Shown here piece after piece: positions 1-64,000 of a stretch of 64,000 nt of DNA; position 1 is the first letter of the stretch; each line of letters begins with the position of its first letter. Location of the stretch: NCBI GenBank assembly GCA_023475225.1, contig JAMCVK010000008.1:13018-77017 (forward strand), written 5' to 3'. The notes below the pieces were generated by a model. That model searched no databases. It saw nothing but the letters and a program-made list of their open reading frames with translations, and had not been told where the DNA came from. This stretch comes from Chloroflexota bacterium. GTDB lineage: Bacteria > Chloroflexota > UBA6077 > FW602-bin22 > JAMCVK01. The position numbers were made by a program, and so were the translations under genes.

Positions 1-231
1 TTGTTGAATAAAGGACTGCGGATCAGTGATTTTCGCTATATCAGCCTGTGCACTCCAGCCTTTGAAGTTATGTGCGTGCGTCTGGCAAGCTGGAGGGTCA
101 ACGTCAACACCAAGGCCGATTTCATAGCCAGCCATATGGAACCCCAGACTCATGCCGCCTGCACCGCAGAACAAGTCTAAGACCACCGGTCTGGACTGCT
201 CTCTTTTCGTTATCTGTCTCATGCTATTCAT
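1..231 (-). CDS. dcm: DNA (cytosine-5)-methyltransferase, N-terminal 77 aa only (gene continues past the left edge)
   Basis: Own translation of the minus strand from ATG at 231: MNSMRQITKREQSRPVVLDLFCGAGGMSLGFHMAGYEIGLGVDVDPPACQTHAHNF... DLFCGAGG is the C5-MTase SAM motif I. The frame is open to position 1. It starts 11 nt after the mod stop. Confidence 0.75.
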   Translation of the reverse strand, partial: MNSMRQITKREQSRPVVLDLFCGAGGMSLGFHMAGYEIGLGVDVDPPACQTHAHNFKGWSAQADIAKITDPQSFIQQ

Positions 232-242
232 AGCTACCCTGG

Positions 243-3200
243 TCACTGCGATACTTGATACACCTTCAGCACTTCATCCCCGTAGTGATTGATGACCTTG
301 ACAGCGATCTTCCCGGTCTTCGGTGGGTCGAACGGCCGGCTGACAGTGGAGTAGAGTGAGGCCCAGGCAACCTCGTCTATCTCAGCCTTGAGGGCCCGCT
401 TGAGCTTGTCGTAGGGTTCATCATCACCGCAGAAGTAGGCCTGACGCACAAAGAACGCCTCGTCATTGTAATCGGTGTCGATGAACCAGCAGGCGATGTC
501 ATCGGTAGAGTGACCACGCACCTGCCCGGTGGTGGGGTCATACACGTCCAGGCCCTTGATCTCCACCGTCAGCTTGCCGTCTTTCTGCTTCTTGACCTCG
601 ATGTCCGGCTCGCCGAAGACCATGAACAGGTTCCCCACCCCGGTCCTTTTCAGGAACTCATCGCCCATCTGGAGGTCAGGGTTAATCTTGGCGCTCAGCA
701 CCTTCAGCTTCCCATACCTCTTCGCCTCTTCATTCACATGGGGGTCGAAGGCAAAGCCGCAGACGATGAGCAGGTCAAAGCCAATCCCTCGGACCGCTTC
801 CTTGGCCGCCTCCTTTACCAGCTCCGCCCCCACCGTGCCATGCTCCGGGCCAATGCACACGGCGACTCGCTTCGCCTGGCCATTCCCCTCGTATTCGCCT
901 TCGCCGTGGATGTATAGCCCGGCGTAGGGCTCCAGGCGGTCAAACTTGATGCGCTCCTGCTTCTCATACTGCTGGACGCCCGCCTTCTTCAGGTTCTCCA
1001 GGACCATGGTCTCAAACTGGCCCGGGCCGGCACTTTTAGCCGCAGCTTCCTGGGTTTTGGGCACTGCCTGCTCAGCGGAGAGGACCCGGTGGGGGGAGAG
1101 GCTTTCTACGGTGAAGGGGCCGGTTACCCGAACCACCTTGTTCTCCTCGTAGGGCTGGTCGTAGAGGGTCTCGCTTTCCGCGTGCCGGGCGATGGCGGCG
1201 TCAATCTCCGCTCGGGTCATGCCCTCCTTGATGTCTGGGTTGTTGGCAATGGACTTAAGGGTGACGTGGGGCACCCGCCGGTAGACGAAGCCTTTCTTGA
1301 TGTCCCCCTCGGTAGGAGGCAGTGGCGAGGGCGGAGGCTGGTCCGCCAGCTCCACCTGCCTACGGATACCCTCAGGGGTATCCGCCAGGATGTAGTAGGG
1401 GAAGCGGGCGGACATCAGGCGGGTGCGGGCCAGGGCGATGGCCACCCGGCTGGTGTCGATGGTAATCCACCTGCGCCCCCACTGCTCGGCCACATAGGCC
1501 GTGGTGCCGCTGCCACAATTGTGCACCGCACACACTTCGGTGATGAATGAGTGAGCGTCCTCCACTTCGAGATCGTAGACCTCTTCTTCCGTCTGCTCAT
1601 ACGCCAAGTTGGTAATCTCAACGGGACGGCTATCGGGACCAAAGTACACGACATCGCCCACTTGCAACGAGTCCGCACGCCGCCACTGCCTGTAATGATC
1701 CTCGGAAGGTTGCGCCGCCTGGAGAGCCCCGCGGATAGTGGTGACCACTCCCTCCAATTGGTGTAGAACTTCGTCATTGGTGAACCGCAGAATATCTAAG
1801 CCATGCGCTTTGAGATAGGCATCCCGCTCCCGATCGTAGGCGCTGGCTTCCGAATTGAAATGAGTATCTCCGTCTACTTCCATCACCAGTCCGGCCTCCC
1901 ACGAATAGAAGTCGGCGATATAGAGGCCGATAGGATGTTGTCTCCGAAACTTCGCGCCCAGTTGTTCGCCGCGCAAGGCGCTCCAGAGGCGCCTCTCAGG
2001 AGGGGTCATCCCCTTGCGCAACGCTCGAGCATGCTGAAAGTGGACTATCGGCACGTGACGCCACGACCGCTCGGCGCCGTAGGTCAGGGGTCGCCGGCGA
2101 CACAGGACCCGATGATCAGCGGTGACCCACAAGGTTTGCGGACAGGCATCGTGCTGGATGCCGACCATTATCCCTTTGTAGGATCTGCGAATGATACGGA
2201 GAACTCGATGAGGCTCGCCGCCGTGGCCTAGGACGAAGTCGCCGGGTTTGAGGGATTCGATGGGGAAGAACCCCACCCCAACCCTCCCCGTCGACGGGGA
2301 TGGAGGCCCCACCCCAACCCTCCCCGACATCAGAGAGGGAGACGCTGCCCCGGCCTTCCCCAAACTTGGGGAGGGAGGCCCCACCCCGGCCCTCCCCGTC
2401 AACGGGGAGGGAGCTCTTTCGTTCCCCCCGTTGACGGGGGGATTAAGGGGGGCCAGAACCCGCGTGCCCTTCCGCACACAGGTGGGGTCCAGCACCAGGT
2501 CGCCAGGGTCAGTGGTCATGAGGAGGCAACGACTAATTACCCTTGTTGGAGTCTGAACCACAAATATCTTTTCTTCTCGCCGCAGGAAGCCGCCCATTGC
2601 TGTATCATCCCATGCGCTATCCAAGGAGCGGATTGGGTAATCGTCTGCAAACCTACGATAGAAGACGTTCTCACCCTTCCTCTGTATTCGGCCCGTTTTG
2701 ACCAGATTATTCAGTCCCTCAATAGTGGTAGACCAGTGTCTACCGGGTCGCGGAACAAAGTCCTTACCGTCAAACCTAAAGACGTAGGAACCTTTTTGAC
2801 TTTCACCTTGGGACGTTAAGTCTGTCAAGCCAAATCGTTTGCCGTCAGGAATTGCCTCGTCGCCGTCTAGCTGTTCTCTGGTTAATTGTACTGAGGTGCC
2901 GTTTGGTAGCATGACCCAGTCGTATTCTGTCCCATTAGAGGAAGTTCTAGGAAGGTGAAGGCGTCTGTACTTAAGGTGAGAGGAATCCTTCCCATACCAA
3001 AGTAGAAAGTTCGTTACGTTATCAATATAAATAGCACCTCTTCCTCCCGTGGTCCTAAAGGATATTTGACTTACAAAATTCTCACTCCCAAACACTTCAT
3101 CCATCACGCATCGCACCAGATGCACATTCTCGTCCCCAATCTGGACGAAGATGGAGCCGGTATCCGTCAGCAGGTCTCTTGCCACCACCAAGCGGTCCCG

Positions 3201-3842
3201 CCAGTAGGCCAGGTAGGAGTGGATGCCCAGCTTCCAGGTGTCGCGGAAGGCCCTTATTTGCTCCGGCTCCCGGGTGGCGTCCTCGGCCCTGCCGTCCCGC
3301 ACATCCCGCTTCCGGGTGGAGACCTGCCAGTTGGAGCCGAACTTGATGCCGTAGGGCGGGTCCAGGTAGACCATCTGCACCTGCCCCTTGAGGCCCTCCT
3401 TCTCGGCCAGGGAGGCCATCACCAGTAAGGAGTCCCCCAGGATCATGCGGTTGCTCCACCCCTGGGAATGGCGGTAGAAGTCTATGCGCTCGGAGAATTC
3501 TATGCCGTCGAAGTCCTCAAAGAGGCTGACCTGGCGGGGCTTGCCCTCAGCCTGCTCCCGGCGCAGGTCTTCAATGATGGCCCTAGGGTGGATGTGCTCC
3601 TGGATGTAGACGGGGACAGCGGGCACCTCCAGGTCGTGCCCGTCCTGCTCGTCCTTGCCCTTCCAGACCAACTGGGGGTCAAGCTCGGGCTTCCTGGGGT
3701 AGCGCAGGATGTATGGCGCCCGCTCTTCCTTCACCGCAAAGTCGGCCAGCTCCGCTGTGGGGATGTTGAGGCGCTTATCCTTGTGATGGGCTACATATTC
3801 AACCATTTTGTCTTGGCTGGTTGCTCTTCTCTTGCGTGCCAT
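243..3842 (-). CDS. mod: Type III restriction-modification Mod subunit (beta-class N6-adenine DNA methyltransferase) interrupted by an intein
   Basis: 1199-aa ORF. Motif IV DPPY lies at aa 161-164 (VYLDPPYGIKFGSNW). Motif I is reconstituted as LDPT/CGSGTT only after removing aa 455-775. The order motif IV then motif I is typical of Type III Mod. It is adjacent to a Res helicase-nuclease. Confidence 0.9.
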   Translation of the reverse strand: MARKRRATSQDKMVEYVAHHKDKRLNIPTAELADFAVKEERAPYILRYPRKPELDPQLVWKGKDEQDGHDLEVPAVPVYIQEHIHPRAIIEDLRREQAEGKPRQVSLFEDFDGIEFSERIDFYRHSQGWSNRMILGDSLLVMASLAEKEGLKGQVQMVYLDPPYGIKFGSNWQVSTRKRDVRDGRAEDATREPEQIRAFRDTWKLGIHSYLAYWRDRLVVARDLLTDTGSIFVQIGDENVHLVRCVMDEVFGSENFVSQISFRTTGGRGAIYIDNVTNFLLWYGKDSSHLKYRRLHLPRTSSNGTEYDWVMLPNGTSVQLTREQLDGDEAIPDGKRFGLTDLTSQGESQKGSYVFRFDGKDFVPRPGRHWSTTIEGLNNLVKTGRIQRKGENVFYRRFADDYPIRSLDSAWDDTAMGGFLRREEKIFVVQTPTRVISRCLLMTTDPGDLVLDPTCVRKGTRVLAPLNPPVNGGNERAPSPLTGRAGVGPPSPSLGKAGAASPSLMSGRVGVGPPSPSTGRVGVGFFPIESLKPGDFVLGHGGEPHRVLRIIRRSYKGIMVGIQHDACPQTLWVTADHRVLCRRRPLTYGAERSWRHVPIVHFQHARALRKGMTPPERRLWSALRGEQLGAKFRRQHPIGLYIADFYSWEAGLVMEVDGDTHFNSEASAYDRERDAYLKAHGLDILRFTNDEVLHQLEGVVTTIRGALQAAQPSEDHYRQWRRADSLQVGDVVYFGPDSRPVEITNLAYEQTEEEVYDLEVEDAHSFITEVCAVHNCGSGTTAYVAEQWGRRWITIDTSRVAIALARTRLMSARFPYYILADTPEGIRRQVELADQPPPSPLPPTEGDIKKGFVYRRVPHVTLKSIANNPDIKEGMTRAEIDAAIARHAESETLYDQPYEENKVVRVTGPFTVESLSPHRVLSAEQAVPKTQEAAAKSAGPGQFETMVLENLKKAGVQQYEKQERIKFDRLEPYAGLYIHGEGEYEGNGQAKRVAVCIGPEHGTVGAELVKEAAKEAVRGIGFDLLIVCGFAFDPHVNEEAKRYGKLKVLSAKINPDLQMGDEFLKRTGVGNLFMVFGEPDIEVKKQKDGKLTVEIKGLDVYDPTTGQVRGHSTDDIACWFIDTDYNDEAFFVRQAYFCGDDEPYDKLKRALKAEIDEVAWASLYSTVSRPFDPPKTGKIAVKVINHYGDEVLKVYQVSQ
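1728..2009 (-). other. DUF559 / Vsr-like (very-short-patch-repair-type) endonuclease domain inside the intein
   Basis: aa ~612-705: MTPPERRLWSALRGEQLGAKFRRQHPIGLYIADFYSWEAGLVMEVDGDTHF...DRERDAYLKAHGLDILRFTNDEVL. This matches the DUF559 pattern (E..LW..LR...FRRQ...DF......E.DG..H...D..R...L...G....RF.N.EV) as recalled. Confidence 0.7.
2271..2452. repeat. Cluster of GC-rich REP-like palindromes/direct repeats lying in frame within the intein ORF
   Basis: The 20-nt unit ccccaccccaaccctccccg occurs exactly at 2271-2290 and 2307-2326, with a 2-mismatch copy near 2379-2398. Palindromes: ccccgtcgacgggg 2286-2299, cctccccgt/acggggagg 2391-2410, ccccccg/cgggggg 2424-2441. The cluster encodes aa ~464-524 (PLNPPVNGGNERAPSPLTGRAGVGPPSPSLGK...GRVGVG). 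Confidence 0.7.
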
Positions 3843-3895
3843 CCCTAAGCCACCTCCAAAAGGGTCGATTTGCCACCTGAGGATGGTAGATATGT

Positions 3896-4117
3896 CTAAT
3901 GAGACGCCTGGTAGATGACCGGACGGTAGCGTGGTGGAGGGATAGGCTTTCCCGTCTGGCGTGCCGCTTCCAGCCAGGCCACCTTGGCCCGCTCCAGCTC
4001 CGCCAGAGCCTGCTCAGGGGTCTCCCCGAAGGCAGAGCAGGACTCCAGGTCCGGGAGGTCAGCGATGTAGCCGCCATCCTCTTCACTGTAGAAAATATTG
4101 ATGTGGTAGTCGCCCAT
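3896..4117 (-). CDS. hicB: HicB-family antitoxin (short, UPF0150-type)
   Basis: 73 aa, MGDYHINIFYSEEDGGYIADLPDLESCSAFGETPEQALAELERA..., a typical HicB N-terminal fold sequence. Its ATG overlaps the hicA stop by 1 nt (TAATG). Confidence 0.8.
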   Translation of the reverse strand: MGDYHINIFYSEEDGGYIADLPDLESCSAFGETPEQALAELERAKVAWLEAARQTGKPIPPPRYRPVIYQASH

Positions 4118-4371
4118 TACTCATCCTCCAACTTTAGATTATACCGCTCCACCAGTCGCAGGAACTGCCGAATCTGGTAGGGCTTGGCTTCACCCCTAAC
4201 GGACTGGAGGTTGACCAGCTGGGCAATGTCGGGATGAGCGAAGATGTAGTGACTGCCTGACACGCGCACCAGGCGAAATCCGAAGCCCTCAACCAGGTTC
4301 CTCATATCAGCAAATGCCACGTTCTGTAATGCTCCCTGGGTCAAGCGTCTGAGCAGCGCTCTGCGGTTCAT
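4117..4371 (-). CDS. hicA: HicA-family mRNA-interferase toxin
   Basis: 84 aa with the HicA/YcfA-like core FGFRLVRVSGSHYIFAHP. The toxin-first order is typical of hicAB. Confidence 0.8.
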   Translation of the reverse strand: MNRRALLRRLTQGALQNVAFADMRNLVEGFGFRLVRVSGSHYIFAHPDIAQLVNLQSVRGEAKPYQIRQFLRLVERYNLKLEDE

Positions 4372-4374
4372 CGT

Positions 4375-7347
4375 TCATCGTGCCCTGGTGCGACTGGCAT
4401 CGTTGGCTTTCAGGAAAGCACGGATCAGGTTTTGGGCATCCCAGGGGTCTTGAATCTCCAGGAAGGCCCACCGCCCAAAGCCACCGTGGTTGTTGACCGC
4501 CGGCACCCACAGGGTTCTGGCGGTGTCTACCTTGGCCTCCTTATCCTTTTTACGTTCACCAGTCACCTCAATGACCAGGGTGAGCACTTCGCCCTGGGGG
4601 TCTCGGAGGCGGACAAGGAAGTCAGGCTCGTAGTTCTTCTCCTCCCCATTGAGGATATAGGGAATCCTGAAGCCCAGTCCCTGGTTCTTCACGTAGCTAA
4701 CCACCTCCTCCATCTCCTCCAGGGCCTGGGCCATCTTCTGCTCCCACGACCCGGTGTCCGCCACCACATGGCTCACATGGCACCTGTCCGGCCGGGTGAC
4801 GTAGACGGGTTTGGTGGTGTCAAAGTCAACGTAGCGGGTGGAGCCAAGGGTATCGTAGGGCCGCAGAATGGGTTTGAGCGCCCTGGTACCCTCTGTAGAA
4901 TGGACGATGGCCCGGTAGATTCGGTCGGCGGCATCGTGTGCCCTCTCATGGAGCAACAGAAGCTGGGGGAAGGTGCCGTCCTTACAGACCACGCACATTT
5001 CAAGCCACTCTCTGGTGATGCCCAGCACCTGGGGGAAAAGCCAGGGCTTGAGATTGCCCTGGTCATCCCGGAAGTATTTCTCCAGCACCAGCTTGGCCAG
5101 GAGGAAGGCAACCTCCTGAGTCCGCCGCCTGCGCAGGTCGTCCAGCGTGTGGATGCTCATCTCGCCAACGATGGGAGCATTCTCTGTCCTGGTGGGAATA
5201 TCGGCGGTGGAGAGGACTATCTTGGAGTCGTCGGAGAAGGCAGCACTTAGCCTTTCACCGGCGAAGTCATAGCGGTATCCCACCAGGCGGGGGAAGGTGA
5301 CCTCCAGGGCTATGCGCTCGGGCAGAGCACGGATCCGGGTTGGCATAGCACCCGGCCTGGGGTCGGTAGCCGAACCCGAGCAGGGAATGAAGGAGAAAGG
5401 CACGCCATAGACCTCAGCGTACTGAGGTTCAAACGCGCCGTAGTCGTTAGGCGCATAGCTGGTGCGGCGAAGGCCACGCCCGACCACCTGCTCACAGAGG
5501 AGCTGGGTGCCGAAAGCCCTCACCCCAAGGATATGGGTGACCGTGTTGGCGTCCCATCCTTCTGAGAGCATGGAGACGCTGACCACGCACTTGATGTTTT
5601 CACCCAGCTTGCCTGGCTTGCCGACTGTGTTCATCACTTCTCGCAGCATGTCCTCGTCGGTTAGCTGCTCTGGGTCGCGGCCGGGGAACCTGGCCCGATA
5701 CTCGGCCTTGAACTCTTCTATCTCAGCAGCGGCTATCTTCTTGAACTCAGGGCTCATCCCCTCGCCGCTCTCCAACTGCTCGCTGTCAATCAGGAGGGTG
5801 TTGGGGCGGGCTCGCCACCTGCCATTCTCTTCGTTGTCGAATACAGGGAGGGCGCCCGGAACCACTATCCTGGTGCCGTCTAAGGGTTTATCCCAGCCGG
5901 CGATATAGTCGTAGACCAGCTTGGAGACATTGGTATTGTTGCAGACGATGATGAAGACCGGAGGAGTCCCCTGTCGGTGAGACTCCCACTGCCGGTAATA
6001 TTTTTCGTAGTTGCTGTAAAGGCTGTGAAGGGCTCCCTGCAACTCGGCTGGAAGCTTGGGTTCACCTTGTACGGCCTCGGTGCCCCGGCCCTTCTTGGGG
6101 AGGGCGTCCCGAATGCTCATCCACAGGTTGCGATAGGTTGGCAGGTCTTGCCGCACCTGGTTGTCGGAGACGGGCACCCTGGGCACCTTCACGATGCCGG
6201 ACTCAATGGCGTCAATCAGCGAGAAGTCGGATATCACCCAGGGGAACAGAGTCCCCTCTGGATAGCCGGAGCCTCGCAGGAAAAATGGCGTTGCCGACAG
6301 GTCATAGACCACTTTAACCCCGAGCTTTGCCTTCACTGCCTCCAGGCCCGATATCCAGACTCGAGCCTCCTCGTCCCGCTTCTCAGCCTCCCTGCGCTCG
6401 TCTCCCGTTAGCCTGAGCTCTTCACCACCAACACGGCGGCGGTAGCAATGGTGGGCCTCGTCATTGATAACCAGGATGTTTCGCTTGTTGCCCAGCTCTC
6501 GGCAGACACGGCGCACCATCTCATCGGGAGTCTCCTTAAAGCCTCCAGCCTCTTCTCCGGATATGGCCAGGGCCTTGGTGAGCCGGGCCCCCTCGAAGCG
6601 CTCCCTCAGCAGGAAGGCGTGGAAATTGGTGATGATGATCTTTGCCTTACCAAGCTGCTGTATATTCTCCGGCGGGATGACATCTCGCAGGCGATAGTAG
6701 TTATCAGGGTCATTGGGGAGCAGGACACGCAGCCGATCTCTGATGGTTATGCCGGGTGTCACGATCAGAAATGAGTCCGAAAAGCGGGCATCCTGAGGGT
6801 TCGCCATCTTGTTCAAGGCATGCCAGGCGATGAGCATGGCCATGACCACTGTCTTGCCGCTACCGGTGGCCATCTTGAAGGCAATACGATAGAGCTCCGG
6901 ATTAGCCTCAGCGTTGGCCTGGCGCAGGTGGTTCTCTATCCAGGCGTCTCCGTATCTCTTGGCTACCTCTGTGATGTAGATAGCGGTTTCCAGGGCCTCA
7001 ATCTGGCAGAAGAACAGCTTCTTATCGCGCTCGGAGTTGCGCCAGTAGTCCAAGAGGCGTCGCGTAACTTTTGTGACTCCCTGGTAGCCACCCCGCCGCC
7101 ATATCGAAGCCCTGCTTCTAACCTGATTGATAAAGGTATTCTCTTGGATGCGGTCCTGGGTCCACTCCGTCTCGAAGCTCAGTTGCCTGCCCCTCTTTTT
7201 AGGAGGGGGGATAGGGATGAAGTAAGAGCTGATACGCCTCTCGTTGACTATCTCGTCGGTGATGCCATCATCAGAAAACTTAAAGTGGCGTGTAGGCTCT
7301 TCAAAAGGGGGGTTTAGAATGGGATTCTCTATGACAACATCTGGCAT
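4375..7347 (-). CDS. res: Type III restriction enzyme Res subunit (SF2 helicase plus C-terminal PD-(D/E)xK-like nuclease)
   Basis: 990 aa. Walker A is MATGSGKT and the DEAH box is NDEAHH. The C-terminal motif is YEPDFLVRL...VIEVTGERKKDKEAK. It starts 2 nt after the vapC stop. Confidence 0.9.
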   Translation of the reverse strand: MPDVVIENPILNPPFEEPTRHFKFSDDGITDEIVNERRISSYFIPIPPPKKRGRQLSFETEWTQDRIQENTFINQVRSRASIWRRGGYQGVTKVTRRLLDYWRNSERDKKLFFCQIEALETAIYITEVAKRYGDAWIENHLRQANAEANPELYRIAFKMATGSGKTVVMAMLIAWHALNKMANPQDARFSDSFLIVTPGITIRDRLRVLLPNDPDNYYRLRDVIPPENIQQLGKAKIIITNFHAFLLRERFEGARLTKALAISGEEAGGFKETPDEMVRRVCRELGNKRNILVINDEAHHCYRRRVGGEELRLTGDERREAEKRDEEARVWISGLEAVKAKLGVKVVYDLSATPFFLRGSGYPEGTLFPWVISDFSLIDAIESGIVKVPRVPVSDNQVRQDLPTYRNLWMSIRDALPKKGRGTEAVQGEPKLPAELQGALHSLYSNYEKYYRQWESHRQGTPPVFIIVCNNTNVSKLVYDYIAGWDKPLDGTRIVVPGALPVFDNEENGRWRARPNTLLIDSEQLESGEGMSPEFKKIAAAEIEEFKAEYRARFPGRDPEQLTDEDMLREVMNTVGKPGKLGENIKCVVSVSMLSEGWDANTVTHILGVRAFGTQLLCEQVVGRGLRRTSYAPNDYGAFEPQYAEVYGVPFSFIPCSGSATDPRPGAMPTRIRALPERIALEVTFPRLVGYRYDFAGERLSAAFSDDSKIVLSTADIPTRTENAPIVGEMSIHTLDDLRRRRTQEVAFLLAKLVLEKYFRDDQGNLKPWLFPQVLGITREWLEMCVVCKDGTFPQLLLLHERAHDAADRIYRAIVHSTEGTRALKPILRPYDTLGSTRYVDFDTTKPVYVTRPDRCHVSHVVADTGSWEQKMAQALEEMEEVVSYVKNQGLGFRIPYILNGEEKNYEPDFLVRLRDPQGEVLTLVIEVTGERKKDKEAKVDTARTLWVPAVNNHGGFGRWAFLEIQDPWDAQNLIRAFLKANDASRTRAR

Positions 7348-7349
7348 GG

Positions 7350-7796
7350 CTACCTCCCCACCTCAATCTCTCCTATCCATTTCACCAACTTAAAACTGGG
7401 GCTGGTTGCGCGATAGAATCGCTCATCCGCCGTCCACAACTCGCACCCCATAATGTCTGCCAGTGACAGATAGTGGTCGTCGTAAGCCGCTTCCTGACGC
7501 AATTGAGCTGCAAGCTCAATTGCTTTACGGTGAAGGCCACGGGGCTGCCTAAGCTCTATTCCAGCATTAAGTAAGCCGTCCAACAGAGTAGTGGCGGCCA
7601 CTACCGAGATTTCTCCCCGTAGCACTCGACGGTAGAGGGCATTGGCTACCTCAACCGGCATGAGATAAGGAGCCACAGGTTGAATGCCAGCCCTTGCCCA
7701 GGTGCGGGCAAGGGCCAAAGCCCTGTCGGTATGAACCTCGTTCACCAGCCACTTAACAGCTAAGCTGGCATCTATCACAACGGACCCATTCATCAA
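7350..7796 (-). CDS. vapC: PIN-domain toxin (VapC family)
   Basis: 148 aa. It starts VVIDASLAVKWLVNE (PIN N-terminal acidic motif), with conserved D/E later (YDDHYLSLA, WTADERF). It overlaps the upstream antitoxin by 4 nt. Confidence 0.85.
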   Translation of the reverse strand: MMNGSVVIDASLAVKWLVNEVHTDRALALARTWARAGIQPVAPYLMPVEVANALYRRVLRGEISVVAATTLLDGLLNAGIELRQPRGLHRKAIELAAQLRQEAAYDDHYLSLADIMGCELWTADERFYRATSPSFKLVKWIGEIEVGR

Positions 7797-8083
7797 GTCT
7801 CCGCCCTCGCCGCCCTGGCTTCGCGGATTAGCTCCGCCGAATCTCCAGGAACCTGTCGCCCTCCAAATACTGCGGCCTGAAGCGAAGACAGGCGATTAAG
7901 AGCTTCCTCACCGAAAGGCAGAGATTTAGCCTCTTCTGACTCATCCTGGGCCAGCTCCTTCTCTATGGCAGTAAGGCAGTACCGGCGCATGCTGATTCCC
8001 TTCAGAGCTGCTATCACCTTTAGTCGACGCTGCAAGAGGGGGTCCAGGTCAATGGTGAGTCGTTTCCTCTTATTGGCTTCCAT
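7793..8083 (-). CDS. Ribbon-helix-helix type antitoxin paired with VapC
   Basis: 96 aa, KRLTIDLDPLLQRRLKVIAALKGISMRRYCLTAIEKEL (RHH-like). It is translationally coupled to vapC. Confidence 0.7.
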   Translation of the reverse strand: MEANKRKRLTIDLDPLLQRRLKVIAALKGISMRRYCLTAIEKELAQDESEEAKSLPFGEEALNRLSSLQAAVFGGRQVPGDSAELIREARAARAET

Positions 8084-8118
8084 TTGCTACCTCCAGCTAG
8101 GCTCCATTGTTCACGGGT

Positions 8119-8147
8119 AGTATAGTGCAAATGCAGAATTGCGTCAA
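8119..8147 (-). promoter_or_regulatory. Sigma70-like promoter for the vapBC-res-hicAB-mod operon
   Basis: Minus strand reads TTGACG (8147-8142), 17-nt spacer, TATACT (8124-8119), about 35 nt upstream of the antitoxin ATG. RBS is GGAGG. Confidence 0.5.
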
Positions 8148-8213
8148 GCATGCACTGAGAGACTGTCGAATAACACCCTAAAGATTGAGGGTCATGGACA
8201 AATTCGGCGTTGT

Positions 8214-8242
8214 TTGACAGCCGGAGGGCAAGGGCTTACAAT
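8214..8242 (+). promoter_or_regulatory. Sigma70-like promoter for the PQQ-propeller gene
   Basis: TTGACA 8214-8219, 17-nt spacer, TACAAT 8237-8242. It is followed by a ~125-nt leader containing the hairpin ggctgac/gtcagcc. Confidence 0.5.
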
Positions 8243-8367
8243 GGTACCAGATGGCAGCGGGGCGTGGCTGTGTAACAATCAAGAGTTGAACTTGGGAACT
8301 TCCGGCTGACAGGAAGTCAGCCGACGGGTAGTATCGCGCTAAGGGTGTTTGTCCTGCGGAGAAGGCC

Positions 8368-11300
8368 ATGGGCAGGCTTAGGGCCAGAGGCAGGGGGTGG
8401 CTTTCCGTAGGGATAATCCTGTCCATTTTGCTCTCCAGCGGCCTCTTGCCCTATACGGTCACCCCCGCGTCTGAGCCCCTCAGGGCACTCGAGTCAAGCC
8501 TAGCTAGCACCCCTTGGCCCATGTTCCGCCACGACCTCCAACACACCGGTCGCAGCCCCTATATCGGCTCCCCGGTGCCAATCTTGAAATGGGTGAACGT
8601 GGCCGGTTACTACAATGCCCTCCCTCCCTTCAGCTCCTCGCCCACCCTCGGCCCCGATGGCACTATCTATGTGGGGGTAACCACCCCTGCCCAACTGGTG
8701 GCGGTGAGGCCTGACGGGGGCACCAAGTGGGCCTTCGATATCAGCGCAGGCGTATACGCTGACGTCAGATCATCGGCCGCGGTGGCCGCAGACGGCACCA
8801 TCTATATCGGCGCTCAGATTGACCGAGCAAGCGGGATGCTCTACGCCATCAACCCGGATGGCACCTACAAATGGGGCTTTTGGGTGCCCGCATGGGTCCG
8901 CTCCTCTCCGTCCATCAGTGCCGATGGGTCCGTCTATTTTGGCGCTGGAGATGGCAAACTGTACGCCCTTAACCCCAGTGGCACGCTACGTTGGGAATTC
9001 GCTGCTGGCGGCGCCATATCGTCCTCCCCGGCAGTCGGCAGCGACGGCACCATCTACTTCGGGGATGCCCGCGGCGTCCTCTACGCCCTGAGCCCTGACG
9101 GTAGCCAGAGGTGGAGCTACCCCATCGGCGCCAGTATCACCGGCTCTCCCGCCATCGGTTCCGATGGCACCATCTACATCGGCGCAAATGACAACTATCT
9201 CTACGCCATAAAAAGCGATGGCACCCTTAGATGGCGCTTCGTCACCGTTTCCAGCATCTACTCCTCCCCGGCCCTGGCCAGCGATGGCACCATCTACATC
9301 CCCTCCTCTACCTTCTTATATGCACTTATATGCAGTCTACCCCGACGGCACGCAGCGCTGGAGGGCAAGTATCGGATACGGGGTGCGCTACAGCCAGCCA
9401 ACGGTGGGGGCCGATGGCACCATCTATCTCGGCAGCGAGGGCAACGGCCTTTACGCCCTCAATCCTGACGGCTCCCTCAAGTGGAACTATGTGCCTCCCA
9501 GCCCATACAGCCGCTACTTCAGCTATAGCTCAGTGACCATCGGCTCGGATGGCACCCTCTACGCCCCAACCTACCACGCTCTCTTCGCCCTGAAAGGTGA
9601 GTTTTACGTCTCTCGGGTGAGCCCAACCAATGGGGCTACCCGGGTGGGCACCAATACCACCATCTCCATCGTCTTCAGCGACGCCCTGGATCAAAGCAGC
9701 CTGACGGCCAGCAATGTGCAGCTCCTCTACTCCGGTGGCGCTGTGGCCACCAGCCTGGGCTATGACAGCGCCACCAAGACGGTTACCATCACCCCCACCC
9801 AGTCACTCCAGCTCCTTACCGCTTACACTGTGAGGCTCAGCACCGCTCTAAAGAGCACCCAGGGCGTCCCCCTCCTCTCGGAGTATGCCTTCTCCTTCCT
9901 CACCGCGGGCGCCAACGAATATCTCTGGCAGGAGTTTACCTGGCATGGCATGCCGTACCGGCTCCATACCGTCTGGAGCGCCCCCCTCAGCAGCACCAAC
10001 CAGGCGAGACTTCGCCAGACCTATCTGAGGCCCGCCAGTGCGCCCACAGAATTCGGGGCCAGCCTGACCCGACTCTATGCCCTGGGAGGGGGTGACTACC
10101 TGGTCACCGATGCTGAGTTGAACCAGGAGCGCCTCGTCTCGGCCCAGAGGCTGGGCTTCTACCGCTACATATCCAGCACCTATGCTACCTACCCTTCCTG
10201 GATTCAGGATGGTGATCTAGAATGGTCGCAGAGGTCGCGGGATAATTGGCTCGGCAACGGCCTGGCCTGGATCGCCGAGCAGACAGGCAACCCTCCTGCT
10301 GAGCCCCCGGAGACCCGGGACGTCTACAAGGCCATCATCGCCACTGCCATGGCTTCCAACGCACCCCCCGATGGCTGGCTCAGGGAATATGAGGATGCTA
10401 CTGAGCGCATGAACCTGGTGGTGGGCGCCGGAGGGACTGTGGAGAGCCTGCGCAGCGCTCTGGCCGATGAGGGCTACATCCGCCAGCTCTCCTCTCGGGC
10501 GGCCAAGGTCAACTCCGGGTTGCTCAAAGCTCTCAACCTGGCCATGGCCGGGCGGAGCGTCACCGCCGAGGCTATGCGCATCACCTTCACTGCCCACTGG
10601 CAGGCCAGCGTGGTGGCCGAACACAGGGATTACCTCATCTCCATCGCCCAGGACGATACCGGAAATGCTGAGCTGAATCGGGCCATCTGGGACCTGGTCA
10701 ACTTCGATGAAGACGCTCTCCAGCAGCGCCTGGCCGAGACCTTCGCCCGGTCCATCAATGAAGAGATCCTGAACGTGCTGCGCGATCTGCTCAAGGATAC
10801 AGCGGGCAGGGTCAACCCGCTGCTGGGGGCGGTGCTCACCGGGCTGGACATCGGCTTCTTCATCGCCTCCTTCACCGGGTGGGACCACTTGCGGGCCGAT
10901 AGCTACCAGGCGGCTGACCAGGGAAGGGTGGAAAGGGCCTTCCTGCGCTCCTGGAAGTGGGCGGTGGCCTCGCTCCTCTCCAGCCCCACCCCCGACCTCA
11001 AGGCGCTGAGCCTCCCCTCGCTCGTCTACCGTCTGCGGGCCACATCCGCCGCCGAGTTCTACACCATCTGCGTGGAGATGCTCAACATCATCGAGCAGAA
11101 CCCCTCCCCTGACTGGCTGATGAACCAGTTTGGCTACCACAGTGCCAAGGAGAACAAGCCAACCTGGGCGGCTATGGCCAACGAGTACCGGGACAGGGCC
11201 GGGGATGCTATCCCTGAGTCGGTAGCTGCCACCCTGGCCATCACCGACCTGGTATCGCTGCTCCTGCCCACCGCGGTGCTCACCGCCACCACGCTCCAGG

Positions 11301-12259
11301 TGAGCGCCTACTCGCCAGTGGACCTGCTGGTGACCGACCCTCAGGGCCGCCAGGTGGGCTACAATGTCTCCCTCGGCCAGGAGGTGAATCAGGTGCCAGA
11401 GGCCACCTACTCCGGGCGCACCGCTCATCCAGAGGTGGTGAGGATGCCTCACCCTGGCCAGGGATCCGTGAGGGTGGAGGCCACCGGCACCAGCACCGGG
11501 GCCTATACCATTACTGTCCAGTCCCTGGCCTCGGCGGGTGAGCACCTCTCTGGCACCTCCTGGTCAGGGCAGGCCACCAGAGGCCAGACCTATCGCTACC
11601 TCTTCGATTCCTACTCCGGAGGGCAAGTAGTGCCTCGCACGGTTAGGCCTCCCATCACCAGCGCCTCGCTCAGCGGTAGCCTAGGTAGTAGCGGTTGGTA
11701 CACCTCCAATGTGGCCATTTCCCTAACCCCCATCGCCAATGTCTACCCCGTCTCTAGCACCGAGTATAGCCTGGACGGAGGTACCACCTGGATCACCTAC
11801 ACCCAGGCTTCGCCCTCGGTTTCCCCCCTGAACGTGACCGCTGAGGGGGTGACCGTGATCAAGGCCAGGTCTAAGGATAGCGTGGGAAACGTGGAGGAGC
11901 CAGGGCTAAGCATTGTGGTACGCATCGATAAGATGCCGCCTGTCACCTCGGCCCTGCGCAGTGGCACACAACGCCCCAATGGCTCCTATACCCTACCCTA
12001 TATCATAACCCTACAGGCCGCCGACAACCTGTCCGGCGTGGCCCCGGGGAGGGGAACGCGTTACAGCCTGGACAACGGTGCCACCTGGCGCACCTACTTC
12101 CTTCCCTTTTCAGTCAACACCGACCAGCCCGTTCTCTTCAGGTCTACCGATGAGGCCGGGAACCTGGAGGGGATCAAGAGCGTCAGCTCCACTCAGAGTA
12201 GCTGGGGTTATAAAACGTACCTGCCCATCATAATAAAGGACTTCTCCGAGGGCTGGTGA
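8368..12259 (+). pseudogene. Large secreted PQQ-like (BamB-type) beta-propeller / Ig-like-domain surface protein, frameshifted
   Basis: ORFs 8368-9468 and 9218-12259 both carry repeated DGTIY.G....LYA..PDG...W units. Deleting one copy of a 10-bp duplication at 9315-9334 fuses them in frame (319 + 974 aa). The N-terminus is signal-like. The C-terminal part has an SbsA-Ig-like segment and Big/OmpL47-like segments (YSLDGGTTW, YSLDNGATW). Confidence 0.8.
9315..9334 (+). repeat. Perfect 10-bp tandem duplication (cttatatgca x2) causing the frameshift
   Basis: Read directly: 9315-9324 and 9325-9334 are identical. Confidence 0.95.
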
Positions 12260-12532
12260 CCTCTCCTTCTGCATCCCTCGTCGATTTCGATTGTTGCAAT
12301 CTGTTTTACAGTCGCGTATCATATTGACGGCAAATCCGAAACTTAAGAATCCCTTTCGCCAATGTACTACACATTGCTATCGCCATGGTCGAGGACTGAA
12401 CTGTAATCCCATTTCAACGATATTCTCAGTCTGGGACCCGGTAACGATGGCTGGGAAGTTCAAAGAATGGTGCCCGGGAAAGAACCCATCTACCAGCCTC
12501 AGAGGCTGATCAAATCAAGGAGGAATTTCACC

Positions 12533-13024
12533 GTGAAGACTACCACTTACAACGCACTGAACGAAACCCAAAAACGATTGTTGGACGCGGCAGAGAAGGC
12601 TACGGAAAATGCTTATAACCCCTATTCTCATTTCTCTGTGGGCGCCGCATTGCTAACTCAGGACGATCAGATCATCGCTGCCGCAAATGTTGAAAACACG
12701 GGCATGGCTAGCATCTGCGCTGAGAGGGCGGCCATCTGCCGGGCCAACGCGATGGGACATAGGATGTTTAAGGCAGTGGCTATCATCGCCAGGGGAAGCA
12801 AATTTGGTTCGCCGGTTGATTTGGCTACGCAAGAAGTTACCTCGCCCTGCGGAAGCTGTAGGCAGATGTTGTACGAATTTGCCCAGGTCTCTGGGCGTGA
12901 TCTGGAGACGATTCTCTCTACAACTAAGAAGGATAAGATCGTCCTCACTTCCATAAATGAGTTATTGCCCCTGGCCTTTGGTCCGAAAGACTTGGGGATC
13001 GACGTCACAGAATATCAAAAATAA
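12533..13024 (+). CDS. cdd: Cytidine deaminase
   Basis: Zinc motifs CAER and PCGSCRQ. The preferred start is GTG 12533, preceded by AGGAGG at 12519-12524. The track ORF start at 12467 lacks an RBS. Confidence 0.85.
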   Translation: MKTTTYNALNETQKRLLDAAEKATENAYNPYSHFSVGAALLTQDDQIIAAANVENTGMASICAERAAICRANAMGHRMFKAVAIIARGSKFGSPVDLATQEVTSPCGSCRQMLYEFAQVSGRDLETILSTTKKDKIVLTSINELLPLAFGPKDLGIDVTEYQK

Positions 13025-13037
13025 AGAAGATGTCTGG

Positions 13038-14105
13038 TCAAGCAAACTGGGTGGGCGTGAGTCCGATGCCACGCACCTTAATCTGATGACCGAGGCGCTC
13101 TACCTCGGCCCCGAATTGCTCGATCAACCAAAGGCTAGTGCTGACATGGTCCGTTATTCTGGGTACTAGATATTCACTGACCCCATCAGCCAGGGCAGCG
13201 TAGATCAGGAGCTGGTCGGCCGAGTACCTATCAACCGTGGCCCCGCTAGCGATGTCCTCAAGAAGGCTTTCAGCCACGTACCTGCCGATCTCCTCCGAGC
13301 TTCTACCTCGCTTTCCGGCCCTATCGGACCCAATGAGGCAGCCGCTATCAGTCTCGGCCCAAACAGCCAGGCTGGCTCCTTCCTGAAGCGAAGTCTCGTC
13401 CCAAACCCCCTCTATCTCCACCTTATAGCCCCTTGCTCTCAGGACCTTCTGGCATTCCTGGGCCATTCGTTCGCTGACCTTTCTTTCTCGGAGGTGAGAG
13501 GAGAGGGCGATTCCCCTGATGCACTTCACCTGACCCTGTTCAGGTAAGATCAACGGCTTTAGGGCCGTTTCCAATGGTTTAGCTGTTATCTCGATGATCC
13601 CTGCCCCTCTGGGGACGTAGCCGGGTCGAACAATCTTCAAATCGGCACAAATGCCCATCTTTCTGAGGGTGGGGAACAGCACATGCTGCATATGATGGGC
13701 GGAAGGGGCAAAATCCTGGAAGAGTCCACCGGAAATACGGCAGGTCGTTTCTTTGTCAGCAAAGCAAGCCAGGAGTAAGATGGTCATGGCCAGCATCGAC
13801 GTTGAACCGGCCGTGCCTATATCCCATTCATAGTAACCTCCCCGAATCTCGCCTCCGGGCTCGTAAGTTAGCTCAGGCGAGCCAAGGCTTACCCCTGCAA
13901 CTCTGGCAGTGCTCATTCTGGAGCACGCCTCTACCACCTTTAGATGCTGGTGTTGTAGCCCCGGCTTGGGCCTGGCGGCTCTTATATTCGTCAGGTGGAG
14001 CCTGGTGCCGACCAGCGAACACAGGGCGATGGCGTAGCGCACGATGGTGCCGCTTCCTGAGCCTGTGGAGCCGTTGATATCCATTATTGTGGTCGTCGCC
14101 CTCAC
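13038..14105 (-). CDS. rtcA: RNA 3'-terminal phosphate cyclase
   Basis: INGSTGSGSGTIVRYAIAL...IRAARPKPGLQHQHL parallels E. coli RtcA (DGAQGEGGGQILR...IRAGRAKPGLLRQHL) as recalled. It has a GTG start at 14105, or alternatively ATG at 14084. Confidence 0.85.
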   Translation of the reverse strand: MRATTTIMDINGSTGSGSGTIVRYAIALCSLVGTRLHLTNIRAARPKPGLQHQHLKVVEACSRMSTARVAGVSLGSPELTYEPGGEIRGGYYEWDIGTAGSTSMLAMTILLLACFADKETTCRISGGLFQDFAPSAHHMQHVLFPTLRKMGICADLKIVRPGYVPRGAGIIEITAKPLETALKPLILPEQGQVKCIRGIALSSHLRERKVSERMAQECQKVLRARGYKVEIEGVWDETSLQEGASLAVWAETDSGCLIGSDRAGKRGRSSEEIGRYVAESLLEDIASGATVDRYSADQLLIYAALADGVSEYLVPRITDHVSTSLWLIEQFGAEVERLGHQIKVRGIGLTPTQFA

Positions 14106-14341
14106 CCCCTTAATCCCCCTCTCCCCAAAGCGGGAGAGGGGGGAAATTGGGTTCTAGGGCGGAGGGTGCTCCCTCCTTGACCTCCCCGAGGAGAAGTAAA
14201 ACTAGGGCAAAGCCCCGGAACCCTGTAGGGGGCGTGCTTGCCACGCCCCTATATACCCCTTGACCTCCCCACGAGAGAAGGGGTTCAAATTGTATCCAGC
14301 CGCAATCCTGTGAGGTGGTGTCGAAACACGCCCCTATCCTT
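14106..14341. repeat. Intergenic cluster of REP-like GC-rich hairpins and direct repeats
   Basis: Hairpins: ccccctctccc/gggagaggggg 14115-14142, ggaggg/ccctcc 14161-14176, aggggcgtg/cacgcccct ~14227-14250. Direct repeats: ccttgacctcccc..gag.agaag at ~14175 and ~14258, and cacgcccctat at 14242 and 14327. Confidence 0.7.
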
Positions 14342-15466
14342 CTATTTAGCAGCCCAGTCAAAGTACCTGATTATGCCCTCAAGGTAGCCCTCAGCCACCG
14401 CCTGAAGGATGCGCTCTTGCTTTAGCAGTGAGGCCTCATAGTCGTTACTGACGAAGAGCGGTTCACCGATGACCCCAGGCATCTGGCTCGGTCGTTCGAA
14501 CCCAGGGTTGGCACCCAACATAAAGGCGTGCTTGTAACCGAAACGCCTACCGATTATGGTATCTTGTCTGATCCCCCGGTCGATGACCTGAACGCCAGCG
14601 CGCTTTAGGCTGCCTACCATCGCCCCTTGAATCAATTCAGCCAGCTTTTTGTTCTTATCCCCAAAGGGGCGGTCTTTGCAATAGTACGTCTCCGTGCCTC
14701 TCAAAGTGGGGTCATCGTGTCCATTGAAATGGATGGAGATGATTAAATCCGCTCCAGCGTTGTTGGCCACGTCCACCCGGGCCTGAATCTCCCGCTTTAT
14801 CATTTCCACTAGGTTATCACCCGTAAAACCGGTAAGGGTATAATCTCCCTCCCTGGTGAGGACTACGGCAAATCCCTTGGCGCGCAAAAGGCTGGCCAGA
14901 TGTTGGGCGACCCTGAGGTTCAGGTCCTTCTCTACCAGATCCGCCTTGCCCGTGCTATCCCGGTGCACGGCCCCTGGATAGCGAGGGCTGCCGTGACCAG
15001 GGTCGAGGCAGATCAATCGTTGTCCACTCACCCTTCTAGTGGGAGGGAAGGGGCTTGGGGATAGAGGCGTAGGGGATGGGGAGCCTATATCTGTTGATGC
15101 CTTGGCTGGTGGTGGCGCAGCGAAGGGTGTATTCGTTGGTTTGGTTGGAGCGACGGTGTTCGCTGGGGATGGAACAGAGATGTTCGTTGGAGTTTCTTTT
15201 GGTGCGCTGGAGATAGCGGTCAAGGTAGGTGTCGGGAAGGCCGAGGTGCCCACAGCACCAGTCGGCGGGGGTATAGCAATAGTCGGCGTTGGGACTGTTA
15301 CGTGGACAGGTGAGACGATGGGGGCGTTTTTCTCGTTGGTCGCTTCAGGTGTGTTGTTGGGCGGCTGTGGACCACAGCCGCCCAACAACAATAGCCAAAT
15401 AAGTATGATCCGGGTGAGCAGCACATTACAGGCAGCCCCCTGGCCCTTCCTAATGTTCAACTTCAT
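14342..15466 (-). CDS. N-acetylmuramoyl-L-alanine amidase (Amidase_3 family) with Pro/Thr-rich linker
   Basis: ICLDPGHG ... DLIISIHFNG ... motifs. The N-terminus is lipoprotein-like (LLLLGGCGPQ). ATG at 15466 is preferred over TTG at 15487. Confidence 0.85.
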   Translation of the reverse strand: MKLNIRKGQGAACNVLLTRIILIWLLLLGGCGPQPPNNTPEATNEKNAPIVSPVHVTVPTPTIAIPPPTGAVGTSAFPTPTLTAISSAPKETPTNISVPSPANTVAPTKPTNTPFAAPPPAKASTDIGSPSPTPLSPSPFPPTRRVSGQRLICLDPGHGSPRYPGAVHRDSTGKADLVEKDLNLRVAQHLASLLRAKGFAVVLTREGDYTLTGFTGDNLVEMIKREIQARVDVANNAGADLIISIHFNGHDDPTLRGTETYYCKDRPFGDKNKKLAELIQGAMVGSLKRAGVQVIDRGIRQDTIIGRRFGYKHAFMLGANPGFERPSQMPGVIGEPLFVSNDYEASLLKQERILQAVAEGYLEGIIRYFDWAAK

Positions 15467-15481
15467 CTTATAGACATCTAC

Positions 15482-15548
15482 CCCCAAACCCCCACCTGCG
15501 GCGGGCAGGCCTGCAGGGGGTTCAAGGTCGCCCGGCGGAGGTTTGGGG
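15482..15548. repeat. Second REP-like element family (ccccaaacc ... ggtttgggg)
   Basis: A 9-bp long-range stem pairs 15482-15490 with 15540-15548. A related copy (cccccaaacc...gcagggggtttaagg) lies at 56633-56660. Confidence 0.5.
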
Positions 15549-15613
15549 CACCCTTACCAAGCTGCGCCCCCCTTGGAACTCCCGCTCTCCGCTACTCTCG
15601 GTGGATCTGACCA

Positions 15614-16636
15614 CTACTTAGGCAAGAACTGGTTAGTATAATAGGCATTCAGCTCTAGCCTCTTCTGCATCCCTCCGTATTTCTCTAACAAGTCCAGGGT
15701 CTGTTTCCAATCCTGCTCAGATTGCCAGCCAATCGGCTTCCCTTCGGTGGCTTTAGTACGAATCAACTGGAAAGTTGGGGCCAGTTGCTTCAATACTACC
15801 TCTTTTTTCTGCTGAGGAAAGCGCTTCTCCAAAATCTCGGCCGCCTCTGCCGGATGCTGTACCGCATACTCCCACCCTTTAATAGTGGCTTGCACAAAGC
15901 GGCGCGCCAGCTCTGGCTTCTCCTCAATCGTCTTGTTGTGGGCAATTATACCACTCCCCAACAGGTTAATACCATAATCCGCGAACATCATCGCGTTCAA
16001 TCTGATGCCCAAAGTATCCTCCAGGGCGGGAAGTTGGTTATTCGAATAGGCCGTGATAGCGTCAACCTTCTTTTGGAGAAATGCTTGGGACTTAGCTGCC
16101 GCTTCCAAAGAGACTTGATTGACCTTGTTGCTATCGATCCCGGTGGCTGCAACGAAGGCCGGGAAGATTTGGCTCACGGCATCACCAGGCGTCTGGGCAA
16201 GCGTTTTCCCTTCCAGGTCCTTAGGTTCCTTTATGCCCGCTGCGGGATAAGAGATTATGACCGCGGGACTTTTAGGCAGTGTACATGCTATCACCTTAAT
16301 AGGAACCCCAAGCCCTACGGACCTGGCCACTGTAGAGATGTCAGAGTAGCCAAAGGTGTCCGAAAGGTTACTGACAAGCTGAACCGTGCTCGCTGAGCCC
16401 TGCCCTTCGAGAATAGATACGGAAAGCCCATTAGCGTCATAATAGCCCTTTTCCAGGGCTACGAAGAAGGGGGCATATTCGCCCTTGATCTTCCAACCCA
16501 GACGGAAGGTAACCTCCTCCTTTTTCGCTGGCGCTCCTACCACAGTGCAGCCTGAGACAAAGAGCAACACCACCAGGGATAACACGCTTAGCCAAGCCGA
16601 CGATCTGAAATGCTTCGTCTTAATTATTGGCATCAT
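15614..16636 (-). CDS. ABC-type substrate-binding lipoprotein, NMT1/THI5-like (nitrate/sulfonate/bicarbonate family)
   Basis: 340 aa with a lipobox (LFVSGC). FRLGWKIKGEYAPFFVALEKGYY is typical of NMT1-like SBPs. No cognate permease or ATPase lies adjacent. Confidence 0.75.
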   Translation of the reverse strand: MMPIIKTKHFRSSAWLSVLSLVVLLFVSGCTVVGAPAKKEEVTFRLGWKIKGEYAPFFVALEKGYYDANGLSVSILEGQGSASTVQLVSNLSDTFGYSDISTVARSVGLGVPIKVIACTLPKSPAVIISYPAAGIKEPKDLEGKTLAQTPGDAVSQIFPAFVAATGIDSNKVNQVSLEAAAKSQAFLQKKVDAITAYSNNQLPALEDTLGIRLNAMMFADYGINLLGSGIIAHNKTIEEKPELARRFVQATIKGWEYAVQHPAEAAEILEKRFPQQKKEVVLKQLAPTFQLIRTKATEGKPIGWQSEQDWKQTLDLLEKYGGMQKRLELNAYYTNQFLPK

Positions 16637-16697
16637 CCACCGCTCCTTTTTCGCTTAAAATTGGTGTTCCAGTTCATGGCTACGACATCTCACAGGG

Positions 16698-17888
16698 CTA
16701 GTATCCTTGAGCCTTCGGTTGCGGACAGTGCAGCGGCTTATCCTTGCGATAGCCGAGGGCATACTCGGCCTGCATCAGGGTGTGAATCTGAGCTGTACCC
16801 TCGTAGATCACAGCTCCCTTGGCGTTCCGGAAATAACGCTCAACGGGATATTCGTTCGAATAGCCGTAGGCCCCGAAAATCTGCACCGCATCCTCCGCGG
16901 CTTGCATGGCTACATCACAGGCGTACCACTTGGCCAACGATGTTTCTCGTGTATTACGTATCCCCTTATTCTTTAGATAGCCAGCGCGGTAGACCAGTAA
17001 GCGCGCCGCTTCAGTGCCAGCTACCATATTGGCGATCATCTGCTGCACGAGCTGGAACTTACCGATGGGCTGTCCGAAGGCATAGCGCTCGTTGGCATAC
17101 TTCACACAGGCATCGATACAGGCCTGGGCCAGACCAACCGCCCCGGCAGCTACAGTGAAGCGTCCCTGATCGATGGCCGACATAGCGATAGTGAAACCCT
17201 CTCCCTCCTGTCCCAACAGATTCTCCTTGGGGACACGGCAATCCTGGAGGATGATTTCGCCTGTATCTCCGGCGCGCACGCCAAGCTTCCCATGAATGGG
17301 GGCATTGGAAACTCCAGGGAAACTGCGCTCCACGATGAAAGCGCAGATCCCCTTGTGCTTCTTTTGCCGATCAATGGTGGCAAAAATCAGGAAGTTATCG
17401 GCCACATCAGCCAGGGAGATCCACATCTTGGTTCCATTCAGGATATAATAGTCACCATCCCGCACAGCCGTCGTCTCAATATTGGCGGCATCCGATCCAC
17501 AGCCCGGCTCGGTGAGCCCAAAGGTGGCCAGCTTTTCGCCCCTGGCTTGGGGCAGAAGGTACTTCTGCTTCTGCTCCTCGTTCGCCCACTGGAGCAGGGT
17601 CAGGCTGTTCAGTCCGACGTGGACGCTGAGCACGACACGGAAGGCGGTTTCCACACGCTCGATTTCCTCGCAGGTGAGGGCCAGGCTGATATAGTCCAAG
17701 CCCCCACCGCCATATTTCTCCGGTATGGGTCCGCCCAGCAATCCCAACTCAGCCATCTTGTCTACGATGCTTCGGTCAAAGTAGCCCTTCTCGTCGTTCT
17801 CCTGGGCCTTTGGGGCGATCTCTTTCTGAGCAAAATCACGAACCATATCCCGTACCAGTTTTTGTTCCTCAGTCAGCTCGAAGTCCAT
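16698..17888 (-). CDS. Acyl-CoA dehydrogenase (short/branched-chain type)
   Basis: 396 aa. MDFELTEEQKLVRDMVRDFAQKEIAP ... YEGTAQIH are classic ACAD termini. Confidence 0.9.
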   Translation of the reverse strand: MDFELTEEQKLVRDMVRDFAQKEIAPKAQENDEKGYFDRSIVDKMAELGLLGGPIPEKYGGGGLDYISLALTCEEIERVETAFRVVLSVHVGLNSLTLLQWANEEQKQKYLLPQARGEKLATFGLTEPGCGSDAANIETTAVRDGDYYILNGTKMWISLADVADNFLIFATIDRQKKHKGICAFIVERSFPGVSNAPIHGKLGVRAGDTGEIILQDCRVPKENLLGQEGEGFTIAMSAIDQGRFTVAAGAVGLAQACIDACVKYANERYAFGQPIGKFQLVQQMIANMVAGTEAARLLVYRAGYLKNKGIRNTRETSLAKWYACDVAMQAAEDAVQIFGAYGYSNEYPVERYFRNAKGAVIYEGTAQIHTLMQAEYALGYRKDKPLHCPQPKAQGY

Positions 17889-18015
17889 TGATTACCCTCC
17901 ACATATATATGTATAGCAGGCCAACAGAAGGGTTTCGTCCCTCTACACTCCCCCATTCTGCGGGAGAGCAAGGATATGGCCTGGGGCAGGGCCCTCTTAA
18001 CGCCGCACATGTCCT

Positions 18016-18594
18016 CTATGCTTCAAAGTTGCTTAGCTCTCCCCGCACATCCTCCCCCACCTGGAAGCCCACGTGCAATGCCTGGATGTTGATCTCTTGC
18101 GCTGCGGAAGGCACTCTGGAGCGGATCGCCTTTTCCAATGCCTGGAGGGAAACAATCCACGTCAGACTGGCGATCACTCCCAATGCAACCATATTGGCCA
18201 CCATCGGTTGGCCAAGCCTATCCCTGGCCAGCGCGGTCAAGGGGAGAGCATACACCAGGCCATTTATCTCCGCTACGTTTCGGACATTAGTAGAATCAAC
18301 AATCAAAACGCCGCCCTCCTTCAAGTTTGAAACATAACGATTGCACTCCCGCTGGGTCAGGGCTAATAACACGTCAGGGCGGCTTACAGCGGGGTAGTCG
18401 ATCTCCTCATCGCTGATTATCACCTCGGCCCGGCTCGGCCCGCCGCGCGAGGAGACACCGTGCACCTCTGTCTGGATGACGTGCTTACCTTCATGAATGG
18501 CTGCTTCGGCCAGGATGAGCCCACTCATCGCTAACCCCTGTCCGCCGATGCCCACCAGCTGCACTTCATACCGGCTAGCCATCTGCCCTATCAT
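18016..18594 (-). CDS. 2-oxoacid:ferredoxin oxidoreductase, gamma subunit
   Basis: VQLVGIGGQGLAMSG motif. The start is ambiguous (ATG 18594 or 18582; the track TTG 18609 is unlikely). Confidence 0.85.
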   Translation of the reverse strand: MIGQMASRYEVQLVGIGGQGLAMSGLILAEAAIHEGKHVIQTEVHGVSSRGGPSRAEVIISDEEIDYPAVSRPDVLLALTQRECNRYVSNLKEGGVLIVDSTNVRNVAEINGLVYALPLTALARDRLGQPMVANMVALGVIASLTWIVSLQALEKAIRSRVPSAAQEINIQALHVGFQVGEDVRGELSNFEA

Positions 18595-19420
18595 CCCTCG
18601 CCGCCTCAATCACCTTAGCATACTCCTCAGTCCACTCAGGAGCATCTATCTTGACCATTCGTCCAATCACCCGCTTATCGCCCAGCTCTTCTAGACTCAA
18701 CTGGGCCGCACGCTGCGCCTGTACGGTATGTTTCCGTTGCCAGCGCAACATTTCAATGGCTGTAGGCATCTCATTCCTCCGTCCGAATTGAACCGGACAT
18801 TGGGCGATCACTTCAACCACAGAGAACCCTTTATGAGCGATAGCTTCGCTGAGCAGGTCGATCAGTTGGTGCACATAATAGGCCGTACCCCTGGCTACAT
18901 AGGTGGCCCCGGCCGCCTTGGCCAGTTCGCAGAGATCAAAGGGACGCTCAAGATGCCCTTTAGGAGCGGTGGTAGCGAGGCGTGCTCTAGGGGTCAACGG
19001 TGAGTACTGTCCACCAGTCATACCGTATATTTCATTGTTGATGATGATCGCCGTGAGATCAATGTTACGTCGTGCCGCATGAATGAAATGATTACCGCCG
19101 ATGGCCGCACAGTCGCCGTCGCCCATAGGTACGATCACCGTCAGATTGGGATTGGCGATCTTGATGCCCGTAGCGATGGCCAGGGCGCGCCCATGTGTGC
19201 CGTGAAAGGCATCGAAGTTGAGATAGTTATAAATGAAGCCGGAGCAGCCAATGCCGGTGCCAATCACGATTTCATCCTGGTTCAACTGCAAGCGCTCGAT
19301 GGCCCGCAGGAGGGCACCCATTACCGTGCCGATGCCGCAGCCGGAACACCAAATGGTGGGCCAGCTCCCCTGGCGAATATACTTTTCTAATAGGACGGAT
19401 GTGGAGGCAACCGATGCCAC
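18575..19420 (-). CDS. 2-oxoacid:ferredoxin oxidoreductase, beta (TPP-binding) subunit
   Basis: WCSGCGIG ... GDGD ... motifs. GTG 19420 overlaps the alpha stop (TAGTG) and follows GGAGAGGTGG. Confidence 0.9.
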   Translation of the reverse strand: MASVASTSVLLEKYIRQGSWPTIWCSGCGIGTVMGALLRAIERLQLNQDEIVIGTGIGCSGFIYNYLNFDAFHGTHGRALAIATGIKIANPNLTVIVPMGDGDCAAIGGNHFIHAARRNIDLTAIIINNEIYGMTGGQYSPLTPRARLATTAPKGHLERPFDLCELAKAAGATYVARGTAYYVHQLIDLLSEAIAHKGFSVVEVIAQCPVQFGRRNEMPTAIEMLRWQRKHTVQAQRAAQLSLEELGDKRVIGRMVKIDAPEWTEEYAKVIEAARDDRADG

Positions 19421-20580
19421 TATCCACCTCTCCAATTGAGCGGGGGGTCATCAGTCAATACCCGCTTTAAGACCTCCAGGATTTGTTCCGGCGTAATTAA
19501 CACTCCATCGTAACGGGGCAAGGAGATAACCTTTGTTCTCCCTCCGGCTGCCTCACGCACCTTCTCTACCAGCTGTCCCGCGTTCATCTCCGGTACGACG
19601 ATCGCTCGTACTCTTTCAGCAGCCGCCCGTACCTCTTCTTCAGGGAAGGGCCAGAGGGTTACCCCCCTGATCAGCCCCACTTGGAGTCCCATAGTCCTGG
19701 CTATTCTCATGGCCGCTCTGGCCGAACGGGCCACACAGCCATAAGCAAAGAGCGCTATCTCGGCGTCATCCATCATCTCCTCAACTGTGTGGACGATCTC
19801 CTCCCGATGACGCTCTATTTTGGCATGAAGACGGCTAATCAGGGCCCTGGCCGCCTGCGGATCACCCGTCGCCTCGAAGCCATTCTCATCATGCATGCTG
19901 CTGTTGGCATACCAGTGATAGCCGCTGCCGAAATCGGCCATCGGAGGAACATCAGAGGGAATGGCGGCATACGGTCTGTATGCGGCGGGCAGTACGGTCG
20001 GCCGCGGTCGGTCGACTATTTCTACCTCACCAGGTAGTTCGATATCCTCGCGCATACGGGCGATGATGGCATCAGAAAGAAGGATGACCGGGGTGCGGAA
20101 TCTCTCTGAAAGGTTGACTGCCCTGACGGTGAGGTCGAAGGTCTCCCTGACCGACCAGGGCGATAGAACGATAATTGGATGATCACCATGCGTACCCCAG
20201 CGGGACATCATCACGTCTCCCTGGGCCGGTGAGGTGGCCATACCCGTGCTGGGTCCCACCCGTTGGACGTTGACGATGACGCAGGGCACCTCCATCATGA
20301 TAGCCAGCCCCAGGTTCTCCGCCTTCAGGGAGAAGCCCGGCCCACTGGTGGCATCCATCGCCTTCAGACCGGCCAGAGAGGCACCGATAACGGCCGCCAA
20401 ACTGGCGATCTCGTCCTCCATCTGGATAAACTTGCCGTCTACCTCAGGGAGACGTTTGGCCATCAGCTCCGCTATCTCTGAAGAGGGGGTTATCGGATAG
20501 CCGGCGAAAAAGCGGACGCCGGCGGCGAGGGCTCCCTCCACACAGGCTTCATTGCCTGATAGCAACTGTATCTTCTTCAC
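19420..20580 (-). CDS. 2-oxoacid:ferredoxin oxidoreductase, alpha subunit
   Basis: 386 aa, LSGNEACVEGALAAGVRFFAGYPITPSSEI. Confidence 0.9.
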   Translation of the reverse strand: MKKIQLLSGNEACVEGALAAGVRFFAGYPITPSSEIAELMAKRLPEVDGKFIQMEDEIASLAAVIGASLAGLKAMDATSGPGFSLKAENLGLAIMMEVPCVIVNVQRVGPSTGMATSPAQGDVMMSRWGTHGDHPIIVLSPWSVRETFDLTVRAVNLSERFRTPVILLSDAIIARMREDIELPGEVEIVDRPRPTVLPAAYRPYAAIPSDVPPMADFGSGYHWYANSSMHDENGFEATGDPQAARALISRLHAKIERHREEIVHTVEEMMDDAEIALFAYGCVARSARAAMRIARTMGLQVGLIRGVTLWPFPEEEVRAAAERVRAIVVPEMNAGQLVEKVREAAGGRTKVISLPRYDGVLITPEQILEVLKRVLTDDPPLNWRGG

Positions 20581-20602
20581 TCCAATATACCCATACGTAT
20601 GG

Positions 20603-20803
20603 CTAACTGGCTATCTGGATGGCGAAGTCCGGACAGATGAGCTCGCAGAGCTGGCATTTGGTGCAGGCCTCCGGCTGTTTCACCAGAGGTAATCCATCCG
20701 TGGCGGCCACAAATACGCCTCTTGGACAGATAGCGACACAGATCCCGCAGCGTTTACACCAATCGTTATTTATCAATATGGAGACGGTATCCTGATCAAT
20801 CAT
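20603..20803 (-). CDS. 2-oxoacid:ferredoxin oxidoreductase, delta subunit (2x[4Fe-4S] ferredoxin)
   Basis: 66 aa with CKRCGICVAICP and CTKCQLCELICP. Confidence 0.85.
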   Translation of the reverse strand: MIDQDTVSILINNDWCKRCGICVAICPRGVFVAATDGLPLVKQPEACTKCQLCELICPDFAIQIAS

Positions 20804-20820
20804 AGGATCAACAACTCTCC

Positions 20821-21858
20821 CTAAAGGATAGCCGAGGCTTGCAGTATGTGCACTCGTGGCCGGACCTCTTCAGCAAAAGATCTGATAGTCTCTTCTAAAT
20901 CATCCTCAACGGCAGGCATCGGATAGATCGTGATTTGATCCACCCCCAAGCAGAGCATCTCGTTCACCTTCTCAGCCACCTCGACAGCGTTTCCGGCCAG
21001 AGAAAGATGATCCACGAATTCATCCGGCACCAGGTCTGCCACCGCGGAGACCAGGGCGGGGTCGTGGCTGTAGCCAATCTCGGCTATCTTTTGCCTTAGT
21101 GCCAGCGGTACCTCCAGGCCGAGAGGGGCCATAAAGTTGAAGTGAGGATAGTCGGACATAAGCTGCCGGGCGATCCTTGGCTTCACCGCTGCCTTGGCCA
21201 GGCGCGAGTCAGGACAAACACAAGTATCGATCCTGGCCACAAACTCGATCTCTCTGGGGTCCCTGCCCCGCCGACGAGCGCCGTTGGCTACCAGTTCCTG
21301 GGCTGGTTTAATAACCCGTTCTGAGACACAGGAGGAGATGATCACCCCGTCAGCCACCTCCCCGGCCAACTCTAAGGTCTTCGGGCTATTACTGGCAATG
21401 TAGATGGGGATATCGGGCCGCGTGGGGAAGTCCAGTTTGCCACTGAAGCTGGTCGCTTTGCCTTGAAAATCGACCTTTCCCCCAGCCAGAAGAAGACGAA
21501 TCAAGGCTATCGCCTCTCTTATGGCCAAGGCCGGCTTCTCACGTTGAAGACCCATCTCCGCGAAACCAGAATATCCAGCGCCGATGCCCAAGACGGCCCG
21601 CCCGCCGGAGATTTCATCTACTGTGGCTATGGCTGCGGCGGTCATAGCCGGGTGCCTGGAGTAGGGATCAGTCACACAAGGGCCGAGCACGATTCGCATC
21701 GAATGCACCGCGCAAAGCGCCAGGCTGGCATACACCTCGCGAAAGAATCGTTGGTCGGCGTACCAGAAAAAGTCGTAGCCGCATGCCTCACTCAATTTGA
21801 CCATCTTGACCAATCGTTCAGCTGGATGACGACCAAGAATGAGCACACCTGCTCGCAC
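20821..21858 (-). CDS. LLM-class (luciferase-like) flavin/F420-dependent oxidoreductase
   Basis: 345 aa with a Mer/LLM-like profile (GRAVLGIGAGYSGF...). Its start abuts the upstream stop (21858/21859). Confidence 0.75.
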   Translation of the reverse strand: MRAGVLILGRHPAERLVKMVKLSEACGYDFFWYADQRFFREVYASLALCAVHSMRIVLGPCVTDPYSRHPAMTAAAIATVDEISGGRAVLGIGAGYSGFAEMGLQREKPALAIREAIALIRLLLAGGKVDFQGKATSFSGKLDFPTRPDIPIYIASNSPKTLELAGEVADGVIISSCVSERVIKPAQELVANGARRRGRDPREIEFVARIDTCVCPDSRLAKAAVKPRIARQLMSDYPHFNFMAPLGLEVPLALRQKIAEIGYSHDPALVSAVADLVPDEFVDHLSLAGNAVEVAEKVNEMLCLGVDQITIYPMPAVEDDLEETIRSFAEEVRPRVHILQASAIL

Positions 21859-24684
21859 TTAGTTTCCTCCCTGACCAGGATAAGCGGGTCTGCTACTGCT
21901 CGGTACCCCCAACCCCCACTCTTCGACACTCTCTTGTCGATCCAGTAAGGCCCGGCGGATCTTCTGCGGCGTGGCTGGTAGACTGGTTATCCTTACCCCT
22001 GTGGCATCATAGATGGCGTTGACGATGGCTGCGGCCGTAGGTACGGTGCTTATCTCTCCAACCCCCTTCGCCCCAAAAGGACCATGTGGTTCTTCGTCTT
22101 CCACAATGATCGGCAGCACCTTCGGGGCCATCTGGAAGGTAGGGATACGATACTTATTGAAGTTCAGCGTCTTTGTGATGCCCCTTTCAATGACCATCTC
22201 CTCCAAAAGGGCATAACCCACACCCATCGTGCAACCGCCCTCGATCTGCGATTTCACCAGAAGGGGGTTGATGGCCTTGCCAACATCGTGGGCCGCGATG
22301 ATGGCTAGAACCTGCACCTGTCCCGTGTTTTGATCCACTCGTACGATAGCAATCTGCGTGGCAAAGCCATAGGACAAATAGGTTACGGCTGTTTCGGAGC
22401 GCACGGTCTCTGGACTCAATGGGGTGGTGGGGGGTGGATAATACCTGCTTGAGCCAAGTACCTGAAGCCCCTGTTCGTGGGCGACGGTCAGAACGTCGTT
22501 GACGGAAAGGGATTTCTGGGGATCAGCGCGGGCAACTATATGTCCATTCTTGAATACCAGCTCCTCTTTCTTGACCTTCAACTTGTGTTCGGCCAGCCCG
22601 AGTAAGCGCATCCTGGCCTGTTGGGCTGCTAGGAGAGTGGCATTTCCAATGATGAAGGTTTGCCGTGAAGCGGTCGTGGCTCCACATGAGGGGGCCATAG
22701 CTGTATCACCACTGTAGACTTGCACCCGTTCTAAAGCGATCCCCAGCTCCTGAGCGACCATTTGCTGAAGTACTGTGTTTATGCCCTGGCCAAGCTCGGA
22801 GGCACCTATGTGAACGAAGAGCTGGCCATCCTCTCCCAGGACGATCTCTGCCCCAGCTGGCTCGTCTCTCCCATGACCAAACCCCACATTTTTGAAGGCA
22901 CAGGCAACCCCCACGCCAATACCAGATTCTCTTGGCATCTTCTTTAATTCTTCAGCTGCTCGTCGGATAGTCTCTGTCAACCCAACGCTATGCTGTAATA
23001 CCTCGCCGCTGGCGGTTACAGAGCCGACTTTGAGAGCGTTTTTCAAGCGGAGTTCGAGGGGGTCGATGCCCAACTTATGGGCCAGGGCATCCATCTGCAA
23101 TTCGTGAGCGAAGGCGACCTGTGGCACTCCAAAGCCGCGCATAGCTCCAGCCGGCGGATTGTTCGTGAATACACCTATGGCCTCCACACGCACGTTAGGA
23201 ACGGCATAGGGACCGATAGCATGCACAGCCGCATTCCTGATTGTCGGCAGGCTCAGCGAAGCATAAGCCCCTTTGTCGCTAATTATCTGCGCCTCCACAG
23301 CGGTTAAAAGTCCATCTCTAGTAGCCCCCGTTTTATAGCGCATAAGGAAGGGGTGTTTCTTCGGATGAACGATCATCGATTCTTCGCGGGAGAAGACCAT
23401 CTTGGCTGGCCGACCGGTCTTGAGCGCCAGCAGGGCCACATGAATCTGCAACGAGATGTCATCCTTACCTCCAAAGGCGCCACCGGTAACCGTATGTACT
23501 ATGCGCACCTTCTCCTCAGACAGGCCCAGGGCTTGGGCAACCTGTCTCCTATCGCCAAATGGATCCTGCGACCCGACGTAGACGGTAACCCCCCCGTCAT
23601 TGTCAGGAACAGCCATCCCCGCCTCTGGCTCAAGGAAGGCGTGCTCAGCGAAGGGGGTATCATAGGTATTCTCTATGACTACGTCGGCCATGCAGAAGCC
23701 TCGCTCAATATCCCCTTTATCGATGGTTATCCGATTGGCTATATTGCCCTCGGCGTGAATCTGCGGGGCATCCGGGGCTAAGGCCTCCTGCGCTGAAAAA
23801 ACAGCGGGAAGCTCGCGGTATTCCACCACGATCTCCTGGCAGGCTCGAGAGGCGACTTCGGGAGAGATAGCCGCCACCAGGGCTACGGCATCGCCCATAT
23901 ATCTCACCCTGTCCCGACAAAGGACTGGTTGGTCAGAGAAGATGATACCAAAGCTGTTTTCTCCAGGCACATCTTCCGCAGTCAAGACGGCCTCTACACC
24001 GGCCATCGCCCGTGCCTTGGAGGTATCGATACGGATAATCTCAGCGTGGGGCAGTTGTGCTCTTAAGGCTTGACCATAGAGCATATTGGGGAAGAACAGG
24101 TCAGCGGCGTAAATAGCCCTTCCGGTCACCTTGTCTTTGGCATCGCTACGCAGGATCGATGCTCCCACCAGAGTCGATGTCTTCAGTTCAACAGTGGTCG
24201 AACGAGGACGATGACCAGTCATCGTTTCAGCTGCCTCTTGAATGGCGCGCACAATCCGCTGGTAACCGGTACAACGGCAAAGGTTTCCAGCCAGGGCCTT
24301 TCGTATCTGCTCTTCGGAGGGATGGGGTTGGGCGTCTAGTAAAGCCTTTGCCGCCATTATCATCCCTGGTGTACAATAGCCGCATTGCACGGCACTGTGT
24401 TCAATGAATGCCTCTTGCAGGGGATCCAGCTGCCCGTTGGTACCAAGTCCCTCGATGGTCACGACCTCTTGTCCCGATGCCTTCAGCGCCAGGGTACGGC
24501 AAGCTTTAATGGCCTTACCCCCCATAATCACGGTGCAGGCTCCACAATACCCCTTACCGCAACCGTTTTTGGTCCCTGTCAAATGCAGCTGTTCCCGCAA
24601 TACATGGAGGAGCGTAGCCTCCACGGGTACAGCAAGACTGTACTCCCTACCGTTGACCATCAGGGATAGAAGAAAATTCTCCAT
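21859..24684 (-). CDS. Xanthine dehydrogenase-family molybdenum hydroxylase with fused N-terminal 2x[2Fe-2S] domain (Mop/XdhD-like), no FAD domain
   Basis: 941 aa. The N-terminus has CGKGYCGACTV and CRCTGY. The large Mo-pterin-binding part has GGAFGGK and ends in a GVGE-type region. Confidence 0.9.
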   Translation of the reverse strand: MENFLLSLMVNGREYSLAVPVEATLLHVLREQLHLTGTKNGCGKGYCGACTVIMGGKAIKACRTLALKASGQEVVTIEGLGTNGQLDPLQEAFIEHSAVQCGYCTPGMIMAAKALLDAQPHPSEEQIRKALAGNLCRCTGYQRIVRAIQEAAETMTGHRPRSTTVELKTSTLVGASILRSDAKDKVTGRAIYAADLFFPNMLYGQALRAQLPHAEIIRIDTSKARAMAGVEAVLTAEDVPGENSFGIIFSDQPVLCRDRVRYMGDAVALVAAISPEVASRACQEIVVEYRELPAVFSAQEALAPDAPQIHAEGNIANRITIDKGDIERGFCMADVVIENTYDTPFAEHAFLEPEAGMAVPDNDGGVTVYVGSQDPFGDRRQVAQALGLSEEKVRIVHTVTGGAFGGKDDISLQIHVALLALKTGRPAKMVFSREESMIVHPKKHPFLMRYKTGATRDGLLTAVEAQIISDKGAYASLSLPTIRNAAVHAIGPYAVPNVRVEAIGVFTNNPPAGAMRGFGVPQVAFAHELQMDALAHKLGIDPLELRLKNALKVGSVTASGEVLQHSVGLTETIRRAAEELKKMPRESGIGVGVACAFKNVGFGHGRDEPAGAEIVLGEDGQLFVHIGASELGQGINTVLQQMVAQELGIALERVQVYSGDTAMAPSCGATTASRQTFIIGNATLLAAQQARMRLLGLAEHKLKVKKEELVFKNGHIVARADPQKSLSVNDVLTVAHEQGLQVLGSSRYYPPPTTPLSPETVRSETAVTYLSYGFATQIAIVRVDQNTGQVQVLAIIAAHDVGKAINPLLVKSQIEGGCTMGVGYALLEEMVIERGITKTLNFNKYRIPTFQMAPKVLPIIVEDEEPHGPFGAKGVGEISTVPTAAAIVNAIYDATGVRITSLPATPQKIRRALLDRQESVEEWGLGVPSSSRPAYPGQGGN

Positions 24685-24697
24685 CTCTTCCTCCGGC

Positions 24698-25831
24698 TCA
24701 GTCCACCTTCTCTAGTTCTATCTTGCTTTCGACCGGGGCGATGGGGGAAACGAATCTCACTGCCGTTCTACGCAGGATTAGTAGCCAGCGACCTAATTCT
24801 GGCGCGGCAGCTGTGATGATAATTACGGCCTGGATAACCAGATATAGCTCTAAAGGAATGTGGGTCACTCTCATCATCACCATGCCCCCCTGCATTAATG
24901 CTCCAAAGACGAAGGCGGCGACAACTATGCCAAACGAATTGTGGCGGCCCAAGATACCCACAGCGATGCCTGTCCAGCCGTATCCCGGTGAGAAATCAGA
25001 GATGAAACGCTTATGCAGGCCAAGAACCTCGCCCGCGCCACCAAGACCAGCTATGGCTCCGCTGACAAGCATAGCCAGAAAGATGTTTCTAGCCATGCTT
25101 ATGCCTGCATCCTCTGCGGCCAGTGGCGAGAGACCGGAGGCTTTCAATTCATAGCCTAAAACCGTCTTCTCCAGGACAAAATAGATCACTACCGCGCAAA
25201 GGAGGGCGAGAAAGATTGCTGCCGATAGCTGACTCGGTGGTAACAGATTGGGTAATTGAGCACTGACAGCCACAACGGCAGTTTGGGGGAAGTTCGTCTC
25301 ACCCGGCGATAAAAAGGGATAGCTCACCAGATAGCCGGTGAGGAGGATAGCGATAAAGTTCAACATCACTGTAATGATGATCTCATTTGCCCCCGTCTTT
25401 ATCTTTAATATGCCAGGGATAAGGCTCCACATCCCCCCAGCCAGAGCCCCCGCAGCCAGGGCCAAGGGGAGATGAATAAAAATGGGCAAGCCGGTGATGT
25501 ATATCCCGGCCAACGCAGAGGTGAGGGCACCCACGTACAGCTGCCCTTCCAAACCAATGTTGAACTGACGGGCCTTGGCGGCGAAGGAGAAGGCCAGTCC
25601 AGTGAAGATAAGGGGTGTAGTCTTAGCCAACGTTTGGCTCAGGTAATAAGACCCACCAAAGGCCCCATGAAACATCGCCGCATAAGCAGCGATCGGCGAG
25701 TAGCCAGCGAGAAAGATCACGATCGCACCGATTAACAGAGAGAAGACGGCTGCAAACGCTGAGAAGAGTATCTGGTTAAACCTTCCGTTACCGACCAACC
25801 ATTTTCCAAAGGCAGATTTCAACCTATTCAC
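24698..25831 (-). CDS. ABC transporter permease, BMP/nucleoside type (NupP/YufP-like)
   Basis: 377-aa polytopic membrane protein. It overlaps the ATPase gene by 8 nt. Confidence 0.8.
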   Translation of the reverse strand: MNRLKSAFGKWLVGNGRFNQILFSAFAAVFSLLIGAIVIFLAGYSPIAAYAAMFHGAFGGSYYLSQTLAKTTPLIFTGLAFSFAAKARQFNIGLEGQLYVGALTSALAGIYITGLPIFIHLPLALAAGALAGGMWSLIPGILKIKTGANEIIITVMLNFIAILLTGYLVSYPFLSPGETNFPQTAVVAVSAQLPNLLPPSQLSAAIFLALLCAVVIYFVLEKTVLGYELKASGLSPLAAEDAGISMARNIFLAMLVSGAIAGLGGAGEVLGLHKRFISDFSPGYGWTGIAVGILGRHNSFGIVVAAFVFGALMQGGMVMMRVTHIPLELYLVIQAVIIITAAAPELGRWLLILRRTAVRFVSPIAPVESKIELEKVD

Positions 25832-27401
25832 CTCTGTTTTGCCAGGAGACCATACCCGTTTCTTCCACAGCCACGGGCTCCGTTCGTCCGATCTCAGCTG
25901 CCTTCTTGCCCATCATCAGTAAGCCTATCTCTTCTCGGGCAAATTCTCGAGTCTTTCTGACATCCATGATCTTACCCTCATAGATGACAGCGATACGGTC
26001 GCTTAGGGCGATGATCTCATCCAAATCTGTGGAGATCAACAGTACCACCCTGCCCTGGTCTCTGACCTCCACCAGTTTTTGATGGACGTATTCGGTGGCT
26101 CCGATGTCCAGCCCTCTTGTTGGCTGAACAGCGATAACTACTTCTGGGTCCTTACCGAATTCCCTGGCCACGACCAATTTCTGCTGATTACCTCCCGACA
26201 AGTACTTGGCTTGAACCTGCTCGCTAGGGGTTCTTATATCGAATGCAGCGATAAGCCTTTGGGCATAAGAGCGAATGGCTTCGTGGTCCAGGATAAAGCC
26301 CTTAGCGAAGGGTAGTCTGTAGTGCACGCCAAGGATGAGGTTATATTGCACAGTGAAATCGGGGATTAGACCACGGGCCTGTCTGTCCTCAGGTATATGG
26401 GCCACGCCGGCGGCATTGATTTCCCTCGGACTCCTATTACAGAGGTCTCTTTCACAAAACAGTATGCAGCCTCGGCTAGCCCGCCGCAGCCCTCGCAAGG
26501 CCTCGCACAACTCAGATTGCCCATTGCCCTCAACACCGGCGATCCCCAGGATTTCCCCGCGGCAGAGCGACAGGTTGACCCCATTCACGGCCGGTAGATG
26601 CCGAGCATCGTAAACCACTAAATTCTCTATCCTAAGAGCCTCCACCGGCTGCTGAGCCTCCCGTTTAGGCACCTCGAAAAGGATATCTCTTCCGACCATC
26701 ATCCTGGCCAGCTCCCGAGGCGTCGTTTTGCTCTTCTCGACGGTGCCAATAACCTTTCCCCTGCGCAACACGGTTATGCGATCACTGATGGCCATAACCT
26801 CTTTTAGCTTGTGGGTGATAAAGATGATTGTTTTACCCTCTGCTTTGAATTGTCTTAAGACATTAAAAAGGTTATCTATCTCTTGGGGTGTCAGAACGGC
26901 CGTAGGCTCATCCAGGATGAGCGTTTCGGCTCCCCGGTATAGGGCTTTTAGTATCTCTACCCTTTGCCTTAGTCCAACAGAGAGGCTGGCGACCTTCGCC
27001 TTTGGATCAATCCTGAGCCCGTACTGCTTGGAGACCTTCTCGGTGTACTCAACGGCCTTGTCGAAATCAAAAAGGAGTTTATCTGTAAGATCCGTTCCCA
27101 GGACAAGGTTCTCTGCCACCGTAAAAGGAGCAACCAACATAAAATGTTGATGGACCATACCGATCTTCAGCCTGATGGCGTCACTGGCATCTCTTATTTC
27201 AGACCTGATCCCATTCACGACGATATCGCCACTATCCTTATGATAGAGGCCATAGAGAATGTTCATCAAGGTAGTCTTTCCGGCCCCATTCTCTCCCAGA
27301 AGGGCGTGAATCTCCCCTTTGCGCACGGCCAAATCTATGTGATCGTTGGCCACGACGGGACCAAACCTCTTGGTGATGCCTCGCATCTCTATGACATTCA
27401 T
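25824..27401 (-). CDS. ABC transporter ATP-binding protein, tandem-ATPase type (NupO/YufO/RbsA-like)
   Basis: Walker A is GENGAGKTT, and a second NBD is present. ATG 27401 is preceded by AAGGAGA, so it is preferred over the track start at 27446. Confidence 0.9.
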   Translation of the reverse strand: MNVIEMRGITKRFGPVVANDHIDLAVRKGEIHALLGENGAGKTTLMNILYGLYHKDSGDIVVNGIRSEIRDASDAIRLKIGMVHQHFMLVAPFTVAENLVLGTDLTDKLLFDFDKAVEYTEKVSKQYGLRIDPKAKVASLSVGLRQRVEILKALYRGAETLILDEPTAVLTPQEIDNLFNVLRQFKAEGKTIIFITHKLKEVMAISDRITVLRRGKVIGTVEKSKTTPRELARMMVGRDILFEVPKREAQQPVEALRIENLVVYDARHLPAVNGVNLSLCRGEILGIAGVEGNGQSELCEALRGLRRASRGCILFCERDLCNRSPREINAAGVAHIPEDRQARGLIPDFTVQYNLILGVHYRLPFAKGFILDHEAIRSYAQRLIAAFDIRTPSEQVQAKYLSGGNQQKLVVAREFGKDPEVVIAVQPTRGLDIGATEYVHQKLVEVRDQGRVVLLISTDLDEIIALSDRIAVIYEGKIMDVRKTREFAREEIGLLMMGKKAAEIGRTEPVAVEETGMVSWQNRGE

Positions 27402-27499
27402 CGATCCATTCTCCTTAAATGATGGTAAGGGGTCCGGATAAGGCAACGATGGCCGGGCCTTGCTTACTAGTCATCGTGACCCTCAGCCAGTAATCCTCA

Positions 27500-28282
27500 C
27501 TACTCCTCACCGCTGAGGCTTTCAGCGGCTTCCCTCTCAGCGCGGTCAAAAACCTCCGAATGGACGAATCCTCTGGGCCAAGCCAGCTCCTGGTCGGGCA
27601 ATTGGGCCAGTCCGGCTCTTACAATCTTGGTCAGCTCCGCAACACGTTTCCCTAGGCACCTCACCGCGTTCAGCCCAATCTCATCTTGCAGAACAGCTTG
27701 CTTCTCCCCGGGCTGGTCGGAATGAACAGGGTAGGGGAAACCCTGAGTAGCCATAGCACCCCAATGTCCACCGATGCTGGTAGCTGGACGAGCTGGCCCT
27801 ACCCCACAGACGATCATGTCGTGGATGTAGAACCAGCGGTGGATGCTATCAATCGTTGCCTCTTGACCCCCATTTCGTTCTGCCGCGATGGCGATGGCCC
27901 CACCAACTTTGTTACGGAGATGAAAGCCCATCTCGATGGCCATAGATTTATCCAAGACTGTCTTCAGCTGAGCCGGCACCCCTCCCCAATAAGAGGGGGC
28001 TCCGATAATGATCCCATCAGCCCGCATCATCGCCTTAAGGATCTTATTGATGTCATCCCTATCTTCACGATAACACATACACGGACGCTCTAACGATGGC
28101 TTGCGCCAGCAGGGATAGGTGGCCCGACATCCGCCCTCGATCTTCATCTCTGCCAGAGCTAAAAATTCGGACTCAACACCTGGAATCTCCTCAGCGGCCT
28201 TGAGCGCCTCTTTAACCAGTATTTCCGTATTCCCACCTCGTCTAGGACTTCCACATATACCCAGGATTTTAACCTTTGCCAT
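27500..28282 (-). CDS. Flavodoxin-fold FMN reductase / iron-sulfur flavoprotein-like protein
   Basis: KILGICGSPRRGGNTEILV is an N-terminal NADPH-dependent FMN reductase signature. A Cys cluster (GGCRATYPCW...PCMC) follows. ATG 28282 follows GGGAGGAG. Confidence 0.7.
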   Translation of the reverse strand: MAKVKILGICGSPRRGGNTEILVKEALKAAEEIPGVESEFLALAEMKIEGGCRATYPCWRKPSLERPCMCYREDRDDINKILKAMMRADGIIIGAPSYWGGVPAQLKTVLDKSMAIEMGFHLRNKVGGAIAIAAERNGGQEATIDSIHRWFYIHDMIVCGVGPARPATSIGGHWGAMATQGFPYPVHSDQPGEKQAVLQDEIGLNAVRCLGKRVAELTKIVRAGLAQLPDQELAWPRGFVHSEVFDRAEREAAESLSGEE

Positions 28283-28302
28283 ACTGCTCCTCCCACTCAT
28301 AC

Positions 28303-29403
28303 TTATTCCAATCTATGGACTGAATCAACCAGGTTCCGGGTGACCTCCTTCACAAACGAGGAGAGTAATCTTACTGTGTTTTCTACATCGTCCCACTTGA
28401 CCAACTCGTTAGCCGAGTGATTGTATCTGGCCGGTATGAGGACCGGGCAGGTGAGTACTCCCTCTCGCGAGGTGTGGATCACACTGCCATCGGCGATCGC
28501 CCCCGGCTTAATTTGGAGCTGATAGGGGATGCCCTCCTTCTGAGCGATGCTTACCAGGGCCCTACTAATGAGCCTGCTGGAGAACAAGCCAATTTGGGCC
28601 CCGAAACCAACACGACTGCCATATTCCTCCATCAAGCGAACTACAGGGCCCTTACCGAGTTCTATTTGGGGCCCAGCATCATCAGGGAAGTTTCCGGTAA
28701 TGTCGATATGGATAGCCACGTCCGGATCCACCGCATAGGCAGCCGTCCTGGCTCCCCGCAGTCCTACCTCATGCTGGGCAAGTCCTACTCCTACAACTGT
28801 GACCTCGTGTTTCTCGTGGGCCAGCCATTTCATAACCTCAATTAGGACGGTCAGCCCAATACGATCATCTACAGACTTGGTGGCGATGATCCCGTTCCTC
28901 AGTTCCATGAAATGGGGAACGAAGGTGACCATATCGCCAAGACATACCCCTTGCTGCTCTGTCTCTTCCTTATTAAAGGAACCGATATCGATGAACAGCT
29001 TATGAAAAGGAGTGACCCGTCTCTTTTCTTCCTCTGTCCAGGCGTGGGTGGACGGTAAGCCGATCACGCCGGGTACTGCTCCCTGCGCTGTCTTTATGAT
29101 CACCGACTGGGTGGGCAGGACCCGGTCATCGATCCAACCCACCTTCTCAAATCGGATAATTCCGTTTCGTTCGATGGAGGAGACCATCAATCCGATCTCA
29201 TCCATATGGGCGGTCAACATCAGCACAGGGCCGGCTGTACCATGCCCTTTCTTAGAGGCGATGAGATTGCCCAATCTATCGACAGACAGATCATCGACGA
29301 AAGGGGTAATCTCCTCTTTGATTATGGTTCGCAGTTCACCCTCATCACTGGATGCCCCCGAGGCGGACACAAGCCTTTTGAATAGTTCCTTCATTAAGTA
29401 CAA
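28303..29403 (-). CDS. M42-family metallopeptidase (FrvX/glutamyl aminopeptidase-like)
   Basis: 366 aa. VLMLTAHMDEIGLMV ... DDRIG ... are typical M42 motifs. Confidence 0.85.
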   Translation of the reverse strand: MYLMKELFKRLVSASGASSDEGELRTIIKEEITPFVDDLSVDRLGNLIASKKGHGTAGPVLMLTAHMDEIGLMVSSIERNGIIRFEKVGWIDDRVLPTQSVIIKTAQGAVPGVIGLPSTHAWTEEEKRRVTPFHKLFIDIGSFNKEETEQQGVCLGDMVTFVPHFMELRNGIIATKSVDDRIGLTVLIEVMKWLAHEKHEVTVVGVGLAQHEVGLRGARTAAYAVDPDVAIHIDITGNFPDDAGPQIELGKGPVVRLMEEYGSRVGFGAQIGLFSSRLISRALVSIAQKEGIPYQLQIKPGAIADGSVIHTSREGVLTCPVLIPARYNHSANELVKWDDVENTVRLLSSFVKEVTRNLVDSVHRLE

Positions 29404-29500
29404 CCTCCTTGACCTGACGGTAGGCGCTTAGATGAAATGCTACAACTCGCTATCCTTGTATACTTAACTTTGAGAAGAGAGGAACAGCTGGAAGCGACGT

Positions 29501-30523
29501 CTACGTCCAATAGGGTTCTCTCCACAGCTCTAACCATTGCCCAATGTCCATTTCTTTAGCCTGTTTATAAACCCTATAGGCATTTATAAGGTCCTCAACC
29601 CCCAGTCCCAAAGGGCTAAGGAATATCTTTTCTCTGTTGTTCTCCCAACCAGGCTTTTTTCTGTTCACGATCTCGCCTACGGTGGCATAGATATCCTCTT
29701 TCCTTATTAAGCCCTGGCGGTACATCTCTCCCATAACCACTGGGATGGTAAACTGCCGTGGGCCATCGATGACGATCTTATCCGAGCGCAGGATAACCTC
29801 AAATTTGGGATCGTTATCCGATATATTGGAATAGAGCGACCCATCCTTAATCCAATCAGCCTCCACGTACCTTTGATCAAGGGAAACGGTCGTTGCTCCC
29901 ACTACGACATCCGAGCCCTCCACCGCCTCCTTAGTGCTGTTCACCGCCCTGATGTTGAGCCCCAGTTTAGTCCCCATGTCCGCCGCATACCCCTTGGACC
30001 TTTCCTGATTGAGGTCGAAAACCTTCACTTCTTTTATGTTCTTTAACACCTCATTAAGGGCCATAAGTTGCGTCCGGGAGATGACCCCAGCGCCTAACAG
30101 TCCGATTACTTCCGAATCCGGGCGAGCCAGGTACTTAGCCCCCACTCCTGTTACAGCTCCCGTGCGCATGGCACTAAGGATCATTCCATCCATGATGGAC
30201 AGAGGGTGGCCGGTACTAGGATCAGTCAGAATCACGATGCCTGTAGCCCGGGGCAGCTTAAGTTTAATAGGATTGTCGGGATTACTGGGAGTCCATTTCA
30301 AACCGGCTACGTCGACATCGCCACCAATATAGGCTGGATGCATGGTGATACGCCGACCAGCCTGACCGCCGAACATAATCATTGGGGGATCAGGCTCTAT
30401 ACACTCGCCCTTATCCAACATGGAGAACACCTTCTCCACACCCTCGATCGTCCTGGCCATATCTAGTCCACCGGCGGCGATGACGTCCTCCTGCTTCAAG
30501 TAAAGAAACTTAACTGCTCGCAC
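29501..30523 (-). CDS. Ornithine cyclodeaminase / mu-crystallin family NAD(P)-dependent enzyme
   Basis: 340 aa with the Rossmann segment VIGLLGAGVISRTQL. The overall OCD_Mu_crystallin pattern is present. Confidence 0.75.
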   Translation of the reverse strand: MRAVKFLYLKQEDVIAAGGLDMARTIEGVEKVFSMLDKGECIEPDPPMIMFGGQAGRRITMHPAYIGGDVDVAGLKWTPSNPDNPIKLKLPRATGIVILTDPSTGHPLSIMDGMILSAMRTGAVTGVGAKYLARPDSEVIGLLGAGVISRTQLMALNEVLKNIKEVKVFDLNQERSKGYAADMGTKLGLNIRAVNSTKEAVEGSDVVVGATTVSLDQRYVEADWIKDGSLYSNISDNDPKFEVILRSDKIVIDGPRQFTIPVVMGEMYRQGLIRKEDIYATVGEIVNRKKPGWENNREKIFLSPLGLGVEDLINAYRVYKQAKEMDIGQWLELWREPYWT

Positions 30524-30580
30524 TCCTGCTTTGCCTCCTTAAATTACTGCTGAAGCCATTATAAGATTGTGGGGTTTCCA

Positions 30581-30617
30581 GGTTGCACCGACCCCACGCC
30601 GTGGGGTCGGTGCAACC
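30581..30617. repeat. Perfect 17-bp stem / 3-nt loop palindrome between the BMP SBP and OCD genes
   Basis: ggttgcaccgaccccac gcc gtggggtcggtgcaacc was read directly. No T-run follows on the transcribed (minus) strand, so it looks REP-like or like an RNA-stability element rather than a canonical terminator. Confidence 0.8.
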
Positions 30618-30660
30618 GAAAGGATATACTCCAAGAACAAGTTATCCAGCGCAGGCTCTC

Positions 30661-31791
30661 CTAGAGCTTGCCGTGCTTCTTCAGGAAAGCCTCCACGCCA
30701 GCTGGATCATCAGGAACGACTATTTCACCTGAGACGACCTTCTGCTTCAGGTCCTCCACCTCTTTCTTGATCGCTGCCGTTACCAGGGGATGGGCATCGT
30801 CGATGGTGACCCAGACACCATTTTCCTTCAGGCCAAGGTAGAACCGTCCGGGCTTAAAGGTACCTTTGACCACCTGCTCGATAACGTTATACACCACTAT
30901 ATCCATATTGGCGACGTAACAGAGGAGTATGTTGTCCGGGGCGAGATACCGTTGATCCATGAAACCGATCACATACTTATTCTGTTTCTTGCCCGCCTCG
31001 ATCACACCAAGGCCACTGGCGCCAGCAATGGTGAATATTATGTCTGCCTTATTGGCGTATTGGGCCAAGGCTAGATCCTGTCCCTTGACTGGATCATCCC
31101 ACGAACCAACGAAGGTGGTGAGGAGCTGCGCCTTGGGATTGACCCATCTCAGCCCGGCCTCGAAGCCACCCCCATACTTCTTCATCTGGGGGATCTGTAC
31201 CCCACCAATGAAGCCCGTGACGTTCGTCTTAGTTATCCGCCCGGCCACCACACCGAGCAAGAAGGCTGCCTCCTCCATCTTGAAATCGTAGGAGGCAATG
31301 TTCGGCGCATCTACCATCGCCGTGATCGTCAAGAACTTCTGGTTTGGAAATTCAGCCGATAACTTCTTCAACACCGGCTCACCGATATTTCCGGCGAAGA
31401 TGATGAGGTCATACTTACCGGTGCGGGCCAAATCTCGCATATATCCCTCAATCTCGGCGAAAACCTTGGTTTCGACATAGTCGAAGTTTACCCCTAACTT
31501 CTCCTTAGCCCTCTTCAGACCCTTCATCGCGTAGTCATTGTATGACCGATCGCCTAGCGCTCCGAAGAAGACTTCGGCTACTCTAACCTCCTTCTTTGGT
31601 ACCGCTGTAGGGGTAGCTGTTGGGGCCAGTGTGGGTGTTGGTGCAGCTACAACAGCCGTGGGTGTTGGGGGAGCAGGAGGTTTGGTCGGCGTTGGCGTAG
31701 GGGCCGCCGCTGGGGCACAACCGGCAAGGGCAATAGAGACGGCCAAAAGCGCGGCTATAACCACTGTTAACCTTTTGCTAATCTTGTTCAC
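30661..31791 (-). CDS. BMP-family ABC substrate-binding lipoprotein (PnrA/NupN-like, purine nucleoside-type)
   Basis: Lipobox LAGC followed by a P/T-rich linker. The BMP-like body has GALGDRSYND and IFTIAGASGLGVIEA. GTG 31791 follows AAGGAGGA. Confidence 0.85.
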   Translation of the reverse strand: MNKISKRLTVVIAALLAVSIALAGCAPAAAPTPTPTKPPAPPTPTAVVAAPTPTLAPTATPTAVPKKEVRVAEVFFGALGDRSYNDYAMKGLKRAKEKLGVNFDYVETKVFAEIEGYMRDLARTGKYDLIIFAGNIGEPVLKKLSAEFPNQKFLTITAMVDAPNIASYDFKMEEAAFLLGVVAGRITKTNVTGFIGGVQIPQMKKYGGGFEAGLRWVNPKAQLLTTFVGSWDDPVKGQDLALAQYANKADIIFTIAGASGLGVIEAGKKQNKYVIGFMDQRYLAPDNILLCYVANMDIVVYNVIEQVVKGTFKPGRFYLGLKENGVWVTIDDAHPLVTAAIKKEVEDLKQKVVSGEIVVPDDPAGVEAFLKKHGKL

Positions 31792-31887
31792 CGCTCGTCC
31801 TCCTTGGAAAAAATTTGTCCGAAACACGCAGGATCCAGTGATTCACACCTCGATGTGGATCGATCGGAGTTAGTAACGACAACCTGG

Positions 31888-34194
31888 CTAACTGCTGGCT
31901 TCCACCTCCTCTCGGCATTTCCAGCTGACTGACCGAACCCCATTCATCTCCCTGGCCCGTCGTGTCTGAAGGATTCTCTGCGGCGTAGCCGGTGGCTTCG
32001 TGATCCTGATACCTATTGCATCGTAGATAGCGTTCAGGATGGCCGCCGGGGTCGCGTCAGTGCTGTGCTCCCCTACCCCCTTAGCCCCATAGGGGCCAGT
32101 CGGATAAGGACATTCGATGATTACAGCCGCGGACTTGGTAGGTATGTCGGTAGCTGTGGGGATAAGATATTCGGTCAAGGTCAGGTTGAGGATAAAGCCG
32201 TCCTTGGTCGGCATATCTTCCATCAGGACGTAGCCAAGCCCCTGGACGGCTCCACCAAACAGCTGTCCCTCAACGTTAGCTGGATTAAGGGCTTTACCGC
32301 TGTCATGGACGTTGACTAGTTTTAAGATATTGGTCTCACCTGTCTCCTCGTCCACCTCCACATCAGCTATGGCCGTGATGAAGGTATGGCCGGAGATAGC
32401 ATGGCTGGCTTTGAACCAGGCGTTGGCCACCAGGCATGTCCCTTCAAGATAGGCAGCCTGAGCCACCTCGGCTACAGGAAGTCCCCAATCCGGCCGCTCT
32501 TCAGCGAAGATCCTGCCCTTCTTGACCTGCAGCATATCCGGGGTCATCTCTAACTTCTCAGTCGCCTTCTCACACAGGATGGCCTTTACCTTATCAGCGG
32601 CCATCTTTACCGCGTTCCCCAGGACATAGGCCGACCTCGAGCCTACCTGCGGTCCAGCTTTAAGGGTAGCCGCTGTGCTTCCCGTTATGACCGCAATCGA
32701 GTCCAAGGGGATCCCCAACTCCTCAGCAACTATCTGGGCTACCACCGTAGTGATGCCTGTTCCTATCTCTCCCACCCCTACACGCACAAGGGCCGTGCCA
32801 TCAGGAAGAACTTCAACGCTGGCACCGCTCCCAGTCATTGGACCCATCGGTTTGCCCGATATATCCCAAGTCGGCATAGCCACAGAGATTCCTCGCCCCA
32901 CCTTCTTTTGAGGAGCGGAAGGCTCAGGCCGTGGGCCAGCTACGGTCAAGGCCATCTCCATAGTCTTACCCAGGCTCACTTCCCCATCAAGAACTACTCC
33001 TGGCACGCCTGGAATCGCCCCCTCTTGCAAGGCATTCTGTAAGCGAAACTGAACGGGATCGATCTCCAATCGCTGGGCCACCGCCTCCATCTGAGACTCG
33101 GTGGCCGTGATCGCCTGCGGCTCGCCATAGCCGCGCATGGCACCTGAAACGGGGTTATTGGTATAAACGGCCAGGCCATCCACCTTGATGTGAGGCATGT
33201 CGTAGGGTCCTGGGAAGGAGGAACACATCACCTGCAACACATAGGGCGAAGCTGAAGCATAAGCTCCCGCATCAGCGACAACGTCTACCTCGATAGCCGT
33301 CAACTTCCCTTCTTTGGTTGTGCCCATCTTATACTTAAGACGAACCGGATGACGCTTGACGTGCATCAAGGTTGATTCTTCGCGCGTCCACACCATCTTG
33401 ACTGGTTGACCAGTCTTTAAGGCCAAGAGGGCCAGATGGATCTGGAGGGAAACATCAGAACGGCCACCAAAATGCCCCCCCGCCGTAATGGCTATCACCT
33501 CAATCTTGCTTTGTGGCCAGCCTAAGGCCTTGGCGATGGCAGCCCGGATATAGACCGGATCAGAGCATCCAGTATAAACTGTTAGCTCCCCTCGGGCATT
33601 GATCGTCGCCACACCGGACTCTGGTTCCAGAAAAGCATGCTCCTGACGTGGCCAGCGATAAGTTTCCTCGATGACCACGTCGGCTTGAGCAAAACCCCGC
33701 ACAATATCCCCTTTATTGAAGTGGTATTCGCTACAGATATTCCCTCCCTTGTCTTCATGCACCAGCATTGCCCCTGGCTGTAGGGCTATCTCAGGTTCAG
33801 CGATTACCTCCAACTCCTGGTACTCCATTTCAATCAGTTCAATGGCTCGCTGAGCTATCTCCGCTGAGCGCGCTGCGACCAACGCGATTGGGTCGCCTAC
33901 TCTCCTGGCCTTCTCCCCTATAGCCACCAATACCGGCTGATCTGCAATTGCCAGGCCGTGTCGGTTAATGCCCCGGATGTCAGCGGCTGTGACCACAGCC
34001 TCCACCCCCCAGAGATTCGCCACTTTGCTCGTGTCAATACTCAACACCCTGGCGTGAGGGAAGGGACTACGCAAGGTCCTGGCAAACAACATCCCCGGAA
34101 GGTAGATATCGCCGCCAAATTTGGCCGCCCCAGTTACCTTCTCCAGGGCATCTATACGTCTGACCGGATAACCCACCACTTCAAGATCGGTCAT
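31888..34194 (-). CDS. Xanthine dehydrogenase-family molybdopterin-binding large subunit (no adjacent Fe-S or FAD subunit)
   Basis: 768 aa. VVGYPVRRIDALEKVTGAAKFGGD, GGHFGGR and GAKGVGE are typical motifs. Confidence 0.9.
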   Translation of the reverse strand: MTDLEVVGYPVRRIDALEKVTGAAKFGGDIYLPGMLFARTLRSPFPHARVLSIDTSKVANLWGVEAVVTAADIRGINRHGLAIADQPVLVAIGEKARRVGDPIALVAARSAEIAQRAIELIEMEYQELEVIAEPEIALQPGAMLVHEDKGGNICSEYHFNKGDIVRGFAQADVVIEETYRWPRQEHAFLEPESGVATINARGELTVYTGCSDPVYIRAAIAKALGWPQSKIEVIAITAGGHFGGRSDVSLQIHLALLALKTGQPVKMVWTREESTLMHVKRHPVRLKYKMGTTKEGKLTAIEVDVVADAGAYASASPYVLQVMCSSFPGPYDMPHIKVDGLAVYTNNPVSGAMRGYGEPQAITATESQMEAVAQRLEIDPVQFRLQNALQEGAIPGVPGVVLDGEVSLGKTMEMALTVAGPRPEPSAPQKKVGRGISVAMPTWDISGKPMGPMTGSGASVEVLPDGTALVRVGVGEIGTGITTVVAQIVAEELGIPLDSIAVITGSTAATLKAGPQVGSRSAYVLGNAVKMAADKVKAILCEKATEKLEMTPDMLQVKKGRIFAEERPDWGLPVAEVAQAAYLEGTCLVANAWFKASHAISGHTFITAIADVEVDEETGETNILKLVNVHDSGKALNPANVEGQLFGGAVQGLGYVLMEDMPTKDGFILNLTLTEYLIPTATDIPTKSAAVIIECPYPTGPYGAKGVGEHSTDATPAAILNAIYDAIGIRITKPPATPQRILQTRRAREMNGVRSVSWKCREEVEASS

Positions 34195-34279
34195 TTCTAG
34201 ACTCTTCCAGGCAAGCGAATCATTGCCGCCTTGAAGCCCTGCTCATAGCCAGCACATGCAGAAAATAGTCTGTTCAACC

Positions 34280-35209
34280 CTATTTTTCGCCCCTCTCGAA
34301 TGGCCTCCCCAGAGCAGCCGGGGCCACAACCCGGCCAACGACTAGGGTCATAACGATGATGGTCAACACATAGGGGATCATTTGCAGTAACTGGACAGGG
34401 ATATCAAGAGTCAGATGTTGTTGCACGGCATCAGCCAGGGTGAATACTATGGAGGCAACAAATACCCCTAGAGGATTCCACCGTCCGAAGATGTTGGCTG
34501 CCACAGCGATCCATCCCCTACCTGCGGTCATATTCTGTTGGAAGAAGTTCAATTGCCCCAAGGAGAGAGATACCCCTCCCAGACCAGCCAGAGCGCCGCT
34601 CAGAACAACACAGAAATAGCGAGTTCTATTCACATTCAGGCCAAGACTATCGGCCGCTTCTGGATTCTCCCCGATTGCGCGCAGCTTTAGTCCGATAGAG
34701 GTCTTAAAGAGGACAATTTGGGCGAGGATGACGACAGCAAAGAGGACAAAAACAAGAGGATTCTGCCGATCGAACAATATACCTAAAAGGGGAATGTCCT
34801 TCAGCAAGGGAACGGATACGGTTGGTAGGGCTGTTACCATTTCCGACTGACCCTTATTACCCCAGATGACCTGTAATAGGAAAGTAGTTAACCCTAAAGC
34901 AAGCAGAGGAATGGTTATCCCACTAAGAGCTTGATTTACTTTAAGATTGATGCAAAGTACAGCGTGCAGTAAGCCAAAGATAGCGCCGAAGATGATACCG
35001 GTTAGGACCCCCAGCCATGGATTCCCTGTATAAAAGGTTGTCAGCGCCCCGCCAAAGGCGCCCATCAGCATCATTCCTTCTAATCCAAGGTTCATTATCC
35101 CTGAGCGTTCAGAGAAAGTACCACCGATAGCGGCCAGGGCGATGGGGACACACATACGCATCGCGGCAGCCAGAATAGACATGGGTACAGCCGCATCAAA
35201 GCCGATCAT
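34280..35209 (-). CDS. ABC transporter permease, BMP/nucleoside type (NupQ/YufQ-like)
   Basis: Polytopic membrane protein. ATG 35209 is preceded by GGGAGGA. Confidence 0.8.
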   Translation of the reverse strand: MIGFDAAVPMSILAAAMRMCVPIALAAIGGTFSERSGIMNLGLEGMMLMGAFGGALTTFYTGNPWLGVLTGIIFGAIFGLLHAVLCINLKVNQALSGITIPLLALGLTTFLLQVIWGNKGQSEMVTALPTVSVPLLKDIPLLGILFDRQNPLVFVLFAVVILAQIVLFKTSIGLKLRAIGENPEAADSLGLNVNRTRYFCVVLSGALAGLGGVSLSLGQLNFFQQNMTAGRGWIAVAANIFGRWNPLGVFVASIVFTLADAVQQHLTLDIPVQLLQMIPYVLTIIVMTLVVGRVVAPAALGRPFERGEK

Positions 35210-35251
35210 GCCTGATCCTCCCAAGCACAACCTTTCATTTTAACTACTGTG

Positions 35252-35734
35252 CTAGCGGGAAAGTCCGTCGGTCTCAACCCTTTCCTTGAGGCGTCTCAGG
35301 AGACGATCTAATACCTCTAACTCCTCCCCTTCATAGCAGGCCATCATGCGAGTCAGGAACTCTCTATAAGGCTGTTTGACCTTATCCCGAAGCTCCTGTC
35401 CTTTCTCGGTGATCTCCACCATAATGACCCGCCTGTCCTCATCATGGGGAACTCGCCGCACTAAACCATCACGCTCCATGCGGTCGATGAGCGTGGTCGT
35501 ATTACTATTGCCCCGAAAGAGCTTTTGACTCAACTCAGTCAGAGAGGTGGCTCTGCTCTCCGATAGGTGTCGCAAGACACCATACTTAATGGTGGTGATG
35601 TTCCAGCGCGACATCTCCTTTTCCACCCTTCTGGCGACAGCGTCATGGGTCCGGCGGAGCAGTACGTACGTATCTATCGCTCGCTGAGAGGCTTCAGTTG
35701 TAGACTCGGAAATCTGTTGCGGTCTCATGGCCAC
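35252..35734 (-). CDS. MarR-family transcriptional regulator
   Basis: 160 aa with a winged HTH (ITTIKYGVLRHLSESRATSLTELSQKLFRGNSNTTTLIDRMERDGLVRR). Confidence 0.85.
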   Translation of the reverse strand: MAMRPQQISESTTEASQRAIDTYVLLRRTHDAVARRVEKEMSRWNITTIKYGVLRHLSESRATSLTELSQKLFRGNSNTTTLIDRMERDGLVRRVPHDEDRRVIMVEITEKGQELRDKVKQPYREFLTRMMACYEGEELEVLDRLLRRLKERVETDGLSR

Positions 35735-35747
35735 TCCTCTAAATTAC

Positions 35748-35810
35748 ATATGCGGATATTACGGATATTAAATATATCCGCAATATACTTCCCTTATCGG
35801 CTGTTGTCAA
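35748..35810 (-). promoter_or_regulatory. MarR gene promoter with overlapping inverted-repeat operator
   Basis: Minus strand reads TTGACA (35810-35805), 17 nt, TATATT (35787-35782). Immediately downstream lies the inverted repeat TGCGGATAT (plus 35751-35759) / ATATCCGCA (35774-35782), plus an internal ACGGATAT (35761-35768). Confidence 0.55.
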
Positions 35811-35822
35811 GATGGGCGCTGT

Positions 35823-37202
35823 TTACTGGAGGGCAGCCCGTTGAATCAAGTCTTCAGCTACAGATTCAGATCTGGAGAGCACCTCTCCTTCGTCCACCGT
35901 TAAAACTCTCCTCCCCTCCATCACTATTCGGCCGTCAATGACCACTGTATCCACATCACTGCCATTGGCACAATACACCAGAGCAGAGATAACCCGGTGA
36001 ATGGGGAGGGTATGCGCCTTCCATAGATCCACAAGGACGATATCCGCCTTCTTGCCCGGTTCAAGCGAGCCTATCTTGGCTTCCATACCCAAGGTTTTGG
36101 CTCCCCCAAGGGTAGCCATCTCAAAGACCTGTTCACAGGGGGTAACGGTTGGGTTCAAGTGATGAACCTTATGCAGAAGAGCGGCCGTTTTCATGACACC
36201 GAACATATCCTGATTGTTATTAGCTGCCCCATCACTGCCCAGGGCGATGTTGATGCCGGCTCGCAACATCTCGGGCAGGCGGGCCACCCCAGAGGCTAAG
36301 AACATATTGCTGACGGGACAATGAATCAGGTTGCCTCCGCTTTCAGCCAGCAGGGCGATCTCCTCGTCACTGAGCCACACCCCGTGTACCACGTGAAAGC
36401 GTGGCCCCAGTACCCCCAGGCTATGTAGCAATTGGATCTCCCTCATACCATAATCCTCAAGCGTCGCTTCGACCTCGGACCGACTCTCGGCCACATGGGT
36501 ATGGATACAGGTTCCATATTTATCGTAGAGGGATTTAAGGGCCGTAAACAGGTGCGGTCCACTGGCAAAGATGGTCACAGGAGCAGGGCAGACACTGACC
36601 ATTCCTCGACCCTCTCCCTGCCACCTGAGCAGCAGTCTCTCCATTATGTCTAGATCTTCTTCCAAAGAGTAAGCGTAGAGAAATCTTGGAATACCCCATT
36701 TTTCTGCCCGTGGCGTGTGGTAGCGAAGACCTCGGGCTATGAGGCCTCGCATCCCGGTTTGTAGATAGGCCTTGGCTATGTTGTCCACTACGGACTCGCT
36801 GGTGTTCACTGTATGGTTATCCACAATGCACGTAGTTCCCGACTTGATTGCCTCCACACAGCTGAGGAGCGCTCCTGCATAGACGTCTTCTGCCGTTAAA
36901 ACTGTGGCTATGGGGTAGATAGCCTTAGTAAGAAAGTCGATCAGGTCTTTATCGTCGCCCAACCCTCGCAGGAGAGCCTGAAACATATGGGTATGAGCAT
37001 TTATCAAGCCAGGTATAGCTACCTTCCCCCTCGCTTCGATTATCCGGTCCGCGCCGGTGTACCTGAGATCATCAGTCGTCCCTACGGCGATGATGCGGTC
37101 ATCCTCTATAAGGATAGCGCCATCTTTTATTATCCGTCTCTCAGCATCCATACTTACTATGGTGGTATTGACGATAGCCGTGAGCACTTTTCTCTCCTCC
37201 AA
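35823..37202 (-). CDS. Amidohydrolase, ATZ/TRZ (chlorohydrolase / MTA-SAH-deaminase / nucleobase-deaminase-like) family
   Basis: 459 aa. PGLINAHTHMFQALLRGLGDD (HxH metal motif) and a later HVAES are present. Confidence 0.85.
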   Translation of the reverse strand: MEERKVLTAIVNTTIVSMDAERRIIKDGAILIEDDRIIAVGTTDDLRYTGADRIIEARGKVAIPGLINAHTHMFQALLRGLGDDKDLIDFLTKAIYPIATVLTAEDVYAGALLSCVEAIKSGTTCIVDNHTVNTSESVVDNIAKAYLQTGMRGLIARGLRYHTPRAEKWGIPRFLYAYSLEEDLDIMERLLLRWQGEGRGMVSVCPAPVTIFASGPHLFTALKSLYDKYGTCIHTHVAESRSEVEATLEDYGMREIQLLHSLGVLGPRFHVVHGVWLSDEEIALLAESGGNLIHCPVSNMFLASGVARLPEMLRAGINIALGSDGAANNNQDMFGVMKTAALLHKVHHLNPTVTPCEQVFEMATLGGAKTLGMEAKIGSLEPGKKADIVLVDLWKAHTLPIHRVISALVYCANGSDVDTVVIDGRIVMEGRRVLTVDEGEVLSRSESVAEDLIQRAALQ

Positions 37203-37206
37203 CCTA

Positions 37207-39144
37207 TCACTTTACTAATTTACCATACTGCGCCAGCCTTTCGGCCACTCCTTCCAGGCCAAGCTCCTGTAGGCATTTCTCTGTCTGCCAACTCGTGGCC
37301 AGGTCCCAGCCCTGTAGGGTATAGTACTCCTCCAACATTTGTTCCCACTTCTTGTGCTCTAGCACTTCTCCAGCGAATGGCCCTGATTTAGTGGGCTCCC
37401 TCATCAGCCGTTCTGGAGGGAAATCATCCTGGCGCGTGAAGCCAGCGTGAAGAGTGTTAAAGGCCTTCTCAACGTTATGGAGACGTTGACCGAGACGCAG
37501 CAGTTCCCCACTGGAGAGGTTAGTGCCTGTAGTGGCTGAGAAAAGTAGGGCGAGGTCCTCGGGATCAATTAAGTCGCTATCCAGCCAGCAGGTTAGGAAA
37601 TAGCATATCCCCAACATATCGACCACAGCCTTAAACTTCTCAAACCAGAAAACGACTTGGGCTTGTCCCTCGTAGGCGGTGAGGTTACCGGCGGCTGCTG
37701 TACCATAGAGGGCTCTTCCCAACTCCGGCGATATGCGCCGGAAGCCGGTACTTGGAGCACCGTCAAGGTGTCCCCCACCCCGTGTGCTGGTTACAATACC
37801 CAAGGCCCAAGATTTGCTTATCCTCATCCCCCCCTCGTTCATATCCGCCCCTTTTATATGCATAGCGTAGCGTTCAGAACCTCTACCGATGGTCTTGGCT
37901 GCTTGTCTCACGCCCTGGGCTAAGAATTTCCCGAAGTCCTGCCGATAGGCTAGCTGTTCCACCAACTTTAGAGCAGCCTGATAATCACCCCAATTGAGCT
38001 GCAGCCCTCCCGTATCTTTGATATTGATGATACCACGTTCGTAGAGCTCGCAGGCCCAGGCCAGGCATACCCCAGCCATATCTGTATCCAAACCCAGTTG
38101 GTTACACAGGGCCTGAGCCTTGATGAGCGCAGGGGGGTAATCAATATCAAGATTGGGGCCAAAGACCCTGATGGTGTTAGCCTGTATCCCCTCACAGCGT
38201 ATGCCGGCGTAGGGTCCCTCTTTTATACCATAGAAATGGCCACAATAGACAGGACAGTTGAAACAAGCTAACCTTCGCCGCTCAAAGTTGTCCTTAAAGA
38301 CCTGCTCTTTTATCTTCGCCGATCGCTCGGCAGGCCAGTAGTCATCCTGGTAATTACGCACGGTTTGAGGTTGCGTACCATAAGCTCCTCCAGCTGCATA
38401 GGCATAATGCGTTCCTCCAGTGCGAAGCAACCCTGCTCCGGATGATTCTTCGATCTTTCGTAAGCAGCGCCTCACATGCTCCAACAGCGTATCTGGATCG
38501 TAGACCTGAATCGGCTGGGTGCCTCGAACAGCGATGGCTTTCAGGCGTTTAGAGCCCAGTACAGCCCCTGTCCCACCCCTGCCCGCCGCTCTGCCTCTCT
38601 CGATGATCAGACAAGCACCCAGTACCAGGTTTTCTCCAGCCGGACCAATACTGGCCACCCGCAGGCGATCATCATCCATCCTCTCCTGTAACCAGCTCTC
38701 CGTCTCCCAGGTAGTCTTGCCCCAAAGAGGAGAGGCGTCCAGGAGCTCAGCCTTATCATCCTGGATAAGCAAAAAGACCGGCTGAGATGCTACTCCTTCA
38801 ATTATAAGGGCATCAAAGCCGGCAAACTTCAGTTCTGGTCCGAACCGTCCTCCGGCGCTGGAGGAGGCTACCCCACCGGTAAGGGGGTTCTTCGTATCAA
38901 CGTTCAAGCGCCCTGAGGCTGGAGCAATAGTACCCGTGAGGGGCCCGGTGCTTAACACTACCTTATTACCCGGCTCAAGGGCGCCAACCGATGGCTCAAG
39001 CTCCTGGAACAAAACCCACTGACCAATCCCACGTCCACCTATCATCTCTCGGGCATAAGCCTCAGTCGGCTCTACGTTTATCTTCGCCGTTGATAGGTCC
39101 ACTCGCAGGATCTTTCCTGTCCAGCCAAGGGTCTGTTCCACCAC
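37207..39144 (-). CDS. Aldehyde:ferredoxin oxidoreductase family (tungstopterin-type AOR)
   Basis: 645 aa. GWTGKILRVDLSTAKI...GGRGIG matches the AOR N-terminal domain and the length fits. GTG start. Confidence 0.9.
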   Translation of the reverse strand: MVEQTLGWTGKILRVDLSTAKINVEPTEAYAREMIGGRGIGQWVLFQELEPSVGALEPGNKVVLSTGPLTGTIAPASGRLNVDTKNPLTGGVASSSAGGRFGPELKFAGFDALIIEGVASQPVFLLIQDDKAELLDASPLWGKTTWETESWLQERMDDDRLRVASIGPAGENLVLGACLIIERGRAAGRGGTGAVLGSKRLKAIAVRGTQPIQVYDPDTLLEHVRRCLRKIEESSGAGLLRTGGTHYAYAAGGAYGTQPQTVRNYQDDYWPAERSAKIKEQVFKDNFERRRLACFNCPVYCGHFYGIKEGPYAGIRCEGIQANTIRVFGPNLDIDYPPALIKAQALCNQLGLDTDMAGVCLAWACELYERGIINIKDTGGLQLNWGDYQAALKLVEQLAYRQDFGKFLAQGVRQAAKTIGRGSERYAMHIKGADMNEGGMRISKSWALGIVTSTRGGGHLDGAPSTGFRRISPELGRALYGTAAAGNLTAYEGQAQVVFWFEKFKAVVDMLGICYFLTCWLDSDLIDPEDLALLFSATTGTNLSSGELLRLGQRLHNVEKAFNTLHAGFTRQDDFPPERLMREPTKSGPFAGEVLEHKKWEQMLEEYYTLQGWDLATSWQTEKCLQELGLEGVAERLAQYGKLVK

Positions 39145-39362
39145 CTACACCTCATCACCATAACTAGAGCCCGTTATTTTAGATTCAGCGATGGCCTTTA
39201 CTTTCAAAGGATAGGCCAGGTGAACCTTGTCCCCCAGCTCCCCCAGCCAGTCGTGTATCATTGTTCTCCTCATATAAGGTTTGAGTTTCCCCCACGGACC
39301 AGCTGTCATGCGACGCTGCTCCTGCCATCAGTGGAATGCCCTCATCATCTCGTGTATCCCAG

Positions 39363-40763
39363 CTATAGGGTGGGCCACCTGGAACACGGTTGAACACCTG
39401 TCCTGGCTAAAAGCGCCTGGGCACGTCGTCTTGCTTCAGCCAAGACCTCCTCCTCATCCAGGGTAAGAACATGGCCATCCTTGACCACTACTTTTCCATC
39501 TATAAGCACAGTGTCAACATCACCTCCACAGGCGCTGTAGACTAACCCTGAAACAGGATTGGGACAAGGGGTTAGATGGGGCTTGTCCATATCGATGATG
39601 ACCAAATCTGCCTTCTTGCCAACCTCCAAGGAGCCGATCTCACTATCTAGCCCCATAGCCTTTGCCCCATTGATCGTGGCCATCTCAACTACTTGTTCGG
39701 CCGGCATCACCGTCGGATCGAGGGTGATGCCATTGTGGATGACTGCAGCGAGCTTCATCTCTCGTACGAGATCGTAGGTATTATTACAGTGACCACCATC
39801 GGTGCCCAAGCCCACGTTGACCCCTTGCTGAAGCATCGCCGGAATCGGGGCGAAGCCGTGTCCTCCTTTCATATTAGAAGAGGGACAATGCACCACATGC
39901 GTCCCCATCCGAGCAAGGGTGACTATTTCAGCCTCTGTTAACCAAACAGCGTGGGCCAGGAGGCAATTTGGCCCCAACAAGCCAACGCTTTCAGCAAACT
40001 CAACGGGCAGCAGACCGAATTCACTCTTCGTATACTCCACGTTGGTTTTCACCTCAGCCAGGTGTACCGTGATACCCAAGCCCCTTTTCGCGGCAATCTT
40101 GCTGATCTCCTGGTACAGACCAGGCGTGCATCCTCCCAGTGGGCGAGGACCGAACCAGACCTTGATGCGACCACCGCCCACCCCATCCCACTTATCGTGC
40201 ATGGCTAAGGCTTCAGCCAGGCTGGCCTGGCGATCCTCCTCCAAACCGCTGTGCATAATATTGTACATAATATTTAACGCCGCGGCACGACCAGGACTGG
40301 GCCGATCCATCACCGTCTTAGATAGCACCGCCCTCATCCCAGACGCTCTTACCACCTCAGCTATTCCATCAAACCCATAGCGGCTGGCGATCATCGACTC
40401 GACGAAGGCCGTAGTGCCCGAGCGCAACATCTCCAATAGACAGAGGGCGGCGCTGGCCCGCCCGTCCTCCACAGTGTAATTCCCCTGCAGTACCAAAATT
40501 CTTTGGCCAAGCCTCTGTAACTGAGGTAGATCATCGGCACAGCAACGGAGCATCGCCTGGGCCAGGTGAACGTGGGTATTAATGAGGCCTGGCATAATGA
40601 GCTTGCCTGTAGCCTCGATCCGTTCCTCAGCGGGGAACTGCTTCCTCATCTCCTCCGTCTTTCCTACCCCCACGATGCGGTCGCCCTGAATGGCAACTGC
40701 TCCATCGAGGATGATACGTCGTTGCGCATCTACAGTGATAACAGTAGCCTTCTCAAAAATCAT
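39363..40763 (-). CDS. Amidohydrolase, ATZ/TRZ/SsnA-like family (second paralogue)
   Basis: 466 aa. PGLINTHVHLAQAMLR, HLAE and the C-terminal GSLEVGKKADLVIID are present. Confidence 0.85.
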   Translation of the reverse strand: MIFEKATVITVDAQRRIILDGAVAIQGDRIVGVGKTEEMRKQFPAEERIEATGKLIMPGLINTHVHLAQAMLRCCADDLPQLQRLGQRILVLQGNYTVEDGRASAALCLLEMLRSGTTAFVESMIASRYGFDGIAEVVRASGMRAVLSKTVMDRPSPGRAAALNIMYNIMHSGLEEDRQASLAEALAMHDKWDGVGGGRIKVWFGPRPLGGCTPGLYQEISKIAAKRGLGITVHLAEVKTNVEYTKSEFGLLPVEFAESVGLLGPNCLLAHAVWLTEAEIVTLARMGTHVVHCPSSNMKGGHGFAPIPAMLQQGVNVGLGTDGGHCNNTYDLVREMKLAAVIHNGITLDPTVMPAEQVVEMATINGAKAMGLDSEIGSLEVGKKADLVIIDMDKPHLTPCPNPVSGLVYSACGGDVDTVLIDGKVVVKDGHVLTLDEEEVLAEARRRAQALLARTGVQPCSRWPTL

Positions 40764-40877
40764 GCTCCCCCTCCAGGCGAGTATATTGGGACACAGGGTA
40801 GATCCATTGGTGTTGGCCTTGTCAACTTCACGGATAACGGATGAACTTGAGCTGTACTAACTGAGAGGCAGACGCAC

Positions 40878-41891
40878 CTACTTAATGGTAACCGCCGCCG
40901 GATCAACCTTCTTCAAGCCATCGACGTAAACGAACGGCTTGAAGTTAGGTACCACCGCTCCCTTCAGGGCCAGACCCGCATCTATGGCCCATTGGGCCTG
41001 TCTTTGCCACTCGTTGAGCAACCCCTGGCTCAGCTCAGTCTTAATCTGATACTCATCCCATATAGCTTCCACCAGAACTGGATCCCACTTCGTTCCCTTG
41101 ACCACCAGCTCGATCGCCTCCTTCTTGTTCTGCTTCAGGAAGGCGTCGGCTTTGAGCATCACCCGCAAGATACGCTCAATTGTCTCCGGATTCTGCTGAG
41201 CATAGTCTTGAGTAGTAGCCAGCAAGGAGTGACCAGTATACTGGGGATAAATAAATTCCACATAGTTGTCCCCCAGGGCCTGCTTCGCCTTGAAGAAGTT
41301 GGGTTGCCAGCTGAAGAAGGCATCGATATTGCGGGCAGACAAGGCCAGAACCATATCGGTCGGGACTACGTTCACCACCTGCACATCGGCCTCGGTTAAC
41401 CCGTTAGCCTTGAGGAAGGAATGCATAAAATATTGGGCGTTGGTCCCCAGGCTGGTACCCACCTTCTTGCCTTTCAGGTCTTTTGGGGTAGTTATCCCAG
41501 CATCCTTACGCGCTACCGCCCGCCAAGTCGTGTACCTCTCTGTATCGGCGATGATGGCTATCTTCTGCCCCTGAAAGGCAGCGAAGACGATGGGTATCTC
41601 GGCCACCGTAGCCAGGTGAGCCTTCCCTCCTAGGACAGCCTCCAAGGCGGCCCGACCAGTGGTGAAGGTCACCTTCGTCACCTTAATCCCTTCTTGAGCC
41701 CAAAGCTCCTTAGCATCAGCGATAGGGATCTGGGCCCAGGCTGGCGAAGGTGTCTCAGCAATGATCAGTTCCACCGGTTTCACGGCCACCTTCGTCGGTG
41801 TTGGTGTTGGGGCAGCCGCGGGGGTACAGGCGCTGGAGGCGAAACTGAGCAGTACAACGATGATTATGGGTAGCGAAAACCATCTTTTCAC
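40878..41891 (-). CDS. ABC-type substrate-binding lipoprotein, NMT1/THI5-like (second copy, orphan)
   Basis: 337 aa with a lipobox-like SSAC followed by TPAAAPTPTPTK. GTG start with AAAGGAGAC RBS. Confidence 0.75.
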   Translation of the reverse strand: MKRWFSLPIIIVVLLSFASSACTPAAAPTPTPTKVAVKPVELIIAETPSPAWAQIPIADAKELWAQEGIKVTKVTFTTGRAALEAVLGGKAHLATVAEIPIVFAAFQGQKIAIIADTERYTTWRAVARKDAGITTPKDLKGKKVGTSLGTNAQYFMHSFLKANGLTEADVQVVNVVPTDMVLALSARNIDAFFSWQPNFFKAKQALGDNYVEFIYPQYTGHSLLATTQDYAQQNPETIERILRVMLKADAFLKQNKKEAIELVVKGTKWDPVLVEAIWDEYQIKTELSQGLLNEWQRQAQWAIDAGLALKGAVVPNFKPFVYVDGLKKVDPAAVTIK

Positions 41892-42025
41892 CGAAAGTCT
41901 CCTTTCATAAAACTAAAATACTGCACTTTAAGATACGATCAACCATCAGCACCTATGGTTTTGTTTAGCACCTCCTCAGCGAGCGACCAGGACTGCCTCA
42001 GTTAGCAACTGCTAAGCACCCTTGG

Positions 42026-43417
42026 CTATGAGAACGCGCTGCCCAGAGGCACACCTAAGTCTATAAGCTCTCGCTTCACTTTGAGATAGAGATCAAGCCA
42101 CTCTCGGGCTGGCTGAAGTGTCCCCAAATCGAAGCACTCGACGAAGCTCTTCCCCTTGGGGGGATCTTTAAGGCTATCCTCGTACTTCGCCAGGAGGATC
42201 TTGACAATCTCGTTAGCTTGTTCGCGTTTCAATCCGGCTGATCGCTTTAAGACCTCGCCACAAAATTTGCACTCCAGAGGGGTTAGGTAGTTGGCGTACT
42301 TACCGCCGGCCGAACGGGGTCCGATCACAATACTGGCTCCCGAAACAGCGAAGTTCAACATCACGGCAGCTGACTCATAGAGCAACATCTCCGTGCCAGG
42401 ACCAGCCACCTGATTAGTAACCGAATTAGTGATTAGATGGGTATTGCGACTCAAAGCTTGAAAGACGACGCTTATCGTCCACTGGGCATGGCGGCCGCAG
42501 TTGCCCATGTAGCGCAGGTCCAGCACGCCAGAGGCACCGCAATGACACTGGTGAACGACGTATTGCAACAGGGAAAAGGCGATAGCTGAAAGGGCAGCCC
42601 CCTCCGGTGGCCCGGAGTAGCCACCGATCATGGAGGAGGCCCCAGAGAGGATCACCCCACCACAGTTCAAGGCATGGACCACTTTATGAAGGGAGGTATA
42701 GGTAGTTTTGAGCTCGGCTGGGGAGAGGACAAGAGCGATATCTGTTGGTTTAAAGCCACCCGGTAGACCATAGCCACCCAATTGCCCAAACTCGGTTGTG
42801 CTGGAGATAACCGCTGTCGCGGGCATGCCTGATCTACCAGCCCGCCAGAGCGCCTCGTGGTGCATCTGGGCATGGAGCCTTCCAGCGAATGTTTCATAGG
42901 GGGTAGCGGACAATATGGGTCGGCCAAATACAGTCTCCAGGGAACCACCCTGGGCGATGTCTACCTCCCGGTTTTGGACAATGCCCTGCATAAGAGGCAC
43001 CCATAGGTCCTCGGAGACCACTATGCCCAAGGGGGCCGTAAAGGCTGGGGGATGTGGATCTTCCGGCTGGCGCGCTCGCAGAATCACTGTTTCTCGTCCC
43101 TCGCCGACAGGTAACTCACGCGGCGCCCGCTGAATGGCTGATCGCAATTCATCCTCACTCACCTTGATTACTCTCTCAGTATTTAAGCAAAGCATGCCCA
43201 CTTCAACGGCCAACTCAAAACCAGCCTTAAAGAAGGCGTCAGCCAGAGCATCGTCGCTGTTTATAGGGTGCTCTGGGGTGCAGGTACCTTGCAGGTGGTA
43301 ATCCTTCAACTTCTCGGCTACCCTGGGGGGAATAACACGCATATCCCAGTCTTTAACTGCGCAGAGCGGGCCGGTGTGGGCTCGATCGAGAATATCCAGG
43401 ATAGTAAAGACAGACAT
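42026..43417 (-). CDS. MtmB-family (monomethylamine methyltransferase fold) protein lacking pyrrolysine
   Basis: 463-aa uninterrupted ORF. It matches Methanosarcina MtmB (as recalled) end to end. DRAHTGPLCAVKDWDMRVIP aligns with DRAKVGEKCTQDDWDLMKIP. FFKAGFELAVEVGMLCLNTERVIKVSEDEL aligns with LFKAGFEMLLECGIYCTDTHRIVKYTEDEI. VAGPGTEMLLYESAA aligns with CAGPCTEMCLLEASA. GKSFVECFDL aligns with GKTFQECYDV. There is no in-frame TAG. Confidence 0.75.
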   Translation of the reverse strand: MSVFTILDILDRAHTGPLCAVKDWDMRVIPPRVAEKLKDYHLQGTCTPEHPINSDDALADAFFKAGFELAVEVGMLCLNTERVIKVSEDELRSAIQRAPRELPVGEGRETVILRARQPEDPHPPAFTAPLGIVVSEDLWVPLMQGIVQNREVDIAQGGSLETVFGRPILSATPYETFAGRLHAQMHHEALWRAGRSGMPATAVISSTTEFGQLGGYGLPGGFKPTDIALVLSPAELKTTYTSLHKVVHALNCGGVILSGASSMIGGYSGPPEGAALSAIAFSLLQYVVHQCHCGASGVLDLRYMGNCGRHAQWTISVVFQALSRNTHLITNSVTNQVAGPGTEMLLYESAAVMLNFAVSGASIVIGPRSAGGKYANYLTPLECKFCGEVLKRSAGLKREQANEIVKILLAKYEDSLKDPPKGKSFVECFDLGTLQPAREWLDLYLKVKRELIDLGVPLGSAFS

Positions 43418-43439
43418 TGAATACCTCTCTCTTTTTCTC

Positions 43440-44117
43440 TTAATTTGCGCTGGTTTTTGTGGCCGATTTCATCAGCTCTTTACAGACCCTCACGGCCTCA
43501 GCGGCATCACGACCATAGGCATCGGCCCCTATGGAGTGGGCCCACTCTCGCGTCACCGGTCCACCGCCGACGATAACCTTGTACATCTCTCTTTCACCAC
43601 TTGCTACCAGGGTAGAGATGAGATATTTCATATAAGGCATCGAGGTCGTCAGTAAAGAGCTCATAGCAATGATATCCGCCCCCGTGTCCCGCGCTCTAGC
43701 CAGGAAGGTAGACACCGGAACATCCGTCCCCAGGTCAGTCACCTCAAAGCCATTCACCTGGAGCATAACTCCCACCAGGTTCTTTCCTATATCGTGGATG
43801 TCGCCTTGCATCGTCCCAATGACCACTCTGGCCAAAGACTTTACCGCTGAGTCTCCCTGTCTGAGGACGGGTTCCAGAACTTTATTGATCTCCTGGACGA
43901 CTTCTGCGGCCAACATCATCTCCGGCAGAAAGATCTCAAACCGCTCAAATTTATCCCCAATCTTCCTGAGAGTGGGGATGATGCACTCATCGAATATTTG
44001 GGGTGGGGTCAGCCCAACAGTTAACGCCTGCTGGGCCAGCTCGTGCCCCCGTGTGGTTTGTCCTTGACTTATGGCCGCCATAAGGCTCGCCTTGATCTCC
44101 TCGACTGATGTGCTCAT
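43440..44117 (-). CDS. Corrinoid (cobalamin-binding) protein, MtmC/MtbC/MttC-like
   Basis: 225 aa. An N-terminal helical cap is followed by a B12-binding Rossmann domain with DxHxxG (GDIHDIGKN). Confidence 0.85.
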   Translation of the reverse strand: MSTSVEEIKASLMAAISQGQTTRGHELAQQALTVGLTPPQIFDECIIPTLRKIGDKFERFEIFLPEMMLAAEVVQEINKVLEPVLRQGDSAVKSLARVVIGTMQGDIHDIGKNLVGVMLQVNGFEVTDLGTDVPVSTFLARARDTGADIIAMSSLLTTSMPYMKYLISTLVASGEREMYKVIVGGGPVTREWAHSIGADAYGRDAAEAVRVCKELMKSATKTSAN

Positions 44118-44281
44118 TACTATCTCCCTTTTATATTTATAAACGTATCAATCCCTGAAAAATCCCATCTTAGGGGATTTAAGAGGATACACCCCTACCT
44201 CCCCTGCTCACAGCGGCCAGGACAGCAAAGGCCCCCTCTACTCCCTATCGAACGTACCTTGGAAGAATCTCTAGGTATCTT

Positions 44282-45001
44282 TTAAGAAAGGCCCCCTTCG
44301 ATGGCAATTACCCTGGCCGGTGCTCCATCAGATCCCTTTATCTTCAAGGGGAGGCATATTAGCCAGACCCGTTCCCTGCTGATGGCCCCTAGATTAGTTA
44401 ACCACTCGATCAGAACGATTCCCTTCTTAAGAAATTTACGGTGGTTTGGACTACCTTTCCCCGAAGGGCGCAGCGCCCCACAATGTGGGCATGCGACAAA
44501 TGGTTGAACCTCAGCCATAAAGTCAAGGGCGAGGGATTTGATGCCTCGGCCGATAAGCCAGTCGCAGGCATCTGTGGAAAGCCAGATCATAGCGCGCCAG
44601 AATCTCTCTGTTCCCCAAGGCCCTCGCTCCGTCCAGCCGCTGCGCAGGATGACTATATCGCCCTCTTTCACCTGGGCCGTGGAGGAGCTGAGATCCGCCG
44701 CAGTAACACCCTCACCTGGGTGTTTATGACTCAAATCAATGAGGACCGCTTCCCCCACCAGCTGTTCCAGGGGGATTTCATCGTTGGCCAGCCCATCCTC
44801 ATAAAAATGTTTGGGGGCATCTATATGGGTGAAGCTCTGCGTAGTGGTCTGTATCTTCTGCATAAAGAGGCCATCTTTAGCAATCGTGGCGAAGGTTTCA
44901 ATCCTCGTCGGGGGCTCCTCCTGGCCGAAGGTCACCCTGGCTGGATATTTGGTCCAGGCATCTTGCGAAGATATGCTCAACGTGAGATCGATCAAACGCA
45001 C
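44282..45001 (-). CDS. Cyclase-family protein (kynurenine formamidase-like metal hydrolase)
   Basis: 239 aa with the HxDxPxH motif (THIDAPKHF). GTG start. Confidence 0.75.
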   Translation of the reverse strand: MRLIDLTLSISSQDAWTKYPARVTFGQEEPPTRIETFATIAKDGLFMQKIQTTTQSFTHIDAPKHFYEDGLANDEIPLEQLVGEAVLIDLSHKHPGEGVTAADLSSSTAQVKEGDIVILRSGWTERGPWGTERFWRAMIWLSTDACDWLIGRGIKSLALDFMAEVQPFVACPHCGALRPSGKGSPNHRKFLKKGIVLIEWLTNLGAISRERVWLICLPLKIKGSDGAPARVIAIEGGLS

Positions 45002-45095
45002 GGGTAAAATCCCATCCTTGCCACTGGCTGAGCGTGCTCAGCGACATTATGATCAATCAGCTATCTAGCGTCATTGTTAGGGGGATATAAATTTG

Positions 45096-45108
45096 ATATG
45101 CGGATATT
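45096..45108. promoter_or_regulatory. Candidate MarR operator copy upstream of the cyclase-corrinoid-MtmB-like operon
   Basis: atatgcggatatt is identical to 35748-35760. A nearby ggggatat half-site lies at 45081-45088. Confidence 0.45.
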
Positions 45109-45172
45109 TCGCTTGCAAAATAGTTTAGCAGACAAAGTACAGATTGTCAAGGCTTTTTGCAACCAAATTTGG

Positions 45173-45201
45173 TAGACAGACCCTCTAAGGCATAGTATAA
45201 T
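45173..45201 (+). promoter_or_regulatory. Sigma70-like promoter for the ferredoxin gene
   Basis: TAGACA 45173-45178, 17 nt, TATAAT 45196-45201. Confidence 0.45.
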
Positions 45202-45244
45202 TAGTCCCTGGCAGTGACCAACGCCAGAAAGGTGGTGAGAAAGC

Positions 45245-45490
45245 ATGGCCCTGATGATAACAGAGGATTGCATCAGTTGTGGTGCCTGTGAACCGGAGTG
45301 CCCCAATCAAGCGATCAGCGAAGGGGAAACTATCTATATCATCGATCCGGATAAGTGCACCGAATGCGTCGGTTTCTACGATGAGCCGCAGTGTGCCTCT
45401 GTTTGCCCCGTCGATGCCTGTGTGCCAGACCCCAACCGCAGGGAGACACGGGAGCAACTGCTCGCTAAGAAGGAGCGCCAACACAGCTAA
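45245..45490 (+). CDS. YfhL-type 2x[4Fe-4S] ferredoxin
   Basis: 81 aa with [12 protein letters not shown] and [18 protein letters not shown]. Confidence 0.9.
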
Positions 45491-45560
45491 AGTATCCCCT
45501 ATTTAGGGGCAAATTCGTGCCCTGCCCTCAAAGGAGAAGGTTTTTCTCAAGTGTGCCTTT

Positions 45561-45594
45561 GGCGTGACTCACATCGTCAGGAGTCACGCCTTTT
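45561..45594 (+). terminator. Rho-independent terminator after the ferredoxin gene
   Basis: ggcgtgactc acatcgtcag gagtcacgcc followed by tttt. Confidence 0.75.
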
Positions 45595-45663
45595 CTATGT
45601 CAGCTAAACCCTCTCCTTTAGCAAGAAGAATTAAACAGACAAGACGATAGATGCTCTGCCCTA

Positions 45664-46707
45664 TTAGTCGGTTGATTCGACCTTGGCTCCACAGTTCGGA
45701 CAAAAGCGGGCTTCGGGTGGTAAGGGCGCTTGGCAATTGGCACAAAGCGGTGCAGACCCAAACCTGATGCCACAATTCGGGCAGAACTTAGCATTGGCCG
45801 CTACCTGGGCCCGGCAATTAGAACAGAGGAGAACCTGCTGGCTGACGCCCTGTGCCGCCTGAGTAATAATCTGCGGAATCATCATTCCCAGACCGGCGCC
45901 CAAACCGAGCCCCATACCTGTCGCTGCACCCTCACCTGTACCACCACCACGCGCCGCATCTCCCATCGCGCGCCCTGCCTTCATTTGCAGATAGGCAGCC
46001 ATATTGGCCGTCCCAATCGCTTCCAGGCCAGAACGCTCATCGATGATCCGCTGCACATCTTCGGGTGGGGTAATGGCTCCAATATAGAGCGTCTTTAAGT
46101 CAACACCCAGAGCAGCGAAGTCTCCTTTTACCTTAGCCCGGATACCGATAGCCAGCTCATCGTACATCTTGGGCAGGTCGAGGATCGAGCGGAGCGATTC
46201 ACCGAGGAGGTCATTCAGCCTGGACACGATGATCCCTCGCCAGAAGCTCTCGATCTGCCCCGTAGTATAGATCCCCTGCGTACCCACAATCTTATTAACG
46301 AACAGCAGCGGCTCACTTACCTGTATACTGAACGTGCCAAAGGCACGCAAGCGCACCATGCCCAGCTCGCTATCGCGGAAAGCGATTGGCTCTGGCGTGC
46401 CCCATTTCAGATCGATGAACTCTCGCATATTTACAAAGTAGACCTCGGCCTTGAAGGGTGTTTCCCCCCCAAAGGGGATACCGATGAGTCCCACCAGGAG
46501 CGGAAGATTAGCCGTCGTCAAGGTGTGTCTGCCCGGACTAAATGTATCGAGTGCCTTTCCATCACGGAAGAAAACTGCCTTCTGGCTCTCTCGCACGATC
46601 AGCTGAGCTCCCAGCTTGAAGGTGCCAGATCCCTCCTCCGGCACCCGATGCACTATCTCTTGCCCTGTTTCGTCAAAGTATTCGATTACCTCTAAGAACA
46701 CGGACAT
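45664..46707 (-). CDS. SPFH/band-7-like protein with C-terminal double zinc ribbon (YdjI / COG4260-like)
   Basis: The body resembles the 'virion core protein'-type SPFH family. The C-terminus has [13 protein letters not shown] and CANCQAP..CPNCG. ATG 46707 follows AAAGGAGGA. Confidence 0.75.
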
Positions 46708-46735
46708 CGTTGATCCTCCTTTCACTCAAAGCGAG

Positions 46736-47260
46736 CTAGCGACCGCTAACAATCTCCTGGCGTTGTCCGAAGAGACGATTGAGGTCCTCCACCTTAACCG
46801 CTAGATCACCCGCTGCGCCCTCTAGGGGCTCCCTGTTAGCCACTTTCTCCACCAGCGCATCAACCTTCTTGACCACCTCGTCCACTCCAGCCAGGAGCCC
46901 GGCATCGAAGCGATAGAGCCGATCCAGCTCTGCCTCCCGCACCTCGAGGGCATCAAACCAACCTGCATAACCGTAGCTAGCTATCCGCAGGTGATCGATC
47001 AACAGTTGCAGTTTCGTAAAGGCCAAATCTACAGCTGGCAAGGAGGTTAATTGCCCTGCCCCAGCCAGTTGCACCTCGACCTCAGATAATCTATCTCGCT
47101 GTTCGGTAAGGCGATCAGCCACGTAAGTGCGCAACAGTTTGTCAGCGTCGCGGCGCATCTCCCGATCCAGATAGCCACCGAAACCGGGAATACGGCTCAG
47201 TAAGCGCTTAAACTCCGCCTGTTCCTCGTAAACCCTATCCTGAAACTCCATGAATCCCAC
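46736..47260 (-). CDS. Hypothetical helical (coiled-coil-like) protein
   Basis: 174-aa ORF in operon context (gaps of 18-28 nt). No motif was recognised. Confidence 0.55.
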   Translation of the reverse strand: MGFMEFQDRVYEEQAEFKRLLSRIPGFGGYLDREMRRDADKLLRTYVADRLTEQRDRLSEVEVQLAGAGQLTSLPAVDLAFTKLQLLIDHLRIASYGYAGWFDALEVREAELDRLYRFDAGLLAGVDEVVKKVDALVEKVANREPLEGAAGDLAVKVEDLNRLFGQRQEIVSGR

Positions 47261-47278
47261 CTCCGTCCGTAATGTGCT

Positions 47279-47797
47279 TTACAGAAATATCTCTGCGCCG
47301 CAGAACTCACACTTGATGATGCCCTTACCAGCCAAAGTGAGGGTTGCCCCACAGTTGGGACATTTATTTCCCTCTTTAAGCTGCGCTGCCTCTTGAGCAT
47401 AGAGCAGCCCCTGACTCCAATCGATATAGCCAGTGAAGAGCTCCCGACCGACCAGGTCGTAGATATACCCCTTTATCTGTTCCCGGCTTGTTCGTGTCTC
47501 CAGGGCCAGATCGCTGAGACGAACCTTGCCCCGGGCCTGGACTATGTTGAGGATCTTCCTTTCTGTTTCCACTTCAGCATATGCTCTTTCCTCGGCGCGC
47601 CCTTTCGACCAGAGATATATACCACTACCTAGCAGGGGAGTAACAAGGATGAAGAGGAGGATCGAACCCAGTAGCATTGCAGGCATATCAGCCTTACCAG
47701 ATTGAAGGCCACCGAGAAGCCATAGTCCACCCATTGCGCTGATACCTACCCCAATCAGGAAAAGTCCGCCACCGATCATTTTACCACCGCCGATCAT
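47279..47797 (-). CDS. Membrane protein with two N-terminal TM helices, a wHTH-like middle and a C-terminal zinc ribbon
   Basis: 172 aa. Gly-rich TM segments are followed by ILNIVQARGKVRLSDLALETRTSREQIKGYIYDLV and then CPNCGA...CEFCGA. Confidence 0.6.
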   Translation of the reverse strand: MIGGGKMIGGGLFLIGVGISAMGGLWLLGGLQSGKADMPAMLLGSILLFILVTPLLGSGIYLWSKGRAEERAYAEVETERKILNIVQARGKVRLSDLALETRTSREQIKGYIYDLVGRELFTGYIDWSQGLLYAQEAAQLKEGNKCPNCGATLTLAGKGIIKCEFCGAEIFL

Positions 47798-47815
47798 AGG
47801 TACACCTCGTCCCCA

Positions 47816-49762
47816 TCAGTCTGCTCCTCCCCCGCCGCCCCCGCCACCACCACCGCCTCCAGCCCCACCACTCCAACCTCCACTCCAACCACCACGGGAA
47901 CTGCTTGGTGCACTGGTGAATACGTGAGAGGTGGAGGTAAGCATACTGAAGAGGCCATCGCTGATGCTCTGTAAACTGCTGAACATTTGATCGCTGCCCT
48001 CCTGAAGGGTTGGGAGGCTAGTCCCACTGCCCGGTAGTCCTCCTCGCCTGCTGGAGGGATAACCGTAATCGGGAACCCTCCAGGAGCGGGGGCGTGGATA
48101 ACGCCGTGGATAGCCTTCATCAGTAGGGACGACCGGCGGGAGACTTTCATACCAGGGCGGGGCCGGTGCACCGATCTGAGCAAACTTGTGTACCCAACTA
48201 CGCTCTATCCCAAAGGCTATGGCATAAGGAAGATACTTATCAAAGATATCTGTCGCTTCCTTGAGGTTCGTATAGCGCTGAATGTCGGTTAGATACTTGC
48301 CGAAGGCAAGCCACCTCGCCCTCTCCTCCGCCCCCTTGGGTGTGCGTCTCGGCATCACCGTGGCTACAGCCATTAGCCCCAGAGCCGGGAACCCAATGCC
48401 TAGAAAAGGACAGATAGCCAGATTGGCGTACCGGGTGAGGGCAGCTAGAGCCAGCCCACCCCCGGCTGCTGCCAGAACCAAGACGACACAGCCGGCCAGC
48501 CTATAATTGCGCCGCACCCTCTCAGGATTGGCCGTAAAGAAACCAAGCTTCACCACCTCATTGTAGAGATCATCTTTCAGAGAAGGAAGCTCAGTGTAGA
48601 ATCGTTCCCGCAGACTCGATAAGCGCACCTGGCGGGCACTATGGAATAGGGCCTTGACAAGCGCCTTCTCGTAGGGACGTAGGGGCTGATCCGTGTCCAG
48701 TAATTCGTAATAGAAATCCCTTCCACTCCAGGAATCCCCTTCCTGCTTCTCAGTTATCTTGATTATCCCTCGCCTGGCCAGGTCAATGAGAGTGGCGATG
48801 ATATCCTTGAGGTCGGCCTTCTCATCGATCAGCGTGCCCACTACACCAGGGGGCGAATCGCTTGGGGGATTAGACAGATATTCAGCGGCGAGACGCACCG
48901 GTCGATCACGCCCCCGTCGATACCAGAGCAGCCAGAGAAAGACGATACCGAGCACAAGGGAGAAAAGCCCGACTACCAGAAATCCCAAATCGACGAGGGG
49001 ACGCCACCGCTCATTATAAGCATCCATACGGTCGGCTTCGCTTTGCCAGGCAGGAGGTTGGCCTTTTACGATGCCGTGAGGGAAGCGCATACCGACCTCC
49101 AGTCCCCGGTCGGGAGGAATATCGGTAGCGTAGAACTCAATAGTTTGCTCACCCAGAAGGCGTGTTTCCGCTTTCGTATCAAAGGAGGCTAGCTGCAATT
49201 GAGCCGGCGCCACGGGTGCCGGTAGATGTACGGTTACCCTGGCCGACCTGATCGGTTTGCTGTGCTCGGCAAAGATCGCCTTCCACTGGAGGCGATCACC
49301 TTGTTCGTAGAAGGCGAGGGCCCCACGAACTAGATACTTGATCTGAAAGGTGCGGGCCCTGCCGCTGGTATAGGGAAACCACCAGTCGATCCGCAGAGCG
49401 CCGTCCTCTACACTGGTCGTGAAACCGCCAATAGTTTCACTTCTCACTCTGCGATATGGTTGATCACCCTCCCAAACCTCAACCCCCTCGATGGATGCAA
49501 GGCGGTCGGTGGGGATCCAGCGGTAGGCGTGGTGGAAAGAACCGATGGTGAAGACGTATTTCTGTGTCTCTACAATCTGAAGGGCAGAGTCTGGTCGAAC
49601 GATGATATCAACGTTGATATAGTCCCAATAATAATTCTTGGGCTCATCGGCCTGAGCGATGCCGAAGTTGCCCAAGACTGAAAGGAGGATGACAAAGAGT
49701 GCCCAGGCATATCGTGTCTTCATCACACTTATCTCAGCCCGTCGACGAAGGAGGCTTCCCAT
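47816..49762 (-). CDS. DUF2207-family membrane protein with Gly-rich C-terminal tail
   Basis: A signal-like N-terminus is followed by an extracytoplasmic domain, TM helices and the tail SSRGGWSGGWSGGAGGGGGGGGGGGGAD, as is typical of this family. ATG 49762 follows GGCGGAGG, so it is preferred over 49861. Confidence 0.7.
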   Translation of the reverse strand: MGSLLRRRAEISVMKTRYAWALFVILLSVLGNFGIAQADEPKNYYWDYINVDIIVRPDSALQIVETQKYVFTIGSFHHAYRWIPTDRLASIEGVEVWEGDQPYRRVRSETIGGFTTSVEDGALRIDWWFPYTSGRARTFQIKYLVRGALAFYEQGDRLQWKAIFAEHSKPIRSARVTVHLPAPVAPAQLQLASFDTKAETRLLGEQTIEFYATDIPPDRGLEVGMRFPHGIVKGQPPAWQSEADRMDAYNERWRPLVDLGFLVVGLFSLVLGIVFLWLLWYRRGRDRPVRLAAEYLSNPPSDSPPGVVGTLIDEKADLKDIIATLIDLARRGIIKITEKQEGDSWSGRDFYYELLDTDQPLRPYEKALVKALFHSARQVRLSSLRERFYTELPSLKDDLYNEVVKLGFFTANPERVRRNYRLAGCVVLVLAAAGGGLALAALTRYANLAICPFLGIGFPALGLMAVATVMPRRTPKGAEERARWLAFGKYLTDIQRYTNLKEATDIFDKYLPYAIAFGIERSWVHKFAQIGAPAPPWYESLPPVVPTDEGYPRRYPRPRSWRVPDYGYPSSRRGGLPGSGTSLPTLQEGSDQMFSSLQSISDGLFSMLTSTSHVFTSAPSSSRGGWSGGWSGGAGGGGGGGGGGGGAD

Positions 49763-49831
49763 CTCAGCCTCCGCCATTATAACAGCGCCCCGGTGAGTGG
49801 TCAAACGGGCGCATATTTCCCCAAGAAAAAC

Positions 49832-49861
49832 TTGACAGATGGTCGATCGGGGACGTACCAT
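49832..49861 (+). promoter_or_regulatory. Possible promoter for thyX-bioY
   Basis: TTGACA 49832-49837, 18 nt, TACCAT 49856-49861. Confidence 0.35.
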
Positions 49862-49897
49862 AGCCCAAGGTAAATTACTTGCGATCCGAGGAGATGG

Positions 49898-50536
49898 ATG
49901 ATGGATGTTGAGCTAATCGCCATAACACCCGATAGCCAAAAGGTGATTGAGCGGGCTGGTCGAACCTGTTACCTTTCCTTTGAAAAGGAGGGGCCAGGAA
50001 GCGATGAAAGATTGATAAAACAGCTCATTAATAGCGGACACCTCTCCGTTCTCGAGCATGCCTATGCCACCTTCAGGATACGGGGTTGCTCCAGAACCTT
50101 CACCCATCAGCTGGTCAGGCACCGTCTCTGCGCTTTCTCGCAGCAATCACAACGTTATGTAAACGAAGCGAACTTTCAGTTCGTGGAACCAACCTCCATC
50201 CAGAGCAATCCTGAGGCTCACGACCTCTTCTTAAGGGTGATGGAGGTGTGCAGGGAATCTTATAAACGATTGTATGAGCTGGGTATCCGCAAGGAGGATG
50301 CGCGCTACGTCCTTCCCAATGCGACGCAGAGCGAGATCGTAGTCTCAGCCAATTTCAGGCAATTCAGGCACATGATAGAAGAAAGATGTTCCTTACGGGC
50401 CCAATGGGAGATCAGAGAGGTGATGCTCCAGATCCTACGCATCCTGCAACAGGCAGCTCCGGCGGTCTTCGCTGATTTCAAAATCGACGAGGAACGGCGG
50501 ATCGCCTATCGCATCACCCCGGCGATGCCGGTCTAA
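49898..50536 (+). CDS. thyX: FAD-dependent thymidylate synthase
   Basis: ThyX motif RHRLCAFSQQSQRY (RHR...S....SxR), 212 aa. Confidence 0.9.
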   Translation: MMDVELIAITPDSQKVIERAGRTCYLSFEKEGPGSDERLIKQLINSGHLSVLEHAYATFRIRGCSRTFTHQLVRHRLCAFSQQSQRYVNEANFQFVEPTSIQSNPEAHDLFLRVMEVCRESYKRLYELGIRKEDARYVLPNATQSEIVVSANFRQFRHMIEERCSLRAQWEIREVMLQILRILQQAAPAVFADFKIDEERRIAYRITPAMPV

Positions 50537-50556
50537 TAACTTTTTGAGGAGGTCCT

Positions 50557-51156
50557 ATGCAAGCACATCCAACCCTAACCATGACAGAAACCGTATTTCC
50601 GAAGGTGACCATCTTACGTAATGTTCTCTTGATCCTCTTCTTTAGCCTCTTCACGTCCATCTCTGCTCAGGTTCGTCTTGAGCTGCCCTTTACCCCTGTC
50701 CCCATCACCGGGCAGACGCTAGCCATCCTGCTGAGCGGTGCTCTACTGGGCAGTCGCCGTGGGGCCCTCAGCGTGATGGTTTACATCGTGGAGGGGGCTT
50801 TGGGCCTACCGGTGTTCGCTGGGGGTACGGCCGGATTGACCAGGTTGTTGGGAGTGACCGGGGGGTATCTCATTGGCTTCGTCCCAGCAGCTTTCACTGT
50901 AGGGTTGCTGGCTGAGCGGGGCTGGGATCGGCGCATATCCAGCGCTATGGCCGCTATGTTTATCGGTAACGCCCTCATTTATTTGTTCGGTCTGCCATGG
51001 CTTGCCCTTGTCACCAGAGCTGATCTGGGCACAGCCGTTATGCTGGGACTGCTCCCTTTCCTGCCTGGAGATGTGTTGAAAATAGTTTTAGCTGCCTTGG
51101 TTCTGCCCTCTGGCTGGGCTCTGCTGCGACTCAATAGTGCGGGGCGAACGAGGTAG
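50557..51156 (+). CDS. bioY: Biotin transporter S-component
   Basis: 199 aa. PVPITGQTLAILLSGALLG...EGALGLPVFAGG is a typical BioY sequence. Confidence 0.85.
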   Translation: MQAHPTLTMTETVFPKVTILRNVLLILFFSLFTSISAQVRLELPFTPVPITGQTLAILLSGALLGSRRGALSVMVYIVEGALGLPVFAGGTAGLTRLLGVTGGYLIGFVPAAFTVGLLAERGWDRRISSAMAAMFIGNALIYLFGLPWLALVTRADLGTAVMLGLLPFLPGDVLKIVLAALVLPSGWALLRLNSAGRTR

Positions 51157-51163
51157 CAAGAGT

Positions 51164-51784
51164 TCAGGTCATCTTGACTACAATATTGCCGATTATATTG
51201 GCCGCTTCGTCGCCTCGATCGGCCGCGTTGCTCAAGTGCCGGTATATTTCGCGCAGTTTCAATATGTAAACAACGTCGTCGAGCGATTTCACGCTCTTGA
51301 ATAATTCGGTGAGCGCTTCCCGATAGATGCTTTCAGCTTGATTCTCCAGGCTCTTTGCTCTCATCGAATGCTCAGCAGCCACACCAGGATGTTCCTTCAA
51401 CCGAAGAACGGCATGATAGAGCTCCTCGGCAGCCTGGCACAGGGTGGAGGCCATCTTGTAAAGATAAGGTGTAGGCTGCACATCCAGAATGGTCATCTCA
51501 TCAATGGTACTGTAGGCATAGTCAAGGACATCGTCTATGGCCCTGGAGAGGGCAAATATATCTTCTCGGTCGATCGGGGTCACGAAAGTGCGGTTCAGCT
51601 CATCGACCAGGATCAACCGGAGCTCATCCTCCTCCTGCTCCAGTTGAACGACCCGCTTGGCCATCTGGGGATCACCATCTTTAGCAAAGGCTTCCAGAGC
51701 CTCGAGCCCTTCGCGCGTCTTTTGAGCCTGGGCAAGGAGTAGATTCAGGAAGTTGCTCTGCCGTCGTTGGAAAAACCATCCCAC
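51164..51784 (-). CDS. DUF47 / PhoU-like phosphate-transport accessory protein
   Basis: 206 aa, immediately downstream of a PiT transporter. It is helical with a TIGR00153-like pattern. Confidence 0.75.
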   Translation of the reverse strand: MGWFFQRRQSNFLNLLLAQAQKTREGLEALEAFAKDGDPQMAKRVVQLEQEEDELRLILVDELNRTFVTPIDREDIFALSRAIDDVLDYAYSTIDEMTILDVQPTPYLYKMASTLCQAAEELYHAVLRLKEHPGVAAEHSMRAKSLENQAESIYREALTELFKSVKSLDDVVYILKLREIYRHLSNAADRGDEAANIIGNIVVKMT

Positions 51785-51799
51785 TTTGTTCCTCCTGTT

Positions 51800-52798
51800 C
51801 TAGCTGAAGACGGTGATGATCGTCTTACACAGAATGGCTCCGATCAACGCCGTGGCCGGTAGGGTTATTAACCAGGCAGCGACGATATTATTGACTACCA
51901 CCCAGCGCACTTTAGAGATGCGCTCAGCCGAACCGACACCAATAACGGACGAGCACATTACCTGCGTCGTGCTCACCGGCCCACCAAGTAAGGCGGCGCT
52001 GAGGATGACCGAGGCCGCCGCTGCCTGGGCCGTGAAACCGTGAACGGGGCGGATGCGGTAAAGCCCCACTCCCAGGGTCCTTATTATGCGCCAGGCACCG
52101 ATACTTACTCCCAGGGCAATAGCCCCGGCGCAACTGGCTATCACCCAGGTGGGCACCACGAACACTGGTTGCGTCCCAAAGGACACCAGTAAGAAGGTGA
52201 TCACACCCATCGTTTTTTGGGCATCATTGGTGCCGTGGCTGAGAGCCAAGGCGATAGAAGTGAAAACCTGGAATCGCTTGAAGAATAGGTTGATGCGCGG
52301 TGTAGCCCCACTGGCCAGGAATAGGATCAGTTTGAGGCCCAGGTAGCCGACCAGCAGGCCAAGGAATGGCGCCATTAACAAAGCGATGAGTATCTTGATT
52401 AAACCAGCCGTTTGAATGGCCGAGATGCCTGTTGATATGGCCACCGCGCCAATGATTCCCCCGATGAGGGCATGCGATGAGCTAGAAGGTAAGCCCTGAT
52501 GCCAGGTAAACAGATTCCAGCCAATGGCGCTGAGCAACGCGGCCAGGATGACCATAACATTTACGGTCGCTGGATCGACAAGGTCTCGGCCGATAGTGGT
52601 GGCTACGGCCACACCAAAAATGAAAGGGCCACAGAATTCCGCTATAGAGGCGATGGCCAGCGCCTTACGCGGCGACACAGCACCCGAAGAGATGATTGTG
52701 GCAACGATACTACCGCTATCGTTGAATCCATTGAGGAAGTCGAAGAGTAAGGCCAGGGCGATCGCTGTTATGAGCCAGGTCATTCCTTGCATCCCCAC
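51800..52798 (-). CDS. Inorganic phosphate transporter, PiT family
   Basis: LLFDFLNGFNDSGSIVAT and HGTNDAQKTMG are PiT signature repeats. The start is ambiguous (GTG 52798, ATG 52792 or 52783). Confidence 0.85.
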   Translation of the reverse strand: MGMQGMTWLITAIALALLFDFLNGFNDSGSIVATIISSGAVSPRKALAIASIAEFCGPFIFGVAVATTIGRDLVDPATVNVMVILAALLSAIGWNLFTWHQGLPSSSSHALIGGIIGAVAISTGISAIQTAGLIKILIALLMAPFLGLLVGYLGLKLILFLASGATPRINLFFKRFQVFTSIALALSHGTNDAQKTMGVITFLLVSFGTQPVFVVPTWVIASCAGAIALGVSIGAWRIIRTLGVGLYRIRPVHGFTAQAAAASVILSAALLGGPVSTTQVMCSSVIGVGSAERISKVRWVVVNNIVAAWLITLPATALIGAILCKTIITVFS

Positions 52799-53181
52799 GT
52801 TGACTACAAAATGTTCCTTAAATCCCTTCTAAGTTGTTGACGATACCATCAAATATAAGATCGCAAAAGATACCGAATGCCGATGCGGTTGCAGAGTAGA
52901 GCCTCAGTTGAGCGGAATGCGTCCCTGATGGCTTGATTCTCGTCGTCCAACGCGGTAGGGCGGGTGGAGGTAGGCCCCCGGCTTTACACCTGCCTTGGAG
53001 CAACCCGATTGCCAGAGATTCAAGCTATAGGGGTGAGGGCAGGGCCCGCCAAACGACGAAGAGGGGAGCAACGCCGATCTTGGTTAGTGCCTAAGTATAG
53101 TACTGTAAACGCCGTTCCTCAGCCTCGGCATGAGCCGAGACCCAGGTCATCCTCTTCCTAGATATAAAACCGCTGGAGCAG

Positions 53182-53218
53182 TTACCTGGTGGGGCATAAT
53201 CTATGCCCCACCAGGTAA
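53182..53218 (-). terminator. Perfect 17-bp hairpin just downstream of the sugar-SBP gene
   Basis: ttacctggtggggcata atc tatgccccaccaggtaa, 6 nt after the stop on the minus strand. Only a weak T-tract (ttttat) lies 11 nt further on. Confidence 0.55.
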
Positions 53219-53224
53219 TCCATT

Positions 53225-54607
53225 CTACTTGGCGTACTTCTTCAGCTCGGCATCAATCCTGGTCGCCGCCGTTTTGATCGTGCTCTCCACTGGCAGACCC
53301 CTGATGATGTCAGCCAGGGCCTGGTTAACTAAAGTGCCATACTCTGTATAGCCAGGTGTCTCCGGGCGAGCGTGTCCCCACTTGACCAGCTCCAGATAGG
53401 AGAGGTTCAAGGGGAAGGTCTGAAACTCCGGTATCTGGGCATAGGCCGATTTGCGGGCTGGAAGCATGCCGATATTCTTAAACCAGATCGGCGCCATCTC
53501 CTTGCTGGTCATAAACTTGACGAACTCTTTGGCTTCCTCCTTATGCTTGGCCCCAGAGGTCACTGTAAGCATAAGATTGCCCGTATGGGTGATGGGCGTC
53601 TTCAGGTAGGGCAACGGCATGATCGACCATTTCATGTCCGGATACTTTTTCAAGACGATAACAAAGTCATCCGGGCGCATGGCGGTGGCCGCCTTGCCCG
53701 TCTCGAAGGCATCAGGGACTGTCGCCTGAGGAGAGAGCTTCCACTTGTTGAAGAAGTCGGACATAAATTGGAAGGCCTCCAGCGCCTGCGGCGTGTCGAT
53801 GTAGCCGGTTACCTTGGTGCCCTCCGGGCTCATCCCCATAAACGTGGGCGTGCCCGGCTTATCGTTGGAGCGAACCATCGGTATCCAGTCATAGTTCGTC
53901 CCCAGGCTGCGTGTCACCAACCCCCAGACCTTGGGGATGCCATCGGGAGGGATGGGACCGACGACCTTGCGCAGGGCCTCAGCGAACTGGGGCCAGGTCC
54001 AGGCCTCCTCCAGGGTCCGCGGTAGCTTAATGCCCGCCTCATCAAACATCTTGGTGTTGTAGAAGATGAGGATGGAGGACTGGATGTACGGCCCAGCGTA
54101 TAATTTGCCCTGCCAGGATCCCTCCCTCACCGAGGCCTCGACGAAGTCAGCCATATCCTCTTTGGTGTAGATAGCATCCAGGGGGATAATGGAGCCAGCA
54201 TAGGCGTAGGCCTTGATGTTCGGTCCATCGGCGTCGATCACATCGGGGGGCTCACCGGAGGCCAGGGAGACAGCGATCTTGCGGAAGACCTCCGCGAAAG
54301 GCACTGCTTCATACTCTATCTTGATGTTCGGGTGCTTTTCCTCGAACATCTTGATCATGGTCTTAAAGGCGCTAAACCTTGGCTCCCCAAGCAAACCCAG
54401 GAAGCGGAGGGTAACCGGTGCCGCTGGCTTAGTTGGCGTCGGTGGCACTGGCGTCGGAGTGGCCACAGCCACCGGCGTCGGTGTCACCGCTGCTGGGGCG
54501 GGTGGCTTGGTCGGCGTCGGTGTTGGGGCGGCGGCTGGCGCACAGGCACCCACTACGAAACTGAACAATAGGACGACAACGATCGGCAGCAAAAACTGTC
54601 TTTTCAC
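53225..54607 (-). CDS. ABC transporter extracellular solute-binding lipoprotein, family 1 (sugar type)
   Basis: 460 aa with lipobox VGAC, then APAAAPTPTPTK and a P/T linker. The body is SBP_bac_1-like. GTG start with AAAGGAGAC RBS. Confidence 0.85.
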   Translation of the reverse strand: MKRQFLLPIVVVLLFSFVVGACAPAAAPTPTPTKPPAPAAVTPTPVAVATPTPVPPTPTKPAAPVTLRFLGLLGEPRFSAFKTMIKMFEEKHPNIKIEYEAVPFAEVFRKIAVSLASGEPPDVIDADGPNIKAYAYAGSIIPLDAIYTKEDMADFVEASVREGSWQGKLYAGPYIQSSILIFYNTKMFDEAGIKLPRTLEEAWTWPQFAEALRKVVGPIPPDGIPKVWGLVTRSLGTNYDWIPMVRSNDKPGTPTFMGMSPEGTKVTGYIDTPQALEAFQFMSDFFNKWKLSPQATVPDAFETGKAATAMRPDDFVIVLKKYPDMKWSIMPLPYLKTPITHTGNLMLTVTSGAKHKEEAKEFVKFMTSKEMAPIWFKNIGMLPARKSAYAQIPEFQTFPLNLSYLELVKWGHARPETPGYTEYGTLVNQALADIIRGLPVESTIKTAATRIDAELKKYAK

Positions 54608-54727
54608 GGAAAGTCTCCTTTCACAGAACTAAAACACCGCATTACACATTTAGGGTAAAGTCAACTCGAAGAGTCTTCGACCACCAACGTCGCTTTATAC
54701 ATCACCTCCTCTCCGAAGAACTTTAAT

Positions 54728-55564
54728 TCATTCGGCCTGAAGCAGGGAAGGGAAGAGGTGACGCTTTTGGTGTCGTTCCTTTATTCCATCCCATTCAGCC
54801 AGTACCCGCACGGCCTCGCAAGCAGCCTGACAGGCCTTGTCATAATCGATCGGTTTTCTCACCCGGGTGATGCGGTTAGAGCCGGTGACACAGATGCAGC
54901 CGGCCCTCAGTCCGAAGAGGTTAGCCAACACAAAGAGGGTAGCAGCTTCCATCTCAAAGGTGGCGATCTTGGCCATACTCAGGTCTTCGATGTGATGGTC
55001 AAGCCTTGAGGGCCAATACCCGCCGGGGATAGGATTAGCCTCACCGGCGTAGAAGGAGTCGTTGCTGGCCGTGAGTCCCACGTGATAATTGAACCCCAGG
55101 CGTTCGCAAGCCTCGATCAGGGCCAGGACGACCTCGTAGCTGGCCACGGCGGGGTATTCGTCACCGATGTAGGCGCGGGGCGCGCCGGTCAAGCGCATCG
55201 CTCCGGTGTGGATGACCAGGTCGCCGGGCTCAATGTCCTTCTGTAAGCCCGCGGCCCCTCCCACCCGGATGAAGGTATCCACGCCGATGTTGGTCATCTC
55301 CACCACAGCGATATCGGTGGAGGGGCCACCAACGCCGGTGGAACAAGCGCCAATGTCTACCCCTTTATACCTTCCCCTGGCCACACGAAATTCACGGTGA
55401 TATTTGACCTCCTCGTATTCATCCCAGAACTTGCCGATGCGCGGCACACGTCCGGGGTCACCTGGGGTTAGGACGTATCTGGGTAGATCGCCCTTCTTTA
55501 CCAGCAAATGCTTCTGGAGGCCTTCGAACTCACTCGGTGGCGTGAATTCAGGTTTCGGTCTCAT
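54728..55564 (-). CDS. Nucleoside phosphorylase, PNP_UDP_1 family (uridine/purine nucleoside phosphorylase-like)
   Basis: 278 aa. LTPGDPGRVPRIG, STGVGGPS and EMEAATL are motifs typical of the family. Confidence 0.8.
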   Translation of the reverse strand: MRPKPEFTPPSEFEGLQKHLLVKKGDLPRYVLTPGDPGRVPRIGKFWDEYEEVKYHREFRVARGRYKGVDIGACSTGVGGPSTDIAVVEMTNIGVDTFIRVGGAAGLQKDIEPGDLVIHTGAMRLTGAPRAYIGDEYPAVASYEVVLALIEACERLGFNYHVGLTASNDSFYAGEANPIPGGYWPSRLDHHIEDLSMAKIATFEMEAATLFVLANLFGLRAGCICVTGSNRITRVRKPIDYDKACQAACEAVRVLAEWDGIKERHQKRHLFPSLLQAE

Positions 55565-55644
55565 CGGTGAACCTCCTTAAGAATTTTTATTCGCCCTCAG
55601 CCCATGTCCGCTCAGCATTGAGTATCAGATGTATCACCACTGAT

Positions 55645-55672
55645 ATTGTAGCATTAATCTAGCAGTTCGCAA
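55645..55672 (-). promoter_or_regulatory. Possible promoter for the nucleoside phosphorylase gene
   Basis: Minus strand reads TTGCGA (55672-55667), 16 nt, TACAAT (55650-55645). Confidence 0.4.
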
Positions 55673-55685
55673 TACGTATGGCCAC

Positions 55686-56486
55686 TTAATCCCTGACCTG
55701 TCCACCATCCACGTTGATCGCTTCACCACTGATATTGCGGGCCCCTTCGGAGGCCAGAAAGGCGACAGTACGGGCGATATCTTCAGGTTGTTGCAGGCGG
55801 TGGAGCGGGATGCGCGCTTCTAGAGTCTCCTTAACCTGTTCAGTGGTATTGCCGCTTCGCTTGGATTCTCTATCAATGAGTCCTTTGATCATCTCCGTGT
55901 ATACTGTGCCTGGACAGACAGCGTTTACAGTGATGCCCCGTGGTCCCAGCTCAGCGGCCAACGAGCGGGTGAAACCGATCACGGCCGCCTTGGAGGCGCA
56001 GTAGTTGCTGGCGTAGGGGAAGCCCATCCGACCTGCTATAGAGGCGATACTAACGATCCGGCCTGCTTTCCCCCTGGCCAGCATGTCCTTAACTACAGCC
56101 TTAGTACAGAAAAAGGTCCCCTTGGCGTTCACCGCAAAGACGAAATCCCATGCTTCCTCAGTGAGTTCTGCGATAGCGGCTGCAGCGTTGGCGCCGGCGT
56201 TGTTCACCAGGACATCAATGCCATCGTAACGATCAGCTATTTGGCGCACTGTCTCCTCAACCTCCCTGGCCTGGGTAACATCCATTTTGAGGCGAAGCAG
56301 CCTTCCCTTAGCGGACTCGTCCACCTCCCAATCTGGCGGCTGCAGATCGGTAGCTGCTACAATGGCCCCCCGTTGTAGGAACTCAAGGGCGACGGCCTTG
56401 CCTATACCCCGCCCAGCGCCGGTTACTAAGATGACCTTACCCTCGAAATCCTGTGGTACGGTCCTCAGGTTTGTATCTTGATCCAT
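55686..56486 (-). CDS. SDR-family oxidoreductase (FabG-like)
   Basis: TGAGRGIG, NNAG and YCASK motifs. Confidence 0.9.
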   Translation of the reverse strand: MDQDTNLRTVPQDFEGKVILVTGAGRGIGKAVALEFLQRGAIVAATDLQPPDWEVDESAKGRLLRLKMDVTQAREVEETVRQIADRYDGIDVLVNNAGANAAAAIAELTEEAWDFVFAVNAKGTFFCTKAVVKDMLARGKAGRIVSIASIAGRMGFPYASNYCASKAAVIGFTRSLAAELGPRGITVNAVCPGTVYTEMIKGLIDRESKRSGNTTEQVKETLEARIPLHRLQQPEDIARTVAFLASEGARNISGEAINVDGGQVRD

Positions 56487-56707
56487 TGTTCCTCCTTAAG
56501 CACCCCTTTTTTTATGGCATTACATATCAATCCGCATCCCCTGACCGGGAACAACGGGATTCCACGTCCTTGGCAAATTATATGGTCAGATAACACCGTA
56601 GTCAACGACTAGCCTGAGAGCGTTGTATAGCCCCCCCAAACCGCCGCAGGGGGTTTAAGGTAGCCTGCGGACTTTTCGCACTTTCTAGGATCGGGTGTTT
56701 TGGACTA

Positions 56708-56735
56708 TTGTTACAGGGCTACATATTGCTATAAT
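56708..56735 (+). promoter_or_regulatory. Sigma70-like promoter for the deacetylase-peptide ABC operon
   Basis: TTGTTA 56708-56713, 16 nt, TATAAT 56730-56735. A ~110-nt leader follows. Confidence 0.45.
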
Positions 56736-56853
56736 ACAAAGGGCTTATAATAGATTTTAGTCCCCCATCAAAGCTGGACTCCCCCATATATCTGACAGTA
56801 TACCAGTCTGACCTGGGTGGTCCGAATACGAGGCGGAGAGGAAGGTTAACTGG

Positions 56854-57480
56854 ATGGAAACCAATGGGCCTAAAGTCGGAGAGAAGGTCTTAAGCCTTAC
56901 CTTCGATGGGGGACCTACACCACCTCATACGGATAATATTTTGGGTGTATTGAAACGCTATGGGGCCCGGGCCACCTTCTTTCTGCGAGGTGACCAGGTG
57001 GCCGCCCGCCCTGAGGCTGCCCGTCGAATTTGTGCTGCGGGACACGAGATCGGTAATCACAGCTATTCACATCCAACCCTACCAGCGACAAACTTTCAAG
57101 AGGTAGAACGAGAGATCCTCCGTGCTGAAAAAGTAATCTTAGCTACGACAGGGATCAAGGTGCGGTTATTTCGTCCTCCCTGGGGCCAGACTGATCCGAA
57201 GATAGACGCATTGATTGCCCGCTTGGGCTATTCGAAGGTGCTTTGGACCTACAGTTCGCGCGATTGGACATTACCTGGATCAGAGACTATCGCCCGTAAC
57301 ATCGTTGATGGCGCCGCCGATCAAGCCATCGTGGTCATGCACGACCACATCGCTCAGTTACCAGAGGCCTTAGAGCTAGCCCTGCCACAATTACGGGAAT
57401 ATAGGTTTGTAACGATATCCGAGATGCTGGAGCGAGGGGCCAAGTTACCATCACAGCTGAACAGGGAGTCGACTCCCTGA
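56854..57480 (+). CDS. Polysaccharide deacetylase (NodB homology domain) family protein
   Basis: LTFDGGP, GHEIGNHSYSHP and RPPWG motifs. Confidence 0.85.
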   Translation: METNGPKVGEKVLSLTFDGGPTPPHTDNILGVLKRYGARATFFLRGDQVAARPEAARRICAAGHEIGNHSYSHPTLPATNFQEVEREILRAEKVILATTGIKVRLFRPPWGQTDPKIDALIARLGYSKVLWTYSSRDWTLPGSETIARNIVDGAADQAIVVMHDHIAQLPEALELALPQLREYRFVTISEMLERGAKLPSQLNRESTP

Positions 57481-58403
57481 TGCTGCGTTATATCCAGATC
57501 AGACTGCTGATATCGATACCAGTGATACTGGGAGTTGCGACAGCCGCCTTCCTGATGCTCTATTCTCTGCCTGGCGATCCGGTGATGGCCATGCTCGCTC
57601 AGTCAGGGGCACCGGCCGAGACTGTCGCTCGACTTCGTGAGCAGCTGAGACTCGACGACCCGGGCTATGTACAATATGGCCGCTATATGTGGAGTCTTGC
57701 TCACGGGGATCTGGGCCGCTCTGTCTTAAGCAACGTCCCTGTTCTTGACCTGATCTTGGAGCAGCTGCCCAGTACCCTTCAGCTGGCTGGAGCGGCCATG
57801 CTTATAGCTACCGTTATGGGCGTATCCTTGGGAACCCTCTCCGCTTTGCGGCCCAATTCTTGGCTCGACGATCTGAGTATGCTGTTGGCCCTGCTCGGCG
57901 TCTCGATGCCCAGTTTCTGGTTTGGCTTATTACTTATCTTCTTCTTCTCACTGCGGCTTGGTTGGCTACCAGCCACTGGGGCAGGCGGTTGGGAACGATT
58001 GATTATGCCCGCCTTTGTCCTCGGTTTCGGCTCAGCAGCGGTTATCGCCCGTATGGTACGCTCGGGCCTGCTAGAGGTCTTGGCGCAAGATTACATTCGG
58101 ACGGCGCGTTCGAAAGGATTGATTGAACGAGCCGTCATTATGCGTCACGCCCTTAAGAATGCCCTGATCCCGGCCGTGACGATGATCGGTCTCCAATTTG
58201 GATTTATGCTGGGTGGATCAGTGATCACCGAGACAGTCTTCTCCCGTCCCGGAGTGGGAAGATTAGCTATCACGGCCATCTTGAACAAGGACTTTACCGT
58301 AGTACAGGGCACAGTGCTCTTCATCGCCGTCATGTATGTAGTAGTGAACCTACTTGTTGATCTATCTTACGCCTACTTGGATCCCCGTATTCACCATGAA
58401 TAG
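57480..58403 (+). CDS. ABC transporter permease, peptide/nickel type (DppB-like)
   Basis: MLRYIQIRLL... N-terminus and the EAA-loop region DYIRTARSKGL. Confidence 0.9.
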   Translation: MLRYIQIRLLISIPVILGVATAAFLMLYSLPGDPVMAMLAQSGAPAETVARLREQLRLDDPGYVQYGRYMWSLAHGDLGRSVLSNVPVLDLILEQLPSTLQLAGAAMLIATVMGVSLGTLSALRPNSWLDDLSMLLALLGVSMPSFWFGLLLIFFFSLRLGWLPATGAGGWERLIMPAFVLGFGSAAVIARMVRSGLLEVLAQDYIRTARSKGLIERAVIMRHALKNALIPAVTMIGLQFGFMLGGSVITETVFSRPGVGRLAITAILNKDFTVVQGTVLFIAVMYVVVNLLVDLSYAYLDPRIHHE

Positions 58404-59313
58404 CGTCGGCGGATTAAGGATAAAAACACGAGTGCACAGAGTTGTTGCTACGGCCATTCAGCCGGCGGAGGGGAGAGGCATTTGGCCTGATTGGCTCTTG
58501 CGCTTGGCCAAAAATAGAGGGGCGACAATAGGACTGGCCATTTTCATTTTATTGGTGCTTTGTGCCCTCTTTGCCCGTCAATCTGCGCCGTACGATCCCC
58601 TAGAGCAATCCTTGACCAACATGCTCCGTGCGCCCAGCCTGGCTCACCCTTTCGGCACCGACCAATTTGGACGCGATGTGCTTAGTCGAGTGATTTATGG
58701 CAGCCGTATTTCGTTGCCGATGGGATTCGTCTCAGCGGGCATAGCAGCCTGTTTTGGGGTCATTCTTGGTCTGGCGGCCGGCTACTACGGAGGCTGGATC
58801 AACGCCCTCATAATGCGCTTAACCGATGTAATGCTAGCTTTCCCCACCATCCTTTTATCCTTAGGTATCGTAGCCATGCTAGGACCTGACCTGAAAAACG
58901 TTATGATCGCCGTGGGAATAGCCGGGATTCCCAACTATACACGCCTCGTTTGTGGTTGCGTTCTCTCGGCTAAGGCGAATCTGTACGTGGAAGCAGCACG
59001 GACGATTGGTTGCTCCAATCGACGGATAATGTTCGTGCATATCCTTCCCAACGTCTTTGCCCCAGTGATCGTCCTCTTTACACTCGGCATAGCCTGGGCC
59101 ATTCTCACGGCCGCGGCTCTCAGCTTCCTGGGGCTCGGGGCTCAGCCACCAACCCCAGAATGGGGCTTGCTAGCCAGCGAGGGGCGCAATTATCTCCGTG
59201 ATGCCTGGTGGATCACTACTTTCCCCGGTTTCGCCATTATGATTACCGTCTTAGCTATCAACAAGCTGGGCGATGGGCTGCGAGATGCCCTCGACCCTCG
59301 CTTGAAGATATAG
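58396..59313 (+). CDS. ABC transporter permease, peptide/nickel type (DppC-like)
   Basis: HPFGTDQFGRDVLSRVIYG motif. ATG 58396 overlaps the upstream stop and is preferred over 58354. Confidence 0.85.
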   Translation: MNSVGGLRIKTRVHRVVATAIQPAEGRGIWPDWLLRLAKNRGATIGLAIFILLVLCALFARQSAPYDPLEQSLTNMLRAPSLAHPFGTDQFGRDVLSRVIYGSRISLPMGFVSAGIAACFGVILGLAAGYYGGWINALIMRLTDVMLAFPTILLSLGIVAMLGPDLKNVMIAVGIAGIPNYTRLVCGCVLSAKANLYVEAARTIGCSNRRIMFVHILPNVFAPVIVLFTLGIAWAILTAAALSFLGLGAQPPTPEWGLLASEGRNYLRDAWWITTFPGFAIMITVLAINKLGDGLRDALDPRLKI

Positions 59314-59427
59314 ATGGCTGAGAATGTTGCTGAATATTCTTAACTCAGAGAGGAGTAACTTAACACTGGAAACACAAAACGGTTCTAAGTCAGAACCGGA
59401 CAAATTAAGTCTTCAGGGAGGTTATCT

Positions 59428-61152
59428 GTGAGAACACACAGTAGATGTCTGTGGGTTGAAACAAGTCATCTTCTGACTGGTTGCATCTTGCTGCTCAGCC
59501 TTGTCTTAGTCGGATGCGTTGCACAGCCTCCTGCTCCAACGTCTACACCGACCAAGGCGCTTGGAGCGGTTACGCTGGCCACTTCAACGCCAACACCGGG
59601 TCCGACGGCTATCCCTGTTCCCACCACACCAACCAGGGTTCCGGTTAAGGGTGGAGCGCTGGTGTACGGCTTGAGCTTTGAGCCGACGACATCGCTCGAT
59701 CCCCACATTGGCTCTTCCTTCGATGCCCAGGTGATGATTATGAACGTCTTCGATACCCTGGTCGTGCAGGATGAAAGGGGGTTCCATCCAGGTTTAGCCG
59801 AGTCATGGGAGATAGCGCCAGATGAACTGAGCTACACTTTCAAGCTGCGTAAGGGGGTAAAATTCCATGACGGAACGCCTTTCAACGCCGAGGCGGCTAA
59901 GTTTTCCTTCGACCGCATCGCTGATCCAGCGTTAAAATCGCAACAAGCGACAGCTCTGCTGGGTCCATACAAGTCCTGTGAGGTGCTGGACGGGTATACC
60001 ATAAGGGTTAACTTCAAGGAGCCTTATGGTCCGTTCCTTGATGCCTTAAGTCAAACCTGGTTGGCCATGGTTTCACCGACTGCGGTGAAGAAGTGGGGAC
60101 CGGACTTTGGCCTCCATCTGGTAGGAACAGGGCCGTTCATGTTCAAAGAGTGGGTGCGCAAGGATCATCTCACTTTAGTACGTAACCCGGACTACAATTG
60201 GGCCTCACCGATCTTCAAGCATCAAGGTCCGGCCTACCTCGAGAGCATCACCTTCAAGTTCATCCCTGAGGAGGCGGCTCGCGTAGGAACGTTGGAAACA
60301 GGAGAGATTCAGGTTGCTGAGGATATGCCCTACCGAGAAATAACCCGCTTCGAGGCCGATCCAAGGTATAAGATGTTCCTTAATCCTATACCTGGGCAAC
60401 CCCACGTGTTGATGCTCAATGTCAGCAAAGAACCGACCAACGAGTTGGCCGTGAGACAAGCCCTGAACTATGGGATCGATCAAGAGGTGATAGTCAAGAG
60501 CTTCTTCTATGGGGCAGTGACACCAGCGCATAATGTGCTCTCGGCAGCCTCGTGGGCCTATGATAAGAGTGTGGAGAGCACATATAAAAATGACCTTAAC
60601 AAGGCCAAGGAGCTGCTGGAAAAGGCCAGATGGAGGGTCGGCCCAGGTGGCTTCCGGGAGAAGGACGGCAAGCGACTAACCATCGTCTTAAACACCATGC
60701 CTTTCAACCGCTATCCTGAGGTATTGCAGATAGTGCAATCACAATGGAACCGCTTGGGAGTCGATACCAGGCTCACCGTTATGCCTACCTATTACGCCTT
60801 CTTGTCGGCTGCCCAGCGGAATGAACACAACGCCATGCCCCTCTTCCAACCAGCTATGGATCCCAACGTACTGAGTACCAACTATCATTCCCGGAACAAC
60901 ATGAATTACGGCTGGACGAAGAGTGCCAACGCTGAACTGGACCAGTTACTGGACGAGGGTACGCACACGATCGACAAGGAGAAGCGTAAGCAGATCTACG
61001 CCAAGGTGCAGCAGATCATCATGAAAGAGGCTATGATTGTGCCCCTTTGGGAGGCTTATCAGATAACGGGCGCTCGGGCTGAGGCAAAGGATCTGCGCTT
61101 TGACCCCCGGGGTTGGTATCCTTTGCTTTATGATGTGTACATTCAAAAATAG
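59428..61152 (+). CDS. ABC transporter substrate-binding lipoprotein, family 5 (peptide/nickel type)
   Basis: 574 aa. GTG start after GGAGG. The lipobox is LVGC and the body is SBP_bac_5-like. Confidence 0.9.
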   Translation: MRTHSRCLWVETSHLLTGCILLLSLVLVGCVAQPPAPTSTPTKALGAVTLATSTPTPGPTAIPVPTTPTRVPVKGGALVYGLSFEPTTSLDPHIGSSFDAQVMIMNVFDTLVVQDERGFHPGLAESWEIAPDELSYTFKLRKGVKFHDGTPFNAEAAKFSFDRIADPALKSQQATALLGPYKSCEVLDGYTIRVNFKEPYGPFLDALSQTWLAMVSPTAVKKWGPDFGLHLVGTGPFMFKEWVRKDHLTLVRNPDYNWASPIFKHQGPAYLESITFKFIPEEAARVGTLETGEIQVAEDMPYREITRFEADPRYKMFLNPIPGQPHVLMLNVSKEPTNELAVRQALNYGIDQEVIVKSFFYGAVTPAHNVLSAASWAYDKSVESTYKNDLNKAKELLEKARWRVGPGGFREKDGKRLTIVLNTMPFNRYPEVLQIVQSQWNRLGVDTRLTVMPTYYAFLSAAQRNEHNAMPLFQPAMDPNVLSTNYHSRNNMNYGWTKSANAELDQLLDEGTHTIDKEKRKQIYAKVQQIIMKEAMIVPLWEAYQITGARAEAKDLRFDPRGWYPLLYDVYIQK

Positions 61153-61741
61153 TACCTAATCTTACAGTGTGGGACTGAAACTGTAGTGTGCTATTGGATC
61201 TGGCTCCCTCAAAAAAGGCGACGCCGCGCCGCAATGCCTGTTCGTTCGCCTCTAAGAGATGGCGACGACGCACCTGAAGCACTTTAGGGAGCGAGCTAAT
61301 GACGGCCTCGAGGGGAATAACCTCCGTCGCTCTGATCAAGGCACCAAGGATGATCATATTAGCCAGACGATCGTTGCCAATCTCATGGGCTAAGTCGTTG
61401 GCTGGTATCTCGATAACCAGAATGTCAGCTCTGGTAACCTTTTCCTTCACCAATGATGAATTGATGACTAAAGTTCCCCCTGACTTCAATTTTGGTTCAT
61501 ATTTTTCCTTAGAGAGGGAATTCATCACAATGGCTATGGTGGGACGAGTGACGATCAGCGAGCCTATCTCCTCGTCAGAAATGATGACCGCGGCGTGGGC
61601 CGTTCCACCACGCTGTTCTGGGCCGTAGGCCGGCACCCAGGCTACGTGCTTACCCTGCTTCATACCGGCATAAGCCAGAAGCTGAGCGGCAAACATCACC
61701 CCCTGCCCTCCAAAACCGGCGACGATCACCTCTTCATGCAT
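61031..61741 (-). CDS. 2-oxoacid:ferredoxin oxidoreductase gamma subunit (second operon) with unusual C-terminal extension
   Basis: VIVAGFGGQGVMFAAQLL motif. ATG 61741 follows GAGGGT. The last ~56 aa are low-complexity and overlap the convergent SBP gene by 122 nt. Confidence 0.8.
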   Translation of the reverse strand: MHEEVIVAGFGGQGVMFAAQLLAYAGMKQGKHVAWVPAYGPEQRGGTAHAAVIISDEEIGSLIVTRPTIAIVMNSLSKEKYEPKLKSGGTLVINSSLVKEKVTRADILVIEIPANDLAHEIGNDRLANMIILGALIRATEVIPLEAVISSLPKVLQVRRRHLLEANEQALRRGVAFFEGARSNSTLQFQSHTVRLGTIFECTHHKAKDTNPGGQSADPLPQPERPLSDKPPKGAQS

Positions 61742-61804
61742 ATTTGCTACCCTCATTCAAGATTAGCAAGATTCAGGGCGAATAATCAGGATACCACCCG
61801 CCTG

Positions 61805-62566
61805 TCACCCTCTAAGCTTAGTTAGCTCCTCGCTGACCCTATACTCCCCAAGGGGATAGTGTGGGATCATATTCTCTGCTAACCAGGTTAGGGCCTCGAT
61901 AGGTCGCATTCGCCAGCCGACTGGACAGGAGCTCAACACCTCAACCAGGGAGAAACCCAGACCGGCCAGCTGCGCCCGGAAGCCCAGTTTGATGGCCGAT
62001 TTGGCCTTAGCTACATTAGGGGGATTGTTGACCGCTACCCGGGCGATGTAGGCCGGACCATCCTGTTGGGCTAATAGCTCACATATCCTAACCGGATTAC
62101 CAGCAGCTTTAACATCTCGGCCGCCTGGCGTTGAGGTACTGTATTGCCCAGCCAACGTGGTGGGGGCCATCTGTCCGCCAGTCATCCCGTAGACGGCGTT
62201 ATTCACAAAGATAACCGTGATTTGCTCTCCACGGATCGCTGCGTGAACTATCTCGGCCATACCGATGGCCGCCAGATCGCCATCCCCCTGGTAGGTAAAG
62301 ACGACCTTATCTGGGCGGACGCGCTTAATCCCTGTGGCTACGGCCGGCGCTCGCCCGTGGGCGGCCTCCGTGCAGTCAAAGTTAAAATAGTCGTAAGCGA
62401 AGACAGCACAGCCGACTGGCGCTACGCCGATCGTGCACTCACGGATAGACAGCTCATCGACTACTTCAGCCACCAAACGATGAATGATGCCGTGTGTACA
62501 GCCAGGGCAGTAGTGAGTTGGCGTTTCGGTCAACGCCTCCGGCCGCTTGAAGACGACCTTCACCAT
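61805..62566 (-). CDS. 2-oxoacid:ferredoxin oxidoreductase beta (TPP-binding) subunit (second operon)
   Basis: The homologous part starts at [26 protein letters not shown] (ATG 62566). GDGD motif. The track's 108-aa N-terminal extension overlaps the alpha gene and was rejected. Confidence 0.85.
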
Positions 62567-62595
62567 ATCTAGCAAGGCTACCAGCCTCCCTTCAT

Positions 62596-63684
62596 CTAAA
62601 ATTGAGTAGGGACTGCTGGGGTGATTTCCCGTAGTGCTGTAGCCAGTTCCCTTAGCGACTCTAAGGCTTCCTCTGCAGAAAGGACCACACCCCCCAGACG
62701 GTTGACAAAAGCAACGTGTGGCCCGTGACCAACAGCCAGCTGCACATCTTCCAACATCTGGCCCATGCTCAGCTCCAGCACCAGAAAAACACGCACCCTC
62801 TGGGCCAGCTCGGTTAATGGCGCATAGGGGAAGGGATAGAGGGAGATGGGACGAAAGAGTCCAGCAACGATGCCTTCCTGACGGGCCCATTTGATAGCCG
62901 TTCGAGCTACCCTGGCCATTATGCCGTAGGCCACGACTACGATCTCAGCATCATCCAGCAGTACTTGGGTATAGCGCACCTCATTAGACCGAATGGCCGC
63001 GTACTTTCTCTCCAAATGGCGGATATGCACCTCGAGCTGCTCGGGTTCAAGATTGATGGACCTGATCACATTTCTCTCCCTCCCCTTGGCTCCAGTAAGA
63101 GCCCACGGTTTGGGAGGCGCTGACACCTCGAACTTACGGAGCTCGACAGGCTCCATTACCTGCCCGATCAGACCATCTGCTAAAACTATCGTCGGATTAC
63201 GGTACTTATCAGCTAGGTCGAAGGCGAGGGCCGTTAAATCCATCGCCTCTTGAACCGAGGATGGGGCCAAAACGATCGGGTGATAGTCGCCATGCCCACC
63301 CCCCTTAGTGGCCTGGAAGTAATCGCCTTGGGCGGGTGCAATACCCCCCAGGCCAGGGCCGGCCCGCATGACATTGACGATGACGGCTGGCAACTCGGCG
63401 CCAGCCAGAAAAGAGATACCCTCCTGCTTAAGGCTGATGCCAGGGCCACTGGAGGAGGTCATAGCCCGGACGCCAGCTGCGGCGGCTCCGAAAACCATAT
63501 TGATGGCTGCCACCTCGCTCTCAGCCTGGAGGAATACTCTTCCCAATTGGGGCATTTTCGCGGCCATATACTCCAGTAGCTCTGACTGAGGGGTAATTGG
63601 ATAGCCAAAATAGGCCTGGCAACCGGCCCGAACCGCCCCCTCGCCAATGGCTTCGTTACCCTTCATTAATATCTTTTCGCCCAT
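62596..63684 (-). CDS. 2-oxoacid:ferredoxin oxidoreductase alpha subunit (second operon)
   Basis: 362 aa, [30 protein letters not shown], a paralogue of 19420-20580. Confidence 0.9.
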
Positions 63685-63694
63685 CTGCTCCTCC

Positions 63695-64000
63695 TCATCG
63701 AGGACGTTCGGAAACGCCGCCTCTGCGGGAGGGATGGTTCGCCGTTCGGTAAACAGTTATAGCTACATCGGGGCACATTCTGGCACACAGTGTGCAGCCC
63801 GTGCACTCACCCTCCCGTCCATTGGCTGTACTACGCCATGATTCGAACGGATGCCTCATGGAGTGTGGGGGTAAACGCTCCCCACCCCTCCACATCATCG
63901 CCGGGCGGTATCCCTTATGATTAAAACGATCAGCCAAGACTAGCACTCCCGTGGGGCAGACACTAACGCAGATTTCACATCCTTTACATCTTTCCTCATC
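63695..64000 (-). CDS. 2-oxoacid:ferredoxin oxidoreductase delta (ferredoxin) subunit, 5' end beyond the window
   Basis: Own translation extends the track ORF upstream in frame: DEERCKGCEICVSVCPTGVLVLADRF...CTGCTLCARMCPDVAI. Two CxxCxxCxxxCP motifs are present and the frame is open to position 64000. Confidence 0.75.
   Translation of the reverse strand, partial: DEERCKGCEICVSVCPTGVLVLADRFNHKGYRPAMMWRGGERLPPHSMRHPFESWRSTANGREGECTGCTLCARMCPDVAITVYRTANHPSRRGGVSERPR

Follow-up and report, generated by a model that had tools for sequence, protein, structure and literature searches.

A candidate mobile class-1 intein with a DUF559/Vsr-like nuclease domain in the methyltransferase of a Type III-like restriction-modification operon

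The mod gene examined here, from a Chloroflexota bacterium (assembly GCA_023475225.1, contig JAMCVK010000008.1, positions 13,018-77,017 of the forward strand, the 64-kb stretch that was analysed and is called the window below), encodes a methyltransferase whose AdoMet-binding motif I is divided by 321 residues. This raises the question of whether the insert is a self-splicing intein, and of what the nuclease domain found within it might do. We consider it likely that the element is a mobile class-1 intein which interrupts motif I (DPT/CGSGTT) of Mod in a Type III-like operon with the gene order res-hicAB-mod, both splicing and DNA cleavage being predicted activities.

The insert and its host operon

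An initial annotation had described a Type III Mod whose motif I is interrupted at 1518-2480 by a 321-aa intein, and the translation and codon coordinates bear this out to the base. The translated edges read ...GDLVLDPT / C455VRKGTRV ... T574ADH577 ... VCAVHN775 / C776, with codon 455 at nt 2480-2478 and codon 775 at nt 1520-1518 (Table 1). Removal of the intein in silico leaves an 878-aa protein in which DPT is joined to CGSGTT, and the match of this protein to Pfam N6_N4_Mtase is contiguous over profile positions 1-218 of 221 (99.1 bits), whereas the unspliced precursor matches over profile positions 1-188 only (79.2 bits). This restoration of a contiguous PF01555 match supports the intein reading. 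The order of motifs is that of the beta-class N6_N4 enzymes, DPPY at aa 161-164 (nt 3351-3362) being followed by motif I at aa 452-454 and 776-781. The product of beta-class Type III Mod enzymes is N6-methyladenine. The +1 residue Cys776 is native to the Mod family, as intein-less homologues read DPTCGSGTT at this point.

Table 1. Features of the locus, in window coordinates.
Feature	Coordinates	Strand	Remarks
Res subunit, 990 aa	4375..7347	(-)	upstream of mod on the same strand; Pfam ResIII helicase
hicA-like and hicB-like toxin-antitoxin pair	4117-4371 and 3896-4117	(-)	between res and mod
Mod precursor ORF	243..3842	(-)	1199 aa, the sum of an 878-aa methyltransferase and a 321-aa intein
N-extein, aa 1-454	2481..3842	(-)	motif IV DPPY and variable target-recognition region; ends ...GDLVLDPT
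Intein, class 1 (predicted), 321 aa	1518..2480	(-)	Cys1 ... His-Asn / +1 Cys
Block A, CVRKGTRV	2457..2480	(-)	Cys1 nucleophile, strand beta1; C-V-R-K-G-T conserved in homologues
Hairpin-repeat insert	2283..2444	(-)	intein aa 13-66 (54 aa), beta1-beta2 loop, directly after block A
Hint N-terminal lobe	2061..2282	(-)	holds block B T120-A-D-H123 (nt 2112-2123); beta strands pLDDT 96-98
DUF559 nuclease domain	1722..2036	(-)	Vsr-like, PD-(D/E)XK superfamily; intein aa 149-253, the usual homing-endonuclease position
Hint C-terminal lobe, blocks F and G	1518..1715	(-)	VYD303LEVEDAHSF ... C317AVH320N321
C-extein	243..1517	(-)	begins at +1 Cys776 of motif I, CGSGTT (nt 1500-1517)

More than 100 homologues are without the intein and leave a clean gap, the closest of them being 86% identical outside the target-recognition domain (TRD). 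The initial annotation had expected such homologues to show a clean 321-aa gap, and in alignment A1 (14 sequences) a single clean gap lies between DP[TA] and CGSGTT in 7 intein-less homologues, with an insert at the identical point in 6 further homologues. Of the 120 best matches to Mod, 113 have no DUF559 and measure about 870-880 aa. The closest exteins are those of the intein-less proteins P0007 (86%) and P0012 (85%) and the nearest intein-bearing relative is more distant at 80%, an order that we counted for intein mobility; in the L001/P0007 allele the intein-less motif-I region reads ...GACCTGGTGCTGGACCCTACC/TGTGGGAGTGGCACCACC.... The insert is thus in frame, exact at its edges and missing from the closest homologues. 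Extein identity to homologues is 27-40% in the TRD and 69-86% elsewhere. GC content gave no sign that the intein is foreign, with values of 0.56-0.67 in the intein and 0.46-0.66 along the mod gene.

The assignment to a Type III Mod with Res in the same operon was likewise upheld, in that the Mod precursor matches PADLOC MTase_III (PDLC03632) with an E-value of 3e-262 and the res gene is adjacent. Res belongs to NCBIfam NF046055, the BPTD_3080 family of restriction endonucleases (1213 bits against a cut-off of 800, over 967 of 970 positions). Its RE_endonuc match is weak and its matches to PADLOC REase_III are weak and partial, so that Type III-like is the safer label. The hicA-like gene between res and mod scores 33.1 bits with Pfam HicA_toxin and the hicB-like gene 24.5 bits with HicB_lk_antitox, slightly under the cut-off; in the intein-less locus L001 the same interval holds a hicA-like gene and a 73-aa ORF, and in locus L002 only the 73-aa ORF, which has no Pfam match. 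That protection from the cognate Res would depend on splicing, as the initial annotation had it, is a prediction. In Type III systems Res needs Mod for DNA recognition, and for this reason failed splicing would probably disable restriction too and not cause self-restriction.

Hint fold, nuclease domain and hairpin repeats

All of the class-1 catalytic residues that had been claimed for the insert are present (C1, T120, H123, D303, H320, N321 and the +1 C776). Across 36 family members they hardly vary, and the copies that have lost them are visibly decayed. An AlphaFold2 (AF2) model of the intein has a pLDDT of 85.6 and a pTM of 0.76, with a pLDDT of 97 for residues 1-10 in block A. As modelled, the insert has a Hint fold, which Foldseek matches with probability 1.0 to more than 30 intein, BIL and Hedgehog structures at TMt values of up to 0.74, including gp41-1 (6QAZ; TMt 0.73, rmsd 2.9), the Mtu RecA mini-intein (2IN0; TMt 0.73) and the Ssp DnaB and KlbA-type inteins. 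A profile of the intein family matches the solved inteins Mja KlbA (E 1e-7) and the RecA mini-intein (E 1e-4), TIGR01443 intein_Cterm reaches 29.4 bits (cut-off 15.6), and the C-terminus aligns with that of PI-MtuI. The Pfam models are sub-threshold, Intein_splicing giving 23.9 bits (gathering score 35.8; positions 121-155) and Hint_2 22.6 bits (gathering score 28.4). The TIGR01443 score, the KlbA and RecA profile matches and the Foldseek probability together place the intein identity far beyond chance, in agreement with the Hint-domain match that the initial annotation had proposed to look for. Its description of the intein as canonical understates the element, both the DUF559 nuclease and the hairpin-repeat insert having been missed.

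The nuclease is a DUF559/Vsr-like domain and takes the place of the LAGLIDADG or HNH endonuclease that is usual in inteins. It matches Pfam DUF559 (PF04480) with an E-value of 7e-30 and 103.5 bits against a gathering score of 20.6, over profile positions 5-108 of 109. Comparison with the DUF559 protein NGO0050 (3HRL) gave a sequence E-value of 1e-16 at 38% identity, a profile E-value of 8e-31 and a Foldseek TMt of 0.85, and comparison with the catalytic domain of I-Bth0305I (3R3P) gave a TMt of 0.76 at 23% identity. Sixteen nuclease residues, among them E201, D203, H207 and D216 (EVDGDTH...D), are invariant in 36 of 36 members, and these four occur in the same order as in the EDxHD motif, with which they were compared by order alone. 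The Hint lobes flank the nuclease directly, and Pfam found no NUMOD or other recognisable DNA-binding module. Searches of the 64-kb window by tblastn and regular expression gave no second Hint or DUF559 copy.

In the hairpin-repeat insert a single hairpin, TCCCCCCGTCAACGGGGGGA, precedes about four modules of 36 nt with the pattern CCTCCCCG-NNNN-CGGGGAGGG-YYGGGGTGGGG; the insert is translated into a peptide reading NPPVNGG...PSPLTGRAGVG.... Tandem Repeats Finder (TRF) reports a period of 36 in 4.0 copies at 2271-2413, and there are palindromes at 2286-2299, 2394-2407 and 2426-2439 (6 matches, with 0.06 expected). In the AF2 model the pLDDT is below 50 for intein residues 16-66, which are therefore predicted to be disordered, and a disordered insert of 54 aa next to block A might hinder folding and splicing or slow them down. 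The RNA fold of the array has an energy of -112.9 kcal/mol (z = -2.6). Rfam gave only a chance-level match to CrfA (E 0.41) on the array and nothing at gathering score over the whole window; the window contains no tRNAs.

Across homologues the loop after block A holds 20 to about 190 repeat-encoded residues (60-588 nt), an insertion tolerance that is useful for intein engineering, given that the position is near the S1 split site of split inteins with a short N-fragment. The same hairpin modules are found at the ends of free-standing DUF559 genes, and hairpin-DUF559-hairpin cassettes without an intein occur in frame inside tsaB and ahead of a tRNA-binding domain. No further hairpin modules were found in the window by tblastn and regular expression, so the repeats are not a locally dispersed family there. 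REP/REPIN-type repeats and the small dispersed repeats of cyanobacteria are short GC-rich imperfect palindromes, often in inverted doublets, with genome-specific variants that are scattered through intergenic regions and also tolerated within genes. The hairpin modules are probably small dispersed palindromic repeats, similar in these respects, that have become lodged in frame in an insertion-tolerant loop, and they differ from the REP/REPIN type in that no RAYT transposase was seen and in their in-frame translation, tandem 36-nt period and recurrent association with DUF559. Equivalence to the phage-type translational attenuators of the endonuclease (Dassa 2009) was rejected; those are AT-rich, lie in the 5'-UTR and sequester the ribosome-binding site, whereas the modules here are GC-rich, translated and far from the nuclease domain.

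Distribution, proposed mechanism and competing readings

The same intein, always at the same site, is found at no fewer than 57 loci in GTDB species representatives from about a dozen phyla, with carriers in Chloroflexota, Poribacteria, Microcystis, Brocadia, Nitrospira, Bacteroidota, Armatimonadota and others, and its hosts comprise at least three divergent PF01555 methyltransferase subfamilies. The cultured Microcystis sp. T1-4 (L017) is one of the carriers. In many pairs the inteins are more alike than the exteins (e.g. 63 vs 43%, 54 vs 28% and 56 vs 40% identity), and this greater conservation of the intein than of its host gene indicates, at the level of sequence, horizontal transfer. Similar inserts with intact junctions occur in full-length precursor ORFs at 21 or more homologous loci. 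Many other homologous copies are truncated, frameshifted or disrupted by IS elements, with the terminal HN changed to HD, HE or HS in some, so the element often ends in dead genes. A scan of IMG/VR for a phage origin returned no close relative, only two distant (35% identity), unrelated inteins. Several homologue ORFs begin just past the repeat insert. A natural S1-type split intein was not supported in these cases: in L026 and L054 there are frameshifts within overlapping open frames and the downstream half has no obvious start codon, and L033 has an IS insertion instead.

The intein would excise itself after translation by the class-1 pathway, beginning with an N-S acyl shift at Cys1 and passing through trans-thioesterification to Cys776, cyclisation of Asn321 and an S-N shift, to give the 878-aa Mod with an intact motif I and a free intein of 321 aa and about 36 kDa. 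Before splicing, the precursor probably has no methyltransferase activity. The most likely target of the DUF559 domain is the conserved motif-I DNA in PF01555 methyltransferase genes that have no intein; it would cut or nick this DNA, after which repair would copy the intein into the cut allele. Homing at motif-I DNA would explain why the same site is occupied in divergent methyltransferases across phyla. Vsr itself is a nickase, and the nuclease here is without the NUMOD modules of I-Bth0305I, so that a double-strand break is not assured.

Several other readings were weighed against this one. That the intein splices while DUF559 is not, or is no longer, a homing endonuclease, whether inactive, nicking DNA for some other purpose (e.g. 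Vsr-like mismatch processing) or serving the hairpin repeats and not the intein, is the strongest of them, although we regard it as rather unlikely. It would agree with the JGI label of homologues, 'very-short-patch-repair endonuclease', with the lack of Pfam-recognisable DNA-binding modules, and with the occurrence of the hairpin modules on free-standing DUF559 genes and in the intein-free cassettes. On the other hand, no part of the element is more conserved than the nuclease residues, which remain invariant even in otherwise decayed copies, the fold matches that of a proven homing endonuclease, and the combination of inteins more similar than their exteins, divergent hosts and one fixed site is a homing signature; a Vsr-like repair role is further countered by the predicted N6-methyladenine product, which gives no T:G mismatch. 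A broader proposal, which is speculative and to our minds unlikely, is that DUF559 proteins are mobile homing-type nucleases travelling with GC-rich hairpin modules of about 36 nt, that the nuclease and not Hint is the primary selfish agent, and that the hairpin array is functional, either as a nuclease substrate in the manner of REP/RAYT or as an expression or phase switch of the restriction-modification system. If this were true, the intein would be one of three DUF559 vehicles, the others being the free-standing hairpin-flanked genes and the in-frame cassettes in housekeeping genes.

A dead or non-splicing remnant, with mod effectively a pseudogene or the insert kept in the mature protein, appears improbable: the decay of relatives (HN replacements, truncated exteins, frameshifts in the repeat, IS insertion), the unusually long disordered insert beside block A and the sub-threshold Pfam Hint models would fit it, but here none of the catalytic residues is lost, the 3.6-kb reading frame is uninterrupted, Res and the entire operon are intact, the extein is collinear with intein-less enzymes over its whole length at the identities given above, and the full-length precursors of other loci keep their junctions. 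We give equally little credence to the idea that conditional (e.g. redox) splicing, frame switching in G/C homopolymer runs of the hairpin array, or both, make the intein an on/off switch of the restriction-modification system. Type III mod genes are classic phase-variable genes. This idea also draws on Cys1, the +1 Cys and Cys317, which is 90% conserved and stands four residues away from the C-terminal junction, and on frame changes within the hairpin insert at 6 homologous loci, with both halves open in two Poribacteria loci (92% nt identity); against it, homopolymer runs in the window reach at most 6 nt, the 36-nt period preserves the frame, and the frameshifts could be decay or assembly error. 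Least probable is a permanent accessory domain in a methyltransferase-nuclease fusion, as the NCBI and JGI labels, which merely name a DUF559 or Vsr plus methylase protein, might imply, since the insert splits the FxGxG-type AdoMet loop, the gap in the nearest homologues is exact to the residue, and a Hint fold with a complete set of splicing residues surrounds the nuclease.

Relation to known inteins and nucleases

The favoured reading, a mobile class-1 intein with a DUF559 nuclease, has its nearest parallel in host in the actinophages, where PF01555 methylase inteins with LAGLIDADG nucleases have been described (PMC5050341, PMC9957025). The initial annotation had called a restriction-modification methyltransferase an unusual host; in view of these phage inteins a methyltransferase host has precedents, and for cellular Type III Mod proteins we found no literature report of an intein. 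The actinophage N6_N4 methylase inteins (Kelley et al. 2016, PMC5050341; PMC9957025; bioRxiv 10.1101/2025.01.02.630785) are class-1 or class-3 and share with the present one a host of the same Pfam family, an uneven occurrence and horizontal movement among divergent methylases. They differ from it in having orphan phage hosts and LAGLIDADG nucleases, in contrast to a cellular res-mod Mod and a DUF559/Vsr-like domain. PI-SceI and PI-MtuI have the same layout of Hint N-lobe, endonuclease and Hint C-lobe, the same splicing residues and likewise an insertion point in a conserved active-site motif, but the nuclease here is PD-(D/E)XK/Vsr-like and not LAGLIDADG or HNH, and there is an additional repeat-encoded disordered loop.

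With respect to the nuclease, I-Bth0305I and the free-standing EDxHD genes that separate the two halves of split inteins in 'fractured genes' (Dassa 2009, PMC2677866; Taylor 2011, PMC3239194) share the Vsr-type fold, the association with inteins and, as judged by their order, conserved E/D/H/D residues. The known EDxHD enzymes, however, are separate or intron ORFs, mainly of phage and with an N-terminal NUMOD, whereas here the nuclease is fused in frame in a contiguous intein and has no NUMOD. According to a 2025 actinophage survey (bioRxiv 10.1101/2025.01.02.630785), VSR-like nucleases had been known solely in company with split inteins; the survey adds antisense-encoded ones. In the literature on inteins with DUF559, Vsr, Type III restriction or methylase we found no description of a DUF559-intein-Mod architecture, nor any account of a contiguous intein with a Vsr-like/DUF559 nuclease fused in frame. 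Annotation pipelines label the element only as a 'DUF559 domain-containing protein' (the exact protein is listed at NCBI as 'MAG: DUF559 domain-containing protein [Chloroflexi bacterium]'), and because this is so in spite of its presence in at least 57 species, intein surveys miss the whole family.

If confirmed, DUF559 would be a further nuclease family, of PD-(D/E)XK/Vsr-like type, fused in frame within contiguous inteins. A self-splicing element in the subunit that guides restriction and protects the genome would make restriction-modification activity hinge on a post-translational step, which bears on the establishment of such systems after horizontal transfer and on regulation by conditional splicing. 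For DUF559, a very large family of uncharacterised proteins, the intein also provides the best indication of function to date, the putative natural target being the motif-I DNA of PF01555 methyltransferases. NGO0050 and the free-standing DUF559 proteins are stand-alone polypeptides of about 100-150 aa, in contrast to the domain described here, which is embedded in Hint. DUF559 also receives a passing remark in a Thermosynechococcus genome paper.

The insert in Mod and its identity as an intein

The Mod precursor reads ...GDLVLDPT up to the insert, which begins with CVRKGTRV, contains TADH and ends with EVCAVHN. In the precursor the Pfam N6_N4_Mtase match spans residues 155–453 and breaks off at profile position 188 of 221 (79 bits), whereas removal of the 321 residues in silico gives a contiguous match over residues 155–483 and profile positions 1–218 of 221 (99 bits). 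The translation of the minus-strand ORF and the restored match thus bear out both the coordinates of the insert within motif I and the reconstruction of that motif proposed in the initial annotation. Among 5.8 billion clustered proteins searched, the identical one is deposited at NCBI as 'MAG: DUF559 domain-containing protein [Chloroflexi bacterium]'; the search also recovered six full-length homologues with an insert at this position, whereas more than 100 others, 843–941 aa long, lack it. On alignment (A1), the intein-less proteins show the clean gap that had been expected, a single residue-exact one between DP[TA] and CGSGTT; the +1 Cys belongs to the Mod family itself.

In an alignment of 36 relatives of the insert (A2), blocks A (C-V-R-K-G-T), B (L-W-x-T-A-D-H, with T120 and H123), F (V-Y-D-L-E-V-E-x-x-H-S-F, with D303) and G (C-A-V-H-N, then C) are of the class-1 type, in agreement with the catalytic residues first assigned, and the class-1 splicing residues are missing only from copies that are visibly decayed in other respects. 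The AlphaFold2 model of the intein computed with this alignment (mean pLDDT 85.6, pTM 0.76) was matched by Foldseek to intein, BIL and Hedgehog Hint domains in the PDB with probability 1.0, among them gp41-1 (6QAZ, TMt 0.73, rmsd 2.9 Å), the Mtu RecA mini-intein (TMt 0.70–0.73), Ssp and Npu DnaB, Pho RadA and PI-SceI. A profile of the family recovered the Mja KlbA intein (E 1e-7) and RecA mini-inteins (E 1e-4). Among curated models for the intein and Hint fold, NCBIfam TIGR01443 scored above its cut-off, whereas the matches to Pfam Intein_splicing and Hint_2, though real, stayed below threshold. The insert is almost certainly an intein, and the copy in the window is likely to splice.

At least 90% of the family members have, besides Cys1 and the +1 Cys, a further cysteine four residues before the C-terminal splice junction, Cys317 (EVC317AVHN; window nt 1530–1532), which may serve to control splicing through a disulfide or the redox state.

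Features of the Mod locus and of homologous loci (L) and proteins (P)
Feature	Sequence	Position (nt)	Strand	Remarks
Mod precursor ORF	window	243–3842	minus	1199 aa
Insert, Cys455–Asn775	window	2480–1518	minus	321 residues
Hairpin modules of intein loop	window	2271–2445	minus	first copy inverted
hicB-like gene	window	3896–4117	minus
hicA-like gene	window	4117–4371	minus
res	window	4375–7347	minus	NF046055 full-length, ResIII helicase domain
Hairpins outside intein loop	L018	9995–10060
Hairpins outside intein loop	L019	4896
Hairpins outside intein loop	L011	4541
Hairpins outside intein loop	L040	3251 and 7348–7420
Hairpins outside intein loop	L041	7286–7370
Hairpins outside intein loop	L025	7079–7165
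Hairpins outside intein loop	L046	7000–7060
Hairpins in tsaB-like gene	L062	2829–2853 and 3234–3275
Free-standing DUF559 with hairpin-encoded start or end	P0188, P0190, P0195, P0201, P0220

The nuclease domain and the hairpin-encoded loop

Residues 149–253 of the intein form a DUF559 domain (PF04480, E 7e-30) located between blocks B and F, a position in which other inteins carry LAGLIDADG or HNH nucleases. The domain shares 38% identity with 3HRL, a DUF559 protein of solved structure (TMt 0.85), and structurally resembles the catalytic domain of I-Bth0305I (TMt 0.76), the enzyme that typifies homing endonucleases of the Vsr-like 'EDxHD' group. Sixteen nuclease residues, including E201, D203, H207 and D216 (EVDGDTH...D), are invariant in all 36 family members, in which the nuclease residues are more strongly conserved than those for splicing. 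We incline to the view that DUF559 is the homing nuclease of the intein. The initial description of a 'canonical' intein holds for the core; it had missed the DUF559 nuclease and a repeat-encoded loop.

This loop, between strands β1 and β2, comprises the low-complexity residues 13–66 (NPPVNGG...PSPLTGRAGVG...PSPSTGRVGVG) and is disordered in the AlphaFold model (pLDDT <50). Its DNA consists of a single hairpin, TCCCCCCGTCAACGGGGGGA, followed by about four tandem GC-rich modules of 36 nt with the form CCTCCCCG-NNNN-CGGGGAGGG-YYGGGGTGGGG; folded as RNA, the segment gives -112.9 kcal/mol (z = -2.6). The N-junction and the loop end could both be placed for 32 homologous inteins (loci within L004–L058); every one of them has hairpins in the same loop, with a density of 12.1 per kb compared with 0.6 per kb elsewhere in the gene. 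The 6-nt core of the hairpin varies from genome to genome. When the window and the intein-bearing locus L002 are added to these 32, the first core and the later ones are exact reverse complements in 10 of 34 inteins (GTCAAC/GTTGAC, GACATC/GATGTC, GTAAAC/GTTTAC, GTGAAC/GTTCAC, GTGGAC/GTCCAC and GTGAGC/GCTCAC), and a handful more show approximate complementarity.

No Rfam family matched the hairpins, and no further modules were found outside the intein in the 64-kb window. Several of the genomes have further hairpins whose core is identical, or nearly so, to that in the intein loop, both in intergenic DNA and in frame in other Mod extein loops; the density is 0.16 per kb in the flanks and 5.8 per kb around the loop. 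For this reason the hairpins are probably small dispersed palindromic repeats, specific to each genome, for which the intein loop is a hot spot. The dispersed cores of L040 and L025, for example, equal or nearly equal that of their own intein. In the genomes tabulated above (L018, L019, L011, L040, L041, L025 and L046), the in-frame hairpins in Mod exteins fall in other surface loops.

Of the 14 free-standing DUF559 proteins inspected, at least 7 have N- and C-terminal tails (PxPxxGEG...) that are translated hairpin modules, and a tsaB-like gene (L062) contains an in-frame hairpin-DUF559-hairpin cassette with no intein, a hint that DUF559 together with hairpins may move as an independent cassette. 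A similar cassette lies at L064 2501–3472, ahead of the tRNA-binding domain in an apparently fragmented metG.

Operon context and distribution

The operon runs res, hicA-like gene, hicB-like gene and mod on the minus strand. Res belongs, at full length, to NCBIfam NF046055 (BPTD_3080 family restriction endonuclease, 1213 bits), and Mod matches PADLOC MTase_III with E 3e-262. The intein-less locus L001 has the same order (res, hicA-like gene, small ORF, mod), so the hicA-like/hicB-like toxin-antitoxin pair is a stable part of the restriction-modification cassette, at least there; L002 reads res, 73-aa ORF, mod, with no recognisable hicA between res and mod. Immediately upstream of res, at window 7350–8083 (minus strand), two small overlapping ORFs of 148 and 96 aa look by eye like a PIN/VapC-type toxin and a ribbon-helix-helix antitoxin; an NCBIfam search of both gave no match.

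Among Mod homologues the target-recognition region (TRD) is 27–40% identical and the remaining extein 69–86%, so that Mod specificities would differ while motif I, the target of the intein, stays constant. Relative to its closest intein-less allele, L001, the window Mod shows about 50% nucleotide identity over aa 255–430 (nt 2550–3080) and 80–89% in the flanks; the same pattern is seen in L026 and L054, and swapping of the TRD thus seems to be common among these Mod proteins.

The most similar exteins, P0007, P0012 and P0014 (86, 85 and 82% identity outside the TRD), are free of the intein; the nearest intein-bearing relative is 80% identical and the others about 70%. A scan of GTDB with one genome per species gave 57 loci with the intein, in Chloroflexota, Poribacteria, Cyanobacteria (Microcystis, Kovacikia), Brocadia, Nitrospira, Bacteroidota, Armatimonadota, Deltaproteobacteria, Hydrogenedentota, Latescibacterota and others, always at the same motif-I site where a junction could be located. 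The hosts belong to at least three methyltransferase subfamilies, with one C-extein type reading CGSGTT[LA]AVAEKLG, and one host gene is fused to an Mrr nuclease domain. The family is widespread, yet annotated only as 'DUF559 domain-containing protein'. Between close relatives the intein is less identical than the extein (70 versus 80%, 55 versus 71%), whereas for distant hosts the order is reversed (63 versus 43% for L005, 54 versus 28% for L006 and 56 versus 40% for Microcystis L015); faster intein evolution among close relatives with reversal across distant hosts is what horizontal transfer of the intein would predict. The N-lobe of the Hint domain is a small, specific family, matched by 51 of 1.84 billion cluster representatives (E up to 1e-10), with no close relative in IMG/VR viral contigs.

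Predicted splicing, proposed homing and decay

By sequence and structure prediction, the class-1 splicing apparatus is complete, the Vsr-like nuclease is conserved in the endonuclease position, and the insertion point is the AdoMet-binding loop of Mod; the finding of an intein is real, and the core interpretation is supported. By the established chemistry of class-1 inteins, an N-S acyl shift at Cys455 would be followed by trans-thioesterification to Cys776, cyclisation of Asn775 and an S-N shift, with the 878-aa Mod and the free intein as products. The distribution of the intein suggests that the nuclease would target motif-I DNA of intein-less methyltransferase genes and so bring about homing. 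Because recognition by Res depends on Mod in Type III systems, the unspliced precursor would probably silence methylation and restriction alike, without self-restriction, and the initial argument that protection from Res hinges on splicing is softened to that extent.

Inteins with LAGLIDADG nucleases are on record in PF01555 methylases of mycobacteriophages and actinophages (PMC5050341, PMC9957025), so a methyltransferase as such is a less unusual host than first thought; for an intein in a Type III Mod, no published description was found in the open-access literature. Vsr-like/EDxHD nucleases have been described in group I introns and, encoded by genes of their own, between the two halves of split inteins (PMC2677866, PMC3239194). 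No description of an in-frame DUF559/Vsr-like nuclease in a contiguous intein was found in the same literature; a gene containing DUF559 is mentioned in one genome paper, in the section on inteins. The present family combines a nuclease of another class, a cellular host gene of a new type and a loop that, unusually, carries repeats.

Decay is common among the copies: exteins are truncated, HN is replaced by HD, HE or HS, frames are shifted and one loop has taken up an IS. Such decay is to be expected late in a homing cycle. Frame changes fall within the hairpin insert at six loci (L008, L016, L018, L026, L054 and L055), whose inserts contain homopolymer runs of G6-7 and C6-8. L026 and L054, from two Poribacteria species with 92% nucleotide identity, share the frame shift, and both halves of the gene are still open. 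A frame change at this place may reflect a pseudogene, an assembly error, phase variation or splitting of the gene. At L033, a 419-aa opposite-strand ORF (4714–5973) inside the hairpin loop, which by eye resembles an IS transposase, puts 1.4 kb between block A and the rest of the intein.

Follow-up and report, generated by a model that had tools for sequence, protein, structure and literature searches.

What does a 24-kb run of genes that brings together molybdenum hydroxylases, a tungsten enzyme and amidohydrolases do in a Chloroflexota bacterium from mine tailings? An earlier note, made on the 64-kb stretch of DNA that carries the run (hereafter the window), read it as one island for anaerobic degradation of purines or other N-heterocycles by an uncharacterised pathway, and we find that reading, taken as a whole, partly supported. 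Pfam and NCBIfam profile matches bear out its gene list and coordinates: each gene that it named lies on the minus strand, at the stated position or close to it (all genes whose nucleotide coordinates are given below are on this strand). It had overlooked an ABC permease, an NMT1/SsuA-like solute-binding protein, a PF04199 cyclase/arylformamidase-like gene and a small ferredoxin. The genes are indeed co-directional, but this does not set the island apart, since the run of minus-strand genes goes from about 13 kb to 50 kb and takes in the unrelated genes SPFH, DUF2207, RtcA and a cell-wall amidase. From the second ABC permease through the gamma subunit of a 2-oxoacid:ferredoxin oxidoreductase (OFOR), intergenic gaps are 0-137 bp (gene calls on Logan contigs). 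Within this part the four components of an ABC transporter are split up by the genes for a Mo-pterin large subunit, an OCD-family enzyme, an M42 peptidase and an FMN reductase-type flavoprotein (FMN_red), and this interleaving at gaps of <=137 bp implies shared regulation of at least these genes.

The fused [2Fe-2S]+Mo-pterin hydroxylase of 941 aa is present as described (21859-24684; two [2Fe-2S] domains, Fer2/Fer2_2, with Ald_Xan_dh_C and MoCoBD_1/2). Ald_Xan_dh_C, MoCoBD_1, MoCoBD_2 and the equivalent of the catalytic Glu1261 identify it as a member of the xanthine oxidase family, and the equivalents of Arg912 and Phe914 are also retained. The N-terminus of this protein is the sole XdhC-like [2Fe-2S] module in the 64 kb. 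It has no FAD domain, the architecture of XdhAC/DOPDH. As to the label XdhD-like, the sequence is only 28% identical to Escherichia coli XdhD versus 34% to E. coli XdhA. The best NCBIfam model is the Se-dependent xanthine dehydrogenase TIGR03311 (818.1 bits, narrowly below the cut-off of 830.45). Against the PDB, the S, L and M subunits of Eubacterium barkeri nicotinate dehydrogenase sum to 808 bits, versus 447 bits for the Desulfovibrio gigas aldehyde oxidoreductase (MOP).

The latter is nevertheless the top single PDB chain and has the identical FeS-Mo architecture, and Arg483 of the window enzyme aligns with MOP Arg501. These features could suit a MOP-type aldehyde oxidoreductase working with the tungsten enzyme in aldehyde detoxification, a reading that we consider very improbable. 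The MOP model NF045668 gives 607 bits against a cut-off of 1100, whereas the Se-dependent model and the summed nicotinate dehydrogenase subunits score as above. Phe914 is kept. The window enzyme has Phe instead of the MOP Tyr at position 1009 and Asp instead of the MOP Phe425 at position 802, and the neighbouring genes encode amidohydrolases, a luciferase-like oxidoreductase and a Bmp-type transporter.

The substrate pocket comprises Gln373, Asp408, Arg483-Asn484, Phe518, Phe602 and Glu877. The xanthine-type Glu802/Arg880 pair is missing, with Asp408 and Asn484 at its positions and Arg483 one residue earlier. Its absence is compatible with purine substrates, since E. coli XdhA and XdhD are without it too. 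All 119 nearest homologues have the pair. Among about 270 sequences the Asp/Arg-Asn/Phe pocket is unique, and almost every one of the 150 best representatives of the enzyme family has a pocket pattern of its own. The nearest homologues (53-56% identity), where named, come from Anaerolineae/Chloroflexi, and the two that were looked up both stand alone.

The stand-alone Mo-pterin large subunit of 768 aa was likewise correctly recognised (31888-34194). It has the family domains Ald_Xan_dh_C, MoCoBD_1 and MoCoBD_2 and keeps the catalytic Glu (Glu1261 equivalent). The otherwise invariant Gln767 (bovine numbering) is replaced by Ser, and Ser and Val occupy the Glu802/Arg880 positions. It forms a discrete subfamily with about 30 homologues at 43-56% identity, and no Fe-S or FAD partner gene for it is found within the 64-kb window. 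By NCBIfam and PDB scores both Mo proteins are nearest to the Se-dependent xanthine dehydrogenase/nicotinate dehydrogenase clade, that is, to Se-dependent N-heterocycle hydroxylases and not to aldehyde, CO or 4-hydroxybenzoyl-CoA enzymes; no match to a SelD model was found among the window ORFs scanned. Among solved structures both come nearest to E. barkeri nicotinate dehydrogenase (PDB 3HRD), which together with TIGR03311 shows the highest similarity to the fused enzyme among solved and curated families. In the E. barkeri enzyme S, L, M and F (FAD) are distinct subunits, whereas the window enzyme is fused and lacks FAD. The clade supports an N-heterocycle as substrate. Since the pockets of both Mo enzymes are atypical, differing from those of all relatives examined, the choice between a purine and another ring cannot be fixed.

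The absence of an FAD-binding subunit, noted before for the island, extends to the whole 64-kb window (no tblastn match with E. coli XdhB, YgfM or the FAD subunit of the related contig L094 as queries). Electron transfer to ferredoxin rather than NAD, as was proposed, agrees with the published clostridial fused FAD-less enzyme, which does not use NAD(P)H and is nearest to nicotinate dehydrogenase (bioRxiv 10.1101/2025.04.24.650524), and with the ferredoxin proposed for FAD-less enzymes (PMC12507026).

The genes downstream of the fused enzyme offer candidate redox partners. A luciferase-like (LLM) oxidoreductase of F420 type (20821-21858; PF00296, 194 bits) starts at the first base past the stop codon of the fused gene. 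Its strongest NCBIfam and PDB matches are all F420 enzymes, Mer first; with 200-202 bits it stays below the cut-offs of the Mer equivalogs (276 and 349). From these matches we infer that it uses F420. In a Methylomirabilia contig the gene right after that of a Mo large subunit encodes an LLM homologue with 53% identity, and identities of 26-33% connect the window protein to LLMs beside Mo enzymes in Bathyarchaeia/Methylomirabilota loci, in L091 (second LLM) and in L099. Next comes a 66-aa 2x[4Fe-4S] ferredoxin of OFOR delta type (20603-20803), placed between the LLM and OFOR-alpha genes, and then the OFOR alpha, beta and gamma subunits (18016-20580). This OFOR is KOR/VOR-like and not PorA-like (NF006412, 528 bits, above the cut-off of 411; PorA, only 99 bits). 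The acyl-CoA dehydrogenase (ACAD) that follows (16698-17888) resembles acryloyl-CoA reductase and glutaryl-CoA dehydrogenase, and its membership of the unit is uncertain. A KOR/VOR-like OFOR with a glutaryl-CoA dehydrogenase-like ACAD fits amino-acid catabolism as well as a purine-type pathway.

At the other end, the tungsten-type aldehyde oxidoreductase (AOR, 37207-39144; PF01314 and PF02730) is matched over its full length by AFOR_N and AFOR_C (250 and 335 bits). In the PDB ranking true AORs come first at 382/365 bits and BamB last at 198, and by similarity this is a conventional tungsten-type AOR. It resembles the Pyrococcus/Aromatoleum-type enzymes (PDB 1AOR, 8C0Z, 9MQX; 365-382 bits) but, unlike them, sits within clusters of N-heterocycle Mo hydroxylases and is conserved along with these. 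The literature searched contained no paper linking AOR to purine degradation, and the urate pathway has no known aldehyde. The FMN_red flavoprotein (27500-28300; PF03358) is similar to iron-sulfur flavoproteins (ISF-like), with a four-Cys insert (C58, C64, C74, C76).

Only 4 bp separate the AOR gene from that of amidohydrolase A (35823-37202; Amidohydro_1), a paralogue (40% identity) of amidohydrolase B (39363-40763; Amidohydro_1). The latter is an ATZ/TRZ (COG0402) deaminase-type protein in which the HxH, HxxE, H and D motifs are retained. It scores 416 bits versus 522 on NF005557, and its top PDB matches are AtzA, MTA/SAH deaminase and 8-oxoguanine deaminase. Of the earlier description of both proteins as ATZ/TRZ/SsnA-like, the ATZ/TRZ part stands and the SsnA part does not. 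On the SsnA model TIGR03314 (cut-off 455.5) A and B reach 253 and 223 bits, B scores 222-224 bits on TIGR03314 and NF005540 (cut-off 444), and both score higher on 5'-deoxyadenosine deaminase and ATZ/TRZ models than on TIGR03314. Identity is 25% to E. coli SsnA and 26-30% to the SsnA-like protein of L094. Homologues of amidohydrolase B (48-52% identity) occur in Bathyarchaeia loci with an LLM and two XDH sets, and in two of these loci (L010 and L009) an adenine deaminase is confirmed.

The pathway that this inventory most recalls is no longer uncharacterised. The biochemistry of reductive urate (2,8-dioxopurine) degradation was solved in 2025, in gut Enterobacteria and Clostridia only (PMC12507026; bioRxiv 10.1101/2025.04.24.650524), with functions assigned to XdhD, YgfK/UacX, SsnA and HyuA (PMC12507026). 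Known urate clusters are the E. coli ygeW-xdhD region and the xdhAC-ygfK/uacX-ssnA-hyuA genes of Clostridioides difficile and Clostridium sporogenes. The window shares with them COG0402 amidohydrolases, a probably ferredoxin-type electron supply and an FAD-less fused [2Fe-2S]-Mo enzyme of the NDH/DOPDH-related clade, whose FeS plus Mo architecture matches clostridial XdhAC. It differs in lacking an SsnA-family protein, HyuA, YgfK/UacX, YgeW/UacY, YgeY, YgeX, YqeA and YqeB/C, and has instead the F420-type LLM, the M42 peptidase, an SbnB-like OCD enzyme, the AOR, the ISF-like flavoprotein and a Bmp-type ABC importer. YgeW, YgeX, YgeY, HyuA, YqeA, YqeB/C and YgfK gave no tblastn match at E <= 1e-4 in the 64-kb window, in line with the carbamoyltransferase, carbamate kinase, diaminopropionate ammonia-lyase and hydantoinase already reported as missing. 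The L094 hydantoinase found nothing in the window beyond a 40-bit trace to amidohydrolase A. Neither E. coli YgfK/YgfT nor L094 PreT/PreA had a tblastn match in the 64 kb, where the LLM is found instead. A bioinformatic observation has been published that LLM (PF00296) genes replace YgfK/UacX in Chloroflexota SsnA clusters, and an SsnA-family gene (TIGR03314/IPR017700) is the marker of uricolytic clusters (PMC12507026). With its LLM beside an XdhA/XdhD homologue in place of YgfK/UacX, the window is like this Chloroflexota PF00296 'putative F420-dependent yanthine reductase' variant, but the variant is defined by an SsnA-family member, which the window lacks.

Relatives of the window proteins strengthen the connection to urate-type clusters. 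In five of five contexts, the independent contigs with members of the large-subunit subfamily (L094-L098), orthologues of the large subunit (51-54% identity), fused enzyme (45-49%), AOR (57-60%) and FMN_red (69%) cluster together. The closest relatives of the window FMN_red, AOR and large subunit are in this cluster, and at the pocket level so are those of the fused enzyme: Asn880 and the 'KN-xGFGHG' Phe1009 loop are common to it and the cluster-type fused enzymes. The cluster is headed by FMN_red (the 69% match in L094), followed by AOR', Fd, an FAD subunit, URO-D, AOR, a DMSOR-type enzyme, an FeS subunit, the large subunit, the fused Mo enzyme, a dihydropyrimidinase/hydantoinase (453 bits, above the cut-off of 393), SsnA (438 versus 444), PreT and a PreA/UacX-like protein. 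The ygeW-ssnA-xdhD likeness seen in the earlier note is supported by orthologues of four genes in SsnA/hydantoinase/PydA-like clusters; the hallmark enzymes are absent from the window itself. The window has a different gene order and lacks the SsnA-family hydrolase, hydantoinase, PreT/PreA (PydA/UacX-like) reductase, Fe-S and FAD subunits, polyferredoxin, URO-D and DMSOR-type enzyme of the cluster; in their place it has the F420-type LLM after the fused gene, two non-SsnA ATZ/TRZ hydrolases, the M42 peptidase and the SbnB-like OCD enzyme. M42, OCD, the cyclase and the MtmB/corrinoid pair had no counterpart in any related cluster examined. Nor is the 24 kb conserved as one unit: homologues of the fused enzyme (53-56% identity) show no synteny, and beside AOR homologues at 51% identity none of the island genes is found. 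Other loci share further elements. In Bathyarchaeia, Methylomirabilota and Bacillota, a Bmp-type ABC transporter, adenine deaminase, LLM, 8-oxoguanine deaminase, SsnA and Mo enzymes occur together. L099 contains a fused Mo enzyme, FAD and FeS subunits, LSU1, LSU2 (55% identity), an LLM and a Bmp protein, the only Bmp-family solute-binding protein detected among the related clusters (28% identity).

The importer comprises a Bmp/PnrA-family solute-binding lipoprotein (30661-31827; PF02608, 216 bits; PDB matches Lbp, BmpA/D, PnrA and AtzT), a double ATPase (25824-27446; Pfam, NCBIfam) and two BPD_transp_2 permeases (24698-25831 and the overlooked 34280-35230). For the ATPase and the lipoprotein the best NCBIfam model is 'putative B6 ABC transporter', far below its cut-off. 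A MarR-family regulator (35252-35734; PF01047; likely start ATG at 35728) is preceded on the same strand by a promoter-like TTGACA-17-TATATT with, after it, a 13-nt inverted repeat, ATATTGCGGATAT-N5-ATATCCGTAATAT (35756-35810). The repeat is a candidate MarR operator, and the promoter-like site is a consensus match only. Searches for purine, Moco and B12 riboswitches found none. Among the interleaved genes, the OCD/mu-crystallin family NAD(P) enzyme (29501-30523; PF02423) is closest to SbnB, a 2,3-diaminopropionate-forming dehydrogenase (PDB 4M54, 195 bits; TIGR03944, 242 bits versus 327), and the M42 dinuclear metallopeptidase (28303-29403; PF05343, 271 bits) is below the cut-off on all NCBIfam equivalogs.

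Beyond amidohydrolase B lie the NMT1/SsuA-family solute-binding protein (40878-41891; PF09084; TIGR01728, 133 bits, below cut-off; no cognate permease adjoining) and an MT1-type methyltransferase gene (42026-43417; PF05369, 302 bits). The latter has the features of a non-pyrrolysine MtmB homologue: profile positions 2-449 of 450 lie in one ORF with no in-frame amber, and it adjoins a methyltransferase-cognate type corrinoid (B12-binding) protein (43440-44117; PF02310 and PF02607) that is MtgC/MtbC-like (TIGR02370, 185 bits versus a cut-off of 215). The sole characterised non-pyrrolysine MtmB is MtqB, with tetramethylammonium/choline as substrate (PMC13044021). The PF04199 'putative cyclase', an arylformamidase/isatin-hydrolase-type metal hydrolase (44282-45001; 97 bits; weak TIGR03035 arylformamidase match, 42 bits), is the first gene after a promoter-like site (45150-45122), and its tie to the remaining genes is uncertain. 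We regard the solute-binding protein, MtmB, corrinoid and cyclase genes as an adjacent methyl-transfer module that is only possibly linked to the core. Methyl-transfer/pterin-binding genes (URO-D, Pterin_bind, MtmB) do recur beside these Mo enzymes.

As the core of the region we take the genes headed by marR, between 35.7 kb and the OFOR at 18 kb, together with the block of amidohydrolase B, AOR and amidohydrolase A. We put at about even the chance that this core serves the anaerobic, ferredoxin/F420-linked catabolism of a purine-type N-heterocycle and represents a pared-down and refitted relative of the reductive urate cluster. With several hallmark enzymes lost and others gained, it would be a variant of the pathway first described in 2025. 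A base or nucleoside would enter by the Bmp-type ABC importer, and the two ATZ/TRZ-type hydrolases would remove exocyclic amino groups or open the reduced ring. The FAD-less fused enzyme, perhaps with the large subunit, would add or remove ring oxygens, exchanging electrons with ferredoxin or the Fe-S-flavoprotein-like FMN protein, not with NAD(P). Ring reduction, elsewhere the role of YgfK/UacX, would fall to the F420-type LLM, and the adjoining ferredoxin and OFOR would supply or recycle low-potential electrons. The AOR could act on an aldehyde-level intermediate or be a low-potential redox partner. By analogy, M42 and the SbnB-like OCD enzyme may stand in for YgeY and YgeX on ureido/diaminopropionate-type products.

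The same enzymology could serve a non-purine ring such as nicotinate, picolinate, a pterin or an N-methylated base. After hydroxylation of the ring and its reduction with ferredoxin/F420, an amidohydrolase would open it to an aldehyde that the AOR oxidises, as enamidase leads to 2-formylglutarate in nicotinate fermentation, and the carbon skeleton would exit by way of a 2-oxoacid to an acyl-CoA. This is rather unlikely, though several features favour it: both Mo proteins have nicotinate dehydrogenase as nearest structure and neither pocket has the Glu802/Arg880 pair, the AOR is operon-linked to an amidohydrolase, the OFOR and ACAD are KOR/VOR-like and glutaryl-CoA dehydrogenase-like, the B6 transporter model fits best, the best match of the LLM is Mer, a pterin enzyme, and the methyl-transfer/pterin-binding genes recur. 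The B6 and Mer matches are, however, far under their cut-offs, no enamidase-like match or other nicotinate-pathway gene was found, and the conserved cluster of the relatives has the SsnA-family marker (PMC12507026), a hydantoinase and PydA-like genes.

Rather unlikely, too, is the absence of any single pathway, with the 24 kb a patchwork of separate catabolic units, all in one direction and of the kind usual in an anaerobic fermenter: peptide/amino-acid catabolism (M42, OCD, OFOR, ACAD, AOR), a methylamine-type methyltransferase module, and nucleoside/base salvage (Bmp ABC transporter, deaminases, Mo hydroxylases). The minus-strand run does pass well beyond the island with unrelated genes inside, another OFOR lies at 61.8-63.7 kb, promoter-like sites precede both marR and the cyclase gene, conservation of the Mo genes elsewhere does not extend to M42, OCD and MtmB, and synteny is lost at fused-enzyme and AOR homologues of 51-56% identity. 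Against it stand the tight interleaving of the ABC genes with large subunit, OCD, M42 and FMN_red, and the joint occurrence of AOR, FMN_red, large subunit and fused enzyme in five other contigs.

Returning to the purine-type core, its conserved partners, the AOR and the flavoprotein, seem not to have been described before. A fuller scheme, which we regard as improbable, makes the AOR and the ISF-like FMN protein integral to a ferredoxin-driven N-heterocycle pathway in which the LLM replaces YgfK/UacX, ATZ/TRZ opening yields an aldehyde-level product, and the MtmB/corrinoid pair N-demethylates bases before hydroxylation. If true, such N-demethylation of methylated purines or related bases would be the first anaerobic route for methylated N-heterocycles.

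Taken with the five related metagenomic clusters, the window locus suggests that re-wired forms of anaerobic purine breakdown operate in environmental anaerobes. An F420-type LLM would replace the flavin/Fe-S ring reductase, electrons must come from low-potential carriers because there is no FAD subunit, and a conserved pair of tungsten AOR and flavoprotein has a role that the published pathway does not explain. These genes offer concrete candidates for the physiological electron donor of FAD-less Mo enzymes and for an alternative ring-reduction chemistry, and the diversity of pockets across the enzyme family implies many further N-heterocycle specificities.

The fused [2Fe-2S] and Mo-pterin enzyme (941 aa, 21859-24684), the stand-alone Mo-pterin large subunit (768 aa, 31888-34194), the tungsten-type aldehyde:ferredoxin oxidoreductase (AOR, 37207-39144) and the flavoprotein FMN_red (27500-28300) belong to an anaerobic system for urate-type N-heterocycles that uses low-potential carriers, judged by a conserved gene neighbourhood. 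The large subunit belongs to a discrete subfamily of about 30 homologues (43-56% identity), for which five genomic contexts were compared (L094-L098, from two NCBI assemblies and three JGI metagenomes). A single cluster is conserved in all five, some contigs spanning only part of it. It begins with FMN_red, a first AOR, a polyferredoxin, an FAD subunit, URO-D, a second AOR and one or two DMSOR-family enzymes, continues with a [2Fe-2S] subunit, the large subunit, Methyltransf_2 and Pterin_bind genes (in two of the five contigs) and the fused FeS-Mo enzyme, and ends with two amidohydrolases, a PreT-like and a PreA/DHO_dh-like gene. By tblastn, the window proteins share 69% (FMN_red), 57-60% (AOR), 51-54% (large subunit) and 45-49% (fused enzyme) identity with their counterparts in clusters of this type. 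The AOR orthologues at 57-60% identity were reached via the large-subunit subfamily alone; with the AOR itself as metagenome anchor, we retrieved five loci at ~51% identity, none with island genes nearby. Of the two amidohydrolases in these clusters, one is a dihydropyrimidinase/hydantoinase (453 bits, above the cut-off of 393) and the other belongs to the SsnA family (438 bits, cut-off 444). The cluster (e.g., L094 1-22169) joins two AORs, a polyferredoxin, URO-D and DMSOR-family Mo/W enzyme(s) to an XDH-type enzyme; no description of it was found in the literature searched.

The earlier note had read the minus-strand island at 20.8-45.0 kb as an uncharacterised anaerobic purine or N-heterocycle degradation pathway. 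Such a pathway is now of a known kind (PMC12507026; bioRxiv 10.1101/2025.04.24.650524). E. coli XdhD-YgfM converts urate to 2,8-dioxopurine, which is dearomatised by YgfK or by the clostridial PydA-like UacX, and the ring is opened by SsnA (Li et al., PMC12507026). For enzymes that lack the FAD subunit, ferredoxin has been proposed as donor, and Chloroflexota SsnA clusters encode a PF00296 'putative F420-dependent' reductase instead of YgfK/UacX (PMC12507026). The fused, FAD-less enzyme of C. sporogenes is selenium dependent, is active with viologen and not with NAD(P)H, and clusters nearest nicotinate dehydrogenase (Liu et al., bioRxiv 10.1101/2025.04.24.650524). Both studies independently support the involvement of ferredoxin that had been inferred for the window, as well as the link to the luciferase-like oxidoreductase (LLM, 20821-21858), whose top-scoring matches, led by Mer, are all F420 enzymes. 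The purine or N-heterocycle reading itself is partly supported: four genes do lie in a conserved urate-type neighbourhood, but the hallmark enzymes are absent and about one third of the 24-kb island is not co-conserved (the MtmB, corrinoid, binding protein and cyclase genes, the M42 peptidase and the mu-crystallin-family OCD). Unlike urate-type clusters, the window copy encodes no hallmark enzyme for ring reduction or ring opening, and neither an Fe-S nor an FAD partner for its large subunit. It has non-orthologous candidate replacements and unique substrate pockets.

We searched the whole window by tblastn with the purine-cluster proteins of E. coli K-12 (NC_000913.3). XdhA and XdhD match both Mo genes, XdhC matches the N-terminus of the fused gene only, and SsnA and GuaD match both amidohydrolases at ~25% identity. 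XdhB, YgfM, YgeW, YgeX, YgeY, HyuA, YqeA/B/C, MocA, YgfK and YgfS/T have no match in the 64 kb. The absences claimed previously are therefore correct across the entire window, both for the FAD subunit (XdhB and YgfM) and for the carbamoyltransferase, carbamate kinase, diaminopropionate ammonia-lyase and hydantoinase.

The domain content of the island (Pfam, NCBIfam) agrees with the gene list of the earlier note, to which we add four minus-strand genes: a second BPD_transp_2 permease (34280-35230), an NMT1/SsuA-type binding protein (40878-41891), a PF04199 cyclase-type hydrolase (44282-45001) and a 66-aa 2x[4Fe-4S] ferredoxin between LLM and the alpha subunit of the 2-oxoacid:ferredoxin oxidoreductase (20603-20803). 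The minus-strand run is real, but at ~13-50 kb it exceeds the island and takes in unrelated genes, so a shared strand does not by itself argue for a single unit. On identical Logan contigs, the called genes are separated by 0-137 bp throughout a stretch that runs in the order permease 2, large subunit, Bmp, OCD, M42, FMN_red, ATPase, permease 1, fused Mo enzyme, LLM, ferredoxin and oxidoreductase alpha/beta/gamma. The enzyme genes thus interrupt a set of four ABC-transporter genes, and the large subunit, OCD, M42 and FMN_red must therefore share the regulation of the importer. Within the window, nothing argues more strongly for a functional unit than this interleaving. The AOR lies 4 bp from amidohydrolase A (35823-37202).

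Promoter-like and terminator-like sites are no more numerous than in shuffled sequence, and only two are worth noting. One, upstream of marR (35756-35810, minus strand), comprises TTGACA-17-TATATT (11/12 match to sigma-70) and, directly after it and overlapping the -10 region, a 13-nt inverted repeat, ATATTGCGGATAT-N5-ATATCCGTAATAT, followed by a ribosome-binding site and the marR ATG at 35728. The repeat is a plausible candidate for an autoregulated MarR operator. The second promoter-like site precedes the cyclase gene. No purine, Moco or B12 riboswitch and no other Rfam family matched at the gathering threshold, and matches at E <= 1 were at chance level.

Placement of the Mo enzymes with aldehyde, CO or 4-hydroxybenzoyl-CoA types, named earlier as evidence against a purine role, was not found. 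The best model for the fused enzyme is the selenium-dependent xanthine dehydrogenase TIGR03311 (NCBIfam; 818 bits, cut-off 830), ahead of PucD (660 bits), MOP-type aldehyde oxidoreductase (607 bits, cut-off 1100) and 4-hydroxybenzoyl-CoA reductase (558 bits). Its best single PDB chain is the D. gigas Mo aldehyde oxidoreductase MOP (447 bits), and for the selenium-dependent nicotinate dehydrogenase of E. barkeri the scores of its three subunits sum to 808 bits. The latter enzyme is also nearest to the large subunit among solved structures.

Substrate pockets were mapped in bovine numbering via an alignment to rat XDH and MAFFT alignments. The fused enzyme has Gln373, Asp408, Arg483, Asn484, Phe518, Phe602 and Glu877 at bovine positions Gln767, Glu802, 879, Arg880, Phe914, Phe1009 and Glu1261, where the large subunit has Ser, Ser, Gln, Val, Tyr, Lys (in a loop with an insertion) and Glu, respectively. 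Glu802 and Arg880, with Leu or Val at 1009, are found in 119 of the 119 nearest fused-enzyme homologues (50-56% identity), to which the window's enzyme is the sole exception. HMMER, run exhaustively against 1.84 billion cluster representatives, added 148 sequences, nearly all with different pocket patterns and none matching that of the window. The Glu/Arg pair is not a decisive test for purines: E. coli XdhA and XdhD also lack it, so the pocket of the fused enzyme does not exclude purines. Arg at 879 was considered as a signature of SsnA-adjacent (DOPDH-like) enzymes and held in two loci only (L004 and L020); it was dropped because L094-type fused enzymes have Glu-Asn there and because the only differences from bovine XOR reported for the C. 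sporogenes enzyme are F1009V and A1078T/S (bioRxiv 10.1101/2025.04.24.650524). In the alignment, Asn880 and a 'KN-xGFGHG' loop are common to the fused enzymes of the window and of the conserved clusters, and are absent from the stand-alone clade that is most similar overall to the window's enzyme. With such a pocket, homology does not indicate the substrate of this putative hydroxylase.

Relatives of the large subunit among GTDB representatives (35-41% identity) lie mostly in ordinary XdhC-XdhB-large-subunit operons. Residue 211 of the window protein is Ser, at the position of an invariant Gln (bovine Gln767) in 24 of 24 aligned relatives, including its own subfamily; this Gln contacts the Mo=O group. 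An Fe-S or FAD partner gene is absent in the 64 kb, and the protein is a putative enzyme.

A purine link is supported by Bathyarchaeia and Methylomirabilota loci that encode Bmp-type ABC permeases, adenine deaminase, LLM, two XDH sets and a YqeB-like gene (two of them also encode a homologue of amidohydrolase B, at 48-52% identity), by a Bacillota locus with adenine deaminase, XDH, 8-oxoguanine deaminase, PreT/PreA, a fused Mo enzyme and SsnA, and by a Clostridiaceae locus with YgeX, PucR, XDH, ferredoxin, AOR, FMN_red and YqeB. A sixth context of the large subunit (L099) comprises a fused Mo enzyme, a methyltransferase, FAD and FeS subunits, two large subunits (the second at 55% identity), LLM and a Bmp binding protein. 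In a Methylomirabilia contig, an LLM homologue (53% identity) lies directly 3' of a Mo large subunit, an arrangement that two other LLM homologues do not share. P0012 and P0016, the nearest named homologues of the fused enzyme, stand alone and offer no synteny.

Amidohydrolases A and B (the latter at 39363-40763) are 40% identical paralogues that retain their metal and HxxE motifs. Both most resemble AtzA, MTA/SAH and 5'-deoxyadenosine deaminases and 8-oxoguanine deaminase, and score under all curated cut-offs, far under that for SsnA. A role of the AOR as a BamB-like dearomatising reductase was rejected: BamB is its most distant PDB match (198 bits versus 365-382 for true AORs), and the protein is, by these scores, a predicted conventional AOR. 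FMN_red has a four-Cys insert, as in iron-sulfur flavoproteins. The OCD protein (29501-30523) is nearest SbnB. SbnB makes 2,3-diaminopropionate, which is also the last intermediate on the urate route; this likeness is a suggestive coincidence and no test. The alpha subunit of the 2-oxoacid:ferredoxin oxidoreductase (18016-20580) passes a generic 2-oxoacid:acceptor model and is KOR/VOR-like rather than PorA-like, and the acyl-CoA dehydrogenase (16698-17888) resembles acryloyl- and glutaryl-CoA dehydrogenases. Together they fit carbon skeletons of amino-acid or pyridine type no less well than pyruvate.

The MtmB homologue, a non-Pyl protein with an uninterrupted reading frame, is paired with a cognate corrinoid protein (42026-44117, minus strand), and the two adjoin the NMT1/SsuA-type binding protein. 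Neither an MT2 nor an activase gene was seen near the pair. Only one non-Pyl MtmB has been characterised, and its demethylation substrates are tetramethylammonium and choline (PMC13044021). Genes for methyl transfer from other families repeatedly adjoin related Mo clusters, so this module may be linked to methylated substrates.

Outside the island, the window encodes a cytidine deaminase (12467-13024, plus strand), a PNP_UDP_1 nucleoside phosphorylase (54728-55564, minus strand) and, at its end, a second 2-oxoacid:ferredoxin oxidoreductase (61805-63684, minus strand). A 1199-aa N6/N4 DNA methylase with a DUF559 domain and a weak intein-splicing match lies beside a 990-aa ResIII helicase-type protein (243-7347, minus strand), and the two look like a restriction or defence pair. 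There are no tRNA or rRNA genes in the window, and its best matches are spread over several phyla; going by the named homologues, Anaerolineae/Chloroflexota would be no more than a guess. The sequence comes from a mine-tailings metagenome, and all sequencing runs that hold it are DNA runs from that source, with no RNA run among them.

The association of the AOR and the flavoprotein with this system is the most interesting element of the locus and is still a candidate link; our literature search found no paper that ties an AOR to purine clusters. In the fused FeS-Mo family (P0356-P0503), nearly every one of the best 150 representatives of 50% clusters has its own combination of residues at the six substrate-pocket positions, and this diversity implies a large radiation of specificities beyond those assigned.

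What the first reader, a model, noticed from the sequence alone, without database searches (positions are those of the whole stretch)
42026..45001. Non-pyrrolysine MtmB-family methyltransferase with its own corrinoid protein, heading a bacterial catabolic island
The 463-aa ORF at 42026-43417(-) aligns by eye from N- to C-terminus with archaeal monomethylamine methyltransferase MtmB. Shared blocks are DxxDRAxxGxxCxxxDWDxxxIP, FKAGFExxxExGxxCxxTxRIxKxxEDE, AGPxTEMxLxExxA and GKxFxECxD. In methanogens that gene needs an in-frame UAG (pyrrolysine) near residue 202. Here the ORF is uninterrupted, and the segment aligned with the Pyl site reads GRSGMPATAVISS (aa 194-206), probably with Thr or Ala at that position. 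This alignment is from memory, not computed. A B12-binding corrinoid protein (DxHxxG = GDIHDIG) sits 22 nt upstream, and a cyclase/formamidase-like hydrolase sits upstream of that. Non-Pyl members of the different MttB superfamily are known to demethylate quaternary amines such as glycine betaine. I know of no substrate assigned to a non-Pyl MtmB-fold enzyme. Within the 64 kb there is no MT2-type (MtbA/MtaA, URO-D fold) methyl acceptor transferase, no RamA-type reductive activase and no pylTSBCD. The neighbours are amidohydrolases, an AOR and Mo-hydroxylases rather than methanogenesis or acetogenesis genes. This suggests an undescribed corrinoid-dependent (de)methylation step in N-compound catabolism.
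Basis: partly seen in the sequence, partly recalled or inferred. Interest (0 to 1): 0.8.

Follow-up and report, generated by a model that had tools for sequence, protein, structure and literature searches.

The report
Pyrrolysine-free MtmB methyltransferase in nucleobase-catabolism cluster
A Chloroflexi gene cluster pairs a pyrrolysine-free relative of the methanogen enzyme MtmB and its vitamin-B12 carrier protein with genes for importing and breaking down purine-like ring compounds, a pairing conserved in about 80 genomes, which suggests an undescribed anaerobic route for stripping methyl groups off methylated nucleobases.

Summary
ORF 42026-43417(-) is a full-length, uninterrupted MtmB-family protein (Pfam E 1.3e-89; model TM 0.93 to 1NTH). 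Thr201 sits at the pyrrolysine column. A canonical corrinoid protein lies 22 nt upstream.

The claim that no non-Pyl MtmB has a substrate is outdated. MtqB (tetramethylammonium/choline) was characterised in March 2026, and non-Pyl MtmBs have long been known.

What is new is the context. The protein belongs to a distinct clade (47-70% identity to it, about 29% to Pyl-MtmB) found in Chloroflexota, Hadarchaeota, Bathyarchaeia, Bacillota, Acidimicrobiia and Spirochaetes. In 48 distinct loci of at least 15 kb:
- 94% have a corrinoid protein.
- 81% have a guanine-deaminase/AtzA-type amidohydrolase.
- 56% have a xanthine-dehydrogenase-family Mo-hydroxylase.
- 46% have a Bmp (purine/nucleoside-type) ABC binding protein.
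- 50% have an MT2, and 19% have RamA.

So this is an ordinary three-component corrinoid system whose MT2 and activase lie outside this window.

The Pyl column behaves like a specificity position. The best reading is a methyltransferase I for an N-methylated purine-like heterocycle. The substrate is inferred, not shown. I found no paper making this link.

The parts
42026..43417 (-). Non-pyrrolysine MtmB-family methyltransferase I (463 aa), with Thr201 at the Pyl column
   Evidence: Pfam PF05369 E 1.3e-89, full length. PDB 1L2Q E 3e-59. AF2 model pLDDT 93.7. Foldseek 1NTH TM 0.93, rmsd 1.7 A. No NCBIfam equivalog.
43440..44117 (-). Cognate corrinoid protein (225 aa) with a helical cap plus Rossmann B12 domain. 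Motifs: DxHxxG = GDIHDIG, SxL = SSL, and a GG motif.
   Evidence: PF02607 plus PF02310. Best NCBIfam hits are TIGR02370 pyl_corrinoid (184.6 bits, below its 215.3 cut-off) and the MtgC and MtbC models. A corrinoid gene lies within 300 bp of the MtmB-like gene in 85% of 84 loci.
44282..45001 (-). Cyclase-family metal-dependent hydrolase (of the kynurenine-formamidase / isatin-hydrolase type). It is the first gene of the unit.
   Evidence: PF04199 E 1e-27. PDB hits: 1r61 and 8hmo metal-dependent hydrolases, isatin hydrolase, kynurenine formamidase. It is 66% identical to the cyclase beside the MtmB-like gene in L025 and L029.
45122..45150 (-). Promoter-like site (TTGACA-17-TAAACT, with an extended -10 TG) upstream of the cyclase gene
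   Evidence: This is a consensus match only, and counts in the region do not exceed shuffles.
40878..41891 (-). NMT1/SsuA-type solute-binding lipoprotein. It lies in a segment that relatives lack.
   Evidence: PF09084 E 1e-27. TIGR01728 at 133 bits, below its cut-off. No ortholog in L025, L029, L003 or L010.
39363..40763 (-). Second amidohydrolase (cog0402-type deaminase/chlorohydrolase), in the lineage-specific segment
   Evidence: PF01979 E 2e-75. PDB best hits: AtzA, MTA/SAH deaminase, 8-oxoguanine deaminase. Only 35-39% identical to the relatives' amidohydrolase.
37207..39144 (-). Tungsten/molybdenum aldehyde:ferredoxin oxidoreductase family protein, in the lineage-specific segment
   Evidence: PF02730 plus PF01314. 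An AOR lies within 10 kb in 21% of long relatives' loci.
35823..37202 (-). Conserved partner amidohydrolase (heteroaromatic-amine deaminase type)
   Evidence: PF01979 E 6e-65. PDB best hits: AtzA 1e-69, MTA/SAH deaminase, 8-oxoguanine and guanine deaminases. It is 51-56% identical to the amidohydrolase beside the MtmB-like genes in L025, L029, L003 and L010.
35252..35734 (-). MarR-family regulator, conserved in the subclade
   Evidence: PF01047. 45-60% identical orthologs in L001, L003, L010, L025 and L029. Promoter-like site at 35810-35782(-).
24698..35230 (-). Block of eight genes:
- permease 34280-35230
- Mo-hydroxylase large subunit 31888-34194
- Bmp/PnrA-type binding protein 30661-31827
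- OCD/mu-crystallin 29501-30523
- M42 peptidase 28303-29403
- FMN reductase 27500-28300
- double ABC ATPase 25824-27446
- permease 24698-25831
   Evidence: Pfam. The Mo subunit is closest to nicotinate dehydrogenase NdhL/NdhM and to 4-HBCR. The Bmp protein is closest to purine/nucleoside-binding lipoproteins and to AtzT. OCD (64%), M42 (55%) and FMN_red (62%) have orthologs in L025.
20821..24684 (-). Second Mo-hydroxylase with fused 2Fe-2S domains (21859-24684), and a luciferase-like oxidoreductase (20821-21858)
   Evidence: Pfam. PDB best hits: D. gigas aldehyde oxidoreductase, NdhL, 4-HBCR, XDH. L025 has an LLM ortholog at 36% identity.

Best explanation
The MtmB-like protein is the substrate-specific methyltransferase I (MT1) of a corrinoid-dependent methyl-transfer system.

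Proposed steps:
1. It binds an N-methylated N-heteroaromatic compound. Most likely this is a methylated purine or related nucleobase, for example a ring-N-methylated, cation-like base such as 7-methylguanine, 1-methyladenine or 3-methylcytosine, or a methylxanthine.
2. It transfers the methyl group to the Co(I) form of the corrinoid protein encoded 22 nt upstream.
3. An MT2 (URO-D or pterin-binding type) encoded elsewhere in this genome passes the methyl group on to a carrier, probably tetrahydrofolate.
4. A RamA-type activase repairs oxidised corrinoid.
5. The demethylated ring is processed by the co-clustered enzymes: deamination by the cog0402 amidohydrolase, hydroxylation by the Mo-hydroxylases, and further hydrolysis by the cyclase-family hydrolase. 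The substrate itself is imported by the Bmp-type ABC transporter, under MarR control.

Shown: family, fold, absence of Pyl, the cognate corrinoid protein, and the conserved gene association.
Inferred: the direction of transfer, the substrate class, and the order of steps.
For: Family and fold:
- Pfam MtmB E 1.3e-89 and TM 0.93 to 1NTH.
- The scaffold motifs shared with MtmB (AGPxTEM, GKxFxEC, DWD) are invariant in the clade.

Corrinoid partner:
- It carries the DxHxxG motif.
- A corrinoid gene lies within 300 bp in 85% of 84 loci.

Canonical system in relatives:
- Of 48 loci of at least 15 kb, 50% have an MT2 and 19% have RamA.
- L029 reads URO-D-CoP-MtmB-cyclase-MarR-AH-Bmp-ABC.

Substrate class:
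- In the same 48 loci, 81% have a cog0402 amidohydrolase, 56% an XDH-family Mo subunit and 46% a Bmp binding protein. 67% have at least two of the three (amidohydrolase of either type, XDH, Bmp).
- This holds across Chloroflexota, Hadarchaeota, Bathyarchaeia, Hecatella, Bacillota, Acidimicrobiia and Spirochaetes.
- The partner amidohydrolase is closest to AtzA, MTA/SAH deaminase, 8-oxoguanine deaminase and guanine deaminase.
- The Bmp protein is closest to purine/nucleoside-binding proteins.
- Orthology of the cyclase, MarR, AH, OCD, M42 and FMN_red genes with L025 and L029 shows a conserved module.
- No betaine-type transporters recur.
- Three non-Pyl MtmBs from other branches lack XDH and Bmp neighbours.

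Diversified pocket:
- The Pyl column carries T, Y, I, G, W, E and other residues by subclade.
- It ranks 14th of 451 columns on a within-conserved, between-different score.
- Clusters with 4-5 paralogs exist.

Orphan activity:
- 13C from caffeine N-methyl groups reaches CH4 in anoxic sediment, with Anaerolineae, Ardenticatenales and Bathyarchaeia enriched and no enzyme identified (bioRxiv 10.64898/2026.01.06.697959).
Against: - No biochemical or expression datum exists for this clade.
- The substrate class rests on guilt by association, without a matched genomic background control. The enrichment estimate relies on general knowledge that XDH and Bmp genes are few per genome.
- The Mo-hydroxylases in the window are closer to nicotinate dehydrogenase, 4-HBCR and aldehyde oxidoreductase than to bona fide xanthine dehydrogenase.
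- No purine, THF or cobalamin riboswitch was found in the window or in 13 related loci.
- No MT2 or RamA is in the 64 kb window.
- Some subclades sit in other contexts: pyrimidine-reductive/carbamate-kinase genes (L005, L009, L067), or sugar-type ABC plus an MttB-family gene. One substrate class may therefore not fit the whole clade.
- The caffeine preprint attributes the demethylation to Methanosarcina, not to these taxa.
Confidence: 0.55

Rival explanations
1. It is a quaternary-amine or pyridinium-betaine methyltransferase that works like MtqB. The substrate would be choline, tetramethylammonium, or an aromatic betaine such as trigonelline (N-methylnicotinate) or homarine. The ring product would then be hydroxylated by the nicotinate-dehydrogenase-like Mo enzyme.
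For: - The only characterised non-Pyl MtmB homolog, MtqB, uses tetramethylammonium and choline (PMC13044021).
- The window's Mo subunit matches E. barkeri nicotinate dehydrogenase NdhL plus NdhM best (3.6e-103 and 1e-49).
- L003 and L010 have the split FAD/FeS/Mo-L/Mo-M architecture typical of that enzyme.
- L009 has aconitase-family and PEP-mutase/ICL-family genes nearby, reminiscent of the nicotinate fermentation pathway.
Against: - The conserved amidohydrolase partner is a heteroaromatic-amine deaminase type. It is not an enamidase or dihydropyrimidinase type, and trigonelline has no amino group to remove.
- The transporters are Bmp-type. No BCCT or OpuA-type betaine carriers recur.
- The clade is only about 29% identical to Pyl-MtmB. 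It is separate from the branches nearest Pyl-MtmB, where the paper places MtqB.
- No Methanococcoides sequence was among the best 80 of 215 relatives in the genome collection.
Confidence: 0.17
2. The amidohydrolases release methylamine (or another small alkylamine) from an N-alkylamino heterocycle, for example N6-methyladenine giving hypoxanthine plus methylamine, or a triazine. The MtmB-like enzyme then demethylates that free amine without pyrrolysine.
For: - The amidohydrolases are closest to AtzA, TrzN and hydroxyatrazine ethylaminohydrolase-type enzymes, some of which release alkylamines.
- One Bmp relative is the atrazine-binding AtzT.
- MtqB shows a trace of methylamine activity (PMC13044021).
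Against: - Pyrrolysine is considered necessary to activate methylamine (established view, restated in PMC13044021). Here it is Thr.
- Two acidic residues of MtmB, E229 and E259, which I recall from memory as flanking Pyl, are Leu and Gly here.
- The Pyl-equivalent column differs between subclades and is conserved within them. Up to five paralogs sit in one cluster. This argues for several different, larger substrates rather than one small amine.
Confidence: 0.12
3. It removes an O-methyl or S-methyl group, not an N-methyl group, from a nucleoside or heterocycle. Examples would be a methylthio-purine/nucleoside or a methoxylated heteroaromatic. The rest of the pathway is unchanged.
For: - The amidohydrolases score highly against 5'-deoxyadenosine and MTA/SAH deaminase models (NCBIfam PRK07228, 415.8 bits, below its cut-off) and structures.
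- Bmp proteins typically bind nucleosides.
- Corrinoid methyltransferase systems for O- and S-methyl donors exist (established knowledge).
Against: Known O- and S-demethylating MT1s belong to other families (MtaB, URO-D-type, MtsA/B; established knowledge). Every member of the MtmB fold with a known function acts on N-methyl groups.
Confidence: 0.08

Closest known systems
MtmB, pyrrolysine-containing monomethylamine:corrinoid methyltransferase of Methanosarcina barkeri (PDB 1NTH, 1L2Q)
   Same: Same Pfam family and same TIM-barrel fold (TM 0.93, rmsd 1.7 A over 455 columns). It is colinear from N- to C-terminus. It shares the scaffold motifs (DWD, AGPxTEM, GKxFxEC). It is encoded next to a cognate corrinoid protein.
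   Different: Only 28-29% identical. There is no UAG/pyrrolysine: Thr201 occupies that column. MtmB E229, E259, Q333 and Y335 are L, G, V and N here. There are no pyl genes or tRNA-Pyl in the window. The host is bacterial and non-methanogenic. The neighbours are heterocycle-catabolic rather than methanogenesis genes.
MtqB, non-Pyl MtmB homolog of Methanococcoides methylutens Q3c (tetramethylammonium/choline:corrinoid methyltransferase; PMC13044021, 2026)
   Same: It is a non-pyrrolysine member of the MtmB superfamily of about 459 aa. It is encoded next to its own corrinoid protein (MtqC). It methylates Co(I) from an N-methyl donor that needs no Pyl activation.
   Different: MtqB works in a methanogen with MtbA/MtqA and CoM. 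The authors place it near the Pyl-MtmB branch, whereas the window clade is a separate branch with a purine-type gene context. I could not retrieve the MtqB sequence, so their identity to each other is untested.
Non-Pyl MttB-superfamily methyltransferases (MtgB glycine betaine, MtpB proline betaine, MtcB carnitine, MtyB gamma-butyrobetaine)
   Same: Same logic: a Pyl-free relative of a Pyl enzyme, paired with a corrinoid protein, MT2 and RamA, demethylating a charged N-methyl compound in anaerobic bacteria.
   Different: A different family (PF06253). There is no Pfam hit to it, and structural similarity is only at TIM-barrel level (TM about 0.5). Those substrates are aliphatic betaines taken up by betaine carriers.
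Aerobic caffeine/methylxanthine N-demethylases NdmA, NdmB and NdmC of Pseudomonas putida CBB5 (from my own knowledge)
   Same: If the hypothesis is right, the task is the same: position-specific removal of N-methyl groups from a purine ring by several paralogs, followed by xanthine-dehydrogenase-type oxidation.
   Different: There is no homology. The Ndm enzymes are O2-dependent Rieske monooxygenases that release formaldehyde. The system here would be O2-independent and would conserve the methyl group on a corrinoid.

Membership tests
MtmB superfamily (Pfam PF05369) | Full-length match to the family HMM above the gathering score | tested here: met
   301.6 bits against a cut-off of 25, residues 5-455 on profile 2-449/450
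MtmB superfamily (Pfam PF05369) | TIM-barrel fold superposable on solved MtmB | tested here: met
   AF2 model pLDDT 93.7. Foldseek 1NTH/1L2Q/1TV2 TM 0.93, rmsd 1.7 A.
Monomethylamine:corrinoid methyltransferase MtmB in the strict sense | In-frame UAG decoded as pyrrolysine at the position equivalent to M. barkeri residue 202 | tested here: not met
   The ORF is uninterrupted. Thr201 aligns with Pyl202.
Monomethylamine:corrinoid methyltransferase MtmB in the strict sense | Pyl machinery (pylTSBCD) available | tested here: not met
   None in the 64 kb window by Pfam. No tRNA gene.
Monomethylamine:corrinoid methyltransferase MtmB in the strict sense | Acidic residues around Pyl (E229, E259). Their role is recalled from memory and was not verified in the held literature. 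| tested here: not met
   They are L229 and G259 in the window protein. L/M/I and G dominate these columns in the clade.
MtqB (tetramethylammonium/choline) clade of non-Pyl MtmBs | Clusters phylogenetically with ACT9XH_RS04775 | not testable with these tools
   The sequence is not in the paper or its supplements and could not be retrieved by name. Indirectly, no Methanococcoides locus was among the best 80 of 215 relatives.
Three-component corrinoid methyltransferase system (MT1 + corrinoid protein + MT2, with RamA activase) | Cognate corrinoid protein with DxHxxG encoded beside MT1 | tested here: met
   GDIHDIG motif. PF02607 plus PF02310. 22-nt spacing. Adjacent in 85% of relatives.
Three-component corrinoid methyltransferase system (MT1 + corrinoid protein + MT2, with RamA activase) | MT2 (URO-D or pterin-binding) and RamA encoded with the system | tested here: inconclusive
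   Absent from the window. Present within 10 kb in 50% (MT2) and 19% (RamA) of relatives' long loci. The rest of this genome was not searchable.
Pyl-system corrinoid protein subfamily (NCBIfam TIGR02370) | Score above the curated cut-off | tested here: not met
   It is the best hit, but at 184.6 bits against a cut-off of 215.3. The MtgC and MtbC equivalog models are also far below their cut-offs.
MttB superfamily (PF06253) non-Pyl quaternary-amine methyltransferases | Sequence match to the MTTB family | tested here: not met
   No PF06253 hit at E <= 0.01. MttB and MtgB structures reach only TM about 0.5.

The most novel reading that the evidence does not exclude
This clade of Pyl-free MtmB enzymes is the missing catalyst of a widespread, oxygen-independent pathway that harvests methyl groups from methylated nucleobases. 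These would include m7G, m1A and m3C from nucleic-acid necromass, and methylxanthines such as caffeine. Each paralog would be tuned, through the residue replacing pyrrolysine and the neighbouring pocket positions, to a different base or ring position. The demethylated rings would feed directly into purine and pyrimidine fermentation. This would explain the orphan anaerobic N-demethylation of caffeine seen in sediments. It would also mean that 'mtmB' calls in Chloroflexota, Bathyarchaeia and Hadarchaeota genomes have been misread as methylamine use.
Probability: 0.35. Interest if true: 0.85.

Novelty: new variant of a known kind. Interest (0 to 1): 0.66.

Why it matters
Corrinoid methyltransferases decide which methylated compounds can feed acetogenesis, methanogenesis and fermentation in anoxic habitats. 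Only one non-Pyl MtmB has a known substrate.

This clade is present in abundant subsurface, soil, digester and gut lineages. It shows a consistent genomic link to purine-type ring catabolism that I could not find in the literature.

If the link reflects function:
- It adds a new substrate class (methylated N-heterocycles) to corrinoid methylotrophy.
- It gives a concrete candidate for anaerobic caffeine/methylpurine demethylation.
- It corrects the routine annotation of these genes as methylamine utilisation (for example PMC8407382).
- It offers a natural series of Pyl-site replacements for studying how pyrrolysine-dependent and pyrrolysine-independent enzymes diverged.

The test is simple: cob(I)alamin methylation assays with a panel of methylated bases.

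Tried and rejected
- **MtqB sequence.** I tried to retrieve it for a direct comparison. The paper text and supplements hold no sequence. Searches from M. barkeri MtmB and from a Heimdallarchaeota homolog, plus a cluster look-up, returned no Methanococcoides-named protein. The relationship is therefore bounded only indirectly.
- **Riboswitches.** I looked for ones that would name the ligand. There were no Rfam hits in the window or in 13 related loci, apart from one unrelated T-box.
- **Promoter/terminator scan.** It gave plausible sites upstream of the cyclase and MarR genes, but counts were no higher than in shuffles.
- **Pyl-pocket residues.** I tried to verify from the literature which MtmB residues line the Pyl pocket (E229, E259). 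No paper in the held library carries these terms, so that point rests on memory.
- **Unbiased clustering.** Clustering the unclassified neighbouring ORFs found no further family-wide partner, only genes specific to one subclade.
- **MttB-superfamily member.** Rejected: no Pfam hit, and TM only about 0.5.
- **Disguised Pyl gene.** Rejected: there is no in-frame stop at all.
- **Assembly chimera.** Rejected: the same gene order occurs in three independent assemblies.
- **Enamidase or dihydropyrimidinase as the partner amidohydrolase.** Rejected: the PDB hits are all cog0402 deaminases.

Full report
**1. The observation**

The ORF at 42026-43417(-) encodes 463 aa from an ATG with no internal stop. 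It matches Pfam PF05369 (MtmB) over its whole length (E 1.3e-89, 301.6 bits against a cut-off of 25). It aligns colinearly with the solved M. barkeri MtmB (1L2Q/1NTH; E 3e-59, residues 4-456 against 7-456).

In the HMMER alignment the pyrrolysine (X202) of MtmB is opposite Thr201 of the query (AGRSGMPA-T-AVISS against AGRPGMGV-X-GPETS). Two independent MAFFT alignments give the same column.

An AlphaFold2 model built on 39 clade members is confident (mean pLDDT 93.7, pTM 0.94). It dips to about 60 exactly in residues 201-210, the loop carrying the Pyl-equivalent residue. Foldseek places it on 1NTH/1L2Q/1TV2 with TM 0.93 and rmsd 1.7 A over 455 columns. MttB and MtgB structures reach only TM about 0.5.

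The gene 22 nt upstream (43440-44117) encodes a 225-aa corrinoid protein with the B12-binding_2 cap, the B12-binding Rossmann domain and the motif GDIHDIG. Its best NCBIfam hits are the methylamine/glycine-betaine corrinoid proteins, all below their cut-offs. Upstream of that is a cyclase-family (PF04199) hydrolase.

No MT2, RamA or pyl gene is present in the window, and no tRNA gene either. The same gene order is seen in three independent assemblies.

**2. What was already known**

The protein is in NCBI as 'MAG: monomethylamine:corrinoid methyltransferase [Chloroflexi bacterium]'. Non-Pyl MtmB homologs are not new. Kashyap et al. [quoted passage not shown] They built a tree of 1,061 of them. 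They also showed that one, MtqB of Methanococcoides methylutens Q3c, methylates cob(I)alamin from tetramethylammonium and choline, with a trace of methylamine activity. [quoted passage not shown] All other members remain of unknown function.

In Ca. Formimonas warabiya DCMF, a non-Pyl MtmB was the most strongly induced protein on dichloromethane compared with glycine betaine, with no function assigned (PMC9768040).

**3. The clade**

A search of 5.8 billion proteins returned hundreds of full-length homologs of about 460 aa at 53-70% identity. An exhaustive search of 1.84 billion representatives found 1,007, 579 and 220 clusters at E <= 1e-3, 1e-10 and 1e-30.

A scan of one genome per GTDB species found 215 relatives, of which the best 80 loci were kept. 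They come from:
- Chloroflexota (Anaerolineae, Dehalococcoidales, Caldilineae, Ardenticatenaceae)
- Hadarchaeota (one MAG has at least 16 paralogs on 10 contigs)
- Bathyarchaeia and Ca. Hecatella
- Bacillota (Peptococcaceae, Oscillospiraceae, Syntrophomonadaceae, Ca. Formimonas)
- Acidimicrobiia, Spirochaetes/Treponema and a deltaproteobacterium

In a neighbour-joining tree, the sequences that are 47-70% identical to the window protein form a clade. That clade is separate from two other branches. One holds Pyl-MtmB and its nearest non-Pyl relatives (about 29% identical to the window protein). The other is a Bathyarchaeia/Asgard branch.

**4. Conserved neighbourhood**

I classified ORFs in all loci with phmmer, using seed proteins whose Pfam identity was already established.

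Among 48 distinct loci with at least 15 kb of sequence, the share with each feature within 10 kb of the MtmB-like gene was:

| Feature | Share of loci |
|---|---|
| Corrinoid protein | 94% |
| Amidohydrolase, any type | 88% |
| cog0402 / TRZ-ATZ / guanine-deaminase type amidohydrolase | 81% |
| Xanthine-dehydrogenase-family Mo subunit | 56% |
| Bmp/PnrA-type ABC binding protein | 46% |
| At least two of XDH, Bmp, amidohydrolase | 67% |
| MT2 | 50% (URO-D 33%, pterin-binding 23%) |
| RamA | 19% |
| AOR | 21% |
| Reductive-pyrimidine / carbamoyl-transfer markers | 15-19% (PreA 17%, dihydropyrimidinase-like amidohydrolase 15%, OTCase 19%) |
| Carbamate kinase | 8% |

The corrinoid gene lies within 300 bp in 85% of all 84 loci.

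The association recurs in every major subclade and phylum. That is hard to explain by vertical inheritance of an accidental arrangement. Three non-Pyl MtmBs from other branches (Heimdallarchaeota, an uncultured archaeon, and Methanomassiliicoccaceae next to PylC) have no XDH or Bmp neighbours. This is a small control. I did not have a genome-wide background. The argument that XDH and Bmp genes are rare enough for about 50% co-occurrence to be far above chance rests on general knowledge.

**5. The window's own module**

The closest relatives show the same module in slightly different orders:
- L025 (Ardenticatenaceae): CoP-MtmB-cyclase-MarR-amidohydrolase-Bmp-OCD-OCD-M42-LLM-FMN_red
- L029 (Anaerolineales): URO-D-CoP-MtmB-cyclase-MarR-amidohydrolase-Bmp-ABC
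- L003 and L010: OYE-ETFab-MtmB-CoP-amidohydrolase-MarR-Bmp-XDH (FAD, FeS and split Mo subunits)

BLASTP identities between the window's proteins and those of the relatives are:
- MtmB-like 55-70%
- corrinoid protein 40-47%
- cyclase 66%
- MarR 45-60%
- amidohydrolase 35823-37202, 51-56%
- OCD 64%, M42 55% and FMN reductase 62%

The amidohydrolase at 39363-40763, the NMT1-type binding protein and the AOR (37207-41891) have no counterparts there. They look like an insertion into the module.

The whole run from 45001 down to about 20800 is co-directional with short gaps. Promoter-like hexamers lie upstream of the cyclase and MarR genes, but such matches are not more frequent than in shuffled sequence.

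**6. What the partners say about the substrate**

- The conserved amidohydrolase is closest to AtzA, MTA/SAH deaminase, 8-oxoguanine deaminase, triazine hydrolase and guanine deaminase. These enzymes remove an exocyclic amino (or chloro/alkylamino) group from N-heteroaromatic rings. It does not match enamidase or dihydropyrimidinase.
- The Bmp protein is closest to purine/nucleoside-binding lipoproteins (BmpA/D, PnrA/TmpC) and to the atrazine-binding AtzT.
- The Mo enzymes belong to the xanthine-dehydrogenase family. Within it they are closest to nicotinate dehydrogenase, 4-hydroxybenzoyl-CoA reductase and aldehyde oxidoreductase.
- The cyclase-family protein resembles metal-dependent amide hydrolases such as isatin hydrolase and kynurenine formamidase.

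Together these point to uptake and degradation of an amino-substituted N-heteroaromatic ring, that is, a purine-like compound. No betaine carriers recur.

**7. The pocket**

Scaffold motifs shared with MtmB are invariant in the clade. The Pyl column, by contrast, varies between subclades (T 29, Y 18, I 12, G 10, and W, E, Q, D and others among 113 sequences) and is conserved within them.

On a simple score (mean within-group conservation times the number of different group majorities), the Pyl column ranks 14th and its neighbour 10th of 451 columns. Other top columns cluster at MtmB positions 257-261, 281-282, 291-297 and 363-364.

MtmB residues E229 and E259 are Leu and Gly here. I recall these as flanking Pyl but could not confirm it in the held literature.

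Several Anaerolineales loci carry 4-5 paralogs with two corrinoid proteins, URO-D, a pterin-type MT2, RamA, XDH and amidohydrolases in about 20 kb. This pattern fits a family of enzymes with different, related substrates better than a single small substrate.

**8. Mechanism proposed**

By analogy with MtmB, MtqB and the MttB-family betaine enzymes, the protein most likely presents an N-methyl group to the Co(I) corrinoid for an SN2 attack.

Without pyrrolysine to activate a neutral amine, the leaving group must already be good. This is established reasoning for quaternary amines. Ring-N-methylated bases that are cationic or readily protonated (m7G, m1A, m3C), or N-methyl amide/imide positions of methylxanthines, are plausible in that respect. 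This step is inference.

The methyl-corrinoid would be discharged by an MT2 encoded outside this window. The base would be deaminated, hydroxylated and cleaved by the clustered enzymes.

A January 2026 preprint shows that 13C from the N-methyl groups of caffeine reaches methane in anoxic sediment. It reports enrichment of Anaerolineae, Ardenticatenales and Bathyarchaeia and identifies no demethylase. The authors credit Methanosarcina. This is circumstantial, but it shows that the proposed activity exists in nature as an orphan.

I found no paper linking MtmB homologs to xanthine dehydrogenase, methylated nucleobases or 7-methylguanine.

**9. Rivals**

- A quaternary or pyridinium betaine such as trigonelline. 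This is favoured by the nicotinate-dehydrogenase-like Mo enzymes. It is disfavoured by the deaminase partner and the Bmp transporters.
- Methylamine released by the amidohydrolases. This is disfavoured by the lack of Pyl and by the diversified pocket.
- An O- or S-methyl donor. There is no precedent in this fold.

Contexts of some subclades differ (pyrimidine-reductive genes; sugar-ABC plus an MttB-family gene). The clade probably spans several substrates.

**10. Verdict**

The claim of absolute novelty for a non-Pyl MtmB is outdated, and the missing MT2 and RamA are not a peculiarity of the system.

What remains new is a well-delimited, multi-phylum clade with a conserved link to purine-type ring catabolism. 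That link implies a new substrate class for corrinoid methyltransferases. I rate it a new variant of a known kind, with interest 0.66. My confidence is about 0.85 that it is an MT1 acting on something other than methylamine, and about 0.55 for the methylated-heterocycle reading.

Noticed in passing
L056, L065, L073, L074 (Anaerolineales), whole loci: About 20 kb clusters hold 4-5 divergent MtmB-like paralogs (30-50% identical to the window protein, each with a different Pyl-column residue). They also hold two corrinoid proteins, URO-D, a pterin-type MT2, RamA, XDH subunits and several amidohydrolases. This looks like a multi-substrate or multi-position demethylation locus.
   Followed up: partly
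L013, L016, L019, L024, L041, L044, L059, L061, L062, L084 (one Hadarchaeota MAG, CAYUMT01): A single Hadarchaeota MAG carries at least 16 MtmB-like paralogs on 10 contigs, often beside Bmp-type ABC transporters and amidohydrolases and frequently without an adjacent corrinoid gene.
   Followed up: partly
L076 (Ca. Formimonas warabiya DCMF chromosome, 1.857-1.879 Mb), MtmB-like genes at locus positions about 2921 and about 9980: This cultivated strain has two corrinoid-MtmB-like pairs plus a pterin-type MT2 and an amidohydrolase. A published proteome (PMC9768040) found a non-Pyl MtmB (Ga0180325_111810) to be the most induced protein on dichloromethane. I did not establish whether it is one of these two genes.
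   Followed up: no
window 37207-41891: The NMT1/SsuA-type binding lipoprotein, a second cog0402 amidohydrolase and an AOR sit between the MtmB-like gene and its conserved amidohydrolase/MarR partners. They have no counterparts in the closest related loci, so this is an apparent insertion into the module.
   Followed up: partly
window 44227-44237 and 44287-44297 (- strand): The 11-nt sequence AGGGGGCCTTT occurs twice, 60 nt apart. One copy is at the end of the cyclase gene and the other is in the cyclase-corrinoid intergenic region. This could be a regulatory site or chance.
   Followed up: no
L028, L031, L034, L035, L042, L043, L052, L071 (Anaerolineae/Chloroflexia subclade with Tyr at the Pyl column): In this subclade the MtmB-like gene sits with a sugar-type ABC transporter, a GntR regulator, an FGGY-family kinase, GlcD/GlcF-like oxidase genes, an aldolase and an MttB-family gene. 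This context differs from the purine-type one.
   Followed up: partly
L005/L020 (Ca. Hecatella), L009, L067: Here the MtmB-like genes lie within a PreT/PreA-like dihydropyrimidine dehydrogenase, dihydropyrimidinase-like amidohydrolase, OTCase-like and carbamate kinase block. L009 also has aconitase-family and PEP-mutase/ICL-family genes. This suggests pyrimidine-type or nicotinate-type ring fermentation rather than purine catabolism.
   Followed up: partly
P0125-P0132; L094 3122-4510: Several database 'full-length' MtmBs have Lys at the Pyl column, and one lies next to a PylC gene in a Methanomassiliicoccaceae MAG. These are probably true Pyl enzymes whose UAG was rendered as K, so full length alone does not prove a non-Pyl protein.
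   Followed up: partly
window 243-7347 (- strand): A 1,199-aa N6/N4 DNA methylase carries an inserted DUF559 (Vsr-like endonuclease) domain and a weak, sub-threshold intein-splicing hit. Next to it is a 990-aa ResIII-type helicase. Together they form a restriction-modification-like pair.
   Followed up: no
window 61031-63684 and 18016-20580 (- strand): The window holds two separate sets of 2-oxoacid:ferredoxin oxidoreductase subunits, plus an AOR and a 2x[4Fe-4S] ferredoxin at 45245-45490(+). This is consistent with a ferredoxin-based anaerobic metabolism in the host.
   Followed up: no
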